Positions 1 to 64,000 of a stretch of 64,000 nucleotides of DNA are shown here, in pieces. The notes below the pieces were generated by a model. It was not told the DNA's origin, ran no database searches, and saw only the letters and a program-made list of their open reading frames with translations. The DNA is taken from IMG/VR virus record IMGVR_UViG_3300028412_000004, positions 1-64,000 of that record; one strand, 5' to 3'. The DNA is from a virus. Numbering within the stretch: the first letter of the stretch is position 1; every line of letters begins with the position of its first letter. The position numbers were made by a program, and so were the translations under genes.

Positions 1-178
1 AAACTTCATCGAAGGAGTTGGTGGATTCGGCAAATCCCCGCTGCTCGCCCTGCAAAATCTCGTGGAAGAAATCGCCAAGCAGGAAGGTCACCCGTGCGAC
101 GACGCAAAGATATTTCTCCGATGAACATCGAAGTGTCTCATGACTGAGGAACGAAGGAATTTAGACAACTGACTGGTT

Positions 179-472
179 ATGAAAAATTGGACTGAACGAG
201 GACTAGACAAACTATCGCTAAACGTGGCGAACCCAGTGGAACATGCCGCCGAAGAGTATTGGTGTGCTATGAAGATACTAGATGAACGAAACATTCCGAG
301 ATTCTACGAAGACGAAGAGCTTTCCCTTGTGGGGCGTATCGACTTCGCTATGGGCTGTTTTCATAACACCGAGGAAGGCCAGCTGAATGTCGCGGCGAGC
401 GGACAGAAAGAGGACGTTTGCAAGAAATGCGCCGAAATGGAAGAGGCAGTTACCAACTCGCCTACGCGCTAA
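179..472 (+). CDS. hypothetical protein
   Basis: 97-aa ORF in + strand gene chain, no recognised motif. Confidence 0.6.
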   Translation: MKNWTERGLDKLSLNVANPVEHAAEEYWCAMKILDERNIPRFYEDEELSLVGRIDFAMGCFHNTEEGQLNVAASGQKEDVCKKCAEMEEAVTNSPTR

Positions 473-503
473 AAAAATACATCAACACAAAGAAAGATTA
501 ACT

Positions 504-968
504 ATGGCTAATTATTACTGCACTGCACGAACGAACTACTTCATGGTCAAAAGCCTCAAGGAGTTCGCCGAATCAATGTCCCGCTTCGACGTACAAATTA
601 TCTTCGAAGATCGACACTATAAGGAAGAGGAGTTGAAAGCCCACCTGGCTCAGGACATCCCCCACGAGGTCGGGCTATACTCCATCGACGAAAACAGCGG
701 AGACTGGTCCACCATCGACCCGGATGACGAATACTACGACTTGACGCAGGAGGAGAAGGACATGTCCTTCTACGAGATCGTCGCACAGCACCTCACCGAG
801 GACGCTGTTGCGGTGTTCCAGGAGGTTGGCGCAGAGAAGGCCCGATACCTGTGCGGCTACGCCGTAGCAATCCGGCACGACCTGAAGACGCTTGATGTCA
901 GTATCGACGACATCTTTGTCAAGGTGCAGGAACAATGGGGCAAGGAGCCCACACTCTGCCAATACTGA
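504..968 (+). CDS. hypothetical acidic phage protein
   Basis: Start moved from 387 to ATG 504 (AT-rich AACTATG context); MANYYCTARTNYF... Confidence 0.7.
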   Translation: MANYYCTARTNYFMVKSLKEFAESMSRFDVQIIFEDRHYKEEELKAHLAQDIPHEVGLYSIDENSGDWSTIDPDDEYYDLTQEEKDMSFYEIVAQHLTEDAVAVFQEVGAEKARYLCGYAVAIRHDLKTLDVSIDDIFVKVQEQWGKEPTLCQY

Positions 969-1042
969 TGGCGCTACACCGTATGGACGTCGATTACGGA
1001 CGTCTTATAGTAGAGACAAAAATAAAAAGAAAGAGAAATATT

Positions 1043-1438
1043 ATGGGAAGATCAGTAGAAACATCGAGCAGCGCCCTGAGCGTAACGTATACCACCTTTG
1101 AACCGGAGCCCGATGACGAGTTCGAATGGGATTGCTTTGTCGAGGATATACAGGAGTATTTGCCCACCTTTTACCCCTCACTTGAGAAGGCGGACGATTG
1201 GTTATGTTACCCCTACCAGGAGACTGCAATCATCCTGCAGAATGAACAGGTAAATATATGCCTGTCTGAATACTGCGGGGTGTGGGCCATCCAAGTCATT
1301 CCCCGGGAAGATCGAGACGATTCAGCGCTGGTTAAACGTAACGGGACCCTGATCGGGGATCGCATCGAATCAATCTGGGGTCAGCTTAAAAAGCTTGGCT
1401 CTTTTTCCAACGGCGAAGTCGTATTTGCCTCTGCTTAA
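1043..1438 (+). CDS. hypothetical protein
   Basis: ATG 1043 in TATTATG context, in frame with ORF 935. Confidence 0.65.
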   Translation: MGRSVETSSSALSVTYTTFEPEPDDEFEWDCFVEDIQEYLPTFYPSLEKADDWLCYPYQETAIILQNEQVNICLSEYCGVWAIQVIPREDRDDSALVKRNGTLIGDRIESIWGQLKKLGSFSNGEVVFASA

Positions 1439-1579
1439 ACTATCACCAACCACAAACGAAAGAGAAAAATGAATGACCTAATTACATCAAACGCGATCAT
1501 CAACCGTAAGCTCAATCCTACCCGAACGTGGGTTGAGGAAATTTCTTTCTGAGAACCCCGAAGTAATTAAAACAATATC

Positions 1580-2176
1580 ATGAGCAGTAATAAAAAGAAA
1601 TACACCAGAGAGACCGCGGAAACGGCCCTATGCATTTGGGAGTGGGTGCTGGAAAACCGCCTACATAAAGCCAGCCGCAACGTTACTATCGAGACGTGGC
1701 TGTCTAAAGTCGGAGGAACGGTCTCGCTACGGGCGCACGTGTTGCAGCTTGCAGCATTCATGACGCTGTGTGAGCGTGAACTGGAGAAGTCGGAGAATAC
1801 CCTGGATCTATGGATCGCACCATTCGATTGGGAGATCGTTCCTAAAGTTATGGCACGCTACACTTGTGGTGAGTTCCCAGTTACCCTAGATAAAGCGAAG
1901 TTCCAATACGCAGTGGCGTTTACCTACGCCACTCAATACGACAGCAAAACAGGGAAATTCAAAATTCAAATACCATCACTGCGTGGGTGGGCTGATGTAA
2001 AAGTATCGGAGGACGGCGGCACTTATAAGGACAATCACTATGATAGTGCGCGAGAAGCCGGCGAGGAGTTGGATGGTATGATGCAGGATCTACCTGATTA
2101 CGTTGGGCGCGTTGTTACAGCAGACACGGAAGCCGACGAGGACCTATACGATACGGATGATGCAGCGCTACTATGA
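1580..2176 (+). CDS. hypothetical protein
   Basis: 198-aa ORF, ATGA overlap with next gene. Confidence 0.65.
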   Translation: MSSNKKKYTRETAETALCIWEWVLENRLHKASRNVTIETWLSKVGGTVSLRAHVLQLAAFMTLCERELEKSENTLDLWIAPFDWEIVPKVMARYTCGEFPVTLDKAKFQYAVAFTYATQYDSKTGKFKIQIPSLRGWADVKVSEDGGTYKDNHYDSAREAGEELDGMMQDLPDYVGRVVTADTEADEDLYDTDDAALL

Positions 2177-2400
2177 GTGATAAAGTCACATTACTATTCG
2201 CCTGCGACGACGCGCACAAGAGCGACTCTATGTTGCTTCTAGGGTCGGCCTCGGACAGGCAGGAAGCTTATCTACTTCTTACAGGGTTGATCGAGAGGGA
2301 CGGTACCACACCTTTAAGCGCGGATGATGCGCGCCTGTTCCAGCTAATCGGCGAAGGGCAGTTCCACACCACAGAGCTAACAATCGGAGATAAATTATGA
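2173..2400 (+). CDS. hypothetical protein
   Basis: Coupled by ATGA overlaps at both ends. Confidence 0.6.
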   Translation: MSDKVTLLFACDDAHKSDSMLLLGSASDRQEAYLLLTGLIERDGTTPLSADDARLFQLIGEGQFHTTELTIGDKL

Positions 2401-2675
2401 AAATACAAGAAACAAACGAATTGAGCAAACCGACTGGTTCTGTGTCCGATGCAGCAAGGGGCGCAGTGGAGGTCTGTAACAAGACTGGTGTGAATCGAGT
2501 AATACCAGCAATTCACCACGGATGTCTTCGATTCCTTCTTTCAGAGGGTCCGGAGAATGTCGGCGGTATCGTGTTTCGAGACGATACCTATAACTACGAC
2601 GCGCTAAAAAAGCTGGCCGATGAAGTAAACGAAATTCTTACACGGAATAATGGCTTGGAGATATATAGCAAATGA
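2397..2675 (+). CDS. hypothetical protein
   Basis: Coupled by ATGA overlaps. Confidence 0.6.
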   Translation: MKIQETNELSKPTGSVSDAARGAVEVCNKTGVNRVIPAIHHGCLRFLLSEGPENVGGIVFRDDTYNYDALKKLADEVNEILTRNNGLEIYSK

Positions 2676-3211
2676 AACAATCAGAAGACAGAACTATTGA
2701 AGAATGGCATCAAATATTACCTGAAGCGGTGCGAGATATCGCGCTGGAAGAATGCCGCAAACAAGGAATCGATATGTATAGTGTGCGCCCATCGCTAAAG
2801 CAGGCGATTGATACTTTTACCTGGAGCAAAACTTCTCTTGGTTTCGGCTTTTGGGAAGCGATATCCCTACTAGCCTTAGAGTTCAAGCTCCACGCCCCTG
2901 ACTATTCGGATTTCCGGTCCGCCTGCCTCAAGGAACTTCATAGCGTTCAGGGACCCGTCGAGGAGAGCCACGAGAAATCAGCGCTGGAGACCCAGGAAGG
3001 AGGCTCACACTACAAAGACATGAAGATCAAAGTGGTGGAGTATATCGATATCGATATCAATGACATTGACTACCTTTCGGGCAACGTGATCAAATACGCA
3101 TCTCGTCACCGACACAAGAATGGGGCGGAGGATATCCGTAAGGCGATCCACTACTGCCAAATCATCCTTAAGCTGCAATATGCGGAGGACACGGGGGTCG
3201 ATGATGAGTAA
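2672..3211 (+). CDS. DUF3310 (SaV-like) domain protein
   Basis: C-terminal GGSHY...GNVIKYASRHRHKNGAEDIRKAIHY pattern typical of DUF3310. Confidence 0.75.
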   Translation: MKQSEDRTIEEWHQILPEAVRDIALEECRKQGIDMYSVRPSLKQAIDTFTWSKTSLGFGFWEAISLLALEFKLHAPDYSDFRSACLKELHSVQGPVEESHEKSALETQEGGSHYKDMKIKVVEYIDIDINDIDYLSGNVIKYASRHRHKNGAEDIRKAIHYCQIILKLQYAEDTGVDDE

Positions 3212-3467
3212 GGAGGAACCGACCGGATCTATTGGGGTCGGTGATCGCGTAAGGATAATCGGAGGCGGCCCGATGGCGAGAGGGCTTATTGGAGTCGTCC
3301 AGCGTCTCGACACATCACGGCAGGGGCGATGCTACGTCACGTCAGGCGGGAAAATCTCCCTTGGGGTTTTCGACTCCGAAGAATCCGCGAGAGAAGCCTG
3401 TGAAAGTCACTACCTAGCGAACAAAAAGACCGGCGGACACGAGCCGGCAACAATGAAATCTCAATAA
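3204..3467 (+). CDS. hypothetical protein, reads into attC1
   Basis: ATG 3201/3204 overlaps previous stop; C-terminus LGVFDSEESAREACESHYL resembles that of 4913..5170. Confidence 0.6.
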   Translation: MSKEEPTGSIGVGDRVRIIGGGPMARGLIGVVQRLDTSRQGRCYVTSGGKISLGVFDSEESAREACESHYLANKKTGGHEPATMKSQ

Positions 3468-3544
3468 ACCACAAAGATAATATGCAAAAAGAAGATACAA
3501 ACTCACCGCGAGATGAGGGGTTGCTGCCTCCCGAATTGTTAGCC
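3416..3544 (+). other. attC-like site 1
   Basis: AGCGAAC ... GGCAAC/GTTGCT and ATCTC/GAGAT arms ... GTTAGCC; pairing moderate. Confidence 0.6.
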
Positions 3545-3799
3545 TTTGTCCGAGTAATCCCACACCCGTGGAAGACAGGGGAAACGCGCAACGTGTACGA
3601 GTTCCCGGTGACTCGGAAAATCATCATCGAGGCTGATCCAACCATCCCGGCGGATGAAATCCTCGATATGGCGGCTCGCTGCCACGACAGGGAGCTAGGG
3701 TTAGATATTACGGGAGGCGCCCTGGTAGGCGGCTACAAGATGTCTCTTTCTCCGGCTAACACGCAGACTACTCAATCCGACAATAACACCAGAGTATAA
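3482..3799 (+). CDS. cassette ORF, start inside attC1
   Basis: MQKEDTN start shared with 5605; ends inside attC2. Confidence 0.65.
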   Translation: MQKEDTNSPRDEGLLPPELLAFVRVIPHPWKTGETRNVYEFPVTRKIIIEADPTIPADEILDMAARCHDRELGLDITGGALVGGYKMSLSPANTQTTQSDNNTRV

Positions 3800-3880
3800 C
3801 AATATGGGATTAGGAAATATAGACAAAATAACACCAAAGAAACGCCGCGACTCGGATTTGAGTATGTCGGCTGGTTCTAG
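3754..3880 (+). other. attC-like site 2
   Basis: GGCTAAC; TACTCAATCCGA pairs with TCGGAT[T]TGAGTA; GTTCTAG. Confidence 0.8.
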
Positions 3881-4190
3881 GCTGGAACAGGCTATGCTAA
3901 TCCAGCGAGCGATCGACGCTCTAAGGGACTACGATAAACACACCCTGGAGCGCTGCCTCACGCGGGCCCTTTCGGAGGCGGTCAGGAACGCAGCCGACTC
4001 GCAACGCTTAGACTGGCTGCAAGATAACTGTGAGGTGGTAGTCTCGACAAACACGGGAGGCCGAGAGCTTTTCGGTTTTAACGCGCAGATGAGCAGCGAC
4101 TTCCCGGCTCTACGAGAGTTGATAGATGCACAAATTCTTTCCAAGAACACTGAGACCAGACAATCCGCAAACGGAAATAACCATAAGTAA
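3804..4190 (+). CDS. cassette ORF, start inside attC2
   Basis: 128 aa; contains DSQRLDWLQ motif common in small phage proteins. Confidence 0.65.
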   Translation: MGLGNIDKITPKKRRDSDLSMSAGSRLEQAMLIQRAIDALRDYDKHTLERCLTRALSEAVRNAADSQRLDWLQDNCEVVVSTNTGGRELFGFNAQMSSDFPALRELIDAQILSKNTETRQSANGNNHK

Positions 4191-4247
4191 AACACCTAAT
4201 CAATCAACTACCAGCGACTCGGATTTGTCTACATCGCCTGGTTATAA
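4142..4247 (+). other. attC-like site 3
   Basis: CAAGAAC; AGACAATCCG pairs with CGGAT[T]TGTCT; GTTATAA. Confidence 0.8.
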
Positions 4248-4250
4248 ATA

Positions 4251-4508
4251 ATGGCTACAATACAATCTCACCTACAAGAACTCGAAGAATGCCTATCGAA
4301 AGGGCAACTTCTCGACTCGTTTGCCGTGCGGCCTGTGGTGCGCTCGCTAAAGTTCAGTCTGAAACAAATTGAGGCGATGCAAACGGCACTAGCCGACTGC
4401 TGGGAACTGCTCGACGAAGCCGAAAAAGACGAAATTAACATTCGTGACGAAATGGAAAAATGGGAAAGGGCTTACGGTCACTTCCTCCCTTCTAACGATG
4501 AGCACTAG
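4251..4508 (+). CDS. cassette ORF (helical/coiled coil)
   Basis: 85 aa, starts just after attC3, ends PSNDEH in attC4. Confidence 0.65.
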   Translation: MATIQSHLQELEECLSKGQLLDSFAVRPVVRSLKFSLKQIEAMQTALADCWELLDEAEKDEINIRDEMEKWERAYGHFLPSNDEH

Positions 4509-4563
4509 CACGCAGAGAGAGAGGAACTAGCGAAAGGCATTGCCTGGCTCGGGCTTGATTGCC
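4490..4563 (+). other. degenerate attC-like site 4
   Basis: TTCTAAC left core intact; right core reads GATT rather than GTT. Confidence 0.4.
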
Positions 4564-4607
4564 TCTACCATAGATCACGGAATCGGAGCTCAGCTAATGG
4601 CTTTAAT

Positions 4608-4698
4608 TTAGAACGCCGAGTTATCTGACCGCCAACCATAAAACAATAAAATTGAACAAGGACGCTGACTGGCGGTTCAAAGCGACGCCTTGTTCGGG
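4608..4698 (+). other. attC-like site 5
   Basis: TTAGAAC; TGACCGCCA pairs with TGGCGG[T]TCA; GTTCGGG. Confidence 0.8.
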
Positions 4699-4710
4699 AA
4701 TCAAATTATA

Positions 4711-4920
4711 ATGAAAATCGACATAGCGAAAGAAGACCTATGGTGGCTGCGCGAAGCCGTAAAACTATTCATCATCACGATGGAAAATTGCCCGAACCCA
4801 GCGGCGTACTCGAAATGCCCACATGTGGTGAGGAAGGCGTACAAGAAACTCTCGACAGCAATGAGGGGGTGGGATTATGAAGAAAGATATTTTCCGAACG
4901 TGGAGGTGAATCATGCATGA
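4711..4920 (+). CDS. cassette ORF
   Basis: ATG 4711; ends FPNVEVNHA inside attC6. Confidence 0.6.
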   Translation: MKIDIAKEDLWWLREAVKLFIITMENCPNPAAYSKCPHVVRKAYKKLSTAMRGWDYEERYFPNVEVNHA

Positions 4921-4956
4921 GCAGCATACTGGATTGAATCAAGTTCTTGGTTCGCT
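4893..4956 (+). other. attC-like site 6 (short)
   Basis: TCCGAAC ... GTTCGCT, imperfect GAATCA/TGAATC arms. Confidence 0.6.
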
Positions 4957-5170
4957 TTTTTGGAGACGGCGCTCGACTGGAACGCACCGCTATTTGAAAG
5001 TCCTGACGGATAGGGGATGTCGTGAAACTGGCTATTACATCTGGCCACATCTTAACGGAAAAACGTTCCATGCCTGTATCGAAGGTCGACAAGATCTAGG
5101 GAAGTTCAAGAACTCCTTAGAGGCGCAGACTTTTTGTGAGAATCATTACTTAGAGCACTGTGAATACTAA
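4913..5170 (+). CDS. cassette ORF, start inside attC6
   Basis: C-terminus LGKFKNSLEAQTFCENHYL resembles that of 3204..3467. Confidence 0.6.
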   Translation: MHEQHTGLNQVLGSLFWRRRSTGTHRYLKVLTDRGCRETGYYIWPHLNGKTFHACIEGRQDLGKFKNSLEAQTFCENHYLEHCEY

Positions 5171-5522
5171 TACACAGAAAGGCCGGGAGAAACCGACACC
5201 CAGGTACACCTTGCCAAGCCGGCTATCAAACTTCCTGGGAAGGTGGGGCGAGTATGACCTCTACTTCGACTCTGATTGTTGTATTGCTCGCTACGGCGAC
5301 AAGCCTCACGAGTATCTGGCGGGAGACTGGGAGACGTACAAAGAACAGGCACTCAGCGGTCGTGTATCCTTAGAAAACCAACACCGCAGCCCTACACTTG
5401 AGTGCTTCTTCAGGGCTTACCGCAACAAACTAATCATAGAGGTAGAATGCGCTTCGAATGGCAAGGGCGTTGCTCTGCCTGACGGCATACGAAAAGGACA
5501 GGGAGCGGAAAGAGCGCGGTGA
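5160..5522 (+). CDS. hypothetical protein
   Basis: GTG start overlapping previous gene. Confidence 0.55.
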   Translation: MNTNTQKGREKPTPRYTLPSRLSNFLGRWGEYDLYFDSDCCIARYGDKPHEYLAGDWETYKEQALSGRVSLENQHRSPTLECFFRAYRNKLIIEVECASNGKGVALPDGIRKGQGAERAR

Positions 5523-5604
5523 AATACCGCTACGAACAACCTACCCGCTGTAGAACACTACCCCGGTACAGCTACAAAATCTAACAACAAACCAAAAGGA
5601 TAAT

Positions 5605-5967
5605 ATGCAAAAAGAAGATACAAATGTAAATGTAGGCTCGGTAATGGGTCGGCTAGCTCGACTGGTTCGACTGGCAAGTAAATGGGCTTGGCGCGAAGAA
5701 TTAGGACGGTATCAAAACGTCACTGAGGACGCCCAGTCATTAGTTGACGCTCTTATGCGTGGAGAACCGGCAAACGCCTATTGTGGGTATGGTCGATACG
5801 GTCAAGCGTCAAACTACCGCGACGAACTGAAGTGTTCGCTCCGTGACCTGAAGTCGAACGATGAGGAGTTGGTAGCTCCCGCTAGTTATGTGAGACCGTC
5901 CACCCGAGGCGAGCTGCACGACAAGCTAGAACAGGGTATCGAGTGCGAGGTAGAGAATAGTGCTTGA
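5605..5967 (+). CDS. cassette ORF, start in attC-like loop
   Basis: MQKEDTN...RLARLVR leader crosses GTTCGAC at 5665. Confidence 0.6.
   Translation: MQKEDTNVNVGSVMGRLARLVRLASKWAWREELGRYQNVTEDAQSLVDALMRGEPANAYCGYGRYGQASNYRDELKCSLRDLKSNDEELVAPASYVRPSTRGELHDKLEQGIECEVENSA
5630..5671 (+). other. attC-like right arm (left arm decayed)
   Basis: GGGTCGGCTAGCTCGACTG-GTTCGAC; core complementary to GTCGAAC at 5853. Confidence 0.55.
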
Positions 5968-5991
5968 CTACTTAGGCAAACCTAGCATAAT
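5964..5991 (+). promoter_or_regulatory. sigma70-like promoter for tnpA
   Basis: TTGACT-16 nt-CATAAT, 8 nt before ATG 6000. Confidence 0.55.
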
Positions 5992-5999
5992 GTCTGTAA

Positions 6000-6617
6000 A
6001 TGGAGCAGAGATTAATAAAGATAGGGGATGCAGCTAAGCTGTTGGGAACCACCGTAGATACAATGCGCAAGTGGGATGCTTCCGGGGAAGTAGTTCCGGC
6101 GCGTAAGACTAGAGGGGGTACGCGCTACTACGATTACAATGAGCTGGTAGGCAGCTCCTCTAGTGAGCTGCCTACCATATGTTATGCTCGTGTGAGTTCT
6201 CACTCTCAGAAAGATGACCTAGAACGTCAGCACGCATCTCTCGAGGCCTACTGCGCCGCCAAGGGGTGGAGAAGTGAAACAATAAAAGATCTAGGCTCAG
6301 GGATGAACTACCGAAAGCGCGGGCTACATAGCTTGCTAGAAATGATCCTGCGTAAACGCATGAAGCGGCTTGTATTAACACACAAGGACAGGCTCCTGCG
6401 TTTCGGGGCCGAGCTGGTATTCGCTATGTGTGAACACCAAGGCATAGAAATTGTTATAATTCATAAAGGAGAGCAGCCTTCTTTTGAAGAAGAGTTAGCC
6501 TCCGATGTGTTGGAGATCATCACCGTATTCTCCGCGCGTCTGTATGGTTCAAGAAGCCACAAGCACAAGAAGCTACTTAACACTCTGGAGGAAGAATGTT
6601 CGCAGCCCACAAAATAG
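6000..6617 (+). CDS. tnpA: IS607 serine transposase/resolvase
   Basis: N-terminal MerR-type HTH, YARVSS catalytic serine, DRLLRFG motif. Confidence 0.95.
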   Translation: MEQRLIKIGDAAKLLGTTVDTMRKWDASGEVVPARKTRGGTRYYDYNELVGSSSSELPTICYARVSSHSQKDDLERQHASLEAYCAAKGWRSETIKDLGSGMNYRKRGLHSLLEMILRKRMKRLVLTHKDRLLRFGAELVFAMCEHQGIEIVIIHKGEQPSFEEELASDVLEIITVFSARLYGSRSHKHKKLLNTLEEECSQPTK

Positions 6618-7777
6618 AACTACGCCCCACGCAAGCGCAGGCAGACTACATGGATCAGGCGTGTGGCAGCCGCAGGCATTGCTATAACCAGCTCCTAGCA
6701 CGCTTCAAGGAAGACGGTGTTAAGTGGAGTAAGAAGGACGCTTACGCCTACTATATGGAGACCATACGAACACAGTTTGATTGGTATGCGGAGGTGTCAT
6801 CCCGGGTAACCCGCAACGCGATTGATGACCTGGATGCCGCCTTTAAGCATTTCTTTAGGCGCGTAAAGTTGGGGCAGAAGCCGGGGTTCCCTACATTTAA
6901 GCGGAAAGACAGGAATGACTCATTCTCTATGCGTGAAGTTAGTAAGTTCACTGTAGCGGGGAGAACACTGCGTATCGAAAAGCTAAAGACCCGGATTAAA
7001 ATGCGACAACGCATTAGATTTAATGGGGGCGTTAAGCAGGTTACTATCAGTAAGCGGGCAGGTAAATACTTCGCCTCTTTTATGGTAGAGACCGCAGATG
7101 TGTCTGCTCCTCTAAATCAAGCAGGATCTGTTGGAGTAGATCTGGGAATTAAAGAACTTGCTGTATTAAGCGATGGGGCGGTAATCCCAGCTAGTCAGCC
7201 TTTAAAAAGATCCTTAAAGAAATTAAAGACAAAACAGAAGAAGTTGTCACGTAAGCAGAGTGGAAGCAACCGACGCGCAAAAGCCAAGTCGTCGATTGCC
7301 CTACTACATTACAGGGTGGCAAATCAACGAGCAGCAGTGTTGCACGAACTATCAGACTATCTAACGAAAACCTACAAGCGCGTAGTGCTGGAGGATCTAA
7401 ACGTCAAAGGTATGGTTAAAAACCATTGCCTGGCTCGTGCGATATCCGATGCAGGGTTTGGGATGTTTCGACAGATGGTTGAGTATAAAGCCAAATGGCG
7501 CGGGGTGGAAGTTGTCCTTGCAGACAGGTTCTTCCCTTCAAGCAAAACTTGCTCTGATTGCGGCGCGGTAAAGTCAATGCCCTTAAACCAGAGAACCTAC
7601 GAATGTTCGTGCGGTATGTTGAAGGACAGAGACTTAAACGCAGCAATTAACTTAAACAATTACGGTCGCGACACGCTAAAGCGAGACCTTAAACGAACAC
7701 AGGAGAAACGTCAGACTTGCAGAAATGTAAGCCGTTTTGTTAACGGTGTTAATTTACCAACGGCTAGATTAGCCTAG
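6596..7777 (+). CDS. tnpB: TnpB RNA-guided endonuclease
   Basis: RuvC motifs GVDLG, LEDL, DRDLNAAIN; Zn finger CSDCG...CSCG; catalytic residues intact. Confidence 0.95.
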   Translation: MFAAHKIELRPTQAQADYMDQACGSRRHCYNQLLARFKEDGVKWSKKDAYAYYMETIRTQFDWYAEVSSRVTRNAIDDLDAAFKHFFRRVKLGQKPGFPTFKRKDRNDSFSMREVSKFTVAGRTLRIEKLKTRIKMRQRIRFNGGVKQVTISKRAGKYFASFMVETADVSAPLNQAGSVGVDLGIKELAVLSDGAVIPASQPLKRSLKKLKTKQKKLSRKQSGSNRRAKAKSSIALLHYRVANQRAAVLHELSDYLTKTYKRVVLEDLNVKGMVKNHCLARAISDAGFGMFRQMVEYKAKWRGVEVVLADRFFPSSKTCSDCGAVKSMPLNQRTYECSCGMLKDRDLNAAINLNNYGRDTLKRDLKRTQEKRQTCRNVSRFVNGVNLPTARLA

Positions 7778-7815
7778 GTAATTATTAGCGGTTCTAAATC
7801 GACAACACTACGACT

Positions 7816-7959
7816 ATGAAATACAGCAAAGAGGTGAAATACAAAGGCGACATGCCGCAAAAGTCGGAATGGATGCTCGAAAATGAAAGACGATTTAAGC
7901 GCCGCCGCAAGATCATAAAGCTTTTGAAGCGGCTGCCATACCTACGGCCTTTAATTTAG
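7816..7959 (+). CDS. 47-aa basic cassette ORF
   Basis: MKYSKEVK...RPLI; TAG overlaps attC7 left core; ACTATG start context. Confidence 0.5.
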   Translation: MKYSKEVKYKGDMPQKSEWMLENERRFKRRRKIIKLLKRLPYLRPLI

Positions 7960-8077
7960 AACGCATGAGTGAACCCATCCCCCGACGAAAAACTATGAAA
8001 ACAGAAACGACTACCGAATCACCCGAAACTGCGACCTCTCCCGAAAAGGGGGATTGGCGTTCCACGTCTTGTTCGCT
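7956..8077 (+). other. attC-like site 7
   Basis: TTAGAAC; GAACCCATCCCCC pairs with GGGGGAT[T]GG[C]GTTC; GTTCGCT. Confidence 0.85.
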
Positions 8078-8441
8078 GTTCCGCGTCATTGTGCTTCACG
8101 GGGCACCAAAAGACTCCCACACATCGACCGAATGCTATTTGATCGCCGCCAGCGAGGAGGCTGTCGCCGCGTGGATCGACAAGGAAAAATGTTACGGCAA
8201 CTGGTTCGACGATGACGCCGAAGATGAACCGTCTATGCGCTACGCTGACGACGACTACGAGACAGAAATCCCCTTCAAGGATTGGGTGCTGAAAAACCGG
8301 GGGGATCTCAGCGACGATGAAGGCTGGGAGGATGCTTACTACGGCGTAACCAAGTGGGGATGGGAACCAGTCGAGGCAACTACCGACGACATCGAAACCA
8401 TGTTGCGCCTCGGAATCGCAATTCTCCCAGCGAACGCCTAG
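7995..8441 (+). CDS. acidic cassette protein, start inside attC7
   Basis: AACTATG at 7995, in frame with ORF 7965; stop inside attC8. Confidence 0.7.
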   Translation: MKTETTTESPETATSPEKGDWRSTSCSLFRVIVLHGAPKDSHTSTECYLIAASEEAVAAWIDKEKCYGNWFDDDAEDEPSMRYADDDYETEIPFKDWVLKNRGDLSDDEGWEDAYYGVTKWGWEPVEATTDDIETMLRLGIAILPANA

Positions 8442-8527
8442 CTCTGCCATGACTACCGCGCCCAAAAGCTCCGACCTCGCCAATGACTCCTTCGCGGTAG
8501 CCATTGGTCAGCAGCGTCTTGTTCGTC
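8429..8527 (+). other. attC-like site 8
   Basis: AGCGAAC; CTG-CC-ATG-ACTACCGCG pairs with CGCGGTAG-C-CAT[T]GG[T]CAG (two extra-helical bases); GTTCGTC. Confidence 0.9.
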
Positions 8528-9183
8528 ATCTTGATTTATTCAGTGGGATCGGCGGATTCGCACTCGCTGCAAAATGGTGCGGATGGAAAACAATCGGATT
8601 CAGCGAAATAGAACCTTATGCAATACGAACTCTTCAATCAAACTGGCCAACCGTCCGAAACCACGGAGACATCTGCAAAATGCGAGGTGTCGAATGTGAC
8701 ATCATCACGGGAGGATTCCCGTGCCAGCCATACTCCGTCGCAGGGAAAAAACTCGGATCAAGTGACCCTCGCAACCTCTGGCCTCAGATGCTTAGAGTCA
8801 TCCGAGAATCAAGACCCGCTTGGGTTATTGGCGAGAACTCTCCTAACATCCGAACGATGGCACTCGACAAGATCATCTCTGACTTGGAGGCGGAAGGCTT
8901 CTCCTGCCAAACATTTGATATACCAGCTTGCGGCGTCGGGGCATGGCACAAGCGATCCCGATACTGGGTTGTGGCCTACTGCGAGCGTAACGACAACAGG
9001 GGGGCGACTGTCCTCGGTGGAGGGTCGGGAAACAAGAAGAAATTACAGAGATGGGGGCTGGCGAAAATGGCTACGGGGATAGTGAACCCGCAGTGGCTAG
9101 AATGGTTCATGGGGTACCCAACCAATCACACCGCTTGCGAGGACTCGGTAACGCAATCTTCCCCCAAGTCGCCTACGAAATAA
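8449..9183 (+). CDS. C5-cytosine DNA methyltransferase, motifs I-VIII plus IX-like; motif X lies in another frame
   Basis: DLFSGIGG, GGFPCQPYS, GENS, HKRSRYW, NPQWLEWFMGYP. Confidence 0.9.
   Translation: MTTAPKSSDLANDSFAVAIGQQRLVRHLDLFSGIGGFALAAKWCGWKTIGFSEIEPYAIRTLQSNWPTVRNHGDICKMRGVECDIITGGFPCQPYSVAGKKLGSSDPRNLWPQMLRVIRESRPAWVIGENSPNIRTMALDKIISDLEAEGFSCQTFDIPACGVGAWHKRSRYWVVAYCERNDNRGATVLGGGSGNKKKLQRWGLAKMATGIVNPQWLEWFMGYPTNHTACEDSVTQSSPKSPTK
8618..9082 (+). CDS. alternative-frame ORF inside methylase (beta-polypeptide-like)
   Basis: 154 aa in +1 frame with ...SLTWRRKASP...GLWPT pattern; translation uncertain. Confidence 0.45.
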   Translation: MQYELFNQTGQPSETTETSAKCEVSNVTSSREDSRASHTPSQGKNSDQVTLATSGLRCLESSENQDPLGLLARTLLTSERWHSTRSSLTWRRKASPAKHLIYQLAASGHGTSDPDTGLWPTASVTTTGGRLSSVEGRETRRNYRDGGWRKWLRG

Positions 9184-9242
9184 TGCGCGGAATTTCTCTG
9201 ACGAACGCTGAGCTTTCGCACAAGGAACGCCGCTGCGAATAG
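9051..9242 (+). CDS. methyltransferase C-terminal segment (motif X)
   Basis: RMVHGVPNQSHRLRGLGNAIFPQVAYEI; frame open from 8991. Confidence 0.7.
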   Translation: MGAGENGYGDSEPAVARMVHGVPNQSHRLRGLGNAIFPQVAYEIMRGISLTNAELSHKERRCE

Positions 9243-9255
9243 CGGTCGGTTTTTT
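9200..9255 (+). other. attC-like site 9 (shortened)
   Basis: GACGAAC; TTCGCA/TGCGAA; GTT at 9249. Confidence 0.55.
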
Positions 9256-9276
9256 GAGCTTTAACCAAACAAAACT

Positions 9277-9750
9277 ATGATACAAATAACCAAATCCGCC
9301 ACCGCAGACACACGGACCTGCGACTTCGCCAACACCGACAAGGAAACACTCCTCACCTCCAGCCGCACTCATATCAGTGACGTTGTAAAGGCTATGGCGT
9401 TCTTCATCGCCAAGCTCACGGAAGCAGCCGGGGAGCATGACTACGACAAGTTAACGGCCATCGACTGGTTCCATGAGGACTTTGTGACAGGCTTTAAGGA
9501 AACGGGATGGTGGGACAATCACCGGAAAATCCACCGCCACCATCTCGCGAAAGCGGACGGTGTGCCGGAAGACGTGAACCTGCTGGACGTGATCGAATAC
9601 ATCTCCGATTGCGTCATGGCTGGGATGGCTCGCAACGGAGAAGTCTATGACCCGGTCGCATCACCCGAGCTGTTGGAGCGAGCCTTCAAAAACACGGTTG
9701 CTATGCTGCAGGAGGAAGTCGTGGTCTCTGATTCGGAGCTGTCATCGTAA
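9277..9750 (+). CDS. conserved phage protein, His-rich, possibly HD-like (DUF5662-like)
   Basis: HDYDK...HRKIHRHH...DVIEYISD. Confidence 0.55.
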   Translation: MIQITKSATADTRTCDFANTDKETLLTSSRTHISDVVKAMAFFIAKLTEAAGEHDYDKLTAIDWFHEDFVTGFKETGWWDNHRKIHRHHLAKADGVPEDVNLLDVIEYISDCVMAGMARNGEVYDPVASPELLERAFKNTVAMLQEEVVVSDSELSS

Positions 9751-9814
9751 ATGGATGGCTACTACGCATCACCACCAACCATTAAAATAAACACTAAATT
9801 GAACTTGGAACGGG

Positions 9815-9845
9815 CAGTCGGTTGGTCTGCGCCGCCTTGTTCGCC
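9815..9845 (+). other. attC-like right arm, last site of array
   Basis: GGTTGGTCTGCGCCGCCTT-GTTCGCC; left arm decayed near 9727 (GATTCGGAGCTG). Confidence 0.5.
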
Positions 9846-9853
9846 TTATTATT

Positions 9854-10126
9854 ATGAACAACTTAGAAACATGTGAATTTATAGAAGCTACCTCCATTGT
9901 CCCGCGTGAGTGGGATATGTGGTTCTGGGCTTTAATTAGCGTTAACGCTCCGTTCAGCTGGGGCGACAACAACCGCTCTATGGTGACGGCCAGTGATTTC
10001 CGGCGACACTGTGATGATCGCCTTCTTGACGCAGCCGACGACGAAGACGTCTCTCAGGGAGCCATAGACAGCTTCTTGAAGCGTCTTGAAGATCTTGAAG
10101 AGACCTACATTGATCTGGAAAATTAA
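9854..10126 (+). CDS. hypothetical protein, paralog of C-terminal part of 12943..13446
   Basis: FSWGDNNRS...TYIDLEN shared. Confidence 0.7.
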   Translation: MNNLETCEFIEATSIVPREWDMWFWALISVNAPFSWGDNNRSMVTASDFRRHCDDRLLDAADDEDVSQGAIDSFLKRLEDLEETYIDLEN

Positions 10127-10158
10127 CTCTGCCGGATGCGGCGTTGGAAAATATACAC

Positions 10159-10632
10159 ATGAATAAAGAAAAAACAAATAGGACCCAGGCGCTGGCTAGG
10201 CTTCAAATCCAGATTGCGGATTGGATAGGCGATCACCTCGGCGAGCACCCGCACCACCGCGATGCTGCTGCGCTCGCTATGGCACGTGTGGCTTTAGCGG
10301 CGTGGGAAAATGACCGGGGCAGATATCCATCACCTAAGAAAGATAATAGTAAACGACTGCGGGAGTGGAGTATGGAAGCATATGGGCCGAAGGATGCCTT
10401 ACGCTCATCCTTACTCGCATCCTCCTATCTAAAACAGGTGGCGGACGCATATGAAGCAGATTTCTGCCGCAACCTATGTTACAAGCCTCAATCTATAAGG
10501 GTGGAGGTCGACAAGGTCCTACAGCATGTCAAATCCTGGCAAGAGTTCTTCAAAGAAACCTACACCACGGAGCACGCTGTATACAATCTGCACTTCTGCT
10601 ACATAACTGATGTAGCAGAAGAATCAAAATAA
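10159..10632 (+). CDS. hypothetical protein
   Basis: ATG 10159, in frame with TTG ORF 10144. Confidence 0.6.
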   Translation: MNKEKTNRTQALARLQIQIADWIGDHLGEHPHHRDAAALAMARVALAAWENDRGRYPSPKKDNSKRLREWSMEAYGPKDALRSSLLASSYLKQVADAYEADFCRNLCYKPQSIRVEVDKVLQHVKSWQEFFKETYTTEHAVYNLHFCYITDVAEESK

Positions 10633-10805
10633 AATTATGAACACAAAACAGAAAGAACTATGAAATTATCCGCGCGCTGGAAAATCAGCTTAGACCTGGT
10701 CCCGTATTACTTCACTTACAAGGACGGCACGCGGACTGCCGCGGATTTCACCGCCTTCGACTTGAAGATCAAAACGAGGTTTAAGCAGAGGCAAGACAAG
10801 TAATT

Positions 10806-12134
10806 ATGGCTACAACCAATATCACACTAAGTAAGGAGCAGGAGATGGTAGGGGAGATGGCGCGCAAAGGAGACAATCTCTTCATCACAGGCTCCGGCGG
10901 CGTCGGCAAGACCGCCCTACTACAGCACATGATCCGAAAGACACTCGGACACCTCAACGTAGAGGTGACAGCCCTTACCGGCGTAGCAGCTCTACCGATC
11001 GGCGGGACAACGCTCCACAGCTTCCTAGGGATACGTCCAGGCGACTACACCCCGGAGGACTATGTCTGGCAGGCCCGCGCAAAGAAACAAGCCAAACAGC
11101 GTATGCGAAACGCAGAGGTCCTGGTCATCGACGAGATATCGATGTGCGATGCTCAGCTACTCAACGTGGCCGACTTCGTGCTGAAATCTATCCGTGACAG
11201 CACCGAACCATTCGGCGGCGTCCAGCTCATCCTACTCGGCGACTTCCTGCAACTCCCACCCCCGGAGAAGGACTACACGCTGTGCTACGAAGCTCAGGCG
11301 TGGCGACAAGCGAAGATAAGAATCTGCGCCCTCAGGCAAGTGTTTCGGCAGGAAGACGAGGAGCTTATCGGACACCTAAACGCAGTCCGCATGGGCTCTA
11401 TCGGCACGGATACGACGATCTACTTCCAGCAGTTCGTACGCAAACCACAACCCGACGACCTCGTGACAGAGCTCTACGCCCATAACTCCGACGTCAATCG
11501 CCGGAACGCGGAAGAGCTCGCCAAGTTGCCTACGAATCTGCGTACCTACACGGCTCTCGACGAGGGTAACCCCTGGGCGATGAAGTTCCTGCAAAAGAGC
11601 TGCATCGCACCGACCGAGTTAGAACTCAAAGTCGGTGCTCGGGTAATGCTCCTGAAAAACCGCCCAAAGGAAGGCCTCTTCAACGGATCGATCGGCACAG
11701 TCGTCAAGCTGGAGCACGACCACGTCGTGGTAAACTTCCGCGTACGTGGAAGGCTAACAGACGTGAAGATAGGCACAGACACATGGGAATACATTGCTCG
11801 GGGAATCAGGGAGGCGTCGCGTGAGCAGATACCGCTACGGCTGGCCTACGCGCAGACGATCCACAAGTCGCAGGGACAGACACTACAAGCTGCCTACGTC
11901 GACATGGATAAGATCTTCGCACAAGGCCACGGATACACCGGGCTGAGCCGTATATCGAGGCCTGAGGGGCTGCACCTCTCCGGCTTCAACAGCCTCATGG
12001 TGAAAACCTGCGCCCGGACGGTGGAGCTATACCAGCTGATAGATAAAAAAGAGCCTGGCTTCTGTCTAGTAGACACGGATGCCAGCGTTAAACTGAAAGA
12101 AACCTATAAACACCCGGAGCAGCACATGGTCTAG
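10806..12134 (+). CDS. Pif1-family SF1B DNA helicase
   Basis: GSGGVGKT, VIDEISM, GDFLQLPP, QVFRQ, QIPLRLAYAQTIHKSQGQTL, YTGLSR. Confidence 0.95.
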   Translation: MATTNITLSKEQEMVGEMARKGDNLFITGSGGVGKTALLQHMIRKTLGHLNVEVTALTGVAALPIGGTTLHSFLGIRPGDYTPEDYVWQARAKKQAKQRMRNAEVLVIDEISMCDAQLLNVADFVLKSIRDSTEPFGGVQLILLGDFLQLPPPEKDYTLCYEAQAWRQAKIRICALRQVFRQEDEELIGHLNAVRMGSIGTDTTIYFQQFVRKPQPDDLVTELYAHNSDVNRRNAEELAKLPTNLRTYTALDEGNPWAMKFLQKSCIAPTELELKVGARVMLLKNRPKEGLFNGSIGTVVKLEHDHVVVNFRVRGRLTDVKIGTDTWEYIARGIREASREQIPLRLAYAQTIHKSQGQTLQAAYVDMDKIFAQGHGYTGLSRISRPEGLHLSGFNSLMVKTCARTVELYQLIDKKEPGFCLVDTDASVKLKETYKHPEQHMV

Positions 12135-12182
12135 CATTAGACCAAGTGTATTGGGACAGTATCGACGCCGCACCATAAATGT

Positions 12183-12212
12183 TTGACGAGTCCCTGCAGC
12201 TTGTTGTAATAT
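12183..12212 (+). promoter_or_regulatory. sigma70-like promoter
   Basis: TTGACG-18 nt-TAATAT upstream of a structured 200-nt leader. Confidence 0.5.
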
Positions 12213-12218
12213 AAACTC

Positions 12219-12374
12219 TTTGAGCATGACAACTGGTGCTTAAACAAAGATAAGTCGTGAGTGTCTAGCTAGCACGCTTTAATTAGTAAGCTTTTCTGCG
12301 CCGCCATTCGCCGGTGCGCTAACCACGACGCGAATAAATCCAAGACCTGGATACCGTAAAAAGTATCCAGGTCT
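12219..12374 (+). ncRNA. candidate structured leader or small RNA
   Basis: Hairpin 12219-12244; GTCGTG/CACGAC enclosing helix; perfect 12-bp hairpin 12343-12374. Confidence 0.35.
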
Positions 12375-12410
12375 CACAATTTCACCTAGTGCATCTTACA
12401 AAAAAATACA

Positions 12411-12623
12411 ATGAAGAAAAGAACTATAATGAGCGGCATCAGCCGTATAGACAGCGGAACCACACACGGTTACTTCGTGCGCGGTTATAGAAATAGCAAG
12501 ACTTACTCCAAATTGTTCTCTGATCGCAAGATCGGAGGTAAGGGTAAGGCCTTAAAGGCTGCTAAGCTCCACAGGGACGCTATGCACGCCAAGCTGGCAA
12601 AAATACCAAAAATCACCCGATAA
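12411..12623 (+). CDS. stand-alone AP2-like DNA-binding protein
   Basis: GISRID...HGYFVRGYRNSKTYSKLFSDRKIGGKGKALKAA three-strand plus helix pattern. Confidence 0.7.
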   Translation: MKKRTIMSGISRIDSGTTHGYFVRGYRNSKTYSKLFSDRKIGGKGKALKAAKLHRDAMHAKLAKIPKITR

Positions 12624-12624
12624 C

Positions 12625-12936
12625 ATGACAAATAATGCTTTAATACTATTAGCGGCGTGCGCCTTAGCAGGAATTATCCTATGGCTTTCTAGGCGACAAC
12701 TGGTGATACAGTATAAGATACAGGTCCCCACCTCGGGTGGTTGGGCCGATCTGAAACACAAAACTTCCCGCGGTGAATTTGTACCGGTCCTATACTCTTC
12801 GCAATATCTCGCGGAGATGGAGCGACAGGAGCTACTTAACAGCTACTATCGCAATAGGGGTAGGACGGTCCCAGCCGCAACGCCGGAGGATGTATGCATC
12901 TACACATCAGAAACCTGCCGAGCACTTAGAAAATAA
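12625..12936 (+). CDS. small membrane-anchored protein
   Basis: N-terminal hydrophobic helix. Confidence 0.6.
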   Translation: MTNNALILLAACALAGIILWLSRRQLVIQYKIQVPTSGGWADLKHKTSRGEFVPVLYSSQYLAEMERQELLNSYYRNRGRTVPAATPEDVCIYTSETCRALRK

Positions 12937-12942
12937 ATTATT

Positions 12943-13446
12943 ATGAAAGAAGATAGAAATAAAAACCACTACCGCACACGGTTTGTGCTAAAGTCGGACT
13001 GCAAGGAGTACTGCCGGACGTATTTAGTGGAGGATAGGACAGCAGCGTTAGAGGCGCTTGAGGCCGACCACCCAGGAGACGTATCCTGGGTAGAGACTTC
13101 AATCTTACAAAAAGTCTTTGCGCCTGCTGCAGTCATGCGCGCATGTTCGTTCGTGGAAATCAGCGATTTATTACCCATGTATTGGGCAGAATTATGGTAT
13201 GCTATCCTCGAGAACGGTGCGTTCTCCTGGGGTGATAACAATCGATCCCTGGTGACAGCTAGATCTTTACGAGAGCATATCTCTAGCAGCTTCACATATG
13301 ACCTGTCCGCGCCTATATCTGAAGACGGGATTTCTGCGGTTATCAAACTTGAAGGGGTGTCGCAGCCTATAGTTTACGATGAATTCAAGCTTTTCATGAA
13401 TACTCTCGAGGAGCTTGAGGATACTTACATAGACCTGGAGAATTGA
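12943..13446 (+). CDS. hypothetical protein, paralog of 9854..10126
   Basis: FSWGDNNRS...TYIDLEN. Confidence 0.7.
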   Translation: MKEDRNKNHYRTRFVLKSDCKEYCRTYLVEDRTAALEALEADHPGDVSWVETSILQKVFAPAAVMRACSFVEISDLLPMYWAELWYAILENGAFSWGDNNRSLVTARSLREHISSSFTYDLSAPISEDGISAVIKLEGVSQPIVYDEFKLFMNTLEELEDTYIDLEN

Positions 13447-13447
13447 T

Positions 13448-14287
13448 ATGCAACAGAACTTGAGCGTAAACCAGATCACAAACCTGCTAGTAACTTCCCG
13501 CCACAAGGACGACCTGTGCGTCACCGAGTGCAAGGATGGGCCTAGTCATGGTAGGATATGCCGGCGGTTCGACCTATGGAGCATGAGACGCAGTTATTCC
13601 CGGCCGGGCTACTTCGGTTACGAGATTAAAGTATCCCGTGCGGACTTCCTGCAGGATAATAAGTGGCCGGAATACCTGCCAAACTGCAATCAGTTCTTCT
13701 TCGTGACACCCTGGAAGCTCATCATGCCTGAGGAGGTTCCGGATGGTTGCGGATTGATATGGGTGTCTAAAAACCTGACCAAGACCTATATCAAGAAGAA
13801 GGCTTCCCATCGTAAGATAGAGGAGCCTATCGCCTTGCTTAAGTATATCCTGATGTCTCGCACTTCGGTGGCTATGGAGCGTGACCCTGGTATGGAACGT
13901 ATAGCACGGATCAGGGCGTGGTTGGAGCAGGAGAAAGAGTTGGATGCGCTGGGGTATGACGTAGCCCGCAGATTTCAGGACTTCGTTCAGGTCCAGAAGA
14001 ATGAGAATTCTAAACTGCTTATAGAGCTTGAGTCCCTGAAATCTGTGAAGGAGTTCTGGTTAAAAGAACTCGAAGGAGATCCGGCAGACTTGCGTGCGCG
14101 TTATGGATTTTTGGTACGTCGACGCAACGAGGAAAGACTGTATAAGTTGAAGGAACTGATTCCTAAAACTCTGATACAAGAACTAAACAAAGCTGAGCAA
14201 CTGCTTAGCCACTTGGATAACCTACGCCCTGCACTAAAGGCGATTAAAGAATACACACCAACACCACTAAAAAATAATGGAAGTTAA
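13448..14287 (+). CDS. MmcB-like PD-(D/E)XK nuclease with coiled-coil tail
   Basis: RRFDLW...YEIKVSRADFLQDNKWPEYLPNCNQFFFVTP. Confidence 0.7.
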   Translation: MQQNLSVNQITNLLVTSRHKDDLCVTECKDGPSHGRICRRFDLWSMRRSYSRPGYFGYEIKVSRADFLQDNKWPEYLPNCNQFFFVTPWKLIMPEEVPDGCGLIWVSKNLTKTYIKKKASHRKIEEPIALLKYILMSRTSVAMERDPGMERIARIRAWLEQEKELDALGYDVARRFQDFVQVQKNENSKLLIELESLKSVKEFWLKELEGDPADLRARYGFLVRRRNEERLYKLKELIPKTLIQELNKAEQLLSHLDNLRPALKAIKEYTPTPLKNNGS

Positions 14288-14408
14288 AAATAATGTTATA
14301 GTGTTAAAATCACTAGCGGATGCCATTGAACACAACTTAACAGCTCGCTCAAGTACAGACGCGGCTCGCGCTGCATAAGGTGCACAACTAGGAGGACATT
14401 TAAAAACG

Positions 14409-14711
14409 ATGCGTGATAACTTTGAGTCACTGTTAGCGGTATCCACAGCCAACATTAGGGAACTGGATGGTATCCTGGTTGGACAGCGAGGCGCTCCATG
14501 CCGTGTAGCCGAGCACGACAATAAATACGGAACGCTGTTTGACTGTGCAAGTATGCAGGACACCTGCGTCGAGGAGGAGTTAAAGAATCACGGATTCTCC
14601 AAGGAGTTTTGTAAGATCATGAAGGACGCCTATAATTTAGGCTGTGCCTGGGTTTACTTCGACAAAGATGCCGAAGAACTCCCGAAAGAATACCCAACAT
14701 TCAACTGGTAA
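14409..14711 (+). CDS. hypothetical protein (possible N-terminal extension from 14277 broken by TAA)
   Basis: In frame with ATG 14277; single stop at 14376. Confidence 0.55.
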   Translation: MRDNFESLLAVSTANIRELDGILVGQRGAPCRVAEHDNKYGTLFDCASMQDTCVEEELKNHGFSKEFCKIMKDAYNLGCAWVYFDKDAEELPKEYPTFNW

Positions 14712-14718
14712 AAAAACA

Positions 14719-14982
14719 ATGACATGTGGAAACTGTAATTGCCCAGCCTGTGTTCAGGCTAGAGAGCTCAAGAAAGAGAATATAAGGAAGCACGCTTTGG
14801 AGTTGTTCGAGCAGAATCGACCAGCTGCGGCCGACCTATTAGAGGAAAAGTTAGAGGATGGACACATTGAAGAGTCTGACATGCAAAGTATCCTGGAAGA
14901 GTTAGGGGAGATCGGGGCGAGTCGCCGAGACCCCACTTTCGCGGAGCATGTGGATGAGATATACTATCACAATAAAAACTAA
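14719..14982 (+). CDS. hypothetical protein with N-terminal CxxCxCxxC
   Basis: MTCGNCNCPAC. Confidence 0.6.
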   Translation: MTCGNCNCPACVQARELKKENIRKHALELFEQNRPAAADLLEEKLEDGHIEESDMQSILEELGEIGASRRDPTFAEHVDEIYYHNKN

Positions 14983-15491
14983 TGAAAAAACACACTGAAG
15001 CAGACCAATCTCCTAACAACCCATCGGTTGTAGCAAAGGTTACGTTCGAGTATGATTTCTCTGAGCTGGTATTCGACGCCAACGATCAGAGGGAACGTGA
15101 GGGCGAGGAGCCTATGACAGAGGCCGAGATACGGGAGTTTATCGTAGACGACTTGAGCGACTTTGATTTCAGGTCGACTGTTGAGCGGCTACCGATCGAG
15201 ATTACACTCGATGGAGGTAGTGCAGTTCCTGCAGTTTCTGCAACAACTGAAGACTCTCACAGGCACGCACTTTCCTACATCCCGTGTAAACTCAATAGAG
15301 AGGGTGGGAACTTTAAGATCATCCTGTTTAACACCAACGAGGGCCAGCTCCCGAACGAGCTGGAGGAACTGGACTACTGGAACGCAGGACACCCAGAGTA
15401 TCCGAGGGCAGATTGGAGGCTTGAAGTTCTGGAAGGCAATACCCTACTTGGTTATTGGCACTGGGCTGCAATCCGTCAAGATGAGGATTAG
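14982..15491 (+). CDS. acidic hypothetical protein
   Basis: TAATG coupling; C-terminal HPEYPRADWRLEV...LGYWHW. Confidence 0.65.
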   Translation: MKKHTEADQSPNNPSVVAKVTFEYDFSELVFDANDQREREGEEPMTEAEIREFIVDDLSDFDFRSTVERLPIEITLDGGSAVPAVSATTEDSHRHALSYIPCKLNREGGNFKIILFNTNEGQLPNELEELDYWNAGHPEYPRADWRLEVLEGNTLLGYWHWAAIRQDED

Positions 15492-15517
15492 GAGTTAATA
15501 AATTAGGTGTAAACAAC

Positions 15518-15593
15518 GGGCTCGTAGCTCAGCGGTTAGAGCAGAGAACTCATAATTCTTTGGTCGCGAGTTCGAATCTCGCCGGGCCCACCA
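15518..15593 (+). tRNA. tRNA with CAT anticodon, non-initiator (Ile2 or elongator Met)
   Basis: 76-nt cloverleaf, paired G1-C72, anticodon loop CTCATAA, TTCGAAT T-loop, encoded CCA; C4:G69 favours Ile2. Confidence 0.95.
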
Positions 15594-15621
15594 CACGAAT
15601 ACCAACAACAGAACTGTAAAA

Positions 15622-16233
15622 ATGAGTGAAGAACAATACAAAGGATACGTTATAAAGATAGAAGTAGACGACTGCGCCACCGATCCCTCCGAATGGGGAG
15701 ATGGGATACTAATAACCCACATGGCTGGAAGTCGTTACATACTCGGTAATACTCCAGTCTCAGACCCAGTACGATGGCGGGCCGACCGCTTAGCCGAGCT
15801 TCGCAGGGAAAGCCCTAAGACGAAGAAAGCAGATCTCATGTTCGAGTACCCGGTGTATGCATTAGTACACAGCGGGGTAGCTCTTTCGATGCATCCGTTT
15901 TCATGTCCTTGGGACAGCGGCCAGAGTGGCGTAATCTCTATAAGCCGGAAACAGGCTAAGGAATGTTTTCCGAGTATCAGAACGCGCGCTGCGTTGGAGG
16001 CGAAAGTTAGGGAGTTACTGGCTGGTTTTTTAAAGACGTTCAACCAGTACATCTCAGGAGAGGTGTATTCATACACTATAGAGGACCCTGAGGGTGAATC
16101 TATTGACTCCTGTGGAGGCTTCTACGGGATGGACTATGAAGCATCAGGACTACTAGAGACTGCTAGAGACGCTATAGACTCTATGCGAACACAAGCCGAG
16201 GAGTTAACTACGGAGGAGCAACCAAGTGAGTGA
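15622..16233 (+). CDS. conserved phage/plasmid hypothetical protein
   Basis: HSGVALSM...CPWDSGQSG...YISGEVYSYTIED...DSCGGFYG. Confidence 0.7.
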   Translation: MSEEQYKGYVIKIEVDDCATDPSEWGDGILITHMAGSRYILGNTPVSDPVRWRADRLAELRRESPKTKKADLMFEYPVYALVHSGVALSMHPFSCPWDSGQSGVISISRKQAKECFPSIRTRAALEAKVRELLAGFLKTFNQYISGEVYSYTIEDPEGESIDSCGGFYGMDYEASGLLETARDAIDSMRTQAEELTTEEQPSE

Positions 16234-16726
16234 ACTGAGAGACATCTTACAGGGAGCATACGCCACCAGTGATAATACTGTACTATCTTACGGGCTAGCT
16301 CCGCACCAGCATGTATGCCACCACGGTACCGGCGAAGTTATAGTATGGGACTTTAATAAAACTATCAAAGCGTTTTATAAGCAGGCATTCCATATAACGG
16401 ACGCTACCTTGGAGGAGAAGGCGGAGCTAGATAAGCTGCACGCGGAAGCGCGAGCCTTATGGAGGAGCAAACTTATTACCCGGGCAGCGTCCATTCCAGA
16501 GAAAGCTTTAAAGTTTGAGCATCTTTATAAGGAGCAGTGGATAGCTAAAGTGAAAGGAGGGAGCGTCACGCTAAGCCCAACCACCCATGGAGTTCGCTTC
16601 ACTTGCAGCTTCGGCGCAAATAGTGACAAGTCCTTTTCAGGCTTCATGCCTGGTTGCGACTTAGAGGATGCTAAAAAATATGTCCACGCCTATTGCATGG
16701 ACAGTTTACCATCAGTTTACAACTAA
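16226..16726 (+). CDS. hypothetical protein
   Basis: GTG start overlapping previous stop. Confidence 0.6.
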   Translation: MSELRDILQGAYATSDNTVLSYGLAPHQHVCHHGTGEVIVWDFNKTIKAFYKQAFHITDATLEEKAELDKLHAEARALWRSKLITRAASIPEKALKFEHLYKEQWIAKVKGGSVTLSPTTHGVRFTCSFGANSDKSFSGFMPGCDLEDAKKYVHAYCMDSLPSVYN

Positions 16727-16781
16727 TATGCTCACACAAACACTATTAGGGAACTAGAAATACAACAAGAAAGGAATAATT

Positions 16782-17204
16782 ATGGGAGATAGATGCTATT
16801 TAGAAATAGAGGTACTTCATGTACCTAAAGACAAGCAGGCTGAATTTGCAGAAACTATGGCTGAATACTTCGGTATAGATGACTTAGTCGAATGCAACGT
16901 AGGTGGAGCTGGCGAGCCTGCTCGTTACGAGATCGAGGAGATTGACGCCGGAGGTGTGCCGTGGCTGCAGCTGCTCGCTGAACTCGGCGTGTGTGCCGAA
17001 GGTACGCGCGGTGATGGTAGTGATTATCACGCACGGGCATTCATCTTATTGAATCAGCAGGCGCGGTATAGCGAACTAGGCGGCCCGGTTGCTAGAGTGC
17101 ATACGGATGGTACATGCCATCCTGGCGATTTAAAGGAAGCCGCGGAGTGGTATGCCGCGCAGGCGGAACTGGAGGCTTTTAAGGAAGCGTATGCAGGAGG
17201 ATAA
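16782..17204 (+). CDS. hypothetical protein
   Basis: AATTATG start context. Confidence 0.65.
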   Translation: MGDRCYLEIEVLHVPKDKQAEFAETMAEYFGIDDLVECNVGGAGEPARYEIEEIDAGGVPWLQLLAELGVCAEGTRGDGSDYHARAFILLNQQARYSELGGPVARVHTDGTCHPGDLKEAAEWYAAQAELEAFKEAYAGG

Positions 17205-17249
17205 TTTATAGTTCCTCAAAACCACTAAACCAAAGTAGATTAGAAAATT

Positions 17250-17615
17250 ATGACACTTAAAGAAACAAAAGAACTGGCCGCAGTTATTTCGGCCGACATC
17301 AGAGAAGCAGTTAAAGAAGGGCGTCAAGCTGCTCGAAACATACGGGTGACCGACGGAGGTTCGTGTAACTTCGACAGTCCTATAATATGCTTCAAGGAAA
17401 AGTCTAAGAAGTTGCTGAAGTATGTAAGCATGCCAAGTGATTGCCGGGCTAGCCTATCCCACAGCTGGAAGTATTCATACTTCGTAGGGTTCGACCCGGG
17501 CGGACAGGCTGATATACGCACACAGCGCGCGGAGGCTATTGCGTCCGTGCTGAGTGATAGACTGAGTAAACACGCTGAGCATCTCCTTGTAACAGTATAC
17601 TACATGATGGATTAG
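17250..17615 (+). CDS. hypothetical protein
   Basis: TDGGSCNFDS...GQADIRTQRAEA. Confidence 0.65.
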   Translation: MTLKETKELAAVISADIREAVKEGRQAARNIRVTDGGSCNFDSPIICFKEKSKKLLKYVSMPSDCRASLSHSWKYSYFVGFDPGGQADIRTQRAEAIASVLSDRLSKHAEHLLVTVYYMMD

Positions 17616-17644
17616 TGTGTCTCAACACCAACACCAATAAAATA

Positions 17645-18226
17645 ATGACACATAAATTAACAGTAATAGCGTGGCTGGACACGCAAGATAAACCATGCGT
17701 ACGCACACGATCAGCCTGTCAAGAGGCCTTAGAAAAATATAAGGAGCAGCCGTTTCAATCTATCCTAACTGTAGACAATTGTCAAAAGCTGGGGCTGTGT
17801 GTGGAGGGTGTCAACGACGACTCCCTCATAGTGATGAATTACTTACAGTTTGTATTAAACGTAGATATGGCTCGCACGCGCGGAGTTTATATCCCGACCG
17901 TCGCAACCTGCAAAGACTTCAGCACAGAAGATATATCAGCGTGGACCCTGAAATGGGCGAGGGCTATGCAGCAGGAACTCGGCGAGCTGATCGACTCCTG
18001 CCCTTGGAAGTGGTGGAAGGATATGCCGTTCGATAAACAGAACGCCCGCGTAGAAGCTGTAGACATGCTGCACTTCTTGCTTTCGATGATGCAGACCTTA
18101 GGGATGACTCCTCGAGAGATACTAGAAGCCTACGTTGCCAAGAACATGGTAAACCATCAAAGACAGAATCAGACAGGCGGCTACACTCTAGAAAACAAAG
18201 ACCCACATGACAGCCGCCACATCTAA
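17645..18226 (+). CDS. dimeric (all-alpha) dUTPase family protein
   Basis: ELGELIDSCPWKWWKD...NARVEAVDMLHFLLS...YVAKNMVNHQRQ. Confidence 0.85.
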   Translation: MTHKLTVIAWLDTQDKPCVRTRSACQEALEKYKEQPFQSILTVDNCQKLGLCVEGVNDDSLIVMNYLQFVLNVDMARTRGVYIPTVATCKDFSTEDISAWTLKWARAMQQELGELIDSCPWKWWKDMPFDKQNARVEAVDMLHFLLSMMQTLGMTPREILEAYVAKNMVNHQRQNQTGGYTLENKDPHDSRHI

Positions 18227-18521
18227 GGATGTACGTCAGTACGGACCTCTGGTTGTAGACATCGGAAGCCTGGGAGCTGGCGTACTTGCTATGGCGACCG
18301 AGCATAAAGACTCCGCCTGCTTAGCGCTCGGTATGATGCCGGCCGCGATTATGGAAATCTTAGAACGACAGTTAAAAGAAAAGATACCAGACGCTTACTA
18401 CTGGAGAGATGGAGGGCCCAATGTAGACGACAGGGTGCACGACGACGGAGCCGAAATCAGAGAGAGTATAACACGCGACGTGGTAGTTTACATACTGCGT
18501 AACGGACCAAACATACTATGA
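18207..18521 (+). CDS. hypothetical protein
   Basis: Overlap-coupled ORF. Confidence 0.55.
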   Translation: MTAATSKDVRQYGPLVVDIGSLGAGVLAMATEHKDSACLALGMMPAAIMEILERQLKEKIPDAYYWRDGGPNVDDRVHDDGAEIRESITRDVVVYILRNGPNIL

Positions 18522-18880
18522 AAGCTAGACCACTACGTATGCGCGGGGATGAATACGAGATTTGCAGTCCGAGCGACGCCAAATTTCTAGAGATTCACAT
18601 ACCCGGCAAAAATGTAAGACGTGTGATTCCTATCACAACGCACGATCTTGCAGAAGAAGAAGTCGGACCAGTGTGGGTGTGGAACGGGGATACAGAAAAA
18701 CCCACGTTGACCCCAGACATCGACACGCGCACTGCTAAGACAGGTCGCTGCCGGTGTAAGATACTAGAAGGTATGGTAGAGTTTCACATAGACAGTGAGC
18801 ACGAGTACGCTGGTGAAAAAATGAACCTGCTGGAGGTGGCTAAAGCTCTAGACGCAGAGAGTCTCCCTAAGGATCAGTAA
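18518..18880 (+). CDS. DUF6527-like protein
   Basis: WVWNGDTEKPTLTP...C...GMVEFHIDSEHEYAG. Confidence 0.6.
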   Translation: MKARPLRMRGDEYEICSPSDAKFLEIHIPGKNVRRVIPITTHDLAEEEVGPVWVWNGDTEKPTLTPDIDTRTAKTGRCRCKILEGMVEFHIDSEHEYAGEKMNLLEVAKALDAESLPKDQ

Positions 18881-19263
18881 TGTCTCCTGCTACAAAAAAA
18901 CTAGTTCGGGAGATCTTTGTGGAAGCGGCGCAGACGCGTTACGAATTATGGTCCCAGGATGAAGATGGTTATGACGAAGACATAGGATACGGAGGCATCT
19001 GCTCCATTATAGCGGATGAGGCCATTTGTTATTATACAGAGGCAGGCTACGACGCGTGGCCTGTCTCTGACGAAGAACACACCTGGGTTGTTGTAATCGT
19101 CGATGGTGATGCTATCGAGGTGGACATACCTGCGTACGTTTATGAAACCGGCGCAGGCTATAACTGGACCAAACTCCCTGGAGTCATATACAGCGCCGCC
19201 GATGTGACGCTGCGGGCTTGTGAGGATGTGGATACCGTAATAGAATGCGCCCACTTAATGTAA
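18880..19263 (+). CDS. hypothetical protein
   Basis: GGICSIIADE...HTWV...DIPAYVYETGAGYNWTK. Confidence 0.65.
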   Translation: MSPATKKLVREIFVEAAQTRYELWSQDEDGYDEDIGYGGICSIIADEAICYYTEAGYDAWPVSDEEHTWVVVIVDGDAIEVDIPAYVYETGAGYNWTKLPGVIYSAADVTLRACEDVDTVIECAHLM

Positions 19264-19274
19264 GTAATAAAAAA

Positions 19275-20135
19275 ATGAATGAACATATAGCATTTAAACT
19301 AATACCCGTAGATCGCGGTAGAGACGATCAGTCTGGAGACTTGGAAGTTTCCAGTATTACGTCAGAAGGATTCCTACGCTTAGTATCACACTTCGACGTG
19401 TTAAATAACACCGCTCCAAATGAGTTAACGGATCTGTTTAACAAACAGAAGTTCACACGCTTGTTGACAGGAAGCGCTGACTCGTCGGAGAGATCTTCCA
19501 GTTCGAAATATGAAGCATACTACTACCAACAAGCAGAGCTGGGAGATGATTTATTCCAGCCCTACCGGAAAGAGTATATAATGCGCACAGGTATGGATAT
19601 TCCAGACCAGTGCTTCCCTACTGTTGGAAATTGGTTAGGTGTATATCATACACACTTCCTGCAAGATCTTAGAATCGAGCACGGTAAGCTGAAAGCTTCT
19701 GGTTTTGTAAAAGTAGGGGATTGGAACGGTGTTGAGGCCTCCAAGCGCGCCCCGAGTCGTTTCAAAGAAGTTGCGCTTTCAAGGTTCAGCTTTCGAAGAA
19801 CTGAGCCGGAGTATATTGCATTTGCAAATGGGCTTTTCAAACACAACCCGGCATACGGTAACGGAAAACGCGCGCCGCTTGAACCCAGTTTGGAGGATGG
19901 TGAATTATTCACTATGCTGATGATACACTGGCTTGATAGATACGCTACCGACGCGCAGAAGGAAGTTGTGGCGACAGACGTTGCAACCATGAAGGAGGCG
20001 CGTTGTAAAGGTAACCTATTTACTACACGGCCCTGCGGTACAAACCTTATTAACGGGTGGGGAGTGGATAATACAATACACTGGTCAGAGTTTATAAAAC
20101 TCGGTAAGGTGTGTTCAAATGAATCCTCCAACTAA
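19275..20135 (+). CDS. hypothetical protein
   Basis: Long ORF; start moved to ATG 19275. Confidence 0.7.
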   Translation: MNEHIAFKLIPVDRGRDDQSGDLEVSSITSEGFLRLVSHFDVLNNTAPNELTDLFNKQKFTRLLTGSADSSERSSSSKYEAYYYQQAELGDDLFQPYRKEYIMRTGMDIPDQCFPTVGNWLGVYHTHFLQDLRIEHGKLKASGFVKVGDWNGVEASKRAPSRFKEVALSRFSFRRTEPEYIAFANGLFKHNPAYGNGKRAPLEPSLEDGELFTMLMIHWLDRYATDAQKEVVATDVATMKEARCKGNLFTTRPCGTNLINGWGVDNTIHWSEFIKLGKVCSNESSN

Positions 20136-20460
20136 AGATAGTTTACTGCCAGACGGCATACCCAAATACGTACGGTGTTACGACGACGAGAAATCGTCAG
20201 ATCGCTACGCCGTTGTATTTACAGGAGACTACGATTTGAAGTCTCTCGAAGATAAAGGTTGGGAAGGCGGCCATCCTCATTTGTTTATGAGCGCATGTCC
20301 GCTTTCCCCACGAGGGACACACTCCCTAGAGTCACGAACTAAGCAAGCAGATCTTAAGTCCAACGAAGCGTTGGGAACCCGGATTAAATTCCAAGATTTG
20401 CCAGAACCCTGCCAAGGGATGGTGTTAGATTACTACACCAGAATATGGAACCTAAACTAG
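20119..20460 (+). CDS. hypothetical protein
   Basis: YVRCYDD...DRYAVVFTG...LGTRIKFQDLP. Confidence 0.65.
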   Translation: MNPPTKDSLLPDGIPKYVRCYDDEKSSDRYAVVFTGDYDLKSLEDKGWEGGHPHLFMSACPLSPRGTHSLESRTKQADLKSNEALGTRIKFQDLPEPCQGMVLDYYTRIWNLN

Positions 20461-20471
20461 AAAGTTAAATT

Positions 20472-21218
20472 ATGAGTAAATTATTATTACATTGCGGCGG
20501 AGAGCGCGCAGACTTCGACGACGTAGAGTTGGTAGAAACCCCGGAAGCGACGGATACGCACTTCCCTCTGCCCCATGCAGATTTCATTAGAGGCGTGCGT
20601 CACCATCTCGAGGACGGTGGTTACAGTATCACATCACAAGAGCATGCGCTGACGAAAGACGGTCAGCGCTACTTCGGTGTTATCAGCCTAGGCACCACCG
20701 GGCGTGATGGGGATTACGGGTGGACAATCGGTTTGCGCAACTCCCATGACAAGGCCTACTCCGCTGGTATTGCTGCTGGGTCTAGGGTTTTCGTGTGTGA
20801 CAACCTTTGTTTCAATGGGGAGGTTACCGTGATGCGTAAGCACACACGTCACATCCGCGACGATCTGAATCAGCTGATGCCTCGGGCGATCGGACAGCTT
20901 GGAGGCATGCTCACACTGAATGATAACCGCTACAACCAATACAAGCAGCGGAATTTGGCAGATCGTGAAGTGAATCACCTGATGATCGGAGCCCTTGACG
21001 CCAAAATAATCCCAGCTACCCGGATACCACGGGTGCTGGAAAACTGGCGCGAACCTAAGCAAGAGGTGTGGAACGAGCACCGCGACGTGTGGGGTTTATT
21101 CAACGCCTTCACCGAGGACTTCAAGAACATCTCGGATGCAAACACCCTCCTTAAGCGCGGACAGTCTCTACACGGTCTTATGGATGCGTTCGTAGGGTTT
21201 AACCCATCAGTAAACTGA
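20472..21218 (+). CDS. DUF932 family protein
   Basis: LHCGG...THFPLPH...GLRNSHDK...GSRVFVCDNL. Confidence 0.85.
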   Translation: MSKLLLHCGGERADFDDVELVETPEATDTHFPLPHADFIRGVRHHLEDGGYSITSQEHALTKDGQRYFGVISLGTTGRDGDYGWTIGLRNSHDKAYSAGIAAGSRVFVCDNLCFNGEVTVMRKHTRHIRDDLNQLMPRAIGQLGGMLTLNDNRYNQYKQRNLADREVNHLMIGALDAKIIPATRIPRVLENWREPKQEVWNEHRDVWGLFNAFTEDFKNISDANTLLKRGQSLHGLMDAFVGFNPSVN

Positions 21219-21517
21219 TGTCTGGACTACGTTACTGGAAGAGCTGCGTTGACTTCTCTCCAGGCGACACCAGTGCGTTGTTTGAGATGATCGACGACGC
21301 TATAACCGTCACGCGGCGCACGTTCCTGAAGCACGTAGATGCAGCTTCGCGTCTACAGCTAGAGAAGGCGCTGAGTTACGAGACGCATGCGAAACGTGGT
21401 CTTACCTGTGCGGGGGACTACCACGTCAGCTACCACAGATCAAAATACAACGGACGGAGGGTTTACTTCATGAGGCACTCGTCCATTGAGCATATCTTCC
21501 GAGAGGAGGTTCCTTGA
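21218..21517 (+). CDS. hypothetical protein
   Basis: TGATG coupling; DYHVSYHRS...HSSIEHIF. Confidence 0.65.
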   Translation: MSGLRYWKSCVDFSPGDTSALFEMIDDAITVTRRTFLKHVDAASRLQLEKALSYETHAKRGLTCAGDYHVSYHRSKYNGRRVYFMRHSSIEHIFREEVP

Positions 21518-21822
21518 GCGCGGAGAAGGTAGACTCAGCGCGCCCAGAAACTTGGCGCTGGGTTAATGCCGGCACCCCCAAAGACCCCGCATCGCGCTTG
21601 TTGTGCCACGCTGCCATGAGTTTGAAACAATTCATTCTTATGGCGGAGGCTATACAAGTGCAGAAAAAAGGTCCGCGTACTTTTGTACAGCGGGCTCATA
21701 GTAAAGTATTTCAGAATAATCTGGAATACGCACAAGATTTAGCAGATGGTGCCCCCGTCCATACCTTCCAAAAGGATGGTCGGGACTATGTGTTAAAATT
21801 AACGCCGCAAGGCAAAAAATAG
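21514..21822 (+). CDS. hypothetical protein
   Basis: TTG start overlapping previous stop. Confidence 0.5.
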   Translation: MSAEKVDSARPETWRWVNAGTPKDPASRLLCHAAMSLKQFILMAEAIQVQKKGPRTFVQRAHSKVFQNNLEYAQDLADGAPVHTFQKDGRDYVLKLTPQGKK

Positions 21823-21828
21823 AGATAA

Positions 21829-22329
21829 ATGATTAAAAAACAAATATACCAAACCGACGACGGTAAGACGTTCGAAGACAAGAATAAGGCTGCCGCCCAC
21901 GAGCAGGGTCTGAAAGCAGAGAAGAGTTTAAAGGCTTTCCTCTACCGCTTCACCAGTGAGGCTAAGGACGCGGAGCTCGCAGAAGACGCGTCAGCTATGG
22001 AAACCCTGTATGCAGTTGTAGCAGCTCGCTTTGTTGACGCGAGCGTTCAGCCCACCAGTATGGCTGAACTCCTATGGGATGTTATGAAGGCACACCCTGT
22101 CGAAGCCGCGCAGGTGATTAAAGGAACGTTCGGGACGCGCGCCAAGAAGCGTGCTGCCAAGAAGAGCGCTACCAAAAAGAGCGCCGCCAAGAAGTCTACA
22201 CCCAAAACTAAGGGTGCGGAATCTTCGGCCAAGGAAGTGCCGGCGGCTCCGGCAAAGAAAATACCACCGGTACCGCCTGCAGCAGACGAAGGTGATACTT
22301 TCGTTCCTCCAGCTCCTCCTCCTGAGTAA
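21829..22329 (+). CDS. protein with histone-H1-like Lys/Ala tail
   Basis: KKRAAKKSATKKSAAKKSTPK and Pro-rich end. Confidence 0.7.
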   Translation: MIKKQIYQTDDGKTFEDKNKAAAHEQGLKAEKSLKAFLYRFTSEAKDAELAEDASAMETLYAVVAARFVDASVQPTSMAELLWDVMKAHPVEAAQVIKGTFGTRAKKRAAKKSATKKSAAKKSTPKTKGAESSAKEVPAAPAKKIPPVPPAADEGDTFVPPAPPPE

Positions 22330-22451
22330 TGAAACGCTGGCTTAAAAGAAAGTTGAGCAGATACTCCTACACATGCATCATCGAGTTTTTCGTAGTGTGC
22401 TTGTTGGGAGGTGTCTTAGGGGTCTTGGCTTATTGGGCTTTAGGCCTGTAG
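22329..22451 (+). CDS. 40-aa membrane peptide
   Basis: MKRWLKRKLSR followed by hydrophobic helix; TAATG coupling. Confidence 0.45.
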   Translation: MKRWLKRKLSRYSYTCIIEFFVVCLLGGVLGVLAYWALGL

Positions 22452-22461
22452 TAACTTGGAA

Positions 22462-22537
22462 GCGGGTGTAGCTCAGCGGATAGAGCAGCGGTTTTCTAAA
22501 CCGTAGGTCGGAGGTTCAATTCCTCCCACCCGTACCA
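22462..22537 (+). tRNA. tRNA-Arg(TCT)
   Basis: 76-nt cloverleaf, anticodon loop TTTCTAA, TTCAAT T-loop, encoded CCA. Confidence 0.95.
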
Positions 22538-22567
22538 TTTCAAGCATTAAAATTAAAATAATAATAT

Positions 22568-22948
22568 ATGACAGATAAATTAAACTCTAGGGGATGCGAT
22601 GTTGCCTGGACACGCGATCAAATTTTAAGGGTGTGCGAAAAGTTGAACAGCACCGATAGCGTATTTAATAGGCGCCTAGCGGGCGCGTTAGAACACGCAG
22701 ATTCTGACAACCTTCGAGCAACAATAATTATGTTCGAAGAAATTATAGCTCCGTTGATTGAGGATAGGCTTTATCCCAACACATGGTCCCACAGCACTAT
22801 AATTGAGGCGTTAAGGAGTTTGCATAAGAGTGGAGGGAATTTCTCTCGCCACATAGCGGGGGCTATTTTAGCGAGTCCGTACAAGATTGATACTGCTAAG
22901 ATAGTCGCCTTATTTGGGGAACTAATAAAACCCCATTACCCACACTGA
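22568..22948 (+). CDS. hypothetical protein with internal duplication
   Basis: FNRRLAGAL and FSRHIAGAIL halves. Confidence 0.6.
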   Translation: MTDKLNSRGCDVAWTRDQILRVCEKLNSTDSVFNRRLAGALEHADSDNLRATIIMFEEIIAPLIEDRLYPNTWSHSTIIEALRSLHKSGGNFSRHIAGAILASPYKIDTAKIVALFGELIKPHYPH

Positions 22949-23136
22949 TGGATGAAGAATTAGCGGCTCCCTTACGTAAATCTGGCCTAGTACTGCTCGT
23001 GATTATAGCTGTGCAGCTGATTATAGGTGTATTGGGAGCTCTCGGACCTATACTGGGTGTCATCTGGCCTGTAATACCAGTGGCTATTATAGTAGTTTTA
23101 TACATGAGGCAGAAAGGATCAAACCATGCGAAATGA
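22948..23136 (+). CDS. small two-helix membrane protein
   Basis: Two hydrophobic segments. Confidence 0.6.
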   Translation: MDEELAAPLRKSGLVLLVIIAVQLIIGVLGALGPILGVIWPVIPVAIIVVLYMRQKGSNHAK

Positions 23137-23551
23137 TGTGGGAGTAGAGGAATATGTGTGGCTTGTCGCGACAGCGCAAATCGACAATGCTAGCAGAGAG
23201 ATTAGTTACACTTTGCTGCTTTTGGCGCGCACACCGCGGGATGGAACTAAAGTAGGAGTCTTAGGCTCTATTGTATTCGATAGCGAAGGAGCGCCTCAAT
23301 TCAGGTTTTGTGAAAGCTTTAAGCAGATAGACGCACGGACTGCTGCTGTGAACCCTATAGGTAAGGAAGAGATATCCATGTTCTGTGTGGCTACTGTAAC
23401 GGGCCTGCAGACCTGCGGTAGAACTTTCTGCGCAGAGTTCACGGAAGATATCGAAGCTGCGATAGAAGAGTGTCCTGCTATACTAGGCGGTATACTCTCT
23501 GCAGTTAAGCAACACAAAGAAACACAAGAAATGTTATGGCTATCTTATTAG
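23126..23551 (+). CDS. hypothetical protein
   Basis: Overlap-coupled ORF. Confidence 0.6.
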   Translation: MRNDVGVEEYVWLVATAQIDNASREISYTLLLLARTPRDGTKVGVLGSIVFDSEGAPQFRFCESFKQIDARTAAVNPIGKEEISMFCVATVTGLQTCGRTFCAEFTEDIEAAIEECPAILGGILSAVKQHKETQEMLWLSY

Positions 23552-24261
23552 GAATAGATACAGAAACCACAAGTGCTGACTCAAAGAACTGTGAAATTAC
23601 AGAACTGGGTATGGCGCTGTGGGACACGCAAAAAAAGTGTCCCACGACTATGTTTAACGCACTGGTGTCGCCTTACGAGCGCGAGGTTTTAACAGAGGGC
23701 GCTTCAGAAGCTACAGGTATTACCGACGAGCTTAGAGAGACTTCAGGACTGCCGGTCTTGAACGTGTTCAACTATCTGTCGTTCTTGTTGAGTAAGGCTG
23801 ACTTCGTCGTCGCGCATAATGCGCCTTTCGACAAGGAAGTCCTTATCGAGAATGCGGTACATTTGGATTGTCAAGACCTAGCGACTAATCTCCGAGACCG
23901 TCCATGGATTGACACGATCGAGGACATCCCTTACCCGGGAGTGCCTTCTTCGCACAAGCTTGGACACTTGGCCGCGGATCATGGGTTTTTGAATCCATTT
24001 CCCCACCGTGCGCTATTCGACGTGATGACGATGCTGCGCGTCCTAGGCGAGTATGACTGGGACAAGGTCAAGACTTACTGGGGTGAAGAGGTGTTCGAAG
24101 TTACAGCTCATGTGAGTTATGATAACAACCACTTAGCTAAAGCTCTCAAATACAGATGGAATCCAGACCGTAAAATCTGGTTGAAAAACCTTCGAGAGTC
24201 AGAGCTATCGGAAGATTTACCTTTCCGGGTATCTAAGAGATCCCTAGGTAAAAAGGGGTAA
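23536..24261 (+). CDS. DEDDh 3'-5' exonuclease (DNA pol III epsilon-like)
   Basis: GIDTETT, AHNAPFD, PHRALFDV. Confidence 0.9.
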   Translation: MAILLGIDTETTSADSKNCEITELGMALWDTQKKCPTTMFNALVSPYEREVLTEGASEATGITDELRETSGLPVLNVFNYLSFLLSKADFVVAHNAPFDKEVLIENAVHLDCQDLATNLRDRPWIDTIEDIPYPGVPSSHKLGHLAADHGFLNPFPHRALFDVMTMLRVLGEYDWDKVKTYWGEEVFEVTAHVSYDNNHLAKALKYRWNPDRKIWLKNLRESELSEDLPFRVSKRSLGKKG

Positions 24262-24314
24262 AAAGTGGTTATATATAGATGTAACACACCGTTACATCTA
24301 TCCCAAGCTCTCCT

Positions 24315-24470
24315 CACACTGCTCGATATAGTGTGCTTGGTTAGGCGTGTCCGCCTACGAGTTTGGGGAAGGGTATGGAAGTAACCCTAGTCCTAAAGGA
24401 CCCCGTCCGCGGGCGGTCTTCCCCCAGCCTGGTCATGCAGACGACATGGTCAGACTGGGTAATTTTAACC
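24315..24470 (+). ncRNA. candidate structured RNA upstream of deformylase
   Basis: TAGGCG/CGCCTA hairpin; GGGGAAG/CTTCCCC enclosing three short hairpins; CCCAG-CTGGTCATG/CATGGTCAG-CTGGG stem. Confidence 0.4.
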
Positions 24471-24545
24471 ACCCGTCCGGCAGTAATATTAACAATCAAA
24501 TTAGAAAAAGTTATTATTGAGAGAGCTGCCTGGACGGGTCCTATT

Positions 24546-25031
24546 ATGCTAAAACTAAAGTTAATACGCAGAGGGGATCCTGAAGAAGGGATCCTGTCAG
24601 AAAACCTCTTAACGTCTCATCCTGCGGACCCTGCAGAGGTCCGCAGGATTGTTAAGCAGGTGAAAAAGATATGCCGCCTCAAGAGAGGAGCTGGTTTATC
24701 CGCGAACCAGGTTGGTGTAAGGATGGCGTTTTTCTTTATATCTCCGGCGGCATGCGACACACGTAAAAACATGTTCGTATTAAACCCTATCATCACGGAG
24801 CTGGACGACGAGAGAACTACTCGTGTAGAGGGATGCCTATCACTACCTGGACGCGAGTTCGAGGTAGAGAGGCCGGCGGCTGTGACCGCTAGATATGAAG
24901 ACGAACATGGACGTCAACGCCTGGAGCGCTTCGCAGGCTGCGCTGCGCAGGTGTTTCTCCATGAATACGATCATCTCCTCGGGAAGACTCTCGAGGACAC
25001 AGGAAAGGAAATAAAAAATGAAGAAGAATGA
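24546..25031 (+). CDS. def: peptide deformylase
   Basis: GAGLSANQVG, EGCLSL, HEYDH; start moved from TTG 24363 to ATG 24546. Confidence 0.93.
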   Translation: MLKLKLIRRGDPEEGILSENLLTSHPADPAEVRRIVKQVKKICRLKRGAGLSANQVGVRMAFFFISPAACDTRKNMFVLNPIITELDDERTTRVEGCLSLPGREFEVERPAAVTARYEDEHGRQRLERFAGCAAQVFLHEYDHLLGKTLEDTGKEIKNEEE

Positions 25032-25404
25032 TTACGACGCCGCACAGACTGAGTTTGTGCTGGCTAAAGAAGGGCTCGAAGTCGCGCTCACGCGCTTCGA
25101 CTCTGCAGCGATAACGCTGGCTGAGATGGAGCCAAAGCAGGTCATGGCCGCGAGTGAAGATATGCGGAAGACGATAAATAGGCTGGTAAGGCACCTCGCC
25201 ACCCAGACCTACAAGAACGATTTTCGCGCAGCTTGGATCGACGCCTACAAAGTAATGGGACGCGTGTTCCACTACAACCCGGCAGCGAAAGCTGTAACTG
25301 CGAACCGTCCACATCTTGACATTTGCGAAGAGGACGGAAATTTGGACAAGCTGCTAAAAATTGTCCAGGCTATGATAGCCAACGAGGCGGCAGACGCTCG
25401 TTGA
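25018..25404 (+). CDS. hypothetical protein
   Basis: Overlap-coupled ORF. Confidence 0.6.
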   Translation: MKKNDYDAAQTEFVLAKEGLEVALTRFDSAAITLAEMEPKQVMAASEDMRKTINRLVRHLATQTYKNDFRAAWIDAYKVMGRVFHYNPAAKAVTANRPHLDICEEDGNLDKLLKIVQAMIANEAADAR

Positions 25405-25434
25405 CAAACACAAATACAAATACATAAACACAAC

Positions 25435-25938
25435 ATGGATAAGAATAAGATTGTAGACCAACTACGTCAGTTTGGCGTACGGGAGGACCAGATACCATCC
25501 GTGTTGGCGGATGTGGCCTACCACCTGCAGGAGTTCGGCGTAGCTCAAATATTTGGCATGCCTGACGGAACGCTAAAGGTAGGGGCTACGAGTCCTGACG
25601 CTGGTGCACCTTTATCAGGAACAGACTGCAAGGAGGAGGCGTTTGAGGAGCACCCCAGTGATGTTATGCGTCGCGACCTTGCACTATACGCGGACATATT
25701 GTCCGTGTCAGAGCATACTACTGAAGCGCTGCGAGACAAGCTAGAGCGCATGAAGCAAGCTCTAGAAGTAAAATTGGGTGAAGATGTTGAAGACTACATC
25801 TCGCATACCCAGTTGGAGACGCATAAAGCGTCCGGGGATCGCGCAAAGGCGGAACTCCATGCATGGCAAGAAGCCGTGCACGGAGGCAATACAATGTTGT
25901 CCTTCCAAGACTGGAAGGACTCCTCCCTACCTGTATAA
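25435..25938 (+). CDS. hypothetical protein
   Basis: 167-aa ORF followed by terminator. Confidence 0.6.
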   Translation: MDKNKIVDQLRQFGVREDQIPSVLADVAYHLQEFGVAQIFGMPDGTLKVGATSPDAGAPLSGTDCKEEAFEEHPSDVMRRDLALYADILSVSEHTTEALRDKLERMKQALEVKLGEDVEDYISHTQLETHKASGDRAKAELHAWQEAVHGGNTMLSFQDWKDSSLPV

Positions 25939-25958
25939 TGCAGGTAGAATTATAATCT

Positions 25959-25988
25959 AGGCCGTACAATACTGTACGGCCTTTTTTA
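25959..25988 (+). terminator. intrinsic terminator
   Basis: AGGCCGTACA-ATAC-TGTACGGCCT followed by T run. Confidence 0.85.
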
Positions 25989-26071
25989 TGTATCCATGGG
26001 CGCAGCTACCGCTCTTAACAAACAACAATAATTAGTAGCACAAGTAACCTCAACAGAGAGTAAATAATAAT

Positions 26072-26506
26072 ATGGCAAAAGTAGATATAGAAACCCTGAA
26101 GTTCATAGTCCAGCGTCACGAGCAGGACATAAGTAAAGTCAACAGCATCATGAAAGATATCGCGCTCGAGCTCAAAGCCGAGGAAGAAGAAAAGGCCAAC
26201 AGACCTCCTCCCGTCAAGAAGCAGTTCGTCGTCGTCATTGCAGACAATGAAGGCGCGCTGGCAGGTAAAGACCTACCAGCTTGGGTCGTGCAAATCCCGG
26301 AAGAGGATAGTGTATTAACCGCTCCAGAGCGTCTTGTCAGGGCCGCTCGTGAGTTCAACACCACCCCGAAAGGACGCCGCATGCCTGTGGAGTCGCTCGG
26401 GGAAGCCTGTGAGGTTGTTAGCGCCAAGTTATTTAAAGAGCAGGATATCTGGGTGAAGACCAAGGTTCCTGTCCTTGCGATACCGCATACCAACAAGCTC
26501 CAGTAG
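26072..26506 (+). CDS. hypothetical protein
   Basis: 144-aa ORF, AATATG start context. Confidence 0.7.
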   Translation: MAKVDIETLKFIVQRHEQDISKVNSIMKDIALELKAEEEEKANRPPPVKKQFVVVIADNEGALAGKDLPAWVVQIPEEDSVLTAPERLVRAAREFNTTPKGRRMPVESLGEACEVVSAKLFKEQDIWVKTKVPVLAIPHTNKLQ

Positions 26507-26585
26507 AGCGCACAAAACTTGTTTGACAGTGTGATAATTGTAGTTTTAACTGTGTGTTTATTAAATTAACCCAATACGAAACACT

Positions 26586-26918
26586 ATGAGCCAACGACAA
26601 TCTTCTCTCTATTCGAAATCTTATCTCGCCTCAGTTGGCGGACCTGCCACTGCCTCTGACGCTAAGAAGCGCGCCGCAGCTAGGGCTGTTACGTTGAAAA
26701 AGGAGGATAAAAAGAGCGAAAGAATCGCTAAGCAAGGGGTTAAGAAGACAGCTACCAAGAAGACAGCTACCAAGAAGACAGCTACCAAGAAGACAGCTGT
26801 TAAGAAGACAGCTGTCAAAAAGGCTCCTGTTAAGCAGGTTGATAAAGAATTAGATCCTGTGGTTAATTCTACAACTCCGGAAGCAAAAGCTCCTGAAGGA
26901 ACTGAAGACTCCGAGTAG
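26586..26918 (+). CDS. histone-H1-like basic protein
   Basis: KKTAT x3, KKTAV x2, KKAPV repeats. Confidence 0.75.
   Translation: MSQRQSSLYSKSYLASVGGPATASDAKKRAAARAVTLKKEDKKSERIAKQGVKKTATKKTATKKTATKKTAVKKTAVKKAPVKQVDKELDPVVNSTTPEAKAPEGTEDSE
26742..26831 (+). repeat. 15-nt tandem repeat AAGAAGACAGCTACC (5-6 units)
   Basis: Seen directly; encodes KKTA(T/V). Confidence 0.95.
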
Positions 26919-26950
26919 TCAGACATTAACCTAGGATTATAGGCAATCTA

Positions 26951-26988
26951 AGCCGGCCATTACAAAGGCGTAGTGGCCGGCTTTTTTG
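26951..26988 (+). terminator. intrinsic terminator
   Basis: AGCCGGCCATTA/TAGTGGCCGGCT stem followed by T run. Confidence 0.85.
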
Positions 26989-27025
26989 TTGCGCTGAAAC
27001 AGAGGGTAGTTGATTTTAATGTGCG

Positions 27026-27292
27026 ATGAGTGAAAGTAGCAGTAGATTATACGTCGGGAACCTCTCGTTTTCCGCAGATAAGAAAGACCTAAGAGCGTTG
27101 TTCGCTCTAGCTGGTCAGGTTGTCGATGTATACACGCCTTTTAAAGAAGGACAGAAGTTCCAACAAAACAGAGGTTATGGTTTCGTAGAGATGGGAACTG
27201 TTGCTGAGGCGGAACGTGCTGTAGCTATGTTAGATGGTGAAGGACGCATTCGCGGACGCGTCATCCAAGTGAAAAAAGCAGATATCAGGTAA
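27026..27292 (+). CDS. RRM RNA-binding protein
   Basis: RNP2 LYVGNL, RNP1 RGYGFVEM. Confidence 0.93.
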   Translation: MSESSSRLYVGNLSFSADKKDLRALFALAGQVVDVYTPFKEGQKFQQNRGYGFVEMGTVAEAERAVAMLDGEGRIRGRVIQVKKADIR

Positions 27293-27297
27293 AGACT

Positions 27298-27825
27298 ATG
27301 AGTAAAGAAAGAGACCAAGAAGAATTAGATAATTTTAACGCAGAACAGCAAGGCCCTGTAGAAGGGCTGAGCGTTAAGCACTTTGACGATGTACAGGATA
27401 AAGAGCAGCTGACCAGCAGGGGTAGTAAAAACATGACACCCTTCGAGGTGCAGCTGCCAGTTCAGTTTACTGCGGAGGACCCGCGAGTGTATTTCGTAGC
27501 CTATTATATACGCGCCCCTAGCCCGAACGCCGCGGCGCTAGTCGCAGGTCGTTGCTTTCTCCGCTGGGAGAAGGTAGATAAAGGTCTAGAGTTCCACAAG
27601 TTCCCCGACATCTTAGATACGGTAGAAGGTAGCTGCACAGTCCTAGATGACGGTGACTGGAGTATCGCGTGGGATAAAGCGCAACGCTTTCCCCACAAAT
27701 CGATCGGTCCTAAAGACAACCCAAGTATTTTCGTGTTCTGGCCTGAAGGTTATGGTCAAGCACCCGCAAACCCGGGGATTGTAGTCCCCTCAACTGAAGA
27801 AATAAAAAACCTAGGAAAGAAATAA
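27298..27825 (+). CDS. hypothetical protein
   Basis: 175-aa ORF. Confidence 0.65.
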   Translation: MSKERDQEELDNFNAEQQGPVEGLSVKHFDDVQDKEQLTSRGSKNMTPFEVQLPVQFTAEDPRVYFVAYYIRAPSPNAAALVAGRCFLRWEKVDKGLEFHKFPDILDTVEGSCTVLDDGDWSIAWDKAQRFPHKSIGPKDNPSIFVFWPEGYGQAPANPGIVVPSTEEIKNLGKK

Positions 27826-27829
27826 TAAT

Positions 27830-28186
27830 ATGAGTGAAGAACAATCAGAACAAAATCAATATTCTCTAGAACAGCTTCAACACGCTATGTCGCGGAGCGC
27901 AAGTGAATTGATTCAGATGTCTTTCGCGGTGGCCGCCTCCGCGCAGAAAGGCTTTACGCACACTGCCGGTGTCGTATACCATAAGGAGGGGGAGCCTGAA
28001 AAAGGTACAGCTGTGTTATTACTGAACGCAGTCGGACCTGCTGTCGCGGACTTGGTTAAAGTCTTACGGGATGCAGGTGTAGAGGTGAAATTCGAAAGCT
28101 CCGTCTTGAAAGAAGTAACAAATACTTCGACTGAGTCGGAGCAGAAAGAGGAATCTTCCGAAAGTGAAGAAGAGCCAGCAACTTAA
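27830..28186 (+). CDS. hypothetical protein
   Basis: 118 aa, acidic tail. Confidence 0.6.
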   Translation: MSEEQSEQNQYSLEQLQHAMSRSASELIQMSFAVAASAQKGFTHTAGVVYHKEGEPEKGTAVLLLNAVGPAVADLVKVLRDAGVEVKFESSVLKEVTNTSTESEQKEESSESEEEPAT

Positions 28187-28466
28187 GCTGTGCTGCATCA
28201 CTACACTTAGTCCAACAGAACTTAGACTGCTAGAGTTAGTGGTTCGCAACCCAGGCATCTTTTTAGGTGACCTGGGTTTTTTGTTCTGGGGAAACCGTAA
28301 GCGCGGCTACCAGGGCCGAACGATGCCCACACTGAACAGGCTAGAAGCTAACAGCCTGGTAGAGGTGACACACACGAGGTGTGTGAAAACAGACAATTTG
28401 CAAAAGCAATACAGCGCCACCGAGAAAGCTCACGAGGTGCTAAATTCAAACACTATAATTTTATGA
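28164..28466 (+). CDS. possible winged-helix protein
   Basis: LSPTELRLLELV...LNRLEANSLV...YSATEKA; start uncertain. Confidence 0.45.
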   Translation: MKKSQQLKLCCITTLSPTELRLLELVVRNPGIFLGDLGFLFWGNRKRGYQGRTMPTLNRLEANSLVEVTHTRCVKTDNLQKQYSATEKAHEVLNSNTIIL

Positions 28467-30466
28467 ATGCATCAAAAAGAATTAAGGAGCTGGAAGAGCT
28501 TCTAACAGAGGCGGACACCTTTTACTACAACACTGAGTCAGTCATAATGGAAGACTGCGCCTACGACAAACTATACGAAGAGCTTAAAGATCTGACTGGA
28601 GGGCAAAGCAACTTCTTTTCTCGGGTTGGAGCGCCTATCGGCGGATCTTCGCTGGAGGAGGTTGCGCACCGGATACCCATGGGGTCGCTACATAAGGCTA
28701 AGACAGTTGAGGAAGTGACGGCCTGGGTTTACACACAAGGGCTGGCCGGGGATGTATTATTTATGTCTTACAAGATGGACGGAGCTTCGCTTTCGCTGGA
28801 ATACTTACATGGGGAGCTTGTTCGAGCTGCAACACGCGGCGACGGTGTTAAGGGTGAAGACGTCACGGCCAACGCTCGTCGCATGCTGGGTGTTCCTGTA
28901 AAAGTGAAAGATTTTACAGGTTTCGTGCGTGGTGAGGTTATCCTTACTAAGAACATGTGGCGTGTATTAGATCCAGACCAGCTCTCTAATCCTCGTAATC
29001 TTGGTAATGGTATCATGCGTCGAAAGAGTGGAGAGAATGCCGATTGTCTTCGATTCTACGCATTCGACACTACAGAAGCGCATGACTTGCGACATATGTA
29101 TGACCGTTGGTTTGAATCCGTAGGTTTCACACCAGCGCCAGGTATGCTACTCACAGGCAACGTAGAAGAAATTGAAGCTGCAGTCTGCTCTTGCTACGAT
29201 AAGGTTAACAAAATCCGCAACTCCCTAGATTTCGAGATTGACGGTCTTGTGATTGAGGTAAACGACATCGACAAGTTGAGAGAGTTGGGCGTAGCCCGTA
29301 ACTGCCCCCGCGGTATGATTGCTCTTAAGTTCGAAGCCCTCAGCGCTACAACCAAGCTCGTTGATGTTGAAGTGACCGTCGGACACACCGGTGCGATCAT
29401 TCCCACGGCCGTACTCTCCCCTGTTAAATTAGGCGGTGTGACCATCCGACGTGCGAGTCTGTGTAACTGGGAAGAGGTGAAACGTCTCGGAATAAAGAAG
29501 GGTGACAGCGTACTCGTTACTCGACGCAACGACGTCATACCAAAGATCGAGCGTGTCACCAGCAGCCCGGAAGGTGCGGAGCCTATTGAGGAGCCTACCC
29601 ACTGTCCTTGTGCTATGAAGTTTGCCGTCCTACGCAGGCCAAGCCTAGACGGGACGACGCAGGGTGCTATAACATACTGCTCTGGAGGCGCAGCTTGCGG
29701 TTTCCAGAAGCTTGGTAAAATCAAGCGCTGGGTAAGCTCCCTAGACATCAAGGGGCTGGGCGACGTTTATATTGCGGCGCTATACGCCACGCTCACAGCT
29801 GGTATCAGTTCGGAAGCTGGACTGCCGGAAGGTTACAAGCGTATGGTCGAGGACCCGTCCGATTTGTATGGGTTGCAGGCGGGCGGGTTGTCTAAGTTGG
29901 TAAATGCAGAAGGAACTGTAATAGGTACGAAGCAACTACTTAACATCTACGCAGAGTTGGACAAGACTCGTGAACTGACCGTCGCAGAGTTCCTGGGGTC
30001 GCTCGGTATCGATGGACTTGGAAAACGCCGAGTAGAGCAGATCATAGATGCTTCGAATGGATACCTGAACGACGTGGACAACTGGTTTGACTTCGCATAT
30101 TTTGAGCGAAACTGCGCAGAGCTGGGTATCCCTAATATGCACGAACGTATTACGAATGGTATTGTGGAGAACTCAGACCTGATGTCCAGGTTACGGGAGC
30201 ACATCGATGTTACAGAATCGGAGTCGGCCTACGAGACGGAAGATGCTGCATCGTTCTGCTTCACTGGGGCACTCCCGAATCCCCGGGATCATTATCGTGC
30301 GCTTTTGGAGGCAGCAGGGCATGTGTTTGTAGCCAGTTACAAGAAAGGTATTAATTACCTCGTTGCGGCAAATCCTGACAGCGGGAGTTCTAAACTCAAG
30401 AAGGCTAGGAAGGATGGCGTAGAGGTTATCAGTGTTGATATGTTCGAGAAAATTATAAATGGATAA
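28463..30466 (+). CDS. ligA: NAD-dependent DNA ligase
   Basis: KMDG adenylation motif, VRGEV, NPRN, IDGLV, Zn finger, HhH motifs, C-terminal BRCT; start moved to ATG 28463. Confidence 0.97.
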   Translation: MNASKRIKELEELLTEADTFYYNTESVIMEDCAYDKLYEELKDLTGGQSNFFSRVGAPIGGSSLEEVAHRIPMGSLHKAKTVEEVTAWVYTQGLAGDVLFMSYKMDGASLSLEYLHGELVRAATRGDGVKGEDVTANARRMLGVPVKVKDFTGFVRGEVILTKNMWRVLDPDQLSNPRNLGNGIMRRKSGENADCLRFYAFDTTEAHDLRHMYDRWFESVGFTPAPGMLLTGNVEEIEAAVCSCYDKVNKIRNSLDFEIDGLVIEVNDIDKLRELGVARNCPRGMIALKFEALSATTKLVDVEVTVGHTGAIIPTAVLSPVKLGGVTIRRASLCNWEEVKRLGIKKGDSVLVTRRNDVIPKIERVTSSPEGAEPIEEPTHCPCAMKFAVLRRPSLDGTTQGAITYCSGGAACGFQKLGKIKRWVSSLDIKGLGDVYIAALYATLTAGISSEAGLPEGYKRMVEDPSDLYGLQAGGLSKLVNAEGTVIGTKQLLNIYAELDKTRELTVAEFLGSLGIDGLGKRRVEQIIDASNGYLNDVDNWFDFAYFERNCAELGIPNMHERITNGIVENSDLMSRLREHIDVTESESAYETEDAASFCFTGALPNPRDHYRALLEAAGHVFVASYKKGINYLVAANPDSGSSKLKKARKDGVEVISVDMFEKIING

Positions 30467-30811
30467 GATTAAACATGCAGAATTCATTGATCTGTTTTGC
30501 GGTGGCGGAGGTTCCGGTTCGGACATCGATGCCCCGTAGGTACTGTATTGAGTCGGGCACACATTGCGTTGTGTTCGCCGGTAGTACGTCTAAAAGGTAA
30601 GCACTTCCTTTTAGATATCCGGCTAAGGATGTTGGATACATCCGAGCTGGCACATGCGCAGGGATTCCCGGAGAACTACCTGTGGGCTGGTAACAATACC
30701 GCCAAAATGAAAGCGATTGGTAACAGTGTCTCGAGGTATGTTTCCCGAGCACTAACACTCGCAGCAATAAATCAACAAGAGGATATAAGAAAATGGACAG
30801 AGAAGAACTAG
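30459..30811 (+). pseudogene. internally deleted C5 DNA methyltransferase
   Basis: MDKIK...DLFCGGGG (motif I) stops at 30539; another frame gives RMLDTSELAHAQGFP...IGNSV (IX-X); motifs IV-VIII absent. Confidence 0.75.
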
Positions 30812-30987
30812 AAGAAAGATTCGGTAAAGGTAAAGTATGGGATACTAAAGAGCTTCAGGAGAAGTTCAAAGTGATTTCGTTTGCAGCCCCGTGGGCTATG
30901 GTTGAGGATAAGGAGACAGGAAATAGGGGGAGTGTTACTTTTCAACACGCCCCTCGTTTTTACTACGACTTCCAACCTAGCGACTAA
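30793..30987 (+). CDS. small conserved phage protein
   Basis: VWDTKEL...GSVTFQHAPRFY. Confidence 0.65.
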   Translation: MDREELEERFGKGKVWDTKELQEKFKVISFAAPWAMVEDKETGNRGSVTFQHAPRFYYDFQPSD

Positions 30988-31027
30988 AGGGTTGACGTAG
31001 CAGCTAGCTTGGCATTTTTTTAAAAAA

Positions 31028-31348
31028 ATGCAGCACGTTCAGAAGGTGGAAGATGAGCTTAGAAAACTTCGCTACGAACCCGGATACACTACTTGTCTCC
31101 GCGGTAATCTTTACCTGTCTCTATGCGTTACGCCATTTGAAGTACTTCCTATGTTTTTGGAGGTTTATAAAGAGCGTGGCGTATGGGAGTTTAATGTAGA
31201 CACCGAGTTGGATACTATACGGTATGCAACTCTTGGTCCACGTGTTAAGTTAATTCAGGCGTTACATTCATTCAGGGTGTTATCCGACGCTGTTACAAAG
31301 AGAGACAACTATCAAGATGAGCAGTCCTGCGAATACTCCCCAACCTAA
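31028..31348 (+). CDS. hypothetical protein
   Basis: ORF in chain. Confidence 0.5.
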   Translation: MQHVQKVEDELRKLRYEPGYTTCLRGNLYLSLCVTPFEVLPMFLEVYKERGVWEFNVDTELDTIRYATLGPRVKLIQALHSFRVLSDAVTKRDNYQDEQSCEYSPT

Positions 31349-31598
31349 AGGCAGTGTCCATAGGGCTGTAATAAAAATAATACTCAGCGAGTGGTATGCT
31401 GAGTTCAGATCGAACGACGGCATCACACACCGACTACCTATTACGGAGTTGGATGCCTGGAACTTCGATGTAGAGAACAACCTCCCAGTAGACATCTGTT
31501 TCTACCGAGGACGCGTCCAGATACTCAAGAAAGTGGTGGGCAATAAACGATACGTATTAACGACGGAGAGTAATATATTTCTCCAACAAAACCTATGA
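31317..31598 (+). CDS. hypothetical protein
   Basis: ATGA overlap with next gene. Confidence 0.5.
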   Translation: MSSPANTPQPKGSVHRAVIKIILSEWYAEFRSNDGITHRLPITELDAWNFDVENNLPVDICFYRGRVQILKKVVGNKRYVLTTESNIFLQQNL

Positions 31599-32323
31599 GT
31601 GAACAATCAATTAAAAGAACTACCCTCTCGATGAAGCAGGGTAATGCAAAGTTAGATAAATCAATTACAATATTCTCCATACCTGCAGGTTTTACCTGCC
31701 CTGGAGCTAAACAATGTCTTACTAAGGCAGACCCAGACACAGGGAGAGCGATGCTAGGAGCGCACGCCGAATTCAAGTGCTTTGCTGCTACGGCCGAGGC
31801 TAGACCTGGTGTGCGAAAGTCACGCTGGAGTAACTTTGAGCTACTCACATCTGCTAAGACGACGCTGGGAATGGCGCGCCTTATTCAGAAGTCTATCCTC
31901 AAAGGAACGCAGAAGTTGCGGATTCACGAGTCGGGTGACTTCTTCAGCCAGCGATACTTCGACGCTTGGCTTGTTGTAGCCAGGCGTAACCCAGATATCA
32001 CATTCTACGCCTACACCAAAAGCTTGAAATTCTGGGTGAACCGCATGATCTACATCCCTAGTAACCTCCGCTTGACAGCAAGCAGAGGAGGTACGCACGA
32101 TCACCTCATCGATGATCTACAACTCCGAAGCTCTGAAGTAGTATTTCACCCGGATGATGCTAAAGGTATGGAGATCGATCACGACGACAGCCATGCATAC
32201 GGGGACAGTAAGAAATCATTCGCATTACTACTTCACGGGCAGCAGCCCAAGGATACACCCGCGGCTGCTGCCATCAAGCGGTTAAACAAAGAGAAAATAA
32301 AATATAGCTATGCCAAAACGTAA
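31595..32323 (+). CDS. Gp88-like (radical-SAM-related) protein
   Basis: GNAKL...PAGFTCPGAKQC...CFA...RIHESGDF...YAYTK. Confidence 0.75.
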   Translation: MSEQSIKRTTLSMKQGNAKLDKSITIFSIPAGFTCPGAKQCLTKADPDTGRAMLGAHAEFKCFAATAEARPGVRKSRWSNFELLTSAKTTLGMARLIQKSILKGTQKLRIHESGDFFSQRYFDAWLVVARRNPDITFYAYTKSLKFWVNRMIYIPSNLRLTASRGGTHDHLIDDLQLRSSEVVFHPDDAKGMEIDHDDSHAYGDSKKSFALLLHGQQPKDTPAAAAIKRLNKEKIKYSYAKT

Positions 32324-32576
32324 ATCTACAAAAAAAGAAGATGAGTTCACAGTACCTAAGCCTGACTCGGCTGAGGCAGGTCGCTTCCTGAACTCCATTA
32401 ACCACAAGAACGCGCACCGGGTTAACCGGGAAATTGTTTGGCTTAAGGATTTTGACATGTATGAGGTTCAATTCGCAGGTCCTCAGCTCTCTGCGATAAT
32501 GGACACCTTCACGTTCAAACATAAGGAGTCGGCGCAGAAATGCATCGATCACGCGAGTAGATTAAAGCCTGCATGA
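32310..32576 (+). CDS. hypothetical protein
   Basis: Overlap-coupled ORF. Confidence 0.55.
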   Translation: MPKRKSTKKEDEFTVPKPDSAEAGRFLNSINHKNAHRVNREIVWLKDFDMYEVQFAGPQLSAIMDTFTFKHKESAQKCIDHASRLKPA

Positions 32577-32821
32577 CACCAGCCGTACGCAGGATGATAT
32601 ACGATAAGGCCGTTTATCGTATGCAGTTATTTCGACGGGCGCAGGCTGTGTTGCTTTGGTATTTGCTGAGCTTGATACCTATCATACACTTACTCGACCT
32701 GCATGAAGCAGATGTTCCATTATTCGGGACAGGTATTATCCTGCTGGCCGTCGCACATTACAGACGCCTCTATTGGAGGAAGGTCGCTTGCAATCACGAA
32801 ACACAAACACACCAAAACTAA
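32573..32821 (+). CDS. small membrane protein
   Basis: Two hydrophobic segments. Confidence 0.55.
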   Translation: MTPAVRRMIYDKAVYRMQLFRRAQAVLLWYLLSLIPIIHLLDLHEADVPLFGTGIILLAVAHYRRLYWRKVACNHETQTHQN

Positions 32822-32831
32822 GTAGATTAAA

Positions 32832-33125
32832 ATGGAAACAACCAAAGAAATAAAACTAAAGGAAGTGCTCGCGAATACTCTTTTCGCAACTGGCGACAAC
32901 GCAGAGGTGGACACATGGCGGAGTGACGGAGACGTCCGTAATGCTTACCGCCGGATAGCCGACGAGTTCCTGGAGAGTCTGACCGAAGCAGGTCTGCGCG
33001 TAAGTGTGAAGAACTCGAAGAAAGTCGACGAGGCCCTAGAAACCATAATCACCGTCCCGGCAGTACACGCTTACACCTTAGATGAGTTGGGATTAAAGAA
33101 GTCGCCTTCATCAATACTGGAATAA
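32832..33125 (+). CDS. hypothetical protein
   Basis: 97-aa ORF. Confidence 0.6.
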   Translation: METTKEIKLKEVLANTLFATGDNAEVDTWRSDGDVRNAYRRIADEFLESLTEAGLRVSVKNSKKVDEALETIITVPAVHAYTLDELGLKKSPSSILE

Positions 33126-33210
33126 GCCCTACCGCAGACCTCATATAGGCGGGTGCAAAAATACCCGTTGTTGCGTTATATAGAAATAGGAGAACCGCCA
33201 CATCTCCATC

Positions 33211-33247
33211 AAGCGCCCAGCGAATTAGACAATCGTTGGGCGCTTTC
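33211..33247 (+). terminator. 13-bp hairpin, possible terminator
   Basis: AAGCGCCCAGCGA/TCGTTGGGCGCTT; weak U tract. Confidence 0.45.
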
Positions 33248-33283
33248 GTCTGTGGTATGTTATAACAAGCAAGGAAGGAAAAT

Positions 33284-34204
33284 ATGGACCCCAAGAAGAA
33301 AATGAAACTAAACGGGTTAGAGAGCGCCATGAGCGCCCTCAAACCCGTTCACAGCCGCCGGCGCTCCAAGCCTGCAGGGCGAGCGGTACATAAAAAGTCC
33401 ACCAGCGTGGTGGACTTAGAGTGCACGGAAGTCCACCAGGACTTCCTGGTCGTAGTTAAGGCGGGGCTTTGCCTCGTCTTGGATGCTGCGAACAAATCCG
33501 GGGTGACGACCTCGGATCTGTACGGCAAGGTGCCGTATCACAAGTTAGCGGCGGATTACTTCCGCCAAAATTGTGACGCTACACCTTTCTCGGTTATGCG
33601 CTTTTATAAGAAAGCGCGTCGCTGGGCACTCTCCCCTCAGACCTTCCCCTTAAAACAGGGAGAGTCTAACAACTCTAAGACAAAAGTCTTAGAGTTGCGG
33701 AGGGCTCCGACGGCCCTGTACGTCTTCCGCGGGGTAGCCCGCGCTGCCTCCAAGGCAGGCATTACTGAGACAGCCAATACACGGCTGGCGCAATACAAAA
33801 ATCTGCCTCTAGGACTTTTTCACAGCTTGTACAAGCTGGAAAATAAAATGGTCGCAGAATACGCGACCATGCGAGGTAATCCACCTGCGGAGCTGGTCAC
33901 CCCGCAGGTGATTGAAAAAGCTGAGGAGCTGGCTCCTAAAGCTGAGGAGCCAGCTCCTAAAGCTGAGTCCACAGCGCAGCTGCACTCAATCCGGGTGCAG
34001 TTAGCGGAGTATACTGACGACGGTCAGTATATTCAAAACTGGCAAGAGGAGTGGGACATCGAGGCCCCCTCCCACGCTGCGGCTTGCGCCTCAGCGCGCC
34101 AGCGCATAGAAAACAGGGATCCAGACTGGGTCCCTGTTAAGAAAGGTTCCGATTACCAACAGGTCATCGGAACCATATTGACGGACGCAGTTGCGTCCGT
34201 CTAG
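33284..34204 (+). CDS. hypothetical basic protein with 21-nt repeat linker
   Basis: 306 aa; KAEELAP/KAEEPAP/KAE repeat. Confidence 0.7.
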   Translation: MDPKKKMKLNGLESAMSALKPVHSRRRSKPAGRAVHKKSTSVVDLECTEVHQDFLVVVKAGLCLVLDAANKSGVTTSDLYGKVPYHKLAADYFRQNCDATPFSVMRFYKKARRWALSPQTFPLKQGESNNSKTKVLELRRAPTALYVFRGVARAASKAGITETANTRLAQYKNLPLGLFHSLYKLENKMVAEYATMRGNPPAELVTPQVIEKAEELAPKAEEPAPKAESTAQLHSIRVQLAEYTDDGQYIQNWQEEWDIEAPSHAAACASARQRIENRDPDWVPVKKGSDYQQVIGTILTDAVASV

Positions 34205-34213
34205 GTTCATTTT

Positions 34214-34250
34214 CACCGCGGGGGACTGGAGACAGTCCCCCGCGGTGTTT
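34214..34250 (+). terminator. perfect 15-bp hairpin with GAGA loop; terminator at module boundary
   Basis: CACCGCGGGGGACTG-GAGA-CAGTCCCCCGCGGTG-TTT. Confidence 0.8.
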
Positions 34251-34286
34251 GAATTTTACCTATCAGCTGAGAATTGACTTATCGAG

Positions 34287-34745
34287 TTGAGTCGCTTCAA
34301 TACCTTTATGTATTACATTGAGGAAGCCAGGTTTGTTAAGTCCGCAGGGAGCTCATCCAGCTACACACTGGATCCGCAGAAGCTGCAAGAATGTGAAGGT
34401 ATCATGGATCAGATCTACCAGGAAAATCCTAACTACTGGCCCTACGGGCTGAGCCCCTCCCACATGGATGGAGGTCTCTACATGGTAAGACAGGCATCCG
34501 ACAACTCCCCGGTCGGGTTCGTAGGTTGGCAGGAGCGTAAGCGTGGGCATGAGAAGATCGGATACTACTCGGTTGGTATCCTGCCACAACACCGTAAGAT
34601 GGGTTTCGCTAAAGAGGCGGTTCGGCGTCTCATAGCTAAGAAAGCATCCGGGGTGGATCGTGTGGTGGCTATGATTCTGAAAGGAAACGAAAAAAGCGAA
34701 GGGCTTGCGCGTAATCTAGGGGTTGCGGTGGAGAGCGTCGGATAG
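34287..34745 (+). CDS. GNAT-family acetyltransferase
   Basis: VGFVGW...YSVGILPQHRKMGFAKEAV (acetyl-CoA loop), NEKSEGL. Confidence 0.8.
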   Translation: MSRFNTFMYYIEEARFVKSAGSSSSYTLDPQKLQECEGIMDQIYQENPNYWPYGLSPSHMDGGLYMVRQASDNSPVGFVGWQERKRGHEKIGYYSVGILPQHRKMGFAKEAVRRLIAKKASGVDRVVAMILKGNEKSEGLARNLGVAVESVG

Positions 34746-34792
34746 TGTTCCTGCGTTGACACTTACTAAACAGAGCGACAATTTACTATAAT

Positions 34793-37057
34793 ATGAACCC
34801 AACACTTTTAAATGCGATTAAACCGACTGGCTCAACCAAGTCCGCTTCCAAGGCCTCCATCCTAAAGCAGCTGGCGGGTTACAGCGGCGGCGGTGTACTG
34901 GGTTCTGCATTCTACGACCAGCTCCAAGGGCACGACATCCCTACCTCCTTAGACGACATCTCAAAGCAACGCGCTCTGAACTTTTTGTTCAATGCCGCTC
35001 TGGTCGGCGGAGGCTCTAAGATGCTGCGAAGTGGTCTAACCGGCGCAGGTAATACAACGCAGGCTTTAGCAGGATCCGCTACGGTGTTTTCACCTCCGTT
35101 CAAGGACCTTGCGCTGGCCGCCACTAAGCCGGTTATGAAGCTGTCGGATACCATGGATTCTCTCAAGGATAACCGCACCAGTAAGTTTTTAGCTGGTGGC
35201 GCTCTAGGGTTAGGTACTCTGGGGTTGGGCATGTATGGTCTTAGTAAGTATAAAGACCACGTCAAAGACGAAGAGGGTAACATAGAGATAGCACTTCCTA
35301 CTCGGGATCCGAACGACACTGAAACGGTTGTCCGCATGCCTATGTCACAAGTAAATATGTCCAAGAGTATGCGAGATAACATTGAGCGAGATATGCGTCG
35401 ACGTCTCCGGGCTGGCGGTAGTGAACGTACGAAGAAACGCGATCCGCAGACCGGAGACCTTATATCCAAATTTGAATACCAGCAGAAGTATGCAGCCTCC
35501 ACACCTCCTGGATCTATTACGCCTGCACCACCTCCTCCGCCTAATGCGCCTGCTGCAGGAGCTATGCTGCCTGCTAGTGTGCGCCAGCCAGCGCCTGTGG
35601 TTGATGCAGAAGTGCCCCAAGTAGACCCTGCTTTAGAGGCTGCACAGACTGAAGCCGCGCAAGCCGCGCAAGCCATACAGAGTGCCACGATGGAGAGGGA
35701 ACATCTGAAACTGGAGAACGAGAAACTGAAGGCTAAAGCTGAGGTTGCTGCCGGCGTTCCCGAAATACCTAGCGCAGAACTTTCTCCTGCGTTAAAAGCC
35801 CAGGCCTCCAGGGCTATGAAAGCAGTAGGAGGCGTTAAGATGGGCAGCAGCTCCGTATTCCTTCTGGCTCACGCGATCGCGGAAGTATACAGCACAAAGC
35901 GCGCACATTTCAAATCGGCTTCCGCCCGAGTTCCGTCGTCTTTAGGAAACAGTCCCGCTGTAGCCGCTGCGGAGGGTGTTAAGCCCAAAGTGAACAAGAT
36001 TACTAAACAAGTAGGGCCCAACAGTATGGCGCAGCCTGCAACTGCGCGTAACGCCGGAGGAGACTCTAAAGGTTACCTGCCTTACAACCGCGCAGACTAC
36101 GCAAACCTTACCGAATCACAGAAGGCGGAGCAGAGTGCTGCTCTTACTAAATACCACCGAGCGCAGATGGTAGAACCAAACTGGTTCGATAATATGACAA
36201 ACCGCGCAGGACGTGGTGAGAATATTTTCGGCGTAACTGAGGACGCATCAGGTTTTGCGAGAGGTGCCGGTGCTGTAGGAGACTTTTTAATAGGTACCCC
36301 CGTACGAGGTTACACACAGGCCGCTGACGCCTACGGACGCGCCGATGCAGCGCAGAGTCGTGGAGAAGAAATAGGTGCGCGTTACGATGGTTATAAAGGC
36401 CCAGGTGCGAAGCTGTGGAGCGATCTTACTAATAGGATAGAAGGTCGAAACGAATTTAAAGCCTACCAGGAAGAGATGGATGCTGCCAACGCGCTGACTG
36501 GTTTTCAAGGCCGTTTAGGTAAATTAAAAGCCCAAGCAACAGGGGGTCTTACGGCCGCAGGCGCCGCGGCGTCTGTTATACCGGCCACACGTCTTGCTTC
36601 AGGTCTAGGCACAACGGCAAGGGTTGGACTCAGCGCGTCCGGTATGGTGCCCGGGATGCTGTTCTCTAAAGGAGGTGTAAACCCGAACGATATCAGCGAC
36701 AGTGCAGCCAGAGATTACTTCTCACAAGCAGGCTCAGGTAGACCTGACATGCTGATGCCGCGACAGGGTGGAGGTTACTCTAATTATGCGCTCAACAACA
36801 TGAACGGTAATCCTTACCACAACGCCTTTTCGGGCGCGTCCAACTACGGCGGTAACGGTTGGTTAAACGCAGGCGTAAACCAAATCCTGCCGACTGTCAT
36901 GGGATACGCTGGGCAGAACCCTTCGTGGAACAACACAATGTCAGGAATGTATAGCGGCGGGTCACCACAGCGTAATCAAATGATGCAGGCCTTAAACTCT
37001 GGGATCAACCTTGGCGGAGGTTCGTTTAATCAAAAACTCTGGCCCGCAGCAGTATAA
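34793..37057 (+). CDS. large Gly/Ala-rich probable virion/internal protein
   Basis: 754 aa; KSAS, KYAA motifs; Pro-rich linker; hydrophobic Gly-rich helices. Confidence 0.6.
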   Translation: MNPTLLNAIKPTGSTKSASKASILKQLAGYSGGGVLGSAFYDQLQGHDIPTSLDDISKQRALNFLFNAALVGGGSKMLRSGLTGAGNTTQALAGSATVFSPPFKDLALAATKPVMKLSDTMDSLKDNRTSKFLAGGALGLGTLGLGMYGLSKYKDHVKDEEGNIEIALPTRDPNDTETVVRMPMSQVNMSKSMRDNIERDMRRRLRAGGSERTKKRDPQTGDLISKFEYQQKYAASTPPGSITPAPPPPPNAPAAGAMLPASVRQPAPVVDAEVPQVDPALEAAQTEAAQAAQAIQSATMEREHLKLENEKLKAKAEVAAGVPEIPSAELSPALKAQASRAMKAVGGVKMGSSSVFLLAHAIAEVYSTKRAHFKSASARVPSSLGNSPAVAAAEGVKPKVNKITKQVGPNSMAQPATARNAGGDSKGYLPYNRADYANLTESQKAEQSAALTKYHRAQMVEPNWFDNMTNRAGRGENIFGVTEDASGFARGAGAVGDFLIGTPVRGYTQAADAYGRADAAQSRGEEIGARYDGYKGPGAKLWSDLTNRIEGRNEFKAYQEEMDAANALTGFQGRLGKLKAQATGGLTAAGAAASVIPATRLASGLGTTARVGLSASGMVPGMLFSKGGVNPNDISDSAARDYFSQAGSGRPDMLMPRQGGGYSNYALNNMNGNPYHNAFSGASNYGGNGWLNAGVNQILPTVMGYAGQNPSWNNTMSGMYSGGSPQRNQMMQALNSGINLGGGSFNQKLWPAAV

Positions 37058-37080
37058 ACAACTAGAAGGATCTCAATATT

Positions 37081-40035
37081 ATGCCACTGGGTATTAAAGA
37101 CAACGTCATTCAAGATGTTCTGGAAGAAGATGTAGACGTAGAGTTCACCAACTCGAATAAATTCTTTGGGTCGCACGCTAATCTGGTCCCGCTACAGTCG
37201 GCTGTGGCAGCCCCGCGTATATTCTACGGATCCCGCTTCATGAACCAAGCCCTCCCACTTATAGGAGCAGAGGCTCCTTTAGTGCAGAATCTCAACAGTG
37301 ACGATGAGCAGGGTCGCTCGTTCGACGAGCTGCAAGGCCGCGCGTCCGGCGCAGTGTTCTCGGACAGCGATGGACGTGTGAAGGATATTACGCCGGACTA
37401 CATCACCCTCGAAACTCCCGACGGTAAAGAGGTTCGTAGAAACCTCTACAACAACTTTATTTTCAACCGGAAAACTTCCATACATAACACGCCTCTAGTA
37501 GAGCTGGGGCAGTCGGTGAAAGCAGGACAGCTTTTAGCTAAGTCAAACTTCACAGATGATAAAGGCACGCTAGCGATGGGTCGTAATGCTCGCGTAGGCG
37601 TGGTTCCCTACAAAGGCTTCACAATGGATGACTCGATCGCAATTAGCAGCGACTTCGCCGGGAAGCTGTCTAGTGAGCATACCGAGACCTACAGCTTGGA
37701 GAAGGACAAAGTTATTAAAAGCGGCCTAAACCACTTCATCAGCCTGTTCCCGGATAAATACACCAAAGCGCAGAGAGCCACTATAACGCCCGACGGTGTT
37801 GTTAAAAAAGGTACTATCTTACAGGAGGGAGATCCTATGATACTCGCCTCTAAACCTCGTATGGTATCCAGCTCCGCCTCTCAGATGGGTAAGTTGTCGA
37901 AGGTCATGCGGGAGTCCCGCACAGATGCCAGCCAGCTGTGGGAATCCTCGAAGCCTGGTAAGGTGTTGGATGTCGTCAACACGCCCAAAGGTATTAAAGT
38001 TGTTGTACAGTCGATTAAACCTGCAGAGGAAGGTGATAAGATAGTCTACCGCTCCGGTCAGAAAGGGATCATATCTAAGATTATCCCAAACGAGCACATG
38101 CCTCGCACCACTGATGGTAAGCCTCTAGAGGTGCTGCTTAATCCACTCAGCATACCCAGTCGCGTGAACAACTCGATCATCTACGAGATTCTTTTAGGAA
38201 AGATCGCGCAGAAGACTGGTAAACCTATCAAGATGCCTGGCTTCACAAAACCTGGAGAAGAATGGTTCGACATCATACAGCGTGCTCTTGATGAAGCAGG
38301 TCTATCTGACACAGAGGAAGTATTTGATCCAATGTCAGGTAAGACACTGCAGAACCCGATCACCGTCGGCAACGGCTATGTCTTAAAGCTGCACCACACC
38401 GGTGCGTCGAAAGCATCCGCGAGAGGACAAGGAAGTTACTGCTACGACGAAGAAACTGAAGTACTCACTGACACAGGTTGGACAGCGTGGCCTGCTGTAA
38501 ACGCATCTCACAAATTGGCAACTCTCGACGATAGTGACAGTATTGTATTCCAGAAGCCTTCTGAACTCATAGCACAGGACTACTCAGGTGAGATGTATGG
38601 GTTCAAGGAGAGTAATTACATAGACTACCTAGTTACACCAGAACACGACCACTGGGTTAAGTTCCGCGGACCCGTATCTGAATACAGGAGGGTGAAAGCT
38701 AAGGATCTACACGGTAAAATGTTTTATGTAAAGCGGCAGGGCTTTAAATACACAGGAGGAGTAGATCCTAAGAGTACCACCATCCTGGAAGACGGACACG
38801 TCGAGCCTATAAAATTCGACTGGGGCGACTATGTTGAATTCATGGGTTGGTGGCTTACGGAAGGGTCTGTGCGTTTAAATGAGAACACCTCAGAGAATGA
38901 GGTCTACATACGGCAGAGCAAGCACACCAGTGAAGCTAACTTTTACAGAATCCAAAAACTTCTGGATCGTGTGGGCATCGCATACAGGGTCCACACAAAC
39001 AAAGAAAAGCAGAGTTTGGGATTCTGTATGAGCAGTAAGGCGCTGGCTCGACATCTTAAAGAATCCTGCGGTGGATCCGAGTGTGGTAATAAATCCATCA
39101 CACACACACTACTACACGCCTCGTATGCTAGTAGGATGCTTCTATACAATGTCATGATGCTGGGCGATGGTTGTCTAAGCACAGGAGTATACACCACATC
39201 ATCTAAAGCTCTCATAGACACTTTCCAGATCCTGGTAACAGGCTTGGGCTGGTCCGCAGTACCGCACTGCAGGGAAGTAAGGCCGACGACAGATGGCCCT
39301 GTATCGAACCCGGTCTACGAGACTACTACGTCGAAGAAGCGCGCTAACGCGCTGATACAGCAAGCACCTAGATACTCTGGAAAATTTTACACGAAACACT
39401 ACGAAGGTAGAATATATTGCGCAGTCATGGGAGGACGTGGATTACTCTACGTGCGTAGGTGTGGTAAGCCAATGTGGTCCGGTAACTCGCTCGACCAGCA
39501 GCCACTCAAAGGTGGTAGTGAAGGAGGTAAGGCTAAACGCTTCTCCGGGCTAGAGGTCGGCTCAATGCTGTCGGCCGGTGCCTACAAAACTTTACGGGAG
39601 GGCTCCACACTTCGCGGACAGCAGAATGACGAGTATTGGAGGCAGCTACGCCAGGGTAAAACACCCAGACGCCCCGGTGAACCTTTTGTTTGGCGTAAGT
39701 TCCAGACCTTGTTACAGGGCGCTGGTATGAATCCTCGCGACATGGGCGGAGGACAATTACGACTAGGCCCGCTCACCGAGACAGAGCTGCAAAAACGCAA
39801 ACCTTTCGAAATACGCAATGGGAAGATGGTTAACCTAAACTCGCTGGAACCTGAAGCTGGCGGGTTGTTTGACCCCGCTTTGGTAGGGTCTGGTAAGTGG
39901 GGCAAGATTCCGCTCGACATGGCTCTACCAAACCCTGCTTTCGAAAAACCTATACTGCGTTTACTGGGACTTACTCAGAAAGATTTCAACGCTATCATGG
40001 CTGGCGAAATGGAATTACCAGAGCGGTTGCGATAA
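37081..40035 (+). CDS. rpoB: RNA polymerase beta C-terminal half fused to beta-prime N-terminus, with intein
   Basis: GDKIVYRSGQKGIISKI, LNPLSIPSRVN, YVLKLHH, QPLKGG; then beta-prime-like EPEAGGLFDP...GKIPL. Confidence 0.93.
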   Translation: MPLGIKDNVIQDVLEEDVDVEFTNSNKFFGSHANLVPLQSAVAAPRIFYGSRFMNQALPLIGAEAPLVQNLNSDDEQGRSFDELQGRASGAVFSDSDGRVKDITPDYITLETPDGKEVRRNLYNNFIFNRKTSIHNTPLVELGQSVKAGQLLAKSNFTDDKGTLAMGRNARVGVVPYKGFTMDDSIAISSDFAGKLSSEHTETYSLEKDKVIKSGLNHFISLFPDKYTKAQRATITPDGVVKKGTILQEGDPMILASKPRMVSSSASQMGKLSKVMRESRTDASQLWESSKPGKVLDVVNTPKGIKVVVQSIKPAEEGDKIVYRSGQKGIISKIIPNEHMPRTTDGKPLEVLLNPLSIPSRVNNSIIYEILLGKIAQKTGKPIKMPGFTKPGEEWFDIIQRALDEAGLSDTEEVFDPMSGKTLQNPITVGNGYVLKLHHTGASKASARGQGSYCYDEETEVLTDTGWTAWPAVNASHKLATLDDSDSIVFQKPSELIAQDYSGEMYGFKESNYIDYLVTPEHDHWVKFRGPVSEYRRVKAKDLHGKMFYVKRQGFKYTGGVDPKSTTILEDGHVEPIKFDWGDYVEFMGWWLTEGSVRLNENTSENEVYIRQSKHTSEANFYRIQKLLDRVGIAYRVHTNKEKQSLGFCMSSKALARHLKESCGGSECGNKSITHTLLHASYASRMLLYNVMMLGDGCLSTGVYTTSSKALIDTFQILVTGLGWSAVPHCREVRPTTDGPVSNPVYETTTSKKRANALIQQAPRYSGKFYTKHYEGRIYCAVMGGRGLLYVRRCGKPMWSGNSLDQQPLKGGSEGGKAKRFSGLEVGSMLSAGAYKTLREGSTLRGQQNDEYWRQLRQGKTPRRPGEPFVWRKFQTLLQGAGMNPRDMGGGQLRLGPLTETELQKRKPFEIRNGKMVNLNSLEPEAGGLFDPALVGSGKWGKIPLDMALPNPAFEKPILRLLGLTQKDFNAIMAGEMELPERLR
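38440..39486 (+). mobile_element. intein with LAGLIDADG endonuclease (residues 454-802)
   Basis: C1 CYDEETEVLT; blocks GWWLTEGS and MMLGDG; ends SGN then Ser; inserted at GSY|SL. Confidence 0.9.
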
Positions 40036-40105
40036 GCTCCAAGGATTGGATTTTCATACATCCTCGGAAATACGCAAAAACGAGTGTTTTCAGGTTATAT
40101 AAAAA

Positions 40106-40345
40106 TGTAGAGTAGTGGTTCTATCTACACCACTTTGTTGGAACATGACCTGTGTGTGTTCCTAAAGCCCGCGCCGACCTCCTTACACGTCACACTGTAG
40201 TGGTTTGGATTGATTCTCTATTCCATTAGGGAGGTCGGCGTCTGGTAATTTTAAACCCTCCTCGGGTTAATAGAGGGTAGCAATCCGTAAAGCTACGTTC
40301 TGAGATTTCACTCAGATGGTTCTAACTCTCCCTGTCGGAGAGTCC
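40106..40345 (+). ncRNA. candidate structured RNA
   Basis: At least seven consecutive hairpins, including CGCCGACCTCC/GGAGGTCGGCG, TCTGAG/CTCAGA, ACTCTCC/GGAGAGT. Confidence 0.45.
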
Positions 40346-40404
40346 ACTCACCTATAATCAATGGTGCTGACAAAAAAGATCGGAAAAAGGAGCTAAGCAA
40401 AACT

Positions 40405-40797
40405 ATGAAAAAAGGAATCAAAAAAGCTGGCCGCATGGCCACATCCGCAGTAATCACATCCTCTGCTTTCACAGGTAAATACCTGTGTTTAGGGCTCGCC
40501 GCCCCGCTGACTCTGATCTCCGCCACGGCGGAGCTCGGGCGGAAGCCCCTAAAAAAGGGCCAGGCAAGCTGCACGGAGGTGCTCGACCTCACAGAGGTCG
40601 AACGCTCGGAGGTGCGAATCATCCGCGCGAAGGCGCGGCTGATTCGCGCTAACGAGCGCCTCGAGTGCGCGAAGCACCGCGCCCTCGAGGTAGAAGCAGC
40701 GCGTGAGCAACGCGCTGCTGCGCGTGAGCAGCGCGCAGCAGCAAAGGAGGCAGTAGCGGCTAACGCCGCAACTGTCGGCGATCTCGTCAACGCCTAA
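40405..40797 (+). CDS. Ala/Arg-rich coiled-coil protein
   Basis: AACTATG start; AREQRAA x2; own terminator. Confidence 0.55.
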   Translation: MKKGIKKAGRMATSAVITSSAFTGKYLCLGLAAPLTLISATAELGRKPLKKGQASCTEVLDLTEVERSEVRIIRAKARLIRANERLECAKHRALEVEAAREQRAAAREQRAAAKEAVAANAATVGDLVNA

Positions 40798-40804
40798 CCT
40801 ACAC

Positions 40805-40850
40805 AGGAAAGTGGTGGAGGGCTTCGGCCTTCCACCACTTTCCTTTTTTT
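40805..40850 (+). terminator. strong intrinsic terminator
   Basis: 18-bp stem, C(TTCG)G loop, T run. Confidence 0.92.
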
Positions 40851-40906
40851 AGCTATCAGCAGAATTAGGCTTGAAAATTTAAGAGACGCCTGCGAGTTTA
40901 CACCGT

Positions 40907-41581
40907 ATGGATGTGAACGATTTACCTAGGACAGGTATACACAGTGAAGTAGCGAAGCCCTTATCATCAGGGCTTGCGTTGTTCCTCGCCTCTATCGCTA
41001 ACAGTACGGCGCAAAAAACATACCTGGAGGCTGCTCGCGACAAACTTACAGGTTCAGGATTTAAGGACTGGGGAATTCGTAAATTGATTCAAGCGCGCGC
41101 CCTGGCGAACGGTTACATCCCTCATAACGTGGATAAGCCGGAACACTCCGCGATCATGAATTTTAAAAAGCCTAAATCGATCGGTCCGTTCGAGCTGAAA
41201 GGCGTGCTTGCATCCTCCAAGGATACAGGCCCAGGCGTTATGGCCCACGAGATGGGTCACATACTGCAGAATACTCACCTCCCGACATACTCCCTTTCGC
41301 AACAGGCCCCGTCTTTAGGTACGCTAGGCGTAGCACTACTTCCCGGCAGGCGTGCGAAGTTAACATCTGCAATAGCTGGAGCTGTCGGCGGGCTTCCTAC
41401 ACTAGGTTACGAAGTAGATGCCTCGCGTAGAGGCAGTAACATCTTAGAGAGCTTGGGTTACGACAGCCCAGGCACGGCGTATGTCGGAGTCCCAACTTAC
41501 GCCCTCAATGTGGGTATGCCACTGGGTGCTTACGGCATACGGCAGGCTGTACTCAAAGCATTGACCAAAGGCCGGGCTTAG
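40907..41581 (+). CDS. zinc metallopeptidase-like membrane protein
   Basis: AHEMGH...EVDASRRG. Confidence 0.7.
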   Translation: MDVNDLPRTGIHSEVAKPLSSGLALFLASIANSTAQKTYLEAARDKLTGSGFKDWGIRKLIQARALANGYIPHNVDKPEHSAIMNFKKPKSIGPFELKGVLASSKDTGPGVMAHEMGHILQNTHLPTYSLSQQAPSLGTLGVALLPGRRAKLTSAIAGAVGGLPTLGYEVDASRRGSNILESLGYDSPGTAYVGVPTYALNVGMPLGAYGIRQAVLKALTKGRA

Positions 41582-41595
41582 GGCACACTTCGCAA

Positions 41596-42747
41596 ATGAC
41601 ATCCGTAGATTCAGTAGAAAACGTAGATACGCCTAAACCTAAGCTGACAGGCCCAGCCGCGATTGAGCACGCGCTCACTGGCCTTGATCTTGGTAAATTG
41701 GAGGCGGAGCAGCGCGACATTATTAATAAGAAGCTGGTATCCAAAAGACCTAAGGCTGTGCAGGTGCTTAACGTTCTGGAAGGTCTGAAGCGTAACAACG
41801 TGCAGCCTACTGACTTTCTTATAAAGAACGTCCCTGTGATTCCATCTGAGTTTAGACCGTTCACTGCTATGGGAAACACTTTTGTAGCTGGCGACGCTAA
41901 TGAGCTTTACCGGGACTTAATTGATATGCGAGACGCCCACCGCGAGGAGCGCAGTGTTTTTGGGGATGAGGGTGCAGGGGACTCTAGGATGGGACTCTAT
42001 AACGCGGTTAAAGCGACTTACGGCTACGGAGACCCCGTCAAGACAAAGACCCGGCAGCGCGGTGTGTCAGGGTTTCTTAAAAAGGTAACTGGTAGTAATC
42101 CTAAACATGGTTTTTTCCAGCAGAAGCTTATAGGTAAGACGCAGGATAATGTAGCACGCGGGACCATCGGCGTTAATCCTGACCTCTCCATGGACCAGAT
42201 CGATTTACCTAAAGACATGGCTTGGCGTATGTATGCTCCTTACATTCAACGTAGGCTTGTGCGGGCGGGTGTTGGACCTATGGATGCCATTAAAGGTATT
42301 CGTGATAGAACACCTCTAGCAGAGCGGGCGCTGCAGAAAGAGGTCGAGGAGCGACCGGTTATTTACTCTCGATCGCCAAGCTGGCATAAATACAACGTGC
42401 TCGCAGGACGTCCTAATCTGATCGACGGGGATGCTATCCGTATTAATCCATTCGTAACAACAGGTTTAAATGCTGACTTCGACGGCGATGCCATTAATGT
42501 GCACGTCCCTAGTGAAAGCGAGGTGGTAAAAGAAGCTCTAGAAAAGCTGGCACCTTCAAAACAACTCCTGTCTACGCGAGATCCTACGAGGGTTGTTCCT
42601 TCCTTAAAGCACGAACAGATACTCGGGCTCTACACGGCGAAGCACCGCAAAGGGAACAAGTTTCAATTTTCATCCAAGGAGGCGGCGCTGGCTGCTATCA
42701 AACGAGGTGAAGTATCTCTCAACGATGACATCGCTATAATGAGTTAA
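41596..42747 (+). CDS. rpoC: RNA polymerase beta-prime catalytic segment
   Basis: VPVIPSEFRP, DANELYR, SRSPSWH, NADFDGD. Confidence 0.96.
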   Translation: MTSVDSVENVDTPKPKLTGPAAIEHALTGLDLGKLEAEQRDIINKKLVSKRPKAVQVLNVLEGLKRNNVQPTDFLIKNVPVIPSEFRPFTAMGNTFVAGDANELYRDLIDMRDAHREERSVFGDEGAGDSRMGLYNAVKATYGYGDPVKTKTRQRGVSGFLKKVTGSNPKHGFFQQKLIGKTQDNVARGTIGVNPDLSMDQIDLPKDMAWRMYAPYIQRRLVRAGVGPMDAIKGIRDRTPLAERALQKEVEERPVIYSRSPSWHKYNVLAGRPNLIDGDAIRINPFVTTGLNADFDGDAINVHVPSESEVVKEALEKLAPSKQLLSTRDPTRVVPSLKHEQILGLYTAKHRKGNKFQFSSKEAALAAIKRGEVSLNDDIAIMS

Positions 42748-42797
42748 TCTAGCAGTCTACGCTTGCATACTTAGAGGTGTTATTTTTCAATGTAAGT

Positions 42798-43337
42798 ATG
42801 ACCACTAGCATATACTCCTCTGAAAAAGCTCTTAACCTTTTAGCGAATCTATCTTCGTTTAACAAACGCGCATTTCAACCGGCTCCGCCGCCGCAGGGCG
42901 CGATGCCTCCTGGTGTGGATCCCTCAATGATGCCCCCTGGTGCGATGCCTCCTGGTGTGGATCCCTCAATGATGCCTCCTGGTATGGATCCCTCGATGAT
43001 GCCTCCTGGAGCGATGCCCCCTGGCGCGATGCCTCCTGGTGCGATGCCCCCTGGCGCGATGCCTCCTGGTGCGATGCCTCCTGGTGCGATGCCTCCTGGT
43101 ATGGATCCCTCGATGATGCCTCCTGGAGCGATGCCTCCACAGCCTGCTGGCGTTAACCCAGAAATAGAAACCATGCTCAGTGAAGTGTTGGGCGGCATGG
43201 AGCAGATGGCATTGGTGTTGGAGCAGGAAAAAGCCGAGAAGGCTGAAATGGCACAGCGTCTTGAGAGTATGTCTTCACGAATGAATCAACTGGAATCTTT
43301 TTTTAAACAATCGGACAGCGCTCCAGCAGGAGTTTAA
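42798..43337 (+). CDS. Pro/Gly/Met-rich low-complexity protein
   Basis: KRAF then (PPGAM)n and (PPGMDPSMM)n, coiled-coil end. Confidence 0.75.
   Translation: MTTSIYSSEKALNLLANLSSFNKRAFQPAPPPQGAMPPGVDPSMMPPGAMPPGVDPSMMPPGMDPSMMPPGAMPPGAMPPGAMPPGAMPPGAMPPGAMPPGMDPSMMPPGAMPPQPAGVNPEIETMLSEVLGGMEQMALVLEQEKAEKAEMAQRLESMSSRMNQLESFFKQSDSAPAGV
42901..43137 (+). repeat. 15/27-nt tandem repeats (ATGCCTCCTGGTGCG family)
   Basis: Seen directly. Confidence 0.95.
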
Positions 43338-43339
43338 TT

Positions 43340-43552
43340 ATGATTAGAATGCGTAAAACAGATGGCACTTTTGTCACACTGAGAGATGAATTCAAGTTTG
43401 TGGAGCTATGCGACTTGGACGGTAACATAGGAGAACTTCTGCTAGATCAAGACGATGGAAGTATTCAACGTGTGTCGGCAGACAGTCCGGAGGCCAAGCG
43501 CTACGCGAGCCTCTTCGGAGTTGATTTCTGCGAGATGAAACAATTAGATTAA
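43340..43552 (+). CDS. hypothetical protein
   Basis: 70-aa ORF. Confidence 0.65.
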   Translation: MIRMRKTDGTFVTLRDEFKFVELCDLDGNIGELLLDQDDGSIQRVSADSPEAKRYASLFGVDFCEMKQLD

Positions 43553-43576
43553 CAACACAGCAACGGTAGAACTGAG

Positions 43577-44173
43577 ATGCACCACTTCATAGTAGTATCA
43601 GGCTTCACGCAGAAGAAATGGGCGAAGCACGGCAACGGCAGTATAAACATATACCGCAACGTCCGTGACATCCTCAAGGGTGTAGGTAATATTGAGTTCG
43701 CGCTACTAGAGTGGCACAACGACCCGGAAGGGTATGCCAGGTTCGTAGCGCAGCACTACGTGTCGGGTGATACAATCGTGTTAGCGGGTTACAGCTATGG
43801 GGGCGGTTACTGGGCGCGTGAATTTCTTAAGACTCTTAAGAGTATAGCACCTCACATCAAAGTGAATACCGTCATATTGTGTGACCCTGTATATCGTCAC
43901 CCGTTCTTCTTAATGAGATTTCTTGCATTGTTCTCAATCAAACTCAAAATTAATTTTGGGAATGTAGATAACCTTGTGCATTTTTTCCAGACTAAGGATA
44001 AGCCGGGTAACAATTCTTTGATACTCGACGAAGGTGTTAATTATGCCGGACCATGTGAGCTTGACTATCATCATGTGAAGATGGATAACTCGGTGGAGTA
44101 TCACGACGCGGTATTAGAAGCTGCGGTTAAGCATTTCCTAGAAGAAAAGAGAGAACACCATTGTGAAGTTTAA
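43577..44173 (+). CDS. alpha/beta hydrolase
   Basis: GYSYGGG nucleophile elbow, LCDPV, late His. Confidence 0.75.
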   Translation: MHHFIVVSGFTQKKWAKHGNGSINIYRNVRDILKGVGNIEFALLEWHNDPEGYARFVAQHYVSGDTIVLAGYSYGGGYWAREFLKTLKSIAPHIKVNTVILCDPVYRHPFFLMRFLALFSIKLKINFGNVDNLVHFFQTKDKPGNNSLILDEGVNYAGPCELDYHHVKMDNSVEYHDAVLEAAVKHFLEEKREHHCEV

Positions 44174-44450
44174 ACTGCTAATACTTACAGCGCTATGCGG
44201 CGTGGCGTTCCTGTCCGGATGCCAAAGCGTTACTGTTAACATTTACCTCCTGCCTGAAGGGGAGGAAGATTCCCCAGGGGTGCATCTTGCAGACTTGGAG
44301 GAGTTAGGAGCCAAGTTATCTGGGGTCAGAGTGAATCAGTCTATGTACAAGGCAAACGCCGGCGTAGGTAACTGGTTGGATCAAGATACAGACGCGTCTG
44401 CCACAATTCCCGCCTCCATTCTAGGGGGCCCTCAAAACGTAAGAAAATAA
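44163..44450 (+). CDS. lipoprotein
   Basis: Signal peptide with lipobox LSGC. Confidence 0.7.
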   Translation: MKFKLLILTALCGVAFLSGCQSVTVNIYLLPEGEEDSPGVHLADLEELGAKLSGVRVNQSMYKANAGVGNWLDQDTDASATIPASILGGPQNVRK

Positions 44451-44455
44451 AAACC

Positions 44456-45118
44456 ATGAAATCAGTAAAAATAAACATGCTATTAGCTCTACTCACTGGG
44501 CTAGTATTCGGGTGTACCACTATACAAAACAACCCCATCATAGCGAAAGGTGTTATTCAATACGGCGCCTACGAGCTATTCGAAGCCTCCGACGACAGTA
44601 TCAGGAGTGCGGAAAACGTGCTGGATATTTCGAAGAAGTTGGCGGACTCCAGCGCCGAAGCTGTTACCGTGAAGGTTCTGGCAGACCTGGCGCGTGCCGA
44701 GGTAGCTAAAAAGAATCTGACTCCCGAACGACAAGCCGCGGCTGATGTTTTTATCACGGCTATTAAGGATCAGATCGATAAACGTATTGCGGCGAACTTC
44801 TTAAGCCCGGAGGACCTTGTTACTATTAATCAGGTATTCGTATGGACTCGAGAAGCTGCGGAGCTTTATCTAGCGTCTCGCGAAAAGACTATGGAGGCTG
44901 CACGAGTGCCGGCACTCGCGGTGTCTGCTGAACAGACTTCCGTGTATCAAGCACCATTATGGGCGCATTGGAAATACGGGGAGCATTGGTCTGACTCTCT
45001 GTGGGATACCACTTCTTGGTTCTCAGGTTGTGATAGTTACGCAAGCTTCCGCGCATTTCACAGCTACGGACTGACCGATGCAGAGCGGAGTGCCTTTGCT
45101 CAACAAACTGCTAAGTAA
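44456..45118 (+). CDS. lipoprotein
   Basis: Signal peptide with lipobox VFGC; helical body. Confidence 0.7.
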   Translation: MKSVKINMLLALLTGLVFGCTTIQNNPIIAKGVIQYGAYELFEASDDSIRSAENVLDISKKLADSSAEAVTVKVLADLARAEVAKKNLTPERQAAADVFITAIKDQIDKRIAANFLSPEDLVTINQVFVWTREAAELYLASREKTMEAARVPALAVSAEQTSVYQAPLWAHWKYGEHWSDSLWDTTSWFSGCDSYASFRAFHSYGLTDAERSAFAQQTAK

Positions 45119-45387
45119 TGAAAATAACAGCACTCTACTTACTAGCAGCGCTGTTACTTGTCGGCGGTTGCGTTAATCCTGGAAATCGCGCAGGTACGCT
45201 ACCGCCGACTCCGGCAGAAGTTTACGCTTCTACTGGATGGCAGGCCAACACTGTCACTGCGCTGGCCTTCGACCTTAGGGAAGATGGCAAGTTTGACTAC
45301 GTATGGGCGGAGGACGTCCCGCAAGACCTCCGACACAAGCTCGAACTCAGAGCCATACACCTGAATAAAAACTGGGACGGAGAATAA
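45118..45387 (+). CDS. lipoprotein
   Basis: Signal peptide with lipobox VGGC. Confidence 0.7.
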   Translation: MKITALYLLAALLLVGGCVNPGNRAGTLPPTPAEVYASTGWQANTVTALAFDLREDGKFDYVWAEDVPQDLRHKLELRAIHLNKNWDGE

Positions 45388-45393
45388 TTACTA

Positions 45394-46212
45394 ATGCCTA
45401 AGCTCAAGAGATCACACAACCTTTACTTAAAATCCAGGGCCTTAGTGGGTATGCCTCCACTGCCCGAAGAGAAGTTGGGGCTTAAAGGTCCGGACCCTGT
45501 GGACGTTAATGACTTTATACGAGAGCCTGCCGGCGATCGGTTAACGCCCATAAACCTACTGGATACCTACCCGGTACCTGTAATGGACCAGGGACGCACC
45601 AACCGCTGCGGGCCTTACTCCGGGGTTAGTGGGATGTCCATATTGATGCAGAAAGCCACGACGGAACGTACGCCTATGAGCGTGAACGACCTGTATAGGT
45701 TTTGCAGCAGAGACATCACAGTGGACGAGGGTGTTTATATGCGCGACCTTATGGCGGGTATGGCCGAGCACGGGGCCCTGCCAGAAAGAATGTGGCCTAA
45801 CCATAGAAGGTTCGACGAACTTCCGAAAGGTCTAGACGAAACCCACGCCTGGGACCCTATGCGATTTCGCATACGCGGCGGTTACTGGCGTATACGTGAT
45901 GCAAAAGACGCTGCTCATATTCTTTCCGCAGAGCAGTTACCAATCTGGGTTGGGTGCACTCTTTACAAGAACGTGGTCGACGCGGCTATGTATGACGGCG
46001 TGTTTAAGATGCCCTCCCCGCGAGACACGATTATAGGAGGTCATGCTATGTTGGTGGTAGGGTGGTTATACAAGAACGGCGTGCGTTACTTCATCCTACT
46101 CAATTCCTGGGGATACAACGTAGGCTTACGTGGACTTTTCCTAATGCCGGACTCTTATGTGGACGAGAATATCTGTACCGACCTATGGACAGTGGCTAGA
46201 GACATGTTTTAG
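45394..46212 (+). CDS. papain-like (C1) cysteine peptidase
   Basis: QGRTNRC, GGHAMLVVGW, LNSWG. Confidence 0.9.
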   Translation: MPKLKRSHNLYLKSRALVGMPPLPEEKLGLKGPDPVDVNDFIREPAGDRLTPINLLDTYPVPVMDQGRTNRCGPYSGVSGMSILMQKATTERTPMSVNDLYRFCSRDITVDEGVYMRDLMAGMAEHGALPERMWPNHRRFDELPKGLDETHAWDPMRFRIRGGYWRIRDAKDAAHILSAEQLPIWVGCTLYKNVVDAAMYDGVFKMPSPRDTIIGGHAMLVVGWLYKNGVRYFILLNSWGYNVGLRGLFLMPDSYVDENICTDLWTVARDMF

Positions 46213-46225
46213 TAAAATAGTACCG

Positions 46226-46255
46226 TTGACACTTTAGCGGTTTAACCAATAACAT
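46226..46255 (+). promoter_or_regulatory. sigma70-like promoter
   Basis: TTGACA-18 nt-TAACAT. Confidence 0.4.
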
Positions 46256-46267
46256 ACTTGCTAAATT

Positions 46268-46837
46268 ATGACACCTGAAGAACGCAAAGACCTCGCTAAG
46301 GATTTCCACGAAATAGCCCGAGCCACTGTTAGTCAAAGCAAACGCCCTTGGTGGTTGAGTTGGGGTATCCCATTGCTTGTACTAGGGCTTTTGGGATGGT
46401 TTACCAACGAGATGTACCAGAACCTTAAGGACGGGCAGAATGCTACAATGCAGTCTCAGAAAGAAGCTTCGCAAACGAATGCTGCGCAGAATGAATCCCT
46501 CGCAGTCACGGCGCGAGTCCTGCAAGGGCTTCAAAAGGATATTACAGAAACAAGAGCCTACACTAAAGAAGAATCCCTAGCTCTGCGACAGGAGATACAA
46601 GCGGCTAGAGCTGATCCGTGGACCGCAACAGACGACGCCCAAACTCGTAGAGACATGCATGATTTAGTCGAACGCGGGAATATCGTCCTACAAACACAGA
46701 TCGGGAGGCACAGCGATATCTTAGATAAACACGCAGTCCGACTAGACCGACTAGACAACTTCAACACAAGCACCCGGATAAACACAGAGCGTATTAACGG
46801 AAAGTTAAACACACTCTTAGAAAACATTAAAAATTAA
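46268..46837 (+). CDS. single-TM coiled-coil protein (holin- or spanin-like, uncertain)
   Basis: WWLSWGIPLLVLGLLGWF then long heptads. Confidence 0.55.
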   Translation: MTPEERKDLAKDFHEIARATVSQSKRPWWLSWGIPLLVLGLLGWFTNEMYQNLKDGQNATMQSQKEASQTNAAQNESLAVTARVLQGLQKDITETRAYTKEESLALRQEIQAARADPWTATDDAQTRRDMHDLVERGNIVLQTQIGRHSDILDKHAVRLDRLDNFNTSTRINTERINGKLNTLLENIKN

Positions 46838-46862
46838 TGCCGCTGCCAGCACCCATAACAAT

Positions 46863-47060
46863 ATGTTTGGAAGACAAATAGCTTTTGCAATATTTAGGAC
46901 CGCATTTAGACCTATCGCGGAGCCTGCTGCTGGGCGCAATGTCCCTGTTTTTGACAACGACCCGTCTACCTACACAGACACTGGCTGGATTTTAGCTTAT
47001 GGATCTTGGGATGACTCAAAGGTGTGGATGGATTCAGAAACTTTCAACACAAACCCTTAA
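46863..47060 (+). CDS. hypothetical protein
   Basis: 65-aa ORF. Confidence 0.5.
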   Translation: MFGRQIAFAIFRTAFRPIAEPAAGRNVPVFDNDPSTYTDTGWILAYGSWDDSKVWMDSETFNTNP

Positions 47061-47158
47061 AATGAACACCGCAGCACTTTCCTACCAGTTTGGAGTCCTT
47101 GAGACTTTTAATAAGTTGTTGCTTAAATAGACTTATTCTACTTTAACACCTAAACATT

Positions 47159-48229
47159 ATGATCGAAGATATTGAAAATGGAGAATCCGGCGCAGTCGTC
47201 CGGGGTAAACTGAATGCCGCTTTAGCTGAAATCAATAACCTCGGCACCGCCGCGCTGCTCGACACTGGTAGCGGGATTGGGGAAGTAATCATCTCTGAAG
47301 CTACAGCACCCGTCACCCTGCAGCCCGTCGTATGGGGAGCAGCAGGAGGTGTTGATCAATCGACGTTCCCAGAGTTTCTTAGTAATCTGAACGCCGCCCG
47401 AGGCGTAGATCTGCTCGATGAGAATACTGGATTCACTCAGGCACAAATTCAAGCATCCGAGGCAGTCATCCAGGACGAGTTGACCGCCCTCGACGCCGCG
47501 ATCACGCAGACGGATGCCGACACTGTAGCGGCACTTGCGCTCAAGCAAGACATACTGGCAGAAGGCGCGTTCGTGGATGGCGATAAGGACAAACTGGATG
47601 CCGCTTTCGCCAATCAACTTAACCTCACCCTCTTAGTAGGTGCAGCAGACGCAGTGACAGGCTTCGCTCTGGATGCTATTCCTGATTATTGGAAAAGCGG
47701 CGTAACCACGATCACCGCTGCTCATATCGGAAACAGCGTAACGAGCATCGGCAGCTCCGCATTCTACAGCTGCACTGCCCTAACCTCCGTCACTATCGGA
47801 AACAGCGTCACAACCATCGGCAGCTCCGCATTCTACTCCTGCACTGCCCTAACCCCCATCACCATCCCAGACAGCGTCACAACCATCGACAGCTACGCAT
47901 TCCATTACTGCACTGCCCTAACCTCCATCACCATCCCAGACAGCGTAACGAGCATCGGCATGTCCGCATTCGGCTTGTCTGGTCTAACCTCCATCACCAT
48001 CCCAGACAGCGTCACAACCATCGGCAGCTACGCATTCCAATACTGCACTAGCTTAACATCCATCACCATAACAAGCGTGCCTGCCGCCGCTTGGACAGGA
48101 ACAAACGGGCTTTTAAGCACAACATTACTTACCGACATCAATATCACGGCAGATGTGTTCGCTCAGTATGACGGGGCATGGCGCACCGCTCAAAGCGTTG
48201 ATCCTAGCGTAACCCTCAACTCAATCTAA
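47159..48229 (+). CDS. fibre/adhesin-like protein with BspA-type leucine-rich repeats
   Basis: N-terminal IENGESGAVVRGKLN; five IPDSVTxIGxxAFxxCTxLTSIT repeats. Confidence 0.8.
   Translation: MIEDIENGESGAVVRGKLNAALAEINNLGTAALLDTGSGIGEVIISEATAPVTLQPVVWGAAGGVDQSTFPEFLSNLNAARGVDLLDENTGFTQAQIQASEAVIQDELTALDAAITQTDADTVAALALKQDILAEGAFVDGDKDKLDAAFANQLNLTLLVGAADAVTGFALDAIPDYWKSGVTTITAAHIGNSVTSIGSSAFYSCTALTSVTIGNSVTTIGSSAFYSCTALTPITIPDSVTTIDSYAFHYCTALTSITIPDSVTSIGMSAFGLSGLTSITIPDSVTTIGSYAFQYCTSLTSITITSVPAAAWTGTNGLLSTTLLTDINITADVFAQYDGAWRTAQSVDPSVTLNSI
47726..48068 (+). repeat. 66-69 nt tandem repeats encoding BspA LRRs
   Basis: Seen directly. Confidence 0.9.
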
Positions 48230-48230
48230 T

Positions 48231-49031
48231 ATGGCTAAACAAATACATTATACCAGCGGCTTACCGCGAGCTTGTAGCACACTCCTGCAAAATCTACTTG
48301 CTCAAAATCCTCTTGTTCACGCAACAGCTACGAGTGGGGTGCATGAGATTATGTATCTATCAAAAGCGTTCTTCAAGACGGATGAGTTTCGCACACTCCC
48401 TAATCCCTTGGATGGTGAGAGATTATTTGGCGACTTTATGCGAGCCGGTATTGCCAACTCATTTGAAAGTTTAACAGATCGACCTGTGGTGGTAGATAAG
48501 TGCCGTTCATGGATTGGTAGTGCCAACCTACTGTTTAAGCTCTATCCAGATGCCAAGCTATTAATCCCTGTTCGCGACATTCGTGGGGTTCTCTCAAGCA
48601 TGGAAAAGAAGTTTCAAGCACACCCAGAATTTCAATTGGAGGCGACACAGCAAGACACTGGCCGCATCCAAACTATCGAGGGTCGTTGCCAGTTCTGGCT
48701 AGATAGTGCCCCTGTCGGTATCGCTATTCAACGCCTCCATGAGATAGTCCGACTCCATAAGGACAAGGTTCACTTCGTTCATGCGGAAGACCTCACCAGC
48801 GACCCACAAGGCACGATGAGTCAGGTGTGGGATTACTTAGGTATGGAGCCATTCATCCATAACACAAGCAACGTGGAGCAATACACCACAGAGCACGAAC
48901 TCGGTTTCCCATACGGGGATCACTCAGTTCGCTCCGAAGTTAAGCCACTCAAACCAGATTGGCATGAAACTCTCGGCAGAACATTATCAGAACAAATCAA
49001 CCAAAAATTTAACTGGGTAAACACCTTATGA
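48231..49031 (+). CDS. sulfotransferase family protein
   Basis: 5'-PSB loop GLPRACSTLL; 3'-PB VRDIRGVLSS. Confidence 0.85.
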   Translation: MAKQIHYTSGLPRACSTLLQNLLAQNPLVHATATSGVHEIMYLSKAFFKTDEFRTLPNPLDGERLFGDFMRAGIANSFESLTDRPVVVDKCRSWIGSANLLFKLYPDAKLLIPVRDIRGVLSSMEKKFQAHPEFQLEATQQDTGRIQTIEGRCQFWLDSAPVGIAIQRLHEIVRLHKDKVHFVHAEDLTSDPQGTMSQVWDYLGMEPFIHNTSNVEQYTTEHELGFPYGDHSVRSEVKPLKPDWHETLGRTLSEQINQKFNWVNTL

Positions 49032-49603
49032 AATACGCCATAGTAAACATTGAACGCAGACGCATAAATCGTGTCACAGACGAGACCCCGCAATTTGTCG
49101 GAGAGCAAATGGAAGTCGTTGAGATTACCGACGAACAAGCTGCCGCGATTGCTGCATCAGATACGCCGAGTTTTTTAATCGACGGAGAGCTTAAATCTAT
49201 GCCAGAAGTCATGGCAATCCGCCATGCTGAACGTGAGGCGACGCGTCTCACAGAACTCTACGCAGCAGACCCTGAAGCGGCCAAAGCAGCAAAGATTAAC
49301 CAGCTACGTTCAGCACGCGATGCAGTAGAGTTTGGGGGCATCACCTTTAACGGACTGCCCGTGCAGACCAACATGGTGACTCAGGCGCGATTAACCAGTG
49401 CTCTCTCCCTAGTGGCTCTTAATCCTGCTACAGTAATCAAGTGGGAGTTCCCCGATGGTAGTATTGTCGATCTGGACAAAGCCACCATTGAGGCTCTCGC
49501 AGCAGTGGTGTTCGGTCACGTTCAGCAAACGAGAACAGATTTCGCGGCTGCTAAAGCATTGGTTGAAGCCGCTACGACCACTGGGGAACTGGTAGCGATC
49601 TAA
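49028..49603 (+). CDS. DUF4376 tail-fibre-associated protein
   Basis: LRSARDAVEFGGITFNG...WEFPDGS...HVQ. Confidence 0.75.
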   Translation: MKYAIVNIERRRINRVTDETPQFVGEQMEVVEITDEQAAAIAASDTPSFLIDGELKSMPEVMAIRHAEREATRLTELYAADPEAAKAAKINQLRSARDAVEFGGITFNGLPVQTNMVTQARLTSALSLVALNPATVIKWEFPDGSIVDLDKATIEALAAVVFGHVQQTRTDFAAAKALVEAATTTGELVAI

Positions 49604-49718
49604 CCCTCACACGCTCGCAGCACCGTAGATGTTAGGATTGACTGTAAGAGTGCAGAGGCTTAACTTAAGTTGAACAATAGCAGTGGCGTCGCCGCTGTAA
49701 ACCAACAGCAGCAATATC

Positions 49719-50045
49719 ATGATCCTAAAAAACAACTCCGGTTTAACCACCCTCTTCAAAGACAATACTGAAGCGAATGCCAGCAGCCCGATACTGCCCT
49801 GCAGCTCTTTTGAGATGCACAGCGTGCAAATCGTTAACTCGGGAGGAGAGACGGTTAAGATCATGGGCAGTAACAGCCCTGAGAACACAGATGCTGATAT
49901 CGAGTTCGTGCAGATTGTAACGAACATCGTTGGTAGTGAGATTGTCATACTGGACGGAACCATACGGTGGCTGCGTATAGACCGAGGACCTGGCACAACA
50001 CCCGTAACCGCTTATGTTCTAAGCTCCGCTCTTAACGTCGGATAA
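49719..50045 (+). CDS. hypothetical beta-rich protein
   Basis: 108 aa; RWLRI motif. Confidence 0.55.
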   Translation: MILKNNSGLTTLFKDNTEANASSPILPCSSFEMHSVQIVNSGGETVKIMGSNSPENTDADIEFVQIVTNIVGSEIVILDGTIRWLRIDRGPGTTPVTAYVLSSALNVG

Positions 50046-50055
50046 GAAGGTATCT

Positions 50056-53000
50056 ATGAAAGCGGTTGATCTGCTCATAGACTCACTCCTACCAGAGGAG
50101 CTACAAGGCACGGTAAAAGACATGGACTCCAAGTCATTGGATATCCTGATGTCAGCTATCGCCACCAAATACCCGGATAAATACGAAGCTATCTCTAAGG
50201 GTATCGCCGACGCTGGTAGGAATGCCAGCTATCTACAGGGTGAGACTATCACCCTCAACGACATGCGCACGCCGTTCGACAAGTCGAGCATACTGGCTGC
50301 CATGGACAAAGAGCTGGACCGGGTTAGACAGGCTAATCCGGAGACATTTCCCAAGACCCGAGTAAAGGTTTGGGAGAAGTATAATGACATCATGCAGAAT
50401 ATGACGAGTCAGAGTGCTCGTGAGAAGAACAATAATTTAGCCTACAGTGTCGTCTCCGGTGCGCGTGGTAAGCCTGCTCAACTTAAAGCTATGCTGGCTA
50501 CACCAGGCTACTACGCCGATTATAAGGGCGACACCATTCCCCTGTTCGTCCGTAACAGCTTCGGCCAGGGACTACGCCCTGCAGAGTTCCTTGCAGGCAC
50601 TTACGGCGCGCGGACTTCCGTCTTGTCGACAAAGAACTCCACCGCCCGTGGTGGGGATTTCGCAAAGCAGCTTGGGCAGAGTGCCGCTTCCACCATTGTG
50701 ACGATGTTGGATTGCGGTGTTAAAAATGGCATAGATCTGGAGCTGGAAGATAGTTCAATGCGCGGGCGTGTGCTGGCAAGAAGCACCGCAGGGGTGCCGG
50801 CCGGTACCATACTGGACAAGCACGCGCTCGGACAACTTCGTAGAAGTAAATCGGATACGGCCGTAGTGCGATCCCCCTTAACCTGTCAGGCTAGGGAAGG
50901 TGTGTGTGCTAAGTGTGTAGGCCAGTTCCACAACAACAAGCTCCCCTCGGTGGGAGATGCTGTAGGTATTACGGCCGCGCAATCGATCTCCGAACCAGTT
51001 ACGCAAGGCGCTCTGAACTGTTTAGCAGAGAACACCGAAGTTCTCATGGGCGACTTTTCCTATAAAAAAATCCAAGACGTCAGAGTTGGGGACATGGTAA
51101 TGGGGGCGGACGTCGAAGCACACTTATTCCCGGTAAAGGTAACACATACATGGGATCAAGGTTTACAGCCCGTCCAGACGTATGGTTACAAGCTGGGGCA
51201 GACGAAGGATATCCGGGAGGTTGTTTGCACAGAGGAGCACAAAATTTTACAGATTACGACCTACAGTAACGCAAAAGAGGGAAAGTTTAATTTCACCCCC
51301 AGGATACTTAAAGCAGGACGCCCCGCTGGGTTACCTTCCGCCGTATTACCCTCTGGGTTCAAAGAAGGTGTAGGAATTGAGGAGGATTTCGCCACGCTTT
51401 ATGGGTTCCACCTGGGAGACGGCATCCGCTTGAGTCCAGAGTGTTTACAAGCCTCCGTGTGTGTTTCTTGCGCTTGCTCCGAGACAGCAGCCGATCTTAA
51501 AACAGAGATGGCTAAGTTGGGCCTCACGATGAAGAAACGTAAGCGTAGCCACGACTGGGCTGTGTCGGATCTACAGAAAGGAACTAGTCTTGTAGACGCT
51601 AAGGGGCAGTTCGAGAAAGGTTTCCATAATCGTTATAAGCTGCTGCTCCAATCATTAGGGGCTTTGCATGAATGCTACCACAATAAAGTAATAGCACCTG
51701 TGGTTTGGGAGTGGGATAACAAGTCTATCGCCAAAATGATTGCCGGGTTTGTGTCCGCGGACGGATCTGTATACAGAGTCAAGGAATTGACACCAGGTGT
51801 GTCTTTTGGATCTACGGCGCTGTCGATGCTGGAAGAGTTGAAGCGCTTACTTGAATTAAGGTTTGGCATCTACAGCACACAACTCACACGAACGTCCCTA
51901 GCCTCTAAGAGCGAAACAAGGAAGCACGACGGCTGGCAATTCTGTATCACACGCCGAGATCAGCTTAAAAAGTTCAACGAACTCATAGCACCATTTATAC
52001 CAGGCCCTAAAAGAGAAAAACTGAGACAATACCTAGAGGAGGCTCCAAAGTCTCACTACGAGACGTCCACTTTCTATAAAGGCCGCCGTATTTACGCCGA
52101 ACCCAAAGGTATGACGCAGTGCTACGACATAACCGTGGACCACAAGGATCATTTGTTCGTGTTAAGAAATGGCTTAATTGTAAGCAACTCCAAGCACACT
52201 GGCGGTATGGCTTCCGGTAAGCGTGAGTATTCTGGCTTCGACGTCATCAATCAACTCGTCCAATCCCCCGAGGTGTTCCCCGACCGCGCCACCGTCGCAC
52301 ATGAGGCCGGTCGCGTGGAGTCCATCACAGAAGCCCCGCAGGGTGGTTTCTACATTAAACTAAATGGGAAGGACCTATACGTACCCGCTGGTTACGACGT
52401 CACTGCAAAGGTCGGTGATAAGGTGGAGGCTGGCGACCAACTCTCCGACGGTATTGTCGACCCTGAGGACATCATGAAGTTGAGAGGGCTGGGGTCCGGT
52501 CGCCGGTATTATGCCGAGCGTCTTAATAAGGCTTTGACCGATTCAGGTATGGCCGTCGATCGTCGCAACGTGGAGCTCGTATCTAGAGGAGCGTTCGATC
52601 ATGTGAAGATACAGGACGACGAGGGTATGCCAGGCTACCTCCCGGACGACGTAGTTAGTTACAATAAACTCACATCACATGCAGCTCCTGCGAAGGACGC
52701 GAAAGGCATGCGCCCGAGTCAGGCTGTGGGTAAGTTCCTGGCGACGCCAGCGCTGCACTACTCGATAGGTACTAAAATCACACCTCGAATGGCAGATAGG
52801 TTAGAGAAGTCTCACTACGATAGCATCTACACCTCCGATAGGGAGCCTAGTTTTACACCACAGTCAGTACGGCTACGCACTGCTGCGCACAGTAATCCTG
52901 ACTGGCTCGCATCCATGGCCACTTCTTACTTGAAAACTCAGCTAGAGCATGCTGCAATACGGGGAGACGATACCAATGTTAACTCAAACGTGCACTTCGG

Positions 53001-53061
53001 ACCTCGTCTAGCAAGAGGGACAGAGTTCGGCAAGGATGTCGCAACAACAGGTAAATTTTAA
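50056..53061 (+). CDS. rpoC: RNA polymerase beta-prime C-terminal segment with intein
   Basis: SGARG, bridge helix GART...TARGG, DCG, RSPLTC...C..C, trigger loop AAQSISEPVTQ|...HTGG. Confidence 0.93.
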   Translation: MKAVDLLIDSLLPEELQGTVKDMDSKSLDILMSAIATKYPDKYEAISKGIADAGRNASYLQGETITLNDMRTPFDKSSILAAMDKELDRVRQANPETFPKTRVKVWEKYNDIMQNMTSQSAREKNNNLAYSVVSGARGKPAQLKAMLATPGYYADYKGDTIPLFVRNSFGQGLRPAEFLAGTYGARTSVLSTKNSTARGGDFAKQLGQSAASTIVTMLDCGVKNGIDLELEDSSMRGRVLARSTAGVPAGTILDKHALGQLRRSKSDTAVVRSPLTCQAREGVCAKCVGQFHNNKLPSVGDAVGITAAQSISEPVTQGALNCLAENTEVLMGDFSYKKIQDVRVGDMVMGADVEAHLFPVKVTHTWDQGLQPVQTYGYKLGQTKDIREVVCTEEHKILQITTYSNAKEGKFNFTPRILKAGRPAGLPSAVLPSGFKEGVGIEEDFATLYGFHLGDGIRLSPECLQASVCVSCACSETAADLKTEMAKLGLTMKKRKRSHDWAVSDLQKGTSLVDAKGQFEKGFHNRYKLLLQSLGALHECYHNKVIAPVVWEWDNKSIAKMIAGFVSADGSVYRVKELTPGVSFGSTALSMLEELKRLLELRFGIYSTQLTRTSLASKSETRKHDGWQFCITRRDQLKKFNELIAPFIPGPKREKLRQYLEEAPKSHYETSTFYKGRRIYAEPKGMTQCYDITVDHKDHLFVLRNGLIVSNSKHTGGMASGKREYSGFDVINQLVQSPEVFPDRATVAHEAGRVESITEAPQGGFYIKLNGKDLYVPAGYDVTAKVGDKVEAGDQLSDGIVDPEDIMKLRGLGSGRRYYAERLNKALTDSGMAVDRRNVELVSRGAFDHVKIQDDEGMPGYLPDDVVSYNKLTSHAAPAKDAKGMRPSQAVGKFLATPALHYSIGTKITPRMADRLEKSHYDSIYTSDREPSFTPQSVRLRTAAHSNPDWLASMATSYLKTQLEHAAIRGDDTNVNSNVHFGPRLARGTEFGKDVATTGKF
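51019..52188 (+). mobile_element. intein with LAGLIDADG endonuclease (residues 322-711)
   Basis: CLAENTEV; GFHLGDG and GFVSADGS; YDITVDHKDHLF...VSN then Ser. Confidence 0.92.
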
Positions 53062-53066
53062 TAAAG

Positions 53067-53100
53067 AAAACACTATGAAAAACACTATGAAAAACACTGA
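53067..53100 (+). repeat. 12-nt tandem repeat duplicating a start codon
   Basis: AAAACACTATGA x2 plus AAAACACTGA. Confidence 0.85.
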
Positions 53101-54226
53101 ACTACTCACCTCGTCATTTTCTAGCGCCCCCGCTAAATCTGCTGCTGCTTTTGATGCTGCTACTGCTGCTACTGCTCTTGCTTCTGCCCCTCTAATTGGT
53201 GCAGCTGTTGGCGGGTCTTCTGGCCTTTTAAATGGTCTAATTAACGCACGCCCCGGACGCGTTGCGCAGGATAGTGCTTACGAGACAACTTATGGAACTG
53301 GTACCGGGCTAGGTGCAGGACTGGGTGTACTTGGCGGCGGCAGTCTTGCGGCGGGCCTGACGCACGGTGTAGATAGCAAGGCGCTTCGCGCATTACTTAT
53401 AAGTCTCGGTGTTGTTGGCGGTGGTGTTGGTGGGGCTGGGCTAGGAGCTAAATTAACTGATCTTGCCGTCGCTCGTGACTCGGCCAAGCTAGAGGAACGC
53501 AGGCGTCGCAGGGAAGAGAAGAAGGCATCCAATCAAGAACTACTCGCCGCATCCTTCGTCGTGAAAGAAGCCATGGAGAAGGAGGCATCTCTCGGCAAGC
53601 TGGGACTTTCAGCAGGTAAGGCCCTCTTGAGTGGAGGCGCTAACAAGCTACTATCCGGCGCAGCTAAGACGTGGTCTTTGCCTATGCGATTTATCGGAAG
53701 AGGTATGGGGCCTAAGAGTACAATAGGTAAGGCACTCGATGGAGCAGGCCGGCGCGTCGCTACCGTCGGAGCTAAAGCAACGCGGCGAGCCAGGCATGCT
53801 GAGAATGCGTTCGCTAAAGACGTAGCAAAAAATACTGCGGAAGATGCTGCCAAGAAGGTGGTAAGGCGTCGTGCGCAGAAGGCTATGGGGTATGGAACAG
53901 GTGCAGCAGGTCTGGCGGGTCTTGTAACAGCCCCAGCAGTAGCCGGCGCCACAGGTATACCAGGAGTTGGAGCAGCGACAAACCTTGCCGCCTTCGGCCC
54001 TATGTGGTATGGCGCAGGGAAAGCCTTAGATATAGGCCGTAACGTAAAGCAGCGAGGCGCTCAGCAAGCAACAGGCGCTTTGCTGAATCAGATGCAGAAC
54101 GCTTCGTTTATGGATCGTATGGGTTACCTGATGGCACCTGGAGCAGCTACCGGCAAGGTCCGAGGTATGGCAAACCAATACCTACCAGGATTCGAAAAAT
54201 ATTACAACCAAACATACGGCGGCTAA
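53075..54226 (+). CDS. Gly/Ala-rich probable virion protein
   Basis: KSAA, KKAS, KEAS motifs; hydrophobic Gly-rich helices. Confidence 0.65.
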   Translation: MKNTMKNTELLTSSFSSAPAKSAAAFDAATAATALASAPLIGAAVGGSSGLLNGLINARPGRVAQDSAYETTYGTGTGLGAGLGVLGGGSLAAGLTHGVDSKALRALLISLGVVGGGVGGAGLGAKLTDLAVARDSAKLEERRRRREEKKASNQELLAASFVVKEAMEKEASLGKLGLSAGKALLSGGANKLLSGAAKTWSLPMRFIGRGMGPKSTIGKALDGAGRRVATVGAKATRRARHAENAFAKDVAKNTAEDAAKKVVRRRAQKAMGYGTGAAGLAGLVTAPAVAGATGIPGVGAATNLAAFGPMWYGAGKALDIGRNVKQRGAQQATGALLNQMQNASFMDRMGYLMAPGAATGKVRGMANQYLPGFEKYYNQTYGG

Positions 54227-54270
54227 GTTAAGCATTGCCGACAAGCTTACACTAGTATTAAACATTGAAT

Positions 54271-56505
54271 ATGGATACTCTAACTCACGACTGGAAAAAG
54301 AAAGCAGCTGCAGCTTCTAGTGCAGCAGATTCCGAAGCGATCGAAAAAGCTTTCATGGATCAAGCCTACACCTTCGTAGCCAACAAGGCTGGAGATTTGA
54401 TGACAGACCCATACAGACTCGGGTTCGAGGTCGTCTACAAGAACGACGACAACACCCGGATGGTCGGTATATTTGCCTTCCGTATCGATGATGAACTGCT
54501 CTACGTTCCTTGCTTCTTCCTGTCGGGAGAGATCAAAGGCACTGACCTACTTTACCGCCATGACTCCAAGAAGTTCGTCCCGCTCAACCGGGATTGGGTT
54601 GCGTTCCTTTTAGAAAAGTCCGAGGCTTTCGAAGGGAAAGGTATCGACAAGGACCATCTACGTAAGATGCCTACGGATGTTAACCTGCGAGAGCTTGCAT
54701 CGCCGCCTTCCCGAGGCGGACGTGGTATTGGAAAATACGCCTCTGTTGAGGAAAAGCCTACCTTTAAGGATCTAGAGAAAATGGCCGGCGCGCACGTCGA
54801 AGCTTTCAAACCTGTGTTGAAGTCATTCCTGCAAGAGAATGGTATGGAGGCTTTCGACAAGCTTGCAGGTTGGATCGGGGAAAGTCCCCGCTTCACTAAA
54901 ACTCTACTCGAAAACGTAGCTGAGAGCGAGTTCCTACTCGACGATCTCGACTATCCTGTCAAAGAAGCTGCAGCAAAGTCAGGCAGCCTTCGCCTTATTA
55001 CCGGAGCTATCCCAGAGGAAGGGATCAAGTCGGCGTCCGAGGCTGAAGATTTCTTCAAGCGAGGCTTCGCCTTACTGGACGATCGCAGTAAAGATCTTTC
55101 CGTCATCACACAAGACGACACCGAGCAGTTCCAGGGTATCAGCGAAGCTGGTATCTACGACATCATCATGGGGGACGGATCTCTTGAGGAAGCCCTCGTC
55201 ACTAACGGCGAGTGTGTCGCCTTCCCGAGTCGGACGAGTCTATGCCCATCCAGTAACTACGAACCGGGATGCTATGCCAATGAGGTTAATGAAAGTGTTG
55301 TGGTTCTGCGTAAATCCAAGGAGTCTGGAGTACACTCTGAGGTGGTGGGTATTCAAAAGAAGGACATGCATACCACCCTCGCAGACGAGGACATGCTCAA
55401 AAAGACCATGTCCAGCGGAAAGACCTACCGTATTTTCGACACCAAGTCTGGTGCGCTTACAGACCCTATCTACTGTAAGGAATCCAAAACTAAGAATGGC
55501 ATCAAGTGCTACTCTGTATGCACTAGTTACGAGCAACCCTGGACTTTAAAGGTAAATCCTGATTATGATGGGTTCGACTTAGAGGCTTGTGTAATTGGCG
55601 GTAACAACCGGTTTGTGGAAATCGCCGCCAAAATCTCTGCTGTAGAACACTCACCGCAAGACGAAGTCAGGATCGATGTAAAGCCTACGCAGAACGTTGG
55701 TAATATGAAACACTTACTGTTCCGTATCTCGGAGGCGGGATATAAGAGAGCTTGCGTTGTTCGGACTTCGGAAGATTTCTACCGTATACACACCGGATCC
55801 AAATACCTCGCGGAAGAAGTAGGATTCAAATCTGCATGTGTTGGGCTGGCCAAAGGCTTAGCTATTCCAGGTGAGCAGGCTTTGGCTATTATGGACAAGG
55901 TCGCTGCCGATGGTAAGTTTGCATTCTTTATCCAACCTTGTGGGACTAAAGAAGCCTCTGTCATCCGTACTTTAAATGAACCCGCTTTCGAGAATACCTA
56001 CGATAATGACTTTGGTGTGGAGGTTGAGCCTGTGCAGCAATACACCGTTGATACTGAGGCAGACTTTGAGGACGTACCAGAGCAACGTGTGGGCGATGCT
56101 ATGGATCCAAGAGTGCCTGGCGGAATCCCTGGTAATGGAGACAGCGTCCCTATGGATGTCCTCCGATCGGCACCTCCGGAGGCTCTGGCGCAGTATGCAA
56201 AAATGCATAATCTTCCCAATGTGTTCGAGCACGGACTCGTAGGTTCACTTGTAAAGACCTACGACAGTGTCGCCATGATCGATAAATACGTACCTGAGAT
56301 TGAATCAGCTCTCGACAGTATCGGACGCATCCTATTCCTCTTCTGGTGGAAGCCGGGTGATTTCCAGGAAGCCTACGGCGTCGACGATATGACCAATCTT
56401 GAGCATGAGTTACTTTCCAACTTCAAGTCTGTTGGAGAACTCACACTGGACTTGATCAAACGCTCTAAGAAGCACACCAGGGGCACACCACCACTGCCCA
56501 GTTGA
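54271..56505 (+). CDS. large probable structural protein
   Basis: KKAA, KYAS, KEAA, KSAS, KEAS motifs. Confidence 0.65.
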   Translation: MDTLTHDWKKKAAAASSAADSEAIEKAFMDQAYTFVANKAGDLMTDPYRLGFEVVYKNDDNTRMVGIFAFRIDDELLYVPCFFLSGEIKGTDLLYRHDSKKFVPLNRDWVAFLLEKSEAFEGKGIDKDHLRKMPTDVNLRELASPPSRGGRGIGKYASVEEKPTFKDLEKMAGAHVEAFKPVLKSFLQENGMEAFDKLAGWIGESPRFTKTLLENVAESEFLLDDLDYPVKEAAAKSGSLRLITGAIPEEGIKSASEAEDFFKRGFALLDDRSKDLSVITQDDTEQFQGISEAGIYDIIMGDGSLEEALVTNGECVAFPSRTSLCPSSNYEPGCYANEVNESVVVLRKSKESGVHSEVVGIQKKDMHTTLADEDMLKKTMSSGKTYRIFDTKSGALTDPIYCKESKTKNGIKCYSVCTSYEQPWTLKVNPDYDGFDLEACVIGGNNRFVEIAAKISAVEHSPQDEVRIDVKPTQNVGNMKHLLFRISEAGYKRACVVRTSEDFYRIHTGSKYLAEEVGFKSACVGLAKGLAIPGEQALAIMDKVAADGKFAFFIQPCGTKEASVIRTLNEPAFENTYDNDFGVEVEPVQQYTVDTEADFEDVPEQRVGDAMDPRVPGGIPGNGDSVPMDVLRSAPPEALAQYAKMHNLPNVFEHGLVGSLVKTYDSVAMIDKYVPEIESALDSIGRILFLFWWKPGDFQEAYGVDDMTNLEHELLSNFKSVGELTLDLIKRSKKHTRGTPPLPS

Positions 56506-56508
56506 GTT

Positions 56509-57435
56509 ATGAATGCTACGCGTATTAAACAACTGGCTTGGTATCTGCCGGACGGAGACACAAATCCTCTCCGCAGAACCCAGTTCAAAGAAAATGAAAA
56601 CATCCCAGAGTGGTTGGAGGGTGACGTGTTGCATTTCACAGCCTGCTACTCCGATTTAAAGTTCGGATGGACACTCGTAAGATCCCTGGCTTCTCGCGGC
56701 GCTCCGATGCCTTGCATCGTAGACGGTGATGATACGGTCCTCTGGAGAGCGTACTACCACCTAAACGGTTTCCATGATAGCATTATAGCGTCTGCCATGC
56801 AGTTAACGACAACTGCTATGGAGCAGACCCGAATGTCTCTGGAAGCAGCCCTACTCACCTCGCAAGGTGTGGACGATAAAGAAAGCTGGCTGCAGGTAGT
56901 TTGCAAAGAGCATACACTTTCCAGGGACGTGGTGATTGCTTACGAGAAGCTTTTCTTCAACATACTCGATCGCCTCGGCGATGAGAAATTTATACGCCAG
57001 ACCGTATACCCGGGATCAAGGATGGTGGAGATGATGGAGAATTACATTCAAAACGAAGGTATTGGATCCATCATGCGCCGCACTGGTTATAACAACGGCC
57101 TCAGCGATCTGATGTATCTCATGGGCGACCGTCGCAACCCCTTGAACAACTCAGACAGCAGACAGTCTGCTGCTATGCTGGAAAAGACCATGATGGTTAA
57201 CGGACTTTACCTTGCCCGAAACGGCTGGTTGAACCAAATGCAAAACTCCGCAGGACTTATGCACTCAAGACAGCTCATGCAGGCGGCCAAAGCCGGCGGC
57301 GAGTCTGATCAACCTGTATCGCCCATCTCATCGCTTGGTGATATTCTTATAGGAGAGATCCAAACCATGCACGAGAAAGAGAGTGGAGAACGTGCAATAC
57401 TATCTCGAAATGTTATGCGGCCCGAGAATACTTAA
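56509..57435 (+). CDS. hypothetical protein
   Basis: 308-aa ORF. Confidence 0.7.
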   Translation: MNATRIKQLAWYLPDGDTNPLRRTQFKENENIPEWLEGDVLHFTACYSDLKFGWTLVRSLASRGAPMPCIVDGDDTVLWRAYYHLNGFHDSIIASAMQLTTTAMEQTRMSLEAALLTSQGVDDKESWLQVVCKEHTLSRDVVIAYEKLFFNILDRLGDEKFIRQTVYPGSRMVEMMENYIQNEGIGSIMRRTGYNNGLSDLMYLMGDRRNPLNNSDSRQSAAMLEKTMMVNGLYLARNGWLNQMQNSAGLMHSRQLMQAAKAGGESDQPVSPISSLGDILIGEIQTMHEKESGERAILSRNVMRPENT

Positions 57436-57486
57436 CTGCGGCAATACAAGCTTGATATAATATTACTTTCACACTTTAATGCCATT

Positions 57487-59010
57487 ATGAATCAGCAAGA
57501 AGCCATCGGTTATATACAGGATATTCTTCCCCAGATCTCTCACAGCTCAGAAGCTGAGGATGTTCTACTAAAGTTCGCACACGCTAAGAACTTAGCACCT
57601 GCGCAAGTAGAAAGGCTTGGACAAGTCTTCAACAACGCCAAAACGCTCACATTCCTCGAGAAATCGGCGAACAGAGGAGGATCGTTCCCGGTGATAGATA
57701 CAGAGAACCTCGTAGCACGCTATACTGACCTTCCAACTAAACGCAGCATTCAGCAACCAGGCCGTAGTGCTGAGGTGAGCGAGTGGTGTGGTGACGACCT
57801 TTCAAAGTCGGCTTCAGAATACGAGGAGCTTTCCTCTTTCCCCTCGCTGGAAGCGTTGCAAAGCTCCGAGCCTCGCTTCGTTGGAGAGCCTGATGCGTGC
57901 ACAAGTAAAGAAGCGTCCGAATTGGAGGAGCGTATACAATTCTTCCGCAAGCATGCGGCTCATGCTTGTATGCGTATCGACGAAGAATTCCTCGACATGT
58001 TTGAAGACGAGCAAAGAGATATCATCCGGGATAAGGTTGCTTCCATAGTAGACTCTGGGCGTTCTTCGACTCTTGACTTTAAGTCTGCCATCAAAGCAGC
58101 TGCCTACTTACTGGGACCAGAAACCTACGGGGAAGTCCAAGGTATTTTGAAAAGCGCTTCCAACGGCCGGTTAAATGCTGTTGATATGGACTTCAAGCAA
58201 CTTGACGAGGAATACGCGTTCAACCCAGAAGCCCGGCAAACGGAGGAAGTGGTTGATCTGCACGACAAACTGGCATCCATTCTTCATTCTTACGATCTGC
58301 TAAGAATCGCCCGTGAAGAACGTGAAAGTATCATAGGAGAAAAAAGCGCCGCCGTCGCCACTGGTTACGGCGATACTGCGCAGCAAAGTAAAGCTAAGAT
58401 GCATTACAACCAGTCTACACACAGTCCTCAAAGCTCCAGTAAGACGACTAAAAGTAACCCAAAAGGTAAACCACGTGGCACCCCGTCCAGCCGCGGTAAT
58501 GGTGGCAATGGTGGTGGTGGCAATGGTGGTGGTGGCAATGGTGGTGATGACAAGGACAAGAAGGACAAGAAGGATAACAAAAAAAACACCGCAGACGAAA
58601 TCCTTGAATCTCTAGTCGGTGTCATGAACCCCTCGAATGTAAACAGTAAAGTTAAAGAACTCATCAACGATTTTAAATCGCCGAACAAGAGTCAGTATGC
58701 CGTAGACACCGCGTTATCAGACTCTGCAGCCCACGTGGCTCTGACCAAAGCTCTACGAGATCCGATTGTATCGGAGGCGGATCCAGAAACAGTCGTTTCG
58801 TTGTTTAACTCTATGCGTGCTGCTAACCCTGCGTTCGTGGAGGACCCAAACAATCTTGTTATGGCACTGCGTGAAGCGGTGCAGTATGACTCCATCCCGA
58901 TTCACACACTTAAGGAGTTGCTGGACATGAGCCTGTCACAGGCTAAGATTAAAGATCTTAACGACAAGGCATATCAATCTAACTACGGAAACGTTCCACG
59001 TAAGGCATGA
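57487..59010 (+). CDS. probable structural protein
   Basis: KSAN, KSAS, KEAS, KHAA, KSAA motifs; GGN/KKD linker. Confidence 0.65.
   Translation: MNQQEAIGYIQDILPQISHSSEAEDVLLKFAHAKNLAPAQVERLGQVFNNAKTLTFLEKSANRGGSFPVIDTENLVARYTDLPTKRSIQQPGRSAEVSEWCGDDLSKSASEYEELSSFPSLEALQSSEPRFVGEPDACTSKEASELEERIQFFRKHAAHACMRIDEEFLDMFEDEQRDIIRDKVASIVDSGRSSTLDFKSAIKAAAYLLGPETYGEVQGILKSASNGRLNAVDMDFKQLDEEYAFNPEARQTEEVVDLHDKLASILHSYDLLRIAREERESIIGEKSAAVATGYGDTAQQSKAKMHYNQSTHSPQSSSKTTKSNPKGKPRGTPSSRGNGGNGGGGNGGGGNGGDDKDKKDKKDNKKNTADEILESLVGVMNPSNVNSKVKELINDFKSPNKSQYAVDTALSDSAAHVALTKALRDPIVSEADPETVVSLFNSMRAANPAFVEDPNNLVMALREAVQYDSIPIHTLKELLDMSLSQAKIKDLNDKAYQSNYGNVPRKA
58495..58545 (+). repeat. GGT/GGCAAT repeats (Gly-Asn linker)
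   Basis: Seen directly. Confidence 0.85.
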
Positions 59011-59396
59011 AGTTGAGTAAGACTATACGTTTTTACAACAACGCCTACCACGTGATCTTAAAGATTCAGTGGTCTGGCGATAGCCTGAGCGAAAAAGAAA
59101 AAGAGGTGTTTGAAGCCGGCGCAGAGGTAGAACTGGACGTAGGTGGGTGTTTTGAATCAGAAAGGCCTGATGTTGATTTCTGTATACCTGCAGACATACG
59201 CAAGTTCCCTTTCAAAGCAGAGATACGTCAAGTATTTGGAGGCTCGGATGATTGCTCCCTTGAAAGAGCCAACCTTAAGGCTATAGTTTACTTCACACAA
59301 CTGAGAGATCGGATAGTTAACGCACGTGACAGACTGATCGCAGAACACTCCAGACAAACTCAAAATTCAAAAGAAGCCTATTATGACAAATACTGA
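59007..59396 (+). CDS. hypothetical protein
   Basis: ATGA-coupled ORF. Confidence 0.65.
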   Translation: MKLSKTIRFYNNAYHVILKIQWSGDSLSEKEKEVFEAGAEVELDVGGCFESERPDVDFCIPADIRKFPFKAEIRQVFGGSDDCSLERANLKAIVYFTQLRDRIVNARDRLIAEHSRQTQNSKEAYYDKY

Positions 59397-60300
59397 GATG
59401 CAGAAGGAAGCCTTTGCTGATAGGATCAGCGATCTTACAGACACCGCAAAAGATAAGCTGGGGGAAGTCGGGACACGTATGGGGGACTTGGATCCTAAAA
59501 TACTAACAGCCCTTCTTGCAAGCGGCGCTGGTGCAGGCCTTCTAGGTGGCTACCTAACTTCACGTGGACGTGAGCGTCGTGGTGAATCTTCAGGAGCCCG
59601 GCGTCGGCGCATTCTACGCAACGCGCTGCTGACGGCTGGCGCTGGCGCTGGCGCTGCTGGGTTGGGTATGTATGGCCTTAACCAGTTAAATACTGCACTC
59701 CCTGAAGGCGATGAGGATCCTGCAAGTAAGTTCTTCACCTCTAACCTTATGCGCGGCGGTTACGGTTACACCGGTTACCAGCTCGGTGACATGATGTCTG
59801 GTATGGGAGCGCAGGGTTCGCGCGCAAAAACTATTTTAGGTAATGGAGGATTTGCTGGATATGAATCACGCATGTCCAACTCCGCAGCGCGTAACCAACT
59901 ACGCTCACTTGCTGGAACTACCAACAAAACCGACCTGGCAAGGCTTACGCGGGCCGGAGACAAGGCGCTAATGCGTGCAGGCTTGGATCCTACTAAGGTG
60001 CAAATGAAAGGATTAACTCCAGAAGAAGCATTCCCTTGGCTCTTAGGCAAGACTAAGGATGTGCGCGGTCGTATTGGAGCTTCTCCCCTAGGACAAACAA
60101 TTTCTAACACCGCAAAAAAAATCCCTGGGGTGAGTAAGGTGCCTAAAACGCTCGGCGGTCTTAGAGGTGTCGCCAACGCGGCCGGTGGTAGAAAGGCAGG
60201 ACTTGGAGTAGCTCTAGCAGGTTTGTTACTACCGGAAGTCCTCGGCACTGCTAAATCCTTGGGAGGTTTAGCAACGTCTAACCCTTTTAAAGGAGAGTAA
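59383..60300 (+). CDS. Gly/Ala-rich probable virion protein
   Basis: Starts MTNTEMQKEAF; ALLASGAGAGLLGG helices resembling 53075. Confidence 0.65.
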   Translation: MTNTEMQKEAFADRISDLTDTAKDKLGEVGTRMGDLDPKILTALLASGAGAGLLGGYLTSRGRERRGESSGARRRRILRNALLTAGAGAGAAGLGMYGLNQLNTALPEGDEDPASKFFTSNLMRGGYGYTGYQLGDMMSGMGAQGSRAKTILGNGGFAGYESRMSNSAARNQLRSLAGTTNKTDLARLTRAGDKALMRAGLDPTKVQMKGLTPEEAFPWLLGKTKDVRGRIGASPLGQTISNTAKKIPGVSKVPKTLGGLRGVANAAGGRKAGLGVALAGLLLPEVLGTAKSLGGLATSNPFKGE

Positions 60301-60306
60301 AGCATT

Positions 60307-61815
60307 ATGATTAAAGTACACTATCAGGATGATCAGGACGAGCTGCGCCAAGCTTGTGGCGGCGTCATGACGTCCCTAATCGAAACAGACACCGGTATAA
60401 AGTCCGCAGCCTCAGATCTAATCGACGCAGGCACCCTGGAACGCTATCGCCCGGACAAGGACCACTTCATGATACACTGTATCGCTATGGGTGATCAAGA
60501 AACTTACGGGCCTAATAAAAATGGCGATGGGTGGCCTAAGGAAGCTCTCGAGCGGAGACATCAAACTTTCGTCGAGTGTGGTCACATGTTTGAGGAACAC
60601 CGCAACCGGGATCCTAAGAAGAAGATAGGCGATATCAAATACGCGGCCTACGACCCCAACGGCATGCGCCGTGTCGAACTTATTATGCATGGGCATAAGA
60701 AGAAAGCTTCTGAGTATTACGAGAAGGCTCGCAGCGGGGAAGAGTTATCTTTTTCTATGTCTGCGCGAGTTCCAGAGGACATTTGCTCATGCTGTGATAA
60801 TCACGCCAAATCTCCGGCGAGTTACTGCGATCACTTAAAGTATGCCATGCTGCAATACAAGCCGGAGTTCAAGAAGTATGCTTTCGCTATAAACCCAGAC
60901 CCGACTTTCTTCGACAACTCTGTAGTTGGACGTCCTGCGGATCGTATCGCTCGCTACCTGGAATACAAATTTAACGATGTTGATATGCGCAAAGCGGCCT
61001 CTGACGGAGGTCAGGTTATCACTGGTACAGACTGGGCGGAGTTCGAAGGCGTGGCAATTCCAGACGGTTATGCTATTGGAGGTCCTAAGGGAGATCTACT
61101 GCGTAAGATGGCCGCCCTGGAAGCAGAGGTCGCACAACTCTCACAAGAGGATACGAAGCACAACCATAAGGCTGCTTTCGCATTCAACTGCGCACCTCTT
61201 GCCATGGCTGAAAACGTTACAGCCAAGGAGCTGGATGCTATGAAGGATGTTCGTCCAGGCACGCTATTCAGAGAAATGGCTAAGGCCGGCTGTGTGCTTC
61301 CGTTTCCTGCATTCGCCGCGTACTTATCCAACAGTGATGCTAAATCAGCCTCAGAAGATGCTGTCACTAAAAGAGCCGCGCAACTTATGCCCGGTATCTT
61401 TTCTAAGTTGTCGGAGTGCGGATGCTCCGGGGATATGATGAACATGTTTGATGCTGACTCTGAATTCAGTTCCAGTTGCGACCCTGCACGCAGTGATCTT
61501 ATAAATGAAATGATGTCTAAAGCAGACGAGCGTTTCGCAGTAGATCCGGAAGGGGTTAAGAACCGCGTGACAGTCATTATAATTAAACAAGGTAGCAACC
61601 TTAACATCGACCAGTATCGTGCAGACTGTGTTGCTGCTGGTAAGGAACTTGTTAAGAACGCTTCTTTCGATGCGCGGGCTTCTGTGCTTGCAGAAGCCTA
61701 CGCGCAGTATCAACTTTCAGCAATTACAGATATCGAAAATATAAAAGGCGCGTCTATAGATGAAGCTCAAAGGCTAGTATTTATCGGACATAACGCTCAC
61801 TGTATTTTCGGTTGA
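60307..61815 (+). CDS. putative capsid maturation protease with Cys-rich Zn module
   Basis: Candidate His (HMFEEHRN) and Ser (FSMSARV) followed by CSCC...YCDH; position upstream of scaffold-like genes. Confidence 0.55.
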   Translation: MIKVHYQDDQDELRQACGGVMTSLIETDTGIKSAASDLIDAGTLERYRPDKDHFMIHCIAMGDQETYGPNKNGDGWPKEALERRHQTFVECGHMFEEHRNRDPKKKIGDIKYAAYDPNGMRRVELIMHGHKKKASEYYEKARSGEELSFSMSARVPEDICSCCDNHAKSPASYCDHLKYAMLQYKPEFKKYAFAINPDPTFFDNSVVGRPADRIARYLEYKFNDVDMRKAASDGGQVITGTDWAEFEGVAIPDGYAIGGPKGDLLRKMAALEAEVAQLSQEDTKHNHKAAFAFNCAPLAMAENVTAKELDAMKDVRPGTLFREMAKAGCVLPFPAFAAYLSNSDAKSASEDAVTKRAAQLMPGIFSKLSECGCSGDMMNMFDADSEFSSSCDPARSDLINEMMSKADERFAVDPEGVKNRVTVIIIKQGSNLNIDQYRADCVAAGKELVKNASFDARASVLAEAYAQYQLSAITDIENIKGASIDEAQRLVFIGHNAHCIFG

Positions 61816-61862
61816 CAGTTTTTATAATCACCAGCAAAGTTAATCCACAACCAATAAACACC

Positions 61863-62984
61863 ATGCCAAGAAAATACGAAGACATCACAAAGAGAGTAGC
61901 CGACATTCAGACTAAACGAGCTTCGGCTGCTAAGTCTGCTTCGGAGACTCCTGACGCAACCGACCCTACTGAAAAAGGAACGGTTACTCCTCCTAACCAC
62001 CCTGATGGTGACAGCGCTGCGAAGAAGAATCTTCCAGAAGGCACTGCCAACACTAAGGGCGATACCGCGCTTCCCGCAGGCACGACCACCAACCCATCTG
62101 GACACGGTGAGAATGTGCCGGGAGATGTTTGCAGTGGGGATGCTAAGGACGTGCAGGCTACTAAGCCCAACGACCCAATTTCAAAAATCGCCGGTATTCT
62201 AGGACGCATTAATAAGCTCCGTGATACTGATGCCGATGCTAAGCAAGCTGGCGCACCTGCTTCCAAGACAGAACGTGAGTCTGAGGGTTCGCAACTCTCT
62301 TACGAGGTTCGCGTCAAGCTCGCCAATGAGATCTGCGCTTCTGAGGATGGCATGCTATTAGCAGAGCAAATTCTTAAACAAGCGTCCGGACGGGATGCCG
62401 CTCTTGAACTGATTAAGTCAGCGCACGAAGAATACGGTGCGCATCTGCAGCACATCCACCAAGAGGACGAGCAACAAAAGCAGGCGTCGCAAGAAATGGA
62501 AGCCTTGAATGGTTACTACGACGAGCTGACCAAGAATGCTTCTGAGGAGGATATGCAGAAGATCGCCAAGTTTCAGAAAGTTCACTCTGCTGTAATTGAC
62601 TCGCTCGAATACGACTTCGAGAAACAAGCTTACTTCAAATCCGCCATGGATGCCGCAGCCATGGAAGACGCTATGGTCGCAGGTGCTGCTCCTGAAGAAG
62701 CAATGATTCCTGAAGGTGGCGAAGAGCCCCTTTCTCCGGAAGCCATCATTGAACTTCTGGAAGCGCTTGTAGCATCTGGGCAGATGGATGAGGCGACTGC
62801 AGCCGCAGTAGCAGCTGAGATTCTCGGAGGTGGTGAAATGCTGCCTCCTGAAGCAGGTATGGAAGCAATGCCTCCTGAAGCAGGTATGGAAGCAATGCCT
62901 CCTGAAGCAGGTATGGAAGCAATGCCTGAGGAAGTTAAGGCTGCCAACGTAATCCTCGCAGAGCTAGAAGCGGAGAGTAAGTAA
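61863..62984 (+). CDS. scaffold-like acidic protein
   Basis: KRAS, KSAS, KQAS, KNAS motifs; low complexity. Confidence 0.55.
   Translation: MPRKYEDITKRVADIQTKRASAAKSASETPDATDPTEKGTVTPPNHPDGDSAAKKNLPEGTANTKGDTALPAGTTTNPSGHGENVPGDVCSGDAKDVQATKPNDPISKIAGILGRINKLRDTDADAKQAGAPASKTERESEGSQLSYEVRVKLANEICASEDGMLLAEQILKQASGRDAALELIKSAHEEYGAHLQHIHQEDEQQKQASQEMEALNGYYDELTKNASEEDMQKIAKFQKVHSAVIDSLEYDFEKQAYFKSAMDAAAMEDAMVAGAAPEEAMIPEGGEEPLSPEAIIELLEALVASGQMDEATAAAVAAEILGGGEMLPPEAGMEAMPPEAGMEAMPPEAGMEAMPEEVKAANVILAELEAESK
62844..62924 (+). repeat. 27-nt tandem repeat x3 (PPEAGMEAM)
   Basis: CCTCCTGAAGCAGGTATGGAAGCAATG x3. Confidence 0.95.
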
Positions 62985-63019
62985 GCTCCGCTGCATCATC
63001 CCCGCACCGATTTATAATC

Positions 63020-63475
63020 ATGGCCAAAAAAGATACATACAAGAAAGCTGAAGTAGATCCTATTTTACAGGAAACTATGGAAGCGACGCAAGTACTCCTG
63101 GAGGACAACCAAAAGCAAGCGCAAGAGATTGAAGCCCACAAGGCTAGAATCTTAGAGCTTGAAAAGGCTTCCAATGTCTCGGAGGAAAGTAAGATCAACT
63201 TGGAAAAGGTAGCAGGCACAGACGGTCCAAAACTGGACATGAGCCTGGTCAACAACCTTGTGGATCAATTGGCCGACCTGGGCTTCGTTGAGACGAGCAA
63301 AAGTGCTCGCGAGGAGCTTATAAATCACATCAAGGAAGACCCTTCAACTCACGCGCTGAAGCTCGCTTCACGCGTTATAAAACTTTCTTCTCCAGCCCCG
63401 GACTCGGGGTTTGGCGTTGAGAAATCGGCATCGGCGCCCGAAACGGAAAATTCAGACTGGCAAGAATGGATCTAA
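63020..63475 (+). CDS. coiled-coil head-module protein
   Basis: KVAG, KSAR, KSAS motifs. Confidence 0.6.
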   Translation: MAKKDTYKKAEVDPILQETMEATQVLLEDNQKQAQEIEAHKARILELEKASNVSEESKINLEKVAGTDGPKLDMSLVNNLVDQLADLGFVETSKSAREELINHIKEDPSTHALKLASRVIKLSSPAPDSGFGVEKSASAPETENSDWQEWI

Positions 63476-63522
63476 GTTACGCAACCGGTGATTTACACTA
63501 ACAAAACAACACAGGACTAGTT

Positions 63523-64000
63523 ATGCCAACATACGGTACAATACAGAGGGTAAACCCCTCGAAACCACGGCTGGAAGTTCTCAGAGGGTTTAATCCCAAT
63601 GAGCCTTTTCAGCAGTCGGCTACGCACCCTGTCCAAGATGATGTTAACATCGCGAGCGGACAACTCATCGTGTTAGTCGGGGAAGAACTTTCCCCTACTG
63701 GATACGAATGGATTGTTTGCCCGACTGATTACTCTGGAGGCGCGGTATACGTGGCTCAAAAGGATTCAGAAGATGAAGACATTTTATCTGCTGGCAATAT
63801 GTCCGGGCTCTCATGCGCCGGCCAATACGAATTAGAAATGGCTTTCTTTGATGGAGCTGCAACTGACTACACAGAAAGCGTCTACCTGACGCCTTCCGAC
63901 ACAGTTGCAGGTAACGTTATGCCTATAGCAGCAGCAGCAACCACCAATTTCCCGGCGGCTGCAGAAACTGTAATCGGTCAGATCACCCGCAAGGCTGGCA
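63523..64000 (+). CDS. probable head decoration/structural protein (truncated by window end)
   Basis: MPTYGTIQRV..., open to 64000; identity inferred from position only. Confidence 0.5.
   Translation, partial: MPTYGTIQRVNPSKPRLEVLRGFNPNEPFQQSATHPVQDDVNIASGQLIVLVGEELSPTGYEWIVCPTDYSGGAVYVAQKDSEDEDILSAGNMSGLSCAGQYELEMAFFDGAATDYTESVYLTPSDTVAGNVMPIAAAATTNFPAAAETVIGQITRKAG

Follow-up and report, generated by a model that had tools for sequence, protein, structure and literature searches.

How a run of small, co-oriented genes separated by palindromic junctions came to be assembled in a phage genome is the question raised by this locus. The genome is that of a large phage encoding split multisubunit RNA polymerase genes, and its assembled contig comprises 125,531 bp (~66% complete by estimate). 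The whole stretch of DNA analysed here, 64,000 nucleotides in length, is referred to as the window. A first-pass annotation had read the locus as an integron-type array with the footprint of IntI-style integration, and this was borne out by covariance models, by cassette-precise natural variants, and by a phage-encoded IntI with an attI-like site elsewhere. The integron reading stands after correction of the strand: the locus is a phage-adapted, integrase-less attC array. We put the probability that window positions 3.4–9.9 kb are an integron-type cassette array without its own integrase (CALIN, a cluster of attC sites lacking an integron integrase), with an IntI-type recombinase supplied elsewhere, at roughly 85%.

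Organization of the cassette array

The array consists of about a dozen units, each made up of an attC-type site of ~40–130 nt and, after it, one or occasionally two small genes. The motif CGNCT[GT]GTT, which captures the site context and leaves out the variable core, occurs nine times on the plus strand between positions 2431 and 9833, compared to only two plus-strand and three minus-strand occurrences in the remaining 115 kb. As further core pairs were found leftward at 176/365 (10/10) and 2437/2692 (cores only, no model scores), the array may start near position 176 and thus extend to the left end of the contig.

Sites were scored with two covariance models. R2 is a canonical-only attC model built from class 1 and published phage attC sites, and R3 was built from 15 sites of eight other contigs (picked by R2), with the window excluded. 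Since the R3 training set was selected and aligned by R2, reciprocal scores are not fully independent. Scores given below refer to R3 unless indicated otherwise; all sites and junctions lie on the minus strand, and the cassettes on the plus strand. Of the ~11 palindromic sites initially proposed, five were firm and three weaker, and the remainder were degenerate or interrupted.

The left part of the array is a cassette run (3424–5858) with AAC cores at 3422, 3758, 4146, 4494, 4610, 4897, 5554, and 5857, and with plus-strand ORFs at 3482–3799, 3804–4190, 4251–4508, 4711–4920, 4913–5170 plus 5160–5522, and 5605–5967. It opens with a weak or degenerate attC-like junction at 3416–3544 (9.2 bits, E 0.7) with the AAC core CTAGCGAAC and the GTT core GTTAGCC. 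The loop of this junction, which supplies ORF 3482 with its ribosome-binding site and ATG, shares 93% identity with 5585–5624 (repeat family D2). The attC-type site at 3754–3880 (22.2 bits, E 3e-4) shows arm pairing and an unpaired spacer of 6 nt per arm, and its GTT arm has extra bases at positions 16 and 24. Compensatory changes were found between this site and its homolog at 4142–4247 (30.6 bits, E 2e-6). A third attC-type site (4608–4698; 35.0 bits, E 2e-7) lies 5' of ORF 4711–4920 and is preceded by a remnant without a gene (4496–4611), which is flanked by two AAC cores. The unit 4899–5555 is irregular and lacks an attC. The degenerate junction at 5550–5671, from AAC 5554 to GTT 5665, has its loop in common with 3416–3544 and was not recognized by the attC models. 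An IS607-family insertion on the plus strand (5968–7790, ends approximate; Pfam PF00239, PF00376, PF01385, and PF07282), encoding a MerR-resolvase TnpA (6000–6617) and TnpB (6596–7777), occupies the expected attC place between AAC 5857 and GTT 7791.

To the right of this insertion, the site 7956–8077 (37.4 bits, E 4e-8) belongs to the cassette of ORF 7965/7995–8441. The cassette, an attC plus a phrog_25048-family gene, spans 7962–8434, beginning with the C of AAC 7960 and ending with the AA of AAC 8433, with GTTCGCTG and CAGCGAAC as its own cores. It is followed by the methylase cassette (8435–9205; own cores GTTCGTCA and TGACGAAC), composed of the site 8429–8527 (41.5 bits, E 4e-9; GTT arm with extra bases at positions 16, 20, and 23) and a C5 cytosine methylase (ORF 8449–9183, PF00145). 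The methylase ORF is frameshifted in a G run at 8993–8999, and motif X carries on in the frame of 9051–9242. The cassettes had been described as carrying phage-type genes, a methylase and small proteins; the methylase, although frameshifted, is the only cassette gene to which a function could be assigned, and the others remain without one. A short attC-like site (9200–9255; 15.7 bits, E 0.015) lies 5' of ORF 9277–9750. This stretch resembles an intrinsic terminator, too. The right array end is formed by a weak attC-like hairpin (9805–9845; 10.7 bits, E 0.28), and a partner search for its GTT core GTTCGCC found no complementary AAC core downstream.

Recognition, geometry, and strand of the sites

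The check with attC covariance models was passed, with one reservation. With R3, five window sites were found at 41.5, 37.4, 35.0, 30.6, and 22.2 bits, all of them full length and on the minus strand. In contrast, the canonical-only R2 gave no significant site in the window (best 12.8 bits, E 0.33, at 8429–8527), and its two best full-length matches within window positions 1–12000 are exactly 8429–8527 and 7956–8077 (7.1 bits). On other array-bearing contigs R2 found sites at 20–28 bits, among them same-architecture junctions of L009 (27.8, 25.9, 22.9, and 22.5 bits) and L008 (20.7 bits). R3 recovered class 1 attC sites at 30–50 bits, those of phage TJE1 at 15–36 bits, and, at 14–36 bits, 16 attC sites from a Vibrio phage integron. 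Furthermore, it found arrays adjoining IntI genes at Verrucomicrobiaceae, Acinetobacter, Azospira, and Planctomycetota loci, where 41 of 42 hits were on the strand opposite intI. R3 can therefore be regarded as a valid attC detector.

All eight GTT-core/AAC-core pairs proposed in the first-pass annotation were recovered, position for position and with unchanged match counts. The accompanying claim, that a cassette's cores complement each other rather than those of a neighbor, was likewise confirmed: at the variable core positions, complementarity averaged 3.8 of 5 within cassettes (ten site pairs in the window; permutation p < 1e-5), whereas non-own pairs averaged 1.4 of 5, and pairing the two cores that share a junction gave 1.2 of 5. 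Over 11 arrays, 49 of 58 cassettes had an R' tail perfectly complementary to the R'' of the site that follows (mean 3.69/4), whereas means of 1.87/4 and 1.75/4 were obtained within the same site and for random pairs, respectively. The outer cores of a cassette are complementary because together they form one R box in the circular cassette, and as this prediction is strand-symmetric, it holds despite the strand correction. Bare 8-nt GTT..AAC inverted repeats no more than 900 nt apart are common (22 genome-wide; 5 in the region compared to ~1.8 expected), so that significance rests on context- or model-defined sites and not on the repeats alone. The R box in the window array is mostly GTTC/GAAC instead of GTTRRRY/RYYYAAC, and this departure is a point against the integron reading.

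Read on the minus strand, the junctions have the canonical attC layout of NNNNAAC, an unpaired spacer of 5–6 nt, a bulged stem, a variable loop, a spacer, and GTTNNNN. The arms of 3754–3880, 4142–4247, 7956–8077, and 8429–8527 pair better within a junction than across junctions, and these four carry extra bases only on the GTT arm. Counted from the 3' end, the extra bases stand at positions 15/16, 20, and 22–24. They correspond to the extrahelical G16, T20, and T23/24 of attC bottom strands, which supports an attC geometry. In aligned sites of other contigs, compensatory changes occurred at 13 of 13 stem pairs and 94.7% of cells were paired, while sliding the partners lowered pairing to 32–44% over the whole structure; within a site, most outer R-box positions were unpaired. 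A further point against the integron reading is that minimum-free-energy folding of the junctions gave no more stable structures than shuffles did (z -2.3 to +2.1).

In known integrons, the bottom strand is the attC strand that folds and recombines. As all model hits fall on the minus strand, the window plus strand, on which the genes are encoded, corresponds to the attC bottom strand, with the crossover at AA|C in the left core. A crossover at G|TT in the right core, as originally suggested, could not be upheld: as deduced from sequence, the natural variants L080 and L083 place it in the plus-strand left core, at AA|C. Each cassette thus begins with the C of an AAC and ends with the AA of the following one, and the attC travels with the gene downstream of it on the plus strand. 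The coding layout follows the sites closely. Within an attC loop, the preceding gene ends at its stop codon and the following gene has its ribosome-binding site and start codon; the reading frame continues through the GTT core, the gene body, and the next AAC (Asn) into the neighbor's attC. Each of the eight AAC triplets counted either encodes Asn within the upstream ORF or stands, in the same frame, immediately after the stop of that ORF. Viral arrays had the fully open cassette body better on the bottom than on the top strand in 29 of 52 cassettes and worse in one; the bacterial integron L070 showed the opposite trend (better in 0/5, worse in 3/5).

Natural variants and alternative explanations

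Cassette-precise differences had been expected among related sequences, and L080 and L083 do differ from the window exactly at a core. L080 is 100% identical to the window over 7268–8435 (1168 nt) and diverges directly after ...CAGCGAAC (8435), continuing with another attC-like site and gene. L083, a contig with ERF and RusA genes from a phage unrelated to the window phage, contains window positions 8433–9207 (attC plus methylase) at 99.6% identity and no other part of the window. The L080 breakpoint fixes the right boundary of cassette 7962–8434, and together with the L083 insert also the left boundary of cassette 8435–9205. In L083 the methylase cassette stands alone at a plain ...GGATAA|C GTGG... 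site, with no array recognizable by eye in its flanks. The gene family of ORF 7965 retains its own core pair, including a compensatory G>T / C>A change in L012, while its neighbors differ among the window, L012, and L013. Recombination is inferred from such variants and was not directly observed. Three assemblies of the window phage are collinear (99.99% identity), so rearrangement is not frequent.

The alternative that survives best regards the array as a fossil, assembled by IntI in an ancestor or another replicon, with sites that are now inert and kept for their translation signals. This would fit the contig without IntI, the several degenerate junctions, the IS607 element in place of one attC, the frameshifted methylase, and the near-identity and collinearity of the three assemblies. 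However, the cassette-precise swap in L080 beside 1168 nt of 100% identity points to a recent event in the window phage lineage, an unrelated phage holds the methylase cassette at 99.6% identity, and five sites are still well formed. We consider a fossil array unlikely.

Homologous recombination at conserved intergenic boundaries could also shuffle small early genes without any site-specific recombinase, in the manner of the promoter/stem-loop cassettes of T4-type phages. Indeed, 3462–3501 and 5585–5624 (93% identical) as well as 3847–3879 and 4214–4246 (82% identical) flank unrelated genes, and conserved N-terminal leaders recur. Left unexplained are cores that are cassette-specific but internally complementary, exact AAC breakpoints without flank homology, the match to attC models, and the IntI adjacency in L023 (described below). 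This explanation, already disfavored, appears improbable.

The hairpins might instead be RNA-level elements on the mRNA strand, serving translational coupling, RNase processing, or termination, with a convergent likeness to attC. They are bulged and lie on the coding strand, the methylase start codon sits inside the left arm of 8429–8527, and terminator likeness was seen at 9200–9255. Nevertheless, the start-codon position varies relative to the arms, and neither gene-spanning core complementarity nor cassette-precise transfer is predicted, leaving this account next to no weight, although an RNA role could exist alongside a recombination role. Serine recombinases use double-stranded sites, where the crossover is 2 bp, and are not known to act on folded bulged hairpins; mobilization by the one encoded at 6000–6617 in the resident IS607-family element, the sole recombinase in the array, has a negligible chance of being correct, given that the element appears inserted into the array, that none was found among the called genes in the fetched stretches of L008, L009, L012, and L013 (gene calls only), and that one array (L023) has an adjoining IntI instead.

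Possible source of an integrase and relation to known systems

The integrase-less state of the array was confirmed in that neither the window, as noted before, nor the rest of the 125,531-bp contig contains a recognizable tyrosine recombinase or IntI remnant, within the limits of the estimated completeness of ~66%. L023 (IMGVR_UViG_3300020048_000345; relatives L038 and L039), a phage contig with tail protein, small terminase, and helicase genes, encodes a 322-amino acid integron integrase (TIGR02249, 281.2 bits vs. a cut-off of 265). Adjoining this gene are an attI-like ...CAACT G|TTCTGTG, a methylase cassette, and an array scoring 40–70 bits with R3, compared to 22–42 bits in the window. This complete integron shares with the window own-core complementarity, genes on the attC bottom strand, and DNA-modification genes in cassettes. 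It differs in having its own integrase and attI-like site, and within the L023 stretch fetched the two phages have no other genes in common. Four more viral contigs encode IntI (69–75% identity), and two of these also yielded arrays. By inference, an IntI-type tyrosine recombinase would excise and insert the array cassettes; it might come from a co-infecting integron-bearing phage, the host's integron, or the unassembled part of the genome. The array would be transcribed within the phage's rightward early region and may act as an exchangeable store of accessory genes.

Sedentary chromosomal integrons, represented by a Vibrio array on phage Va_90-11-286_p16 (L001) and by Verrucomicrobiaceae bacterium E54 (L070), likewise have long arrays of mutually similar attC sites, R' tails complementary to the R'' of the next cassette, and core-adjacent spacers (AAC-AAGGCG ... 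GCAGC-GTT) nearly matching those of window-type sites. L070 also has GTTC cores, along with GTTG cores. In contrast to the window array, they are bacterial with an adjacent IntI, and most of their genes are carried by the attC top strand and have their own starts and stops within the cassette (L070). PeSLs, mobile regulatory cassettes (promoter/stem-loop) of T4-type phages reportedly described by Arbiol, Comeau and Krisch in 2010, are said to be direct repeats acting via homologous recombination, with single-gene circles postulated. They resemble the window in that small early genes of a hyperplastic region lie between repeated structured elements with expression signals, but are not known to have cassette-specific complementary cores, attC geometry, or a link to IntI.

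The closest published counterparts are the CALINs of the virulent phages TJE1, PH101/H101, and P12002L (Qi et al., 2023, PMC9892861). They, too, have attC sites between co-oriented small phage genes in genomes without IntI, with DNA methyltransferases among the cassettes, and in H101 and P12002L the tested bottom strands are on the gene strand. Whereas these CALINs comprise 2–4 short sites (50–70 nt) with canonical GTTRRRY cores, the window has about a dozen units, sites of 40–130 nt, and mostly GTTC cores, as well as frames through both cores, start signals inside the attC loops, and natural cassette-precise variants. Integron cassettes also insert outside att sites, at attG sites (Loot et al., bioRxiv 10.1101/2022.09.11.507474). 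The lone methylase cassette of L083 is as expected for such off-site IntI insertion; it is a sequence inference only, and concerns a phage genome rather than a bacterial chromosome. If the integron reading is true, phages trade accessory genes via a bacterial gene-capture system.

attC architecture of the sites

The array at ~3.4–9.9 kb of the window is a genuine integron-type cassette array without an integrase of its own, in a phage-adapted form. The architecture of its sites, the complementarity footprint of its cores, cassette-precise natural variants, and a cognate integrase in another phage were established directly. Recombination of the sites by an integron integrase (IntI) as a folded bottom strand is inferred, and only the natural variants bear on it.

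AAC and GTT were invariant in the sites. The firm sites spanned 91–127 nt (41–129 nt including weak ones), given an attC definition of 57–141 nt. The R/Y consensus (RYYYAAC / GTTRRRY) was not met because the fourth core base is mostly C, with GTTC found in 53 of 69 sites across arrays; the same deviation from GTTRRRY also occurs in a bacterial Verrucomicrobiaceae integron adjoining IntI. The AAC cores have a context of their own, being preceded by a TTCTCC-like run and followed by G.TGAG.

An attC is typically an imperfect palindrome that has 5–6 unpaired nt as a central spacer, and only one of its arms carries extrahelical bases, near bottom-strand positions 16, 20, and 23/24 (PMC5027507). 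Four junctions were imperfect palindromes whose own arms paired best, and arm alignments placed all extra bases on the GTT arm. Counted by hand from the 3' end of the GTT core, with reference to the definitions in PMC5027507 and to the aadA7 bottom strand, these bases lay at positions 15/16, 20, and 22–24. An A at top-strand position 22/23 was invariant in 14 aligned sites. The core-adjacent spacers (+ strand AAC-GCTGAG ... CGNCTT-GTT) were near-identical to the bottom-strand spacers of Vibrio and class 1 sites. From this likeness and the positions of the extra bases, it follows that the + strand of the window is the attC bottom strand. The imperfect palindrome, the unpaired spacer, and the one-arm extrahelical bases required of an attC are thus all present. 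Whole junctions folded by minimum free energy gave z-scores near 0, and this criterion was abandoned; the energies are unremarkable because large loops dominate them.

Reference attC sites for covariance models were drawn from the public records of phages listed by Qi et al. 2023 (PMC9892861): 16 Vibrio-type sites beside IntI in phage Va_90-11-286_p16 (L001), the class 1 array estX-psp-aadA2-cmlA1-aadA1-qacH in a P1 phage (L005), and the sites of phages TJE1, H101, and P12002L. A Vibrio-only model (R1) was too specific, giving no match in the window and finding only three of the class 1 sites (15–24 bits). Model R2, built from 13 short canonical sites with R-box and L-box structure, scored untrained Vibrio sites at 14–32 bits. 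With default filters it found nothing in the window or in the IMG/VR loci and was hence run with filters off.

Homologues of ORF 7965-8441 led to further phage contigs, of which L009 and L008 showed the same architecture with different core sequences. With R2, L009 junctions scored 27.8, 25.9, 22.9, and 22.5 bits and a single L008 junction scored 20.7 bits; every match was full length and lay on the strand that does not carry the genes. No recombinase was found next to these two arrays by Pfam. An IMG/VR pattern scan (21 matches) revealed further arrays, about a third of the matches being single sites or without an array, and on sites in other array-bearing contigs R2 reached 20–28 bits. Five contigs (L020, L022, L028, L031, and L032) were set aside, as they carry one identical single site (20.0 bits with model R3, described below) with no array around it; this is probably a conserved element of one phage group and not an attC array. 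Three others (L010, L011, and L014) contain the ORF 7965 gene family and no such sites. The 4068-bp contig L021 (IMGVR_UViG_3300021075_000209) consists almost wholly of nine cassettes, and one 98-nt attC recurs at its two ends (5-102 and 3946-4043, 77 bits each); it could be a circular or repeat-collapsed array assembly.

Model R3 was trained on 15 sites from 8 contigs, with the window sites excluded. Its training alignment contained compensatory changes at 13 of 13 stem pairs, and 94.7% of cells were paired, compared to 32–44% over the whole structure when the partners were slid. The first-pass annotation had taken the palindromes for attC sites and proposed a covariance model as the check. 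R2 matches in the window were below significance; even so, the two best full-length ones coincided precisely with 8429-8527 (12.8 bits) and 7956-8077 (7.1 bits), both on the minus strand. R3 recognized the firm sites at 22–42 bits, all on the minus strand: 8429-8527 (41.5 bits), 7956-8077 (37.4 bits), 4608-4698 (35.0 bits), 4142-4247 (30.6 bits), and 3754-3880 (22.2 bits). Weaker minus-strand matches were obtained at 9200-9255 (15.7 bits), 9805-9845 (10.7 bits), and 3416-3544 (9.2 bits). Canonical attC sites were also scored by R3 (class 1, 30–50 bits; TJE1, 15–36 bits; the 16 Vibrio-phage sites, 14–36 bits). The reciprocal scores of R2 and R3 are not fully independent because the R3 training set was selected by R2. 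The adjacency of R3 sites to IntI genes is independent evidence: on loci retrieved through IntI, R3 detected attC arrays next to the intI genes of Verrucomicrobiaceae, Acinetobacter, Azospira, and Planctomycetota, among others, and 41 of the 42 matches fell on the strand not encoding intI.

Cassette boundaries and natural exchange

Eight core pairs had been recognized in the first-pass annotation, together with the claim that a cassette's 5' core complements its own downstream core and not that of its neighbor. The pairs were present as described, and the claim was confirmed. Variable core positions in the window were complementary at 3.8/5 within a cassette, 1.4/5 between cassettes, and 1.2/5 across one junction (permutation p < 1e-5). 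In 49 of 58 cases across 11 arrays, the tail of the GTT box (R') perfectly complemented the AAC box (R'') of the site that follows, compared to 4% of random pairs; mean complementarity was 3.69/4 to the next site, 1.87/4 within the same site, and 1.75/4 for random pairs. One member of this set is a complete phage genome of 62 kb, which has terminal repeats and at least nine sites and lacks a credible tyrosine recombinase. Within a site, the outer R-box positions for the most part did not pair, in keeping with a tail contributed by the neighboring cassette. A core tail that derives from the neighboring cassette and complements that cassette's own inverse core, as a cassette array demands, was therefore observed.

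Chance alone yields many bare 8-nt GTT..AAC inverted repeats, of which the genome has 22, and these were rejected as standalone evidence; for this reason, the case for the array rests on sites defined independently of complementarity. The motif CGNCT[GT]GTT, which leaves out the variable core, occurred in nine + strand copies in 2431-9833 and in five copies elsewhere in the contig, both strands together. Left of the originally reported region, two further core pairs, each complementary within the pair, were noted in the same ...CTGGTT context, GTTATGAAAA/TTTTCATAAC at 176-365 (10/10) and GTTCTGT/ACAGAAC at 2437-2692; the array may therefore reach the contig end.

Natural variants located the exchange point. 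Another assembly, L080, is 100% identical to window 7268-8435 and diverges directly after ...CAGCGAAC, beyond which lie another short attC-like site, unlike that of the window, and a gene that the genome of the window lacks. The contig L083 belongs to an unrelated phage that encodes ERF and RusA. Of the window it has only 8433-9207, at 99.6% identity; this piece starts at one AAC core, takes in attC 8429-8527 and the methylase, and ends at the next AAC core. In two further arrays (L012 and L013), the ORF 7965 family has the same core pair and different neighbors on both sides, and its cassette in L012 carries a compensatory core change (GTTCGCTTT with AAAGCGAAC). From these three cases we assign the exchange to the AAC triplet in the left core and conclude that the attC travels with the gene 3' of it on the + strand. 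Junction similarity had given no decision as to whether a junction belongs to the upstream or the downstream gene; the L080 and L083 breakpoints settled the question.

The cassette-precise differences anticipated in related phage sequences were thus found, with L080 breaking at 8435, L083 sharing exactly 8433-9207, and the neighbors in L012 and L013 differing. The G|TT crossover in the right core that had been proposed along with them is contradicted by the same variants. As far as sequence comparison can tell, the observed exchange point is the one predicted for AA|C cleavage of the bottom strand. Discrete mobile cassettes with breakpoints at a conserved triplet were observed.

Directly after the methylase cassette, at L083 2990-3030, AAC GTGGCCT GTTCAGCC places AAC and GTTC cores 7 nt apart, which may represent a secondary insertion site or an attC remnant. 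The C5 methylase of the window is frameshifted by one G at 8993-8999 (6 G vs 7 G in the intact 265-aa L083 copy), with motif X lying further on in the frame of 9051-9242. In L081, the collinear 161-kb assembly, the methylase is likewise called as a 244-aa gene; the gene could be a pseudogene or contain a slippage-prone tract.

Integrase and phage setting

The first reading had found no tyrosine recombinase in the window. This absence was upheld and extended to the 125,531-bp contig (estimated 66% complete), which gave no PF00589 match and no tblastn match to a phage IntI, and hence not even a remnant of IntI. Because no intI was found in the contig, the array is a cluster of attC sites lacking an integrase (CALIN) and not a complete integron; intI with an adjoining attI-like site beside the array, lacking here, is present in L023 (IMGVR_UViG_3300020048_000345). 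The sole recombinase of the contig is the serine TnpA of an IS607-family element within the array (5968-7790; MerR-resolvase TnpA 6000-6617, TnpB 6596-7777). The element occupies the place expected for an attC, flanked by AAC core 5857 and GTT core 7791, and its ends form an imperfect inverted repeat around ACCTAG(G)C(A)TAAT. With the element taken out, the flanks would read ...GTGCTTG GTTCTAAAT, resembling the usual ...CTKGTTC context; removal by eye did not restore a recognizable attC between 5857 and 7791.

The phage contig L023 carries genes for a tail protein, a small terminase, and a helicase. It encodes an integron integrase of 322 residues (TIGR02249, 281.2 bits vs a cut-off of 265), with ...CAACT G|TTCTGTG ~40 nt from the integrase start codon, followed by an N6/N4 methylase cassette whose attC begins with CACAGAAC; further cassettes include a Mom-like protein and another methyltransferase. 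Four more viral contigs contain an IntI at 69–75% identity and two Verrucomicrobiota MAG contigs one at 78–79%, and the nearest clearly bacterial IntIs found, from Verrucomicrobiota, are ~45% identical. In the stretches retrieved, the phage-IntI contigs had no other genes in common with the phage of the window, and we therefore consider the system to be spread across unrelated phages. That such an IntI acts on the DNA of this phage, and where it comes from, is inferred.

The window is the first 64 kb of the 125,531-bp linear IMG/VR virus record, and all its long reading frames point rightward. Split multisubunit RNA polymerase beta-type genes, an NAD-dependent ligase, a Pif1 helicase, and two tRNAs identify the source as a large phage, with a full genome size probably near 190 kb. 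Matches to split RNA polymerase beta-type subunits of large phages at 37081-40035, 41596-42747, and 50056-53061 suggest that it probably has its own multisubunit RNA polymerase. At Rfam gathering thresholds, only the two tRNAs were found. Two further assemblies are collinear with the window at 99.99% identity, both beginning no more than ~340 bp from window base 1, and the starts of all three lie within ~340 bp of one another. No near relatives were found by megablast against phage records, by Pif1 protein in IMG/VR, or by two exact junction patterns. Just right of the array, the 90-aa ORF 9854-10126 is homologous to the C-terminal part of the 167-aa ORF 12943-13446 located 3 kb downstream (38% identity, E 1e-18), both with C-terminal ...TYIDLEN. 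Outside the window, at ~83,830-83,960, a short BLAST word recurs at alternating 18- and 12-nt intervals, a pattern suggestive of a putative tandem repeat in the second half of the genome.

Coding layout and implications

Cassette bodies of the viral arrays are fully open on the bottom strand, which was better than the top strand in 29 of 52 cases and worse in 1 of 52, whereas this strand preference is reversed in the bacterial integron L070. In the published phage CALINs H101 and P12002L, as in the window, the genes are likewise on the bottom strand. In all eight cases counted, the upstream frame either reads AAC as Asn or has its stop codon immediately before it, in phase. The attC loop carries start signals and N-terminal leaders of ~20–35 residues, e.g., the repeated ATGCAAAAAGAAGATACAAA, and the stops are located in the attC that follows. 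In the ORF 7965 family, the conserved core starts 2–3 residues after the GTT core and ends ~4 residues before the AAC core; family members outside arrays have their own start and stop codons at these ends, and the PHROG 25048 match to the ORF 7965 protein begins at residue 38. Expression of the cassettes as read-through fusion frames is inferred.

A further-reaching reading, at a probability of roughly 0.55, is a phage-adapted integron lineage. Its phage IntI group, 69–79% identical internally and ~45% identical to the nearest bacterial IntIs found, would maintain arrays that carry genes on the recombinogenic strand without ends of their own, and the attC loop would provide the ribosome-binding site, start codon, and N-terminal leader. 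With this layout, any cassette would be expressed wherever it landed in a rightward phage operon. Cassettes, including DNA-modification and therefore anti-restriction genes, would be traded between unrelated phages, and some large traders would carry only the array and borrow the integrase.

Phage CALINs have already been described (Qi et al. 2023, PMC9892861). Earlier phage cases in the literature searched were only short attC clusters, or integrons taken from hosts by temperate phages. That literature held no description of an array this large, of inverted open-ended cassettes, or of attC-embedded start signals; the phage IntI group and natural exchange events were likewise undescribed in it.

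Integrons are a bacterial system for gene capture and reshuffling. Here, about a dozen cassettes were found in a large phage, together with before-and-after evidence from natural variants that single cassettes were exchanged at the exact crossover base. The array, the exchange variants, and the matching IntI of another phage together indicate that integron recombination is a routine means by which phages build and swap accessory regions. The inverted layout, with genes on the folding strand, frames running through the cores, and starts inside attC, is a design unseen in bacterial arrays and makes cassette expression in a phage operon directly testable. A site model for detecting such arrays in viromes was gained, and the findings provide a concrete route by which methylases and other counter-defence genes may pass between unrelated phages.

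Follow-up and report, generated by a model that had tools for sequence, protein, structure and literature searches.

Translated attC sites in a putative integron-type cassette array at the start (first ~10 kb) of a lake phage

Introduction

The textbook integron cassette consists of a promoterless gene followed by a non-coding recombination site, and both the origin of cassettes and their expression away from Pc are still debated. The phage sequence analysed here, a stretch of 64,000 nucleotides (positions 1 to 64,000 of IMG/VR record IMGVR_UViG_3300028412_000004, hereafter the window), contains a row of genes separated by hairpins that are themselves translated. This locus raises the questions of whether the hairpins are integron attC sites, to which cassette each translated site belongs, and how the genes stay expressible when the cassettes are exchanged.

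Results

Identification of the sites

Ten to twelve imperfect AAC...GTT hairpins lie on the + strand between positions 118 and 9845 of the window, and the rest of the 125-kb phage record has none. A covariance model detected 12 + strand sites above 9 bits within the first 10 kb, seven of them scoring at least 20 bits and five weaker; those at 3414–3544 and 5548–5671 (14–15 bits) are weak, as are those at 2373 and 9198. With the filters off, no - strand score in the first 16 kb exceeded 8.5 bits, and a filtered search of the whole record yielded nothing at E<10 past its first 10 kb. Applied to the whole record plus its relatives, the model CM R1 gave 32 matches at E<10, every one on the + strand, as were the further matches in new loci (13/13 and 6/6).

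An anchored arm-complementarity score ranked the sites at 3758, 8433 and 7960 above all other pairs in the genome. Arm pairing alone was rejected as proof of sites, since shuffled genomes reach equal scores and the result is thus not significant. A constrained MFE scan of all AAC...GTT pairs was dominated by length and uninformative, and the motif CTTGTTCG by itself gave a borderline excess (7 matches, 2.3 expected). No match was obtained in a megablast search of window positions 3000–12000 against GenBank phages, and an Rfam scan returned two tRNAs and nothing else. The sequencing runs that contain the stretch are metagenomes with lake water or a salt lake as their recorded source, and no RNA run is listed among them.

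Site structure and strand

AAC and GTT are invariant across the site alignment, where paired cells amount to 83%, compared to 29–45% with slid partners. Compensatory changes are found in 9/9 L-box pairs, and pair covariation far exceeds that of the slid controls; a structure that covaries while its sequence varies fits recognition of structure. The sites display the attC architecture, with an R box formed by AAC and GTT, an unpaired spacer, an L box, extrahelical bases and a variable loop. The same arrangement is seen in VCR2 and attCoxa2, which have an AAC/GTT R box, a 4–5 nt unpaired spacer, an L box and a variable terminal loop (Nivina et al. 2016, PMC5027507).

On the bottom strand of an attC, the bulges lie on the side opposite the AAC and G.T pairs are formed (PMC5027507). 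In the + strand fold of the present sites, the extrahelical bases fall on the arm opposite the AAC with 3-bp spacing, and G.T wobble is found on the + strand in 19/25 sequences; bulges 3 bp apart opposite the AAC of the recombined strand and bottom-strand G.T pairs are likewise features of VCR2 and attCoxa2. The fold of the site at 8427–8527, for example, has three 1-nt bulges (C, T and T), 3 bp apart, on its 3' arm. Two observations depart from this picture. The first bulged base is C in 22/26 sites, unlike the usual G of VCR2 and attCoxa2, and folding with RNA parameters often prefers the - strand of whole sites, which counts against the + orientation. Because the bulges sit on the arm opposite the AAC, we assign the sites as three-bulge attC, with the coding + strand as the predicted recombinogenic bottom strand.

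Relation to integron integrases

The 125-kb record (66% complete) contains these same-strand attC at cassette-size spacing with no integrase nearby, as in a CALIN. A search of the record with PF00589 (tyrosine recombinase) gave no match, with positive controls matching in 14/14 genomes. The integron integrase of a complete integron, absent from this partial record, is present in two relatives, L003 and L036. L003 encodes IntI at 894–1913 (TIGR02249, 288 bits versus a cut-off of 265), and two sites of the array's attC family stand directly 5' of intI, one of them 92% identical to window 7959–8076; a GAAC occurs about 35 nt before the intI start. The IntI of L036 is 56% identical to that of L003, and four sites lie 5' of its intI on the same strand. 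The arrays of the relatives, 5' of intI on intI's own strand, thus have the canonical bottom-strand geometry, and the attC family is anchored beside intI in three phage lineages. A comparison of the L003 IntI with species genomes produced one distant match (25% identity) and no host. A single attC family is shared by phages of two kinds, a large one that lacks an integrase and small ones that carry it, and near-identical sequences of the two kinds come from similarly numbered ENA assemblies.

Since the covariance model matches the gene strand only, the L-box pairs covary, and the sites adjoin intI in relatives, we assign the hairpins of window 118–9845 to a true attC family. The sequence-only reading had likewise taken them for real integron attC that give a start and leader to the gene behind and a tail and stop to the gene in front, and this view is borne out. 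Structural and comparative considerations suggest that IntI would recombine the sites as folded bottom strands. The stretch 118–9845, part of the early region of this large lake phage, is probably a CALIN, with the attC first in each cassette, the attC coding, and the crossover at AA|C.

Reading frames through the sites

The classical cassette layout, in which the ORF is on the top strand, the attC is 3' of it and the gene has its own start past the crossover, is not found here. Instead, the ORFs are on the bottom strand, with the attC 5' of its own gene. ORFs 3482, 3804, 4913, 5605, 7995 and 8449 had been described as starting inside a site and reading across its GTT, and in each the first in-frame start does lie within the hairpin (ATG 3482/GTT 3538, ATG 3804/GTT 3874, ATG 4913/GTT 4950, ATG 5605/GTT 5665, ATG 7965 or 7995/GTT 8071, and ATG 8449/GTT 8521). 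The codon positions reported for GTT in these leaders (3, 2, 2, 1, 2 and 1) are exact. Overall, the start codon lies within the attC at about two thirds of the sites, and the phase of GTT is variable (0, 1 or 2).

The AAC had also been read as an in-frame Asn of the upstream ORF, mostly with a stop inside the site. This holds for LAN at 3420, PAN at 3758, SKN at 4146, FPN at 4897 and PAN at 8433. PSN at 4494 is also read in frame, although what lies behind it is no more than a half-site (6.5 bits), and LTN at 9201 is in the methylase frame only with one G added to the G-run at 8997–9003, a G that relatives and contigs of other samples have. KSN at 5580 falls outside any ORF, past the TGA of ORF 5160–5522. 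AAC is in phase 0 in 28/28 read-through junctions, which represent 23 unrelated upstream ORF clusters. The post-Asn tail given to the upstream gene measures 1–19 residues, and the gap from stop to ATG is -8 to +21 nt at most sites, ATGA overlaps being common. A stop next to the following ATG suggests translational coupling. Programmed bypassing or frameshifting at the hairpins was considered and dropped, since ordinary stop and start codons explain every junction.

The array opens with an attC at 118–182 (AAC 124; CM R1, 20.8 bits), and the ORF after it starts at 179, 3 nt past GTT; all sites and ORFs described here are on the + strand. A weak and doubtful attC-like site at 2373–2443 (12.2 bits, E 0.2) has its AAC off phase 0, and ATG 2397 overlaps the stop of ORF 2173–2400. 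The weak site at 3414–3544 (14 bits) contains the LAN tail and stop of ORF 3120–3467 as well as ATG 3482; its loop segment 3462–3501 is 93% identical to 5585–5624, resulting in the common leader MQKEDTN. The cassette ORF at 3482–3799 (105 aa, no family) passes through AAC 3758 in phase 0, and its stop codon (3797–3799) is within the next attC, 3754–3880 (GTT 3874; 33.6 bits), which has the best arm-pairing score of the genome and whose loop holds this stop plus ATG 3804. The following cassette ORF, 3804–4190 (128 aa), reads AAC 4146 in phase 0; the attC at 4140–4247 (36 bits; repeat family D9) is a paralogue of 3754–3880, and ORF 4251–4508 has its own ATG, 10 nt past GTT 4241. Next comes a decayed stretch at 4488–4611, with no strand assigned, where an R'-box half-site (6.5 bits) after PSN is accompanied by fragments like tnpB 7419–7440 and the end of ORF 7816–7959 (repeats D19 and D16). 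At the attC of 4606–4698 (46.7 bits), a TAG abuts AAC 4612 and the gene behind begins past GTT (TTG 4690 or ATG 4711). The short attC at 4891–4956 (AAC 4897), where ATG 4913 overlaps the stop 4918–4920, was a training sequence and scores 22.7 bits with filters off. A weak attC-like site at 5548–5671 (14.6 bits), in which the position of the R' box is uncertain, includes ATG 5605.

The array is interrupted at 5968–7815 by an IS607-type insertion consisting of a serine recombinase (6000–6617) and TnpB (6596–7777), with Pfam matches to Resolvase plus MerR and to OrfB_IS605 plus Cas12f1-like_TNB; internally deleted copies occur in other runs. The 47-aa ORF at 7816–7959 ends on its own TAG directly before AAC 7960 of the attC at 7954–8077 (GTT 8071; 65 bits), whose loop carries ATG 7995. 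A cassette ORF of the phrog_25048 family (7995–8441) begins there, its first 25 aa being a leader encoded by the attC. It runs through AAC 8433 in phase 0 and terminates with N-A-stop in the attC at 8427–8527 (GTT 8521; 63.8 bits), which contains both this stop (8439–8441) and ATG 8449 of a C5 DNA methyltransferase cassette ORF (8449–9242; PF00145, 1.3e-35). A degenerate attC-like site at 9198–9255 (AAC 9201; 9.5 bits) includes a terminator-like hairpin at 9229–9246 followed by a T-run. The last attC spans 9738–9845 (24–29 bits), and the ORF behind it starts at 9854, 15 nt past GTT 9839.

Leaders of the methylase and phrog_25048 genes

The methylase was correctly noted to have no ATG between GTT 8521 and motif I (8533–8556): the next in-frame ATG, GTG or TTG is at 8680, past the motif, and the Pfam DNA_methylase match starts at residue 26. 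The gene is frameshifted in this record at the G-run 8997–9003, resulting in ORFs 8449–9183 and 9051–9242; this run shows a 1-nt gap relative to L001, and contigs of runs X4 and X10 have the extra G. Different genes stand upstream of the methylase in the window, L001 and L002, yet its hairpin is retained in all three.

In the phrog_25048 gene, the match to the PHROG profile begins with the residue encoded directly past GTT, and most homologues begin MKLYRIIVLHG without a leader. Family members outside arrays begin MKLYR... and the cassette versions ...(C/G)S-L(F/Y)R; a search of viral contigs with the family alignment gave a single locus. Between the window and L003, the leader differs by five nonsynonymous changes and one synonymous change, and it evolves as DNA structure rather than as protein.

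Position of the crossover

Four independent lines of evidence (the bulge arm with its conserved G.T wobble, the intI geometry, the breakpoints, and the fixed phase of AAC as opposed to the free phase of GTT) place the predicted crossover on the + strand at the AA|C to the left, the cassette being the attC plus the gene or genes behind it. The assignment of the + strand as the attC bottom strand itself implies the left AA|C rather than the right GTT.

Near-identical contigs part at window 124, 3760, 7957–7963 and 8432–8435, and at three related-locus junctions (L001/L002 twice, L020/L021), so that the contig comparison reveals gain and loss of cassettes at the conserved AA|C of the R box. Among the matches listed in the run-contig comparison, contig ends or loose ends lie at 124/125, 3760–3762, 7958, 7963, 8432/8433 and 9209. 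Contigs of four runs match from 124/125 on, with a different upstream sequence in each. Contigs of X3 and X4 end at 3760–3762, those of L018, X4 and X3 break at 7957–7963 (the identity of L018 to the window begins at 7957), those of X2, X4 and X10 break at 8432/8433, and an X10 contig spanning the methylase cassette ends at 9209. The window and L006 are 100% identical over 1168 nt up to 8435 and unrelated beyond. The block shared by L001 and L002 spans AAC box to AAC box, and L020 and L021 diverge directly after AAC. None of the near-identical contig breakpoints listed is at the GTT of a solid site; the exception is one X10 contig that leaves the window at 2446, just past the GTT of the weak site 2373–2443. 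Separately, a joint in run X2 (2655->3434) is not at an attC box.

The sequence-only reading placed the crossover at the right-hand G|TT, which would leave the cassettes startless, their translation depending on whichever attC precedes them. It draws on the ORFs that begin inside a site and cross GTT, on the methylase without a start past GTT, and on the attC at 7954–8077, which, like its 92% identical L003 twin, stands in frame before a gene unrelated to that of its twin. Older events at this pair may have involved exchange at the right end. However, the recent breakpoints are at the left AAC, the methylase keeps its hairpin beneath different upstream genes, and the + strand is marked as the bottom strand both by where the bulges lie and by the geometry relative to intI; moreover, the GTT phase varies, and shuffling there would break two of three fusions. 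We therefore consider a startless cassette very unlikely. With the crossover at the left AA|C, the leader travels with its own gene, and the neighbour gives only the post-Asn tail and the stop; the cassettes are not headless. The proposed frame-dependent on/off and N-terminal-swap switch assumed the right G|TT crossover and loses its basis. As the tail is always joined in phase 0, there is no frame lottery, and the alternative offered in that reading, retention of in-frame integrations alone, is unnecessary.

The hairpins might instead be independent mobile modules exchanging at both feet, with IntI not the agent in this phage. The GAACGC and CTTGTTCG boxes could, for instance, provide short homologies for recombination, a mechanism proposed for the stem-loop cassettes of T4-type phages. 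The homology between window 7959–8076 and L003 does stop at both feet, the record has no integrase, and both boxes are conserved. Recent events nevertheless carry the hairpin together with the downstream gene, the covarying structure and varying sequence point to structural recognition, and the family is anchored beside intI in three lineages; this explanation is improbable, though less so than the startless one.

Least probable of all, to the point of being hardly credible, is that the hairpins act at the RNA level only, as terminators, processing sites or translational operators that resemble attC by convergence. They do occupy gene junctions on the coding strand, and site 9198–9255 includes a terminator-like hairpin. 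Nevertheless, compared to shuffled sequence, neither terminator-like sites (15 versus 10.7 +/- 3.3) nor promoter-like sites (14 versus 10.3 +/- 2.9) are enriched. Among the sites searched for a GC-rich stem with a T-run or for sigma-70 hexamers, only 9229–9246 is terminator-like, the others having no T-run. Furthermore, cassette presence and absence are cut exactly at AAC, and the sites of the relatives adjoin IntI.

Discussion

The preferred reading, an attC-first cassette exchanged at AA|C, suggests how such an array could be expressed. The 5' arm of each attC, translated in phase 0, would form a short tail on whichever gene stands upstream, the loop would supply the stop of that gene and, in roughly two sites out of three, also the ATG for the gene of the same cassette, and the 3' arm would be translated as the N-terminal leader of its own gene. 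The array may be transcribed as one message, in which ribosomes ending the upstream ORF would unfold the hairpin and then re-initiate at the ATG next to it. The fixed phase of AAC would keep every cassette order translatable, and IntI acting in trans, for example from a co-infecting IntI phage or the host, could move the cassettes.

The wider proposal is somewhat less likely than not: a phage-borne integron lineage in which cassettes became antisense to the textbook layout and the attC turned coding. Owing to a universal Asn phase, whatever gene came to lie upstream of an attC would receive from it a tail and a stop, the latter beside the start codon of the attC's own gene, so that the shuffled array would stay a coupled polycistron. 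The attC sites would have been joined to the opening codons of genes that already existed.

Several known systems resemble parts of this arrangement. Reverse (inverted-integrase) integrons of the Treponema denticola type have arrays downstream of intI, with an attC 3' of each ORF. They share with the present arrays the common direction of intI and cassette ORFs, whereas here the arrays are upstream of intI and the attC is 5' of each ORF. In T4-type phages, PeSL (Promoter-early stem-loop) cassettes include a promoter and work by homologous recombination. Like the present sites, their stem-loops bracket small early genes of large phages and mark mosaic boundaries; unlike them, the array sites have no promoter signal and are of IntI type. 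In attI1, the frames of ORF-11 and ORF-18 also span the crossover, the partner site gives an in-phase stop, and a stop beside the next start drives coupling; that case concerns one short leader ORF, whereas here every cassette gene crosses and every attC gives a stop (PMC8876359). Compared to VCR2 and attCoxa2, the present bottom strand is the sense strand, the attC is 5' of the gene, and both arms are translated (PMC5027507).

Phage CALINs and integrons have been published as same-strand attC arrays in virulent or uncharacterised phages, some of which carry intI (Qi et al. 2023, PMC9892861). In the parts of that work available to us, the arrays agree with ours in their same-strand attC and in cassettes that include orphan DNA methyltransferases, and differ in having the usual layout of ORF then attC; ORFs starting in attC, a fixed crossover phase, or arrays 5' of intI on intI's strand are not reported in those parts. 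Phage attC arrays are thus already known, and the coding-attC layout was not found described in that material.

A site placed before its gene, with two translated arms and a strict phase rule, offers a testable way for a mobile array to stay expressible in any order. The layout also accounts for the odd, unconserved N-terminal leaders and C-terminal tails of cassette genes, which bears on their annotation. The point at which an attC meets the first conserved codons of a widespread gene family offers one of the few hints at cassette origin. The shared attC family and the near-identical sequences point to cassette traffic between phages, anti-restriction methyltransferases included.

Gene content of the array

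The source record is an IMG/VR phage of 125,531 bases with an estimated completeness of 66%, and carries two tRNAs. From a DUF3310 kinase-like gene (2672–3211) to a Dda/Pif1-type helicase gene (10806–12134), the + strand (the strand given) contains a series of small, family-less ORFs, with a single C5 DNA methyltransferase (PF00145) and a single phrog_25048 member among them. An IS607-type insertion (5968–7815), composed of a MerR-HTH serine recombinase (6000–6617) and TnpB (6596–7777), interrupts the array. Contigs from two other samples join ~5996–6001 to ~7635–7644 in this element, which indicates internally deleted mini-copies. Contig depth in the bin 7473–7939 is several-fold above that of neighbouring bins; thus, the right end of the element is repeated in many contexts. 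A short stretch at 4533–4554 resembles tnpB 7419–7440, and 4594–4616 resembles 7942–7964, the end of ORF 7816–7959 plus the AAC box, such that 4509–4616 appears to be the decayed remains of a second tnpB/ORF 7816–7959 unit. At 34214–34247, a GC-rich stem of 15 perfectly paired bp closes a 4-nt loop, and the surrounding region (33306–34288) has very stable predicted folds.

The hairpins as a family of attC sites

The three best AAC...GTT arm pairings genome-wide are the sites at 3758, 8433 and 7960. Arm complementarity alone does not exceed chance, as shuffled genomes reach equal scores; it is the family model that sets the hairpins apart. This covariance model (R1), built on an alignment of 16 sites from the window and its relatives, comprises an R box of 6 bp, an asymmetric spacer (5' arm, 5 nt; 3' arm, 4 nt) and an L box of 3+3+3 bp, between whose blocks the 3' arm has single-base bulges. 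Searching the whole record and relatives gave 32 matches, on the + strand only, and those in this genome are confined to 118–9845. With filters off, the first 16 kb yielded 12 + strand sites above 9 bits and no − strand match above 8.5 bits. Further matches in non-training loci lie on the gene strand (13 of 13 and 6 of 6). In a set of 25 distinct sequences, neither AAC nor GTT varies, pairing holds in 83% of cells compared with 29–45% when the partners are slid, and compensatory changes occur in all nine L-box pairs. Four window sites are weak. In consensus scans, the sites fit neither terminators nor promoters.

A locus retrieved with the leader of ORF 7965 (L003) links the family to an integron integrase. 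Its hairpin is 92% identical to window 7959–8076, and a gene in the same orientation, ~670 nt downstream, scores 288 bits on TIGR02249 (integron integrase; cut-off 265). Genes on this contig include a gpA terminase and a lambda-type portal, and related IntIs (53–63% identical) occur in other phage contexts. A second locus, L036, has four R1 sites 5' of intI and on the intI strand, with the called start of a C5 methylase inside one of them. The identification of the hairpins as attC sites, proposed in the sequence-only reading, is thus supported by the R1 family, the covariation and the intI-linked relatives. No tyrosine recombinase was found in this record (125,531 bases, 66% complete), so the window array is a CALIN, a cluster of attC sites without integrase. 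Phage integrons and integrase-less attC clusters, methyltransferase cassettes included, have already been described (PMC9892861).

This integrase clade (L003/L031 1–2000; L036 5500–9100; L037 1–1100) occurs in small phage genomes that are lambda-like, Mu-like or, in one case, carry a tape-measure gene. All assemblies of the L003 phage end ~900 nt upstream of intI; IntI and attC might serve such small phages to integrate their own genomes. One intI-linked cassette (L036 6040–6577) contains a RelB-type antitoxin pair on the strand opposite to all other cassette genes.

The crossover lies at the left foot

Crossover had been assumed at the right-hand G|TT, but four lines of evidence point to the left AAC instead. 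The first is hairpin structure. In the top strand of attC sites, the arm with 5'-AAC-3' also carries the extrahelical bases; in the bottom strand, which is the one recombined, they are on the other arm, G.T pairs are enriched and cleavage falls between A and C (PMC5027507). In the present family, the + strand has its bulges on the 3' arm, spaced 3 bp (C, T and T in site 8427–8527), and a G.T occupies the inner R-box pair of the + strand in 19 of the 25 sequences. The first bulge is C instead of the usual G. Bulge placement and the G.T pair make the + strand bottom-like.

The second line is locus layout. In classical integrons, intI is on the bottom strand, with the array on its 5' side; L003 and L036 match this geometry if the + strand is the bottom strand.

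The third comes from exchange boundaries. Locus L006 matches window 7268–8435 at 100% identity over 1168 nt, and the relationship stops at the first base past AAC, while L018 is 100% identical from 7957 (TAGAAC) on, with an unrelated upstream region. The related loci L001 and L002 share a block (96.7% identical) bounded by two AAC boxes, one in front of the methylase hairpin and one at the following site, and the flanking genes differ at both ends; L020 and L021 have their upstream gene in common and diverge immediately past AAC. Contigs from four other samples end or turn unlike the window at 124/125, 3760–3762, 7958, 7963, 8432/8433 and 9209. Among the matches listed, none has a recent break at the GTT of a strong site. 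A 92% twin of site 7954–8077 in L003 precedes an unrelated gene, which fits attC-family homogeneity and leaves room for older right-foot exchanges.

The fourth is reading phase. AAC is in phase 0 in all 28 read-through junctions, which involve 23 unrelated upstream ORF clusters, and in approximately four more the upstream ORF ends with its own stop directly at the crossover (TAG-AAC or TAA|C). GTT, in turn, occurs in phases 0, 1 and 2. A junction at the left foot predicts this asymmetry.

Reading frames through the hairpins

The starts assigned by the sequence-only reading are each the first in-frame start of their ORF, within an imperfect AAC...GTT hairpin; every ORF that it named reads on through the right-hand GTT, and the codon positions that it gave for GTT are exact. 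The methylase has, as described, no start after GTT 8521, its frame being free of ATG, GTG and TTG until 8680, past motif I. The claim that upstream ORFs read AAC as asparagine holds at 3420, 3758, 4146, 4494, 4897 and 8433, where a stop follows 6–45 nt past the Asn, with two exceptions: KSN (5580) is downstream of the stop of ORF 5160–5522, and LTN (9201) requires one G to be restored in the G-run 8997–9003 to fall within the methylase frame. A 40-nt stretch is repeated (3462–3501 and 5585–5624, 93% identical), each copy within a weak site, and two unrelated ORFs thereby share their first seven residues (MQKEDTN).

The methylase is frameshifted in the record at this run of six G; sequencing error, pseudogenization or variability of the tract could each explain this. 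L001, L002 and contigs from two other sequencing runs (X4, X10) have one more G, which yields a single ORF (8449–9242). All four related C5 methylase genes keep NPxWxEWxMGYP in a frame that is +1 to that of the long ORF, which encodes RLRxLGNAIVPQV (window 9087–9165; L001 6330–6410 and 7440–7530); from one motif to the other, the frame with the better conservation appears to change.

Cassette composition and expression

With the crossover at the left foot, each gene carries its leader within its own cassette, contrary to the suggestion that the cassettes are "headless"; a cassette consists of an attC site and the gene that it precedes. Most phrog_25048 homologues start with MKLYRIIVLHG. In array-borne members, the first codons are replaced by diverse leaders of 20–35 residues ending in (C/G)S, encoded by the GTTCG box, and the C-termini read ...AN followed by unrelated tails. 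The leader common to the window and L003 has five nonsynonymous changes and one synonymous change, and behaves as a DNA structure, not a selected peptide. The neighbour's share is a tail of 1–19 residues after the Asn, plus the stop. In most sites, the ATG is within the variable loop and −8 to +21 nt from the stop; ATGA overlaps are common.

An attC layout that is inverted and coding throughout, with a rule of phase 0 for the crossover, replaces the frame-dependent switch proposed earlier. The whole array would be transcribed as one message. On reaching the end of an upstream ORF, a ribosome would have opened the 5' arm and would terminate beside the next start, so that each cassette would be translationally coupled to its predecessor. 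Such coupling has known parallels in ORF-11 of attI1, whose in-phase stop comes from the inserted cassette (PMC8876359), and in the dependence of array expression on upstream-cassette translation (PMC11511950). The phase-0 rule would secure this coupling whatever the cassette order.

Follow-up and report, generated by a model that had tools for sequence, protein, structure and literature searches.

Three genes on the plus strand of the window, the 64,000-nucleotide stretch of DNA analyzed here (the start of a 125.5-kb record from a large, uncultured phage), encode parts of the beta and beta-prime subunits of a multisubunit RNA polymerase. The chain 1 precursor gene (37081..40035, +; 984 aa) encodes the C-terminal half of beta, an intein, and the beta C terminus joined to the beta-prime N terminus. 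Its N-extein (37081..38439, +; aa 1-453) corresponds to approximately E. coli beta 633-1251, as detected by Pfam Rpb2_6 (aa 128-453, E 1.2e-53) and BLASTP, and contains the beta catalytic barrel region with the equivalents of H1237 and K1242. BLASTP against MG1655 RpoB aligned chain 1 aa 16 with beta 648 and extended to beta 1336. The C-extein (39487..40035, +; aa 803-984 and the stop codon) comprises equivalents of beta 1252-1342 followed by beta-prime residues ~9-100, the beta-prime part starting at approximately nt 39740-39757. In profile A2, built from fused chain 1-chain 2 homologues, solved beta chains matched profile positions 10-540 and solved beta-prime chains matched from their residue 9 at position 545; because of this switch, the last ~95 aa of chain 1 were assigned to the beta-prime N terminus. 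The Pfam Rpb1_1 match of gp206 of Salmonella phage Arash likewise spans the stretch homologous to the C-extein. The C-extein has no cysteines, and thus the N-terminal zinc ribbon is absent. The stop-to-stop frame of chain 1 adds merely 5 codons upstream, so no hidden in-frame beta N-half precedes the gene; the top homologues start at the same point, with 97-100% query coverage. These findings bear out the original prediction that chain 1 runs from mid-beta into beta-prime.

Chain 2 (41596..42747, +; 383 aa) spans approximately beta-prime 150-548, including the clamp and catalytic barrel, and matched Pfam Rpb1_2 (E 3e-20), Rpb1_1 (E 2.7e-5) and, by BLASTP, RpoC 166-511 (E 1e-37). As predicted, it holds the NADFDGD motif (aa 292-298; nt 42469-42489), aligned with beta-prime 458-464. 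The cassette inserted between chains 1 and 2 (40036..41595, +) contains a promoter-like motif (~40074-40112) that occurs a second time at 33155, a 130-aa ORF (40405-40797), a terminator with an 18-bp stem (40805-40844) and a T-run, and a 224-aa HExxH ORF (40907-41581) with a weak Pfam M48 match below the cut-off (E 0.0016). Between chains 2 and 3 lie thirteen ORFs (42777..50045, +), none of which matched an RNA polymerase family in precomputed Pfam searches. Papain-like peptidase, LRR, sulfotransferase and DUF4376 tail-fibre-like proteins are encoded among them.

The chain 3 precursor gene (50056..53061, +; 1001 aa), located 7.3 kb beyond chain 2, encodes the C-terminal part of beta-prime split by an intein. 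Chain 3 matched Pfam Rpb1_5 and aligned by BLASTP with beta-prime 628-939 and 1180-1285, spanning the bridge helix and trigger-loop motif, in agreement with the content predicted for this gene. The N-extein (50056..51018, +; aa 1-321; BLASTP to RpoC 628-939) corresponds to approximately beta-prime 580-933 and contains the bridge helix, beginning at aa 171 (nt 50566), the first trigger-loop helix, and cysteines at aa 220, 277, 284 and 287 that match zinc site II. The C-extein (52189..53061, +; aa 712-1001 and the stop codon) carries the SKHTGG trigger-loop histidine motif and the beta-prime C-terminal module, aligning with RpoC 934-939 and 1180-1285 by BLASTP and with Arash gp216 aa 333-599 by tblastn; the SI3 insertion is absent from it.

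The original prediction placed chains 1 and 3 at the correct coordinates and overlooked two predicted LAGLIDADG inteins within them. Intein 1 (38440..39486, +; chain 1 aa 454-802, 349 aa) separates the residues equivalent to beta Y1251 and S1252, with the junction GQGSY/C...WSGN/SLDQQPLKG; in intein-free homologues this site reads GQGGYDxxQQPLKGG without interruption. It matched Pfam LAGLIDADG_3 (31 bits), and in family alignment A3 residues C1, T66, H69, E141-G142, G244 and N349 were invariant and G242 and D243 nearly so. A Foldseek search with its AlphaFold2 model (pLDDT 88.9) ranked the PhoVMA, TliVMA, PI-SceI and PI-PfuI inteins on top (E 4e-15 to 1e-7). Intein 2 (51019..52188, +; chain 3 aa 322-711, 390 aa) separates the equivalent of beta-prime R933 from that of T934, two residues ahead of trigger-loop H936, with the junction EPVTQGALN/CLAENTEV...LIVSN/SKHTGG. 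It matched Pfam Hom_end_hint (34.6 bits) and LAGLIDADG_3 (50 bits) and NCBIfam TIGR01443 intein_Cterm (21.4 bits). Allelic inteins were found at the EPxTQxAL[NS]/CL junction in at least 10 chain 3 homologues, while 87 of the best 119 homologues were intein-free chains of ~613 aa.

Relative to intein-free homologues, both inteins are precise in-frame inserts, together making up 739 of the 2368 residues of the three chains and leaving mature lengths of 635, 383 and 611 aa. Both keep Cys1, TxxH, the terminal Asn and the +1 Ser, and both are missing the penultimate histidine (..SGN and ..VSN). Inteins that lack this histidine are known, and such variation can slow splicing. Across relatives, members of a single intein family are found at five or more distinct sites of these polymerase genes. 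The two predicted inteins are selfish homing elements that lie outside the function of the enzyme. Since they sit inside catalytic elements (the beta active-site neighbourhood and the trigger loop), the enzyme would be inactive until they are removed. The LAGLIDADG inteins described in RNA polymerases of archaea, eukaryotes and eukaryotic viruses likewise occupy the most conserved sites of the active-site cleft and must splice out for the enzyme to fold (Goodwin et al. 2006, PMC1635734); here, by contrast, the hosts are bacterial-type phage chains.

The split layout was not unique to the source phage: hundreds of its uncultured relatives have it too. A protein database contained 806 chain 1 homologues at E <= 1e-10; among the best 119 of these, 94 were intein-free and consisted of chain 1 alone (~640 aa), sharing its start and end points. 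When layouts were compared among 43 IMG/VR relatives together with Arash and Vibrio phage D69, beta and the beta-prime N-terminal part formed one ORF in 28, chain 1 stood alone in 13 (the window included), and a mid-beta start was combined with fusion of chains 1 and 2 in one (L020). The one-ORF form, seen in all other lineages sampled, the cultured phages Arash and D69 among them, is ~1525 aa long and comprises all of beta and the front of beta-prime; most relatives outside the sub-clade encode the chain 1 and chain 2 parts as a single ORF in this way. All 14 mid-beta-start forms fell in one clade (SH-aLRT 100), and a single state change explains the trait. L020 was nested within the split clade; thus, the cut between chains 1 and 2 was made more than once or was reversed. 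Because the tree has an unresolved polytomy at its base, ancestry of the fused form is a parsimony inference. The original prediction had asked whether an identical split might already be standard in a described phage clade. The layout is indeed standard in a large sub-clade, although this sub-clade is uncultured and our literature search found no paper that describes such a layout.

Consistent with the original prediction, searches of the window for the beta N-half, sigma regions 2 and 4, alpha and omega found none. The beta N-half was also missing from the whole 125.5-kb record, which is 66% complete, as determined with phrog_24349, Pfam Rpb2_3, a local HMM and tblastn with Arash and other relatives. 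Each of the four complete relatives that have the mid-beta split encodes it in two separate, ordinary genes (Pfam Rpb2_3 above the cut-off), and synteny places its probable position in the source phage just beyond the 3' end of the contig. With at least five genes encoding the enzyme in relatives, its earlier description as compact is doubtful. The best sigma candidate on the contig was a weak Sigma70_r3 match (17 bits, G000:91551-92270), which is not a clear sigma gene. A sigma-70 region-2 match above the Pfam cut-off was present in three of five complete relatives, and alpha in none of the five. Arash has annotated sigma factors, one of them present in the virion (PMC10585845). No transcription-factor signal was found in the ORFs neighbouring the polymerase chains, and the suggestion that a promoter-recognition factor lies among them is probably incorrect.

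Individual features of this layout have cellular counterparts. The beta-prime cut that follows the catalytic barrel is similar to the rpoC1-rpoC2 split of cyanobacteria and plastids, the mid-beta cut resembles the archaeal B''/B' split, and rpoB-rpoC is fused in Helicobacter and Wolbachia, with a covalent beta-beta-prime link in Helicobacter. Cellular RNA polymerases with split or fused genes retain alpha and omega, and no cellular enzyme known to us has a mid-beta cut and two beta-prime cuts together with a fused beta/beta-prime junction. The fusion of half of beta to the beta-prime N terminus is, as predicted, real and distinct both from whole rpoB-rpoC fusions and from the clean splits of phiKZ/AR9-type phages. 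The latter enzymes are also phage-encoded and alpha-free, with beta and beta-prime each in pieces at scattered loci and one set packaged in the virion. In the published description they have no beta/beta-prime fusion and no sigma, and were judged early-branching and not derived from cellular homologues (PMC7824862). Matches of the source phage's chains to solved bacterial beta and beta-prime gave E values of 1e-58 to 1e-71. The mReC phages are likewise uncultured tailed phages of ~100-300 kb whose beta and beta-prime resemble the cellular forms enough for detection by COG0085/COG0086 models (Weinheimer & Aylward 2020, PMC7481178). However, in the supplement entries examined, beta (1011-1364 aa) and beta-prime (904-1004 aa) are encoded by separate genes lying side by side, and in the main text the words split, intein, sigma and virion are absent and fused is used only for crAssphage (PMC7481178). 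The sub-clade probably does not belong to mReC.

The closest known systems are Arash gp206 and gp216 (OQ632216; PMC10585845) and D69 VPHD69_0261 and 0264 (OZ195729), which belong to the same polymerase lineage, with 30-34% identity over every extein. In Arash gp206 (1525 aa), residues 510-925 correspond to the chain 1 N-extein, 928-1104 to the C-extein and 1146-1524 to chain 2, in that order, and gp216 aligns with both chain 3 exteins; D69 has the same two genes. Shared features are the covalent junction of beta to the beta-prime N-terminal part, the beta-prime cut after the NADFDGD barrel and, in Arash, the position of the polymerase genes beside the structural module. Unlike the source phage, Arash and D69 carry all of beta and the beta-prime front in one intein-free chain of 1525-1527 aa; the source phage has extra cuts in mid-beta and near beta-prime 100-150, carries two inteins, and has other genes lying between the pieces. 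The Arash paper labels the genes simply beta and beta-prime, and its passages on RNA polymerase, RNAP and sigma do not mention the fusion (PMC10585845).

The observations comprise the homology, the chain boundaries, intact catalytic motifs, the intein anatomy and the spread of the layout among relatives. The three genes very probably form the catalytic core of a bacterial-type multisubunit RNA polymerase that the phage itself encodes, from a derived sub-clade of the Arash/D69 lineage that divided the long chain further. The usual form of the lineage is a ~1525-aa chain of beta and the beta-prime front through NADFDGD, plus a ~606-aa beta-prime back. In the proposed model, the sub-clade would have re-cut the long chain twice, once in mid-beta (around E. 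coli beta 633) and once near beta-prime 100-150; as a result of these two cuts, the 635-aa piece bridges the beta/beta-prime boundary. The beta front would be supplied by genes elsewhere, two in relatives. After translation, chains 1 and 3 would each excise their intein by protein splicing and assemble with chain 2 and with the proteins of the beta N-half, without an alpha dimer. Promoters would be recognized by a phage sigma-70-family protein, and a virion-packaged enzyme may transcribe the early genes, as suggested by the Arash proteomics.

Two other readings of the fragmented genes were considered. Chains 1 and 2 might be rejoined into an Arash-like chain if an intron took out 40036-41595 or a split intein acted in trans. 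The single ORF of most relatives outside the sub-clade and the presence of self-splicing elements, the two predicted inteins, in this genome would be compatible with such rejoining. However, Rfam search of the spacer yielded no intron family even at E <= 1, and the spacer contains two ORFs and is equipped with its own promoter-like motif and a strong terminator. In addition, the inserts between chains 1 and 2 in relatives are unrelated and range from 0.6 to ~14 kb, the end of chain 1 (..ELPERLR) and the start of chain 2 (MTSVDS..) lack intein motifs, and the chain 1 consensus built from 11 intein-free homologues stops at the same residues (..ELPEHLR). We consider rejoining extremely unlikely. 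Equally improbable is that the pieces are decaying, non-functional remnants of a polymerase gene broken by mobile elements. A fragmented gene with two selfish elements and no beta N-half on the contig could give this impression, but each of the three genes has an open, full-length frame, and NADFDGD, the bridge helix, the trigger-loop histidine motif, zinc site II and the splicing residues are intact. Retention of the same partition at 45-63% identity among many divergent phages further points to purifying selection.

For this phage-encoded polymerase, virion packaging, as raised in the original prediction, is plausible, the basis being proteomics of Arash, a distant cultured relative with ~32-34% identity. 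Gp206 was the most-detected protein in purified Arash virions (3516 spectra), homologous Gp216 was also among the most abundant (1210 spectra), and the sigma-like Gp10 was detected as well (PMC10585845). Alternatively, the enzyme could be made only after infection as an unpackaged middle or late polymerase, with early transcription by the host polymerase. We regard this as possible but rather unlikely. In its favour, packaging in the source phage is argued by analogy with Arash, whose authors caution that abundant proteins and enzymes may merely co-purify with virions (PMC10585845). Further, the source record and the five complete relatives each yielded a single polymerase gene set, in contrast to phiKZ-type phages with separate virion and non-virion sets. 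Against it stand the Arash virion spectra and the position of the chain 3 gene, which lies directly upstream of homologous structural genes in both the window and Arash, where gp218, gp221 and gp222 match window positions 54265-61815.

All genes of the polymerase region lie on the plus strand of G000, a linear IMG/VR virus record of 125,531 bp with a CheckV completeness of 66%, whose bases 1-64000 make up the window. Chain 1 (37081-40035; 984 aa) matched Rpb2_6 (E 1.2e-53), chain 2 (41596-42747; 383 aa), a gene of its own 1.56 kb downstream of chain 1, matched Rpb1_2 (E 3e-20), and chain 3 (50056-53061; 1001 aa) matched Rpb1_5 (E 2.8e-16). Matches to LAGLIDADG_3 were also obtained with chain 1, and to both LAGLIDADG_3 and Hom_end_hint with chain 3. 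By BLASTP, residue 648 of E. coli β paired with chain 1 aa 16 and chain 1 extended to β 1336; the chain starts at about β 633, with only five further codons in frame upstream. The β catalytic barrel region (Rpb2_6) is present in chain 1, the profile matching solved β chains with an E value of 3e-71, and the portion aligned to RpoB 1048-1336 covers the conserved region around E. coli H1237 and K1242. Chain 2 aa 4-346 paired with β′ 166-511 and carries the NADFDGD metal-binding loop at aa 292-298. Spliced chain 3 paired with β′ 628-939 and 1180-1285; its bridge helix begins at chain 3 aa 171, its trigger-loop motif EPVTQGALN-SKHTGG is whole again once the intein in this chain (intein 2) is taken out, and the lineage-specific insertion SI3 is missing. 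No cysteine occurs in the exteins of chain 1 or chain 2, and the N-terminal β′ zinc ribbon is therefore missing; chain 3 holds exactly four cysteines, at the places of zinc site II. The three-chain layout of the original prediction was thus accurate as described, with chain matches and RpoB/RpoC coordinates in agreement, and the anatomy of this split and fused polymerase is real and well supported.

Since BLASTP missed the β′ sequence in the tail of chain 1, a profile was used. Ten homologues carrying chains 1 and 2 as one protein were aligned (alignment A2), and the resulting profile was searched against solved structures. Positions 10-540 of A2 matched β chains, and positions 545-1117 matched the β′ chains of Streptomyces and Mycobacterium, starting at residue 9. 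Because chain 1 ends near A2 position 640, its last ~95 residues correspond to β′ ~9-100, with the β/β′ junction near aa 887-893 of the chain 1 precursor. Independent support for β′ sequence in this tail came from the cultured Salmonella phage Arash, in which gp206 aa 1022-1260 are Pfam Rpb1_1 and gp206 aa 928-1104 pair with the C-extein of chain 1. A covalent link from the β C-terminus to the β′ N-terminus is present in the C-extein of chain 1, and the predicted fusion of half of β to the front of β′ was borne out by a profile that crosses from one subunit to the other within a single chain.

The original account of the polymerase stood for its layout but overlooked two inteins, signalled by the LAGLIDADG_3 and Hom_end_hint matches. 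Intein 1 (349 aa; chain 1 aa 454-802, nt 38440-39486, plus strand) has the junction GQGSY/C...WSGN/SLDQQPLKG, and the same site reads GQGGYDxxQQPLKGG in intein-free homologues (n = 11). It lies between the equivalents of β Y1251 and S1252, 14 residues past H1237. Its splicing residues are C454, TPEH (block B), N802 and the +1 residue S803. In an alignment of intein 1 with nine related inteins from relatives (alignment A3), C1, T66, H69, E141-G142, G244 and N349 were invariant, and G242 and D243 nearly so. An AlphaFold2 model built from A3 (pLDDT 88.9, pTM 0.88) had the PhoVMA, TliVMA, PI-SceI and PI-PfuI inteins as its best PDB matches by Foldseek (E 4e-15 to 1e-7), and its endonuclease part matched I-DmoI. 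Intein 2 (390 aa; chain 3 aa 322-711, nt 51019-52188, plus strand), with the junction EPVTQGALN/C...IVSN/SKHTGG, separates the equivalents of β′ R933 and T934 and is inserted two residues ahead of trigger-loop H936. It scored over the cut-off with Hom_end_hint (34.6 bits), LAGLIDADG_3 (50 bits) and TIGR01443 intein_Cterm (21.4 bits), and its splicing residues are C322, TEEH, N711 and the +1 residue S712.

Both inserts are in frame at conserved host sites, are lacking in close homologues, and are allelic with inteins of relatives. A Hint fold and a two-motif LAGLIDADG domain were recovered in each, by the model for intein 1 and by family matches for intein 2. The penultimate histidine of block G is missing from both (..WSGN and ..IVSN), as it is from all ten A3 members; loss of this residue is a tolerated variation among inteins and does not disqualify them. 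Collectively, these features identify both inserts as putative class 1 inteins with a LAGLIDADG homing endonuclease, for which splicing and homing are predicted. Among the best 119 homologues of chain 3, 32 carried inserts, ~21 at the trigger-loop site and ~13 in the region of the bridge helix (near aa 193), and the exact junction of intein 2 recurred in at least 10 homologues. The best 119 homologues of chain 1 included nine with an insert at the intein 1 site and seven with one near aa 113-132.

Further inserts were seen in relatives. At locus L012 (L012:16441-19056; IMGVR_UViG_3300019360_000102), the chain 2 homologue is split by ~1.5 kb right past the NADFDGD position, the match spanning query aa 15-300 and restarting over 298-381; this insert is probably an intein adjoining the catalytic aspartates. 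Another LAGLIDADG intein lies within the fork domain of the second β N-half gene of G001, a complete relative with the mid-β split (L060:1426-2874; G001:45712-47160), where the Rpb2_3 match ends at profile position 52 and is followed by Hint and LAGLIDADG_3 matches; it is 31-36% identical to intein 1. These polymerase genes offer a dense natural set of inteins at catalytic sites (trigger loop and, in relatives, the bridge-helix region and probably a NADFDGD-adjacent site), useful for homing studies and for annotation pipelines, in which such pieces are now labelled only "beta" or "hypothetical".

The N-terminal half of β had been reported missing from the window, and the same applied to the rest of the record: the β N-half (protrusion, lobe and fork) was not found on these 125.5 kb, 66% of the genome, by searches with phrog_24349, Pfam Rpb2_3, a local HMM, or tblastn with Arash and with the β-N ORFs of five relatives. 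The lone Rpb2_3 match, at 14 bits in a 59-aa minus-strand frame (29015-29101), was read as chance. A 754-aa ORF (34793-37057) was considered as a diverged β N-half and rejected; it is of low complexity with no Pfam or PHROG match, and it is also kept beside chain 1 in relatives that have true β-N genes elsewhere. In the complete mid-β-split relatives G001-G004, phrog_24349 positions ~44-219 and ~371-551 fell in separate ORFs that precede the chain 1 gene by 13-49 kb. G001, G003 and G004 each yielded both pieces; in G002, the second one alone was recovered. The first ORF measures 500-553 aa and the second 242-259 aa, or 483 aa including an intein in G001, and the second piece matched Pfam Rpb2_3 over the cut-off. 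The 37-125 kb portion of G000 is collinear first with 92.6-201 kb of G001 and then with its 3.6-13.4 kb stretch; as the β-N genes of G001 lie at 43.5-46.2 kb, this collinearity would place those of G000 past its 3′ end. Homologues of the last genes of G000 precede the second β-N gene by 7-9 kb in G003 and at the relative locus L095. An ENA contig of the same phage extends 36 kb beyond G000, and 76 loci with the second β-N piece gave no megablast overlap with G000, so that no contig of the same phage was among them. From this gene order, we infer that the missing half of β would be an ordinary gene pair just beyond the contig end. In the 553-aa ORF of G004 that contains the first β-N piece (L063:499-2157, minus strand), aa 397-512 matched 2′-5′ RNA ligase/LigT phosphoesterase (E 6e-9) and, more weakly, anti-CBASS Acb1.

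The absence of alpha, omega and sigma genes noted for the window extended to the whole record: neither alpha (PF01000) nor omega (PF01192) had a match in G000, and sigma regions 2 and 4 were not found on it. Alpha (PF01000) was likewise unmatched in all five complete relatives, and host alpha and omega subunits may be used instead. A sigma-70 region-2 match over the cut-off was obtained in three of the five complete relatives, and a weak one in a fourth. On G000, 27.5 kb past the window end, a 239-aa protein (91551-92270; L085:1551-2270) carries a helix-turn-helix at its C-terminus, matches Sigma70_r3 weakly (17 bits) and is 40% identical to a G003 protein with a Sigma70_r3 match over the Pfam cut-off (32 bits); as a lead only, it is a candidate for the role of promoter recognition. 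In bacteria, RNA polymerase is usually assembled on an alpha-dimer platform from intact β and β′. One tentative and rather doubtful reading is that the covalent β/β′ bridge, retained in the 635-aa chain 1 although all else has been cut off, stands in for the alpha dimer during assembly. On this reading, the enzyme would be free of alpha and omega, would lack the N-terminal β′ zinc ribbon, and would self-assemble from at least five chains around the bridge piece. If true, the lineage would be a natural minimal scaffold in which to study the assembly of multisubunit RNA polymerases.

A single-protein scan of viral contigs found no close relatives, and an alignment query was needed. Searching with the N-extein of chain 1 recovered 806 proteins at E ≤ 1e-10. 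Among the best 119 of these, 94 were chain 1 alone (~621-689 aa), 16 were chain 1 with inserts and nine were joined to chain 2, and the top matches shared the same start with a query coverage of 97-100%. Layout was surveyed in 43 IMG/VR loci together with Arash and the Vibrio phage D69. Whole β and the front of β′ formed one ORF in 28 (~1450-1650 aa, longer with inteins), chain 1 stood alone in 13 loci, the window included, and L020 alone had a mid-β start with chains 1 and 2 fused. At locus L044 (L044:8591-16177; IMGVR_UViG_3300033072_001172), a single open frame of 2529 codons matched chain 1, chain 2 and both chain 3 exteins, and would be whole β and whole β′ as one polypeptide. A maximum-likelihood tree was built from the chain 1 N-extein, with two bacterial RpoB sequences as the root. 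All 14 mid-β-start forms grouped in one clade (SH-aLRT 100), so that one change accounts for the trait; L020 fell within this clade with unstarred support. At its base the phage clade forms a polytomy, and the fused form occupies every other branch; the parsimonious reading is therefore a single fission of a fused ancestor, by which the mid-β split would derive from the Arash-type form.

The partition is the standard layout of a large uncultured sub-clade, carried by hundreds of uncultured phages, and is not peculiar to this one. In this lineage the bacterial catalytic core tolerates a partition far from the usual one, cut in mid-β and twice in β′ yet covalently joined across the β/β′ boundary. 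The gain from the window itself is modest: it contributes a five-piece variant of the fused layout and the mapped positions of two inteins. Among the database matches, "phage" hits from Acinetobacter, Listeria, Staphylococcus and others were discarded as presumed bacterial contamination. The one examined, "Acinetobacter phage MD-2021a" (CAKLQF020000005.1), is rpoBC contamination, a bacterial chromosome fragment (tufA-secE-nusG-rplKAJL-rpoBC), and unannotated Listeria, Staphylococcus, Enterococcus and Escherichia "phage" hits may be similar. Such misfiled records swell the apparent phage matches to RNA polymerase queries.

The phiKZ/AR9-type enzymes have clean β and β′ splits, no fusion and no sigma, and are far diverged from cellular enzymes (PMC7824862). 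In contrast, the window has a fusion and strong similarity to bacterial chains, and its relatives carry sigma-70 genes; the predicted difference from phiKZ/AR9-type splits was therefore upheld by the fusion that the A2 profile detects in chain 1. Jumbo-phage reviews treat only phiKZ/AR9-type enzymes. The main text of the 2020 study by Weinheimer and Aylward of multisubunit-RNAP-encoding Caudovirales (mReC) leaves split, intein, sigma and virion unmentioned and uses "fused" only of crAssphage (PMC7481178). In the mReC entries of its supplement considered here, β and β′ genes are adjacent and of ordinary size, a layout unlike that of the window. The supplement also includes a contig from the sample of L021, another relative's locus, with a 1056-aa β hit among those that do not cluster with mReC (PMC7481178); this contig probably belongs to the split sub-clade. 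A literature search, conducted mostly outside subscription journals, found no description of the fused layout or its inteins. The partition of the split sub-clade, for which no published account was found, is nevertheless a variant of the Arash-type two-chain polymerase.

As in Arash, the break in β′ (~β′ 550-580) separates the catalytic barrel from the bridge helix, the end of chain 2 pairing with gp206 aa 1524 of 1525 and the start of chain 3 with gp216 aa 11. Unlike Arash, in which β and β′ through NADFDGD form one ORF of ~1500 aa, the window splits this unit into chains 1 and 2. The passages on RNA polymerase and sigma in the Arash paper label the genes β and β′ and do not mention a fusion; mass spectrometry reported there ranks Gp206 first in abundance among the proteins of purified virions (3516 spectra), which also contained Gp216 (1210 spectra) and the sigma-like Gp10 (PMC10585845). 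Downstream of chain 3, homologues of the Arash structural genes gp218, gp221 and gp222 were found. The virion location of the Arash chains and the structural genes after chain 3 make it plausible, by analogy with a relative ~32-34% identical, that the enzyme is packaged in the virion and acts in early transcription. Since cultured Arash packages homologous chains, assembly, promoter recognition and packaging are open to bench tests.

Chains 1 and 2 stand 1.56 kb apart, with a separate cassette of a motif, a 130-aa ORF, a terminator and a 224-aa HExxH ORF, in that order, in between. The promoter-like motif, GCAAAAA..N..GTTATATA[A/G]AAAT, occurs at 40074-40112 and 33155-33193, in each case ahead of a gene island of non-structural appearance; a leader of ~290 nt lies between the 40074 copy and the 130-aa ORF. 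This ORF is directly followed by a very strong intrinsic-terminator-like hairpin (40805-40850; 18-bp stem, 10 of the pairs being G-C, and a T-run after it); the 224-aa ORF starts shortly downstream and is itself followed by chain 2. A group I or II intron between the two chains was rejected, the spacer having no Rfam match, and relatives carry unrelated inserts of 0.6 to ~14 kb between their chain 1 and chain 2 genes. Accessory genes, none matching any polymerase family, occupy the 7.3 kb from chain 2 to chain 3, and the 396-aa ORF after chain 3 gave no usable Protein Atlas result. The 754-aa ORF, 24 nt upstream of chain 1, encodes many Ala, Gly, Pro, Asn and Met residues and a coiled coil in its central part. 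Its position is conserved in sub-clade relatives, with a 740-aa protein in L010 and matches in L014, L015, L019 and L027, and its product is a possible internal or ejection protein of the virion. Two tRNA genes precede the polymerase region, at 15518-15590 and 22462-22534 (Rfam tRNA, 72-73 bits).
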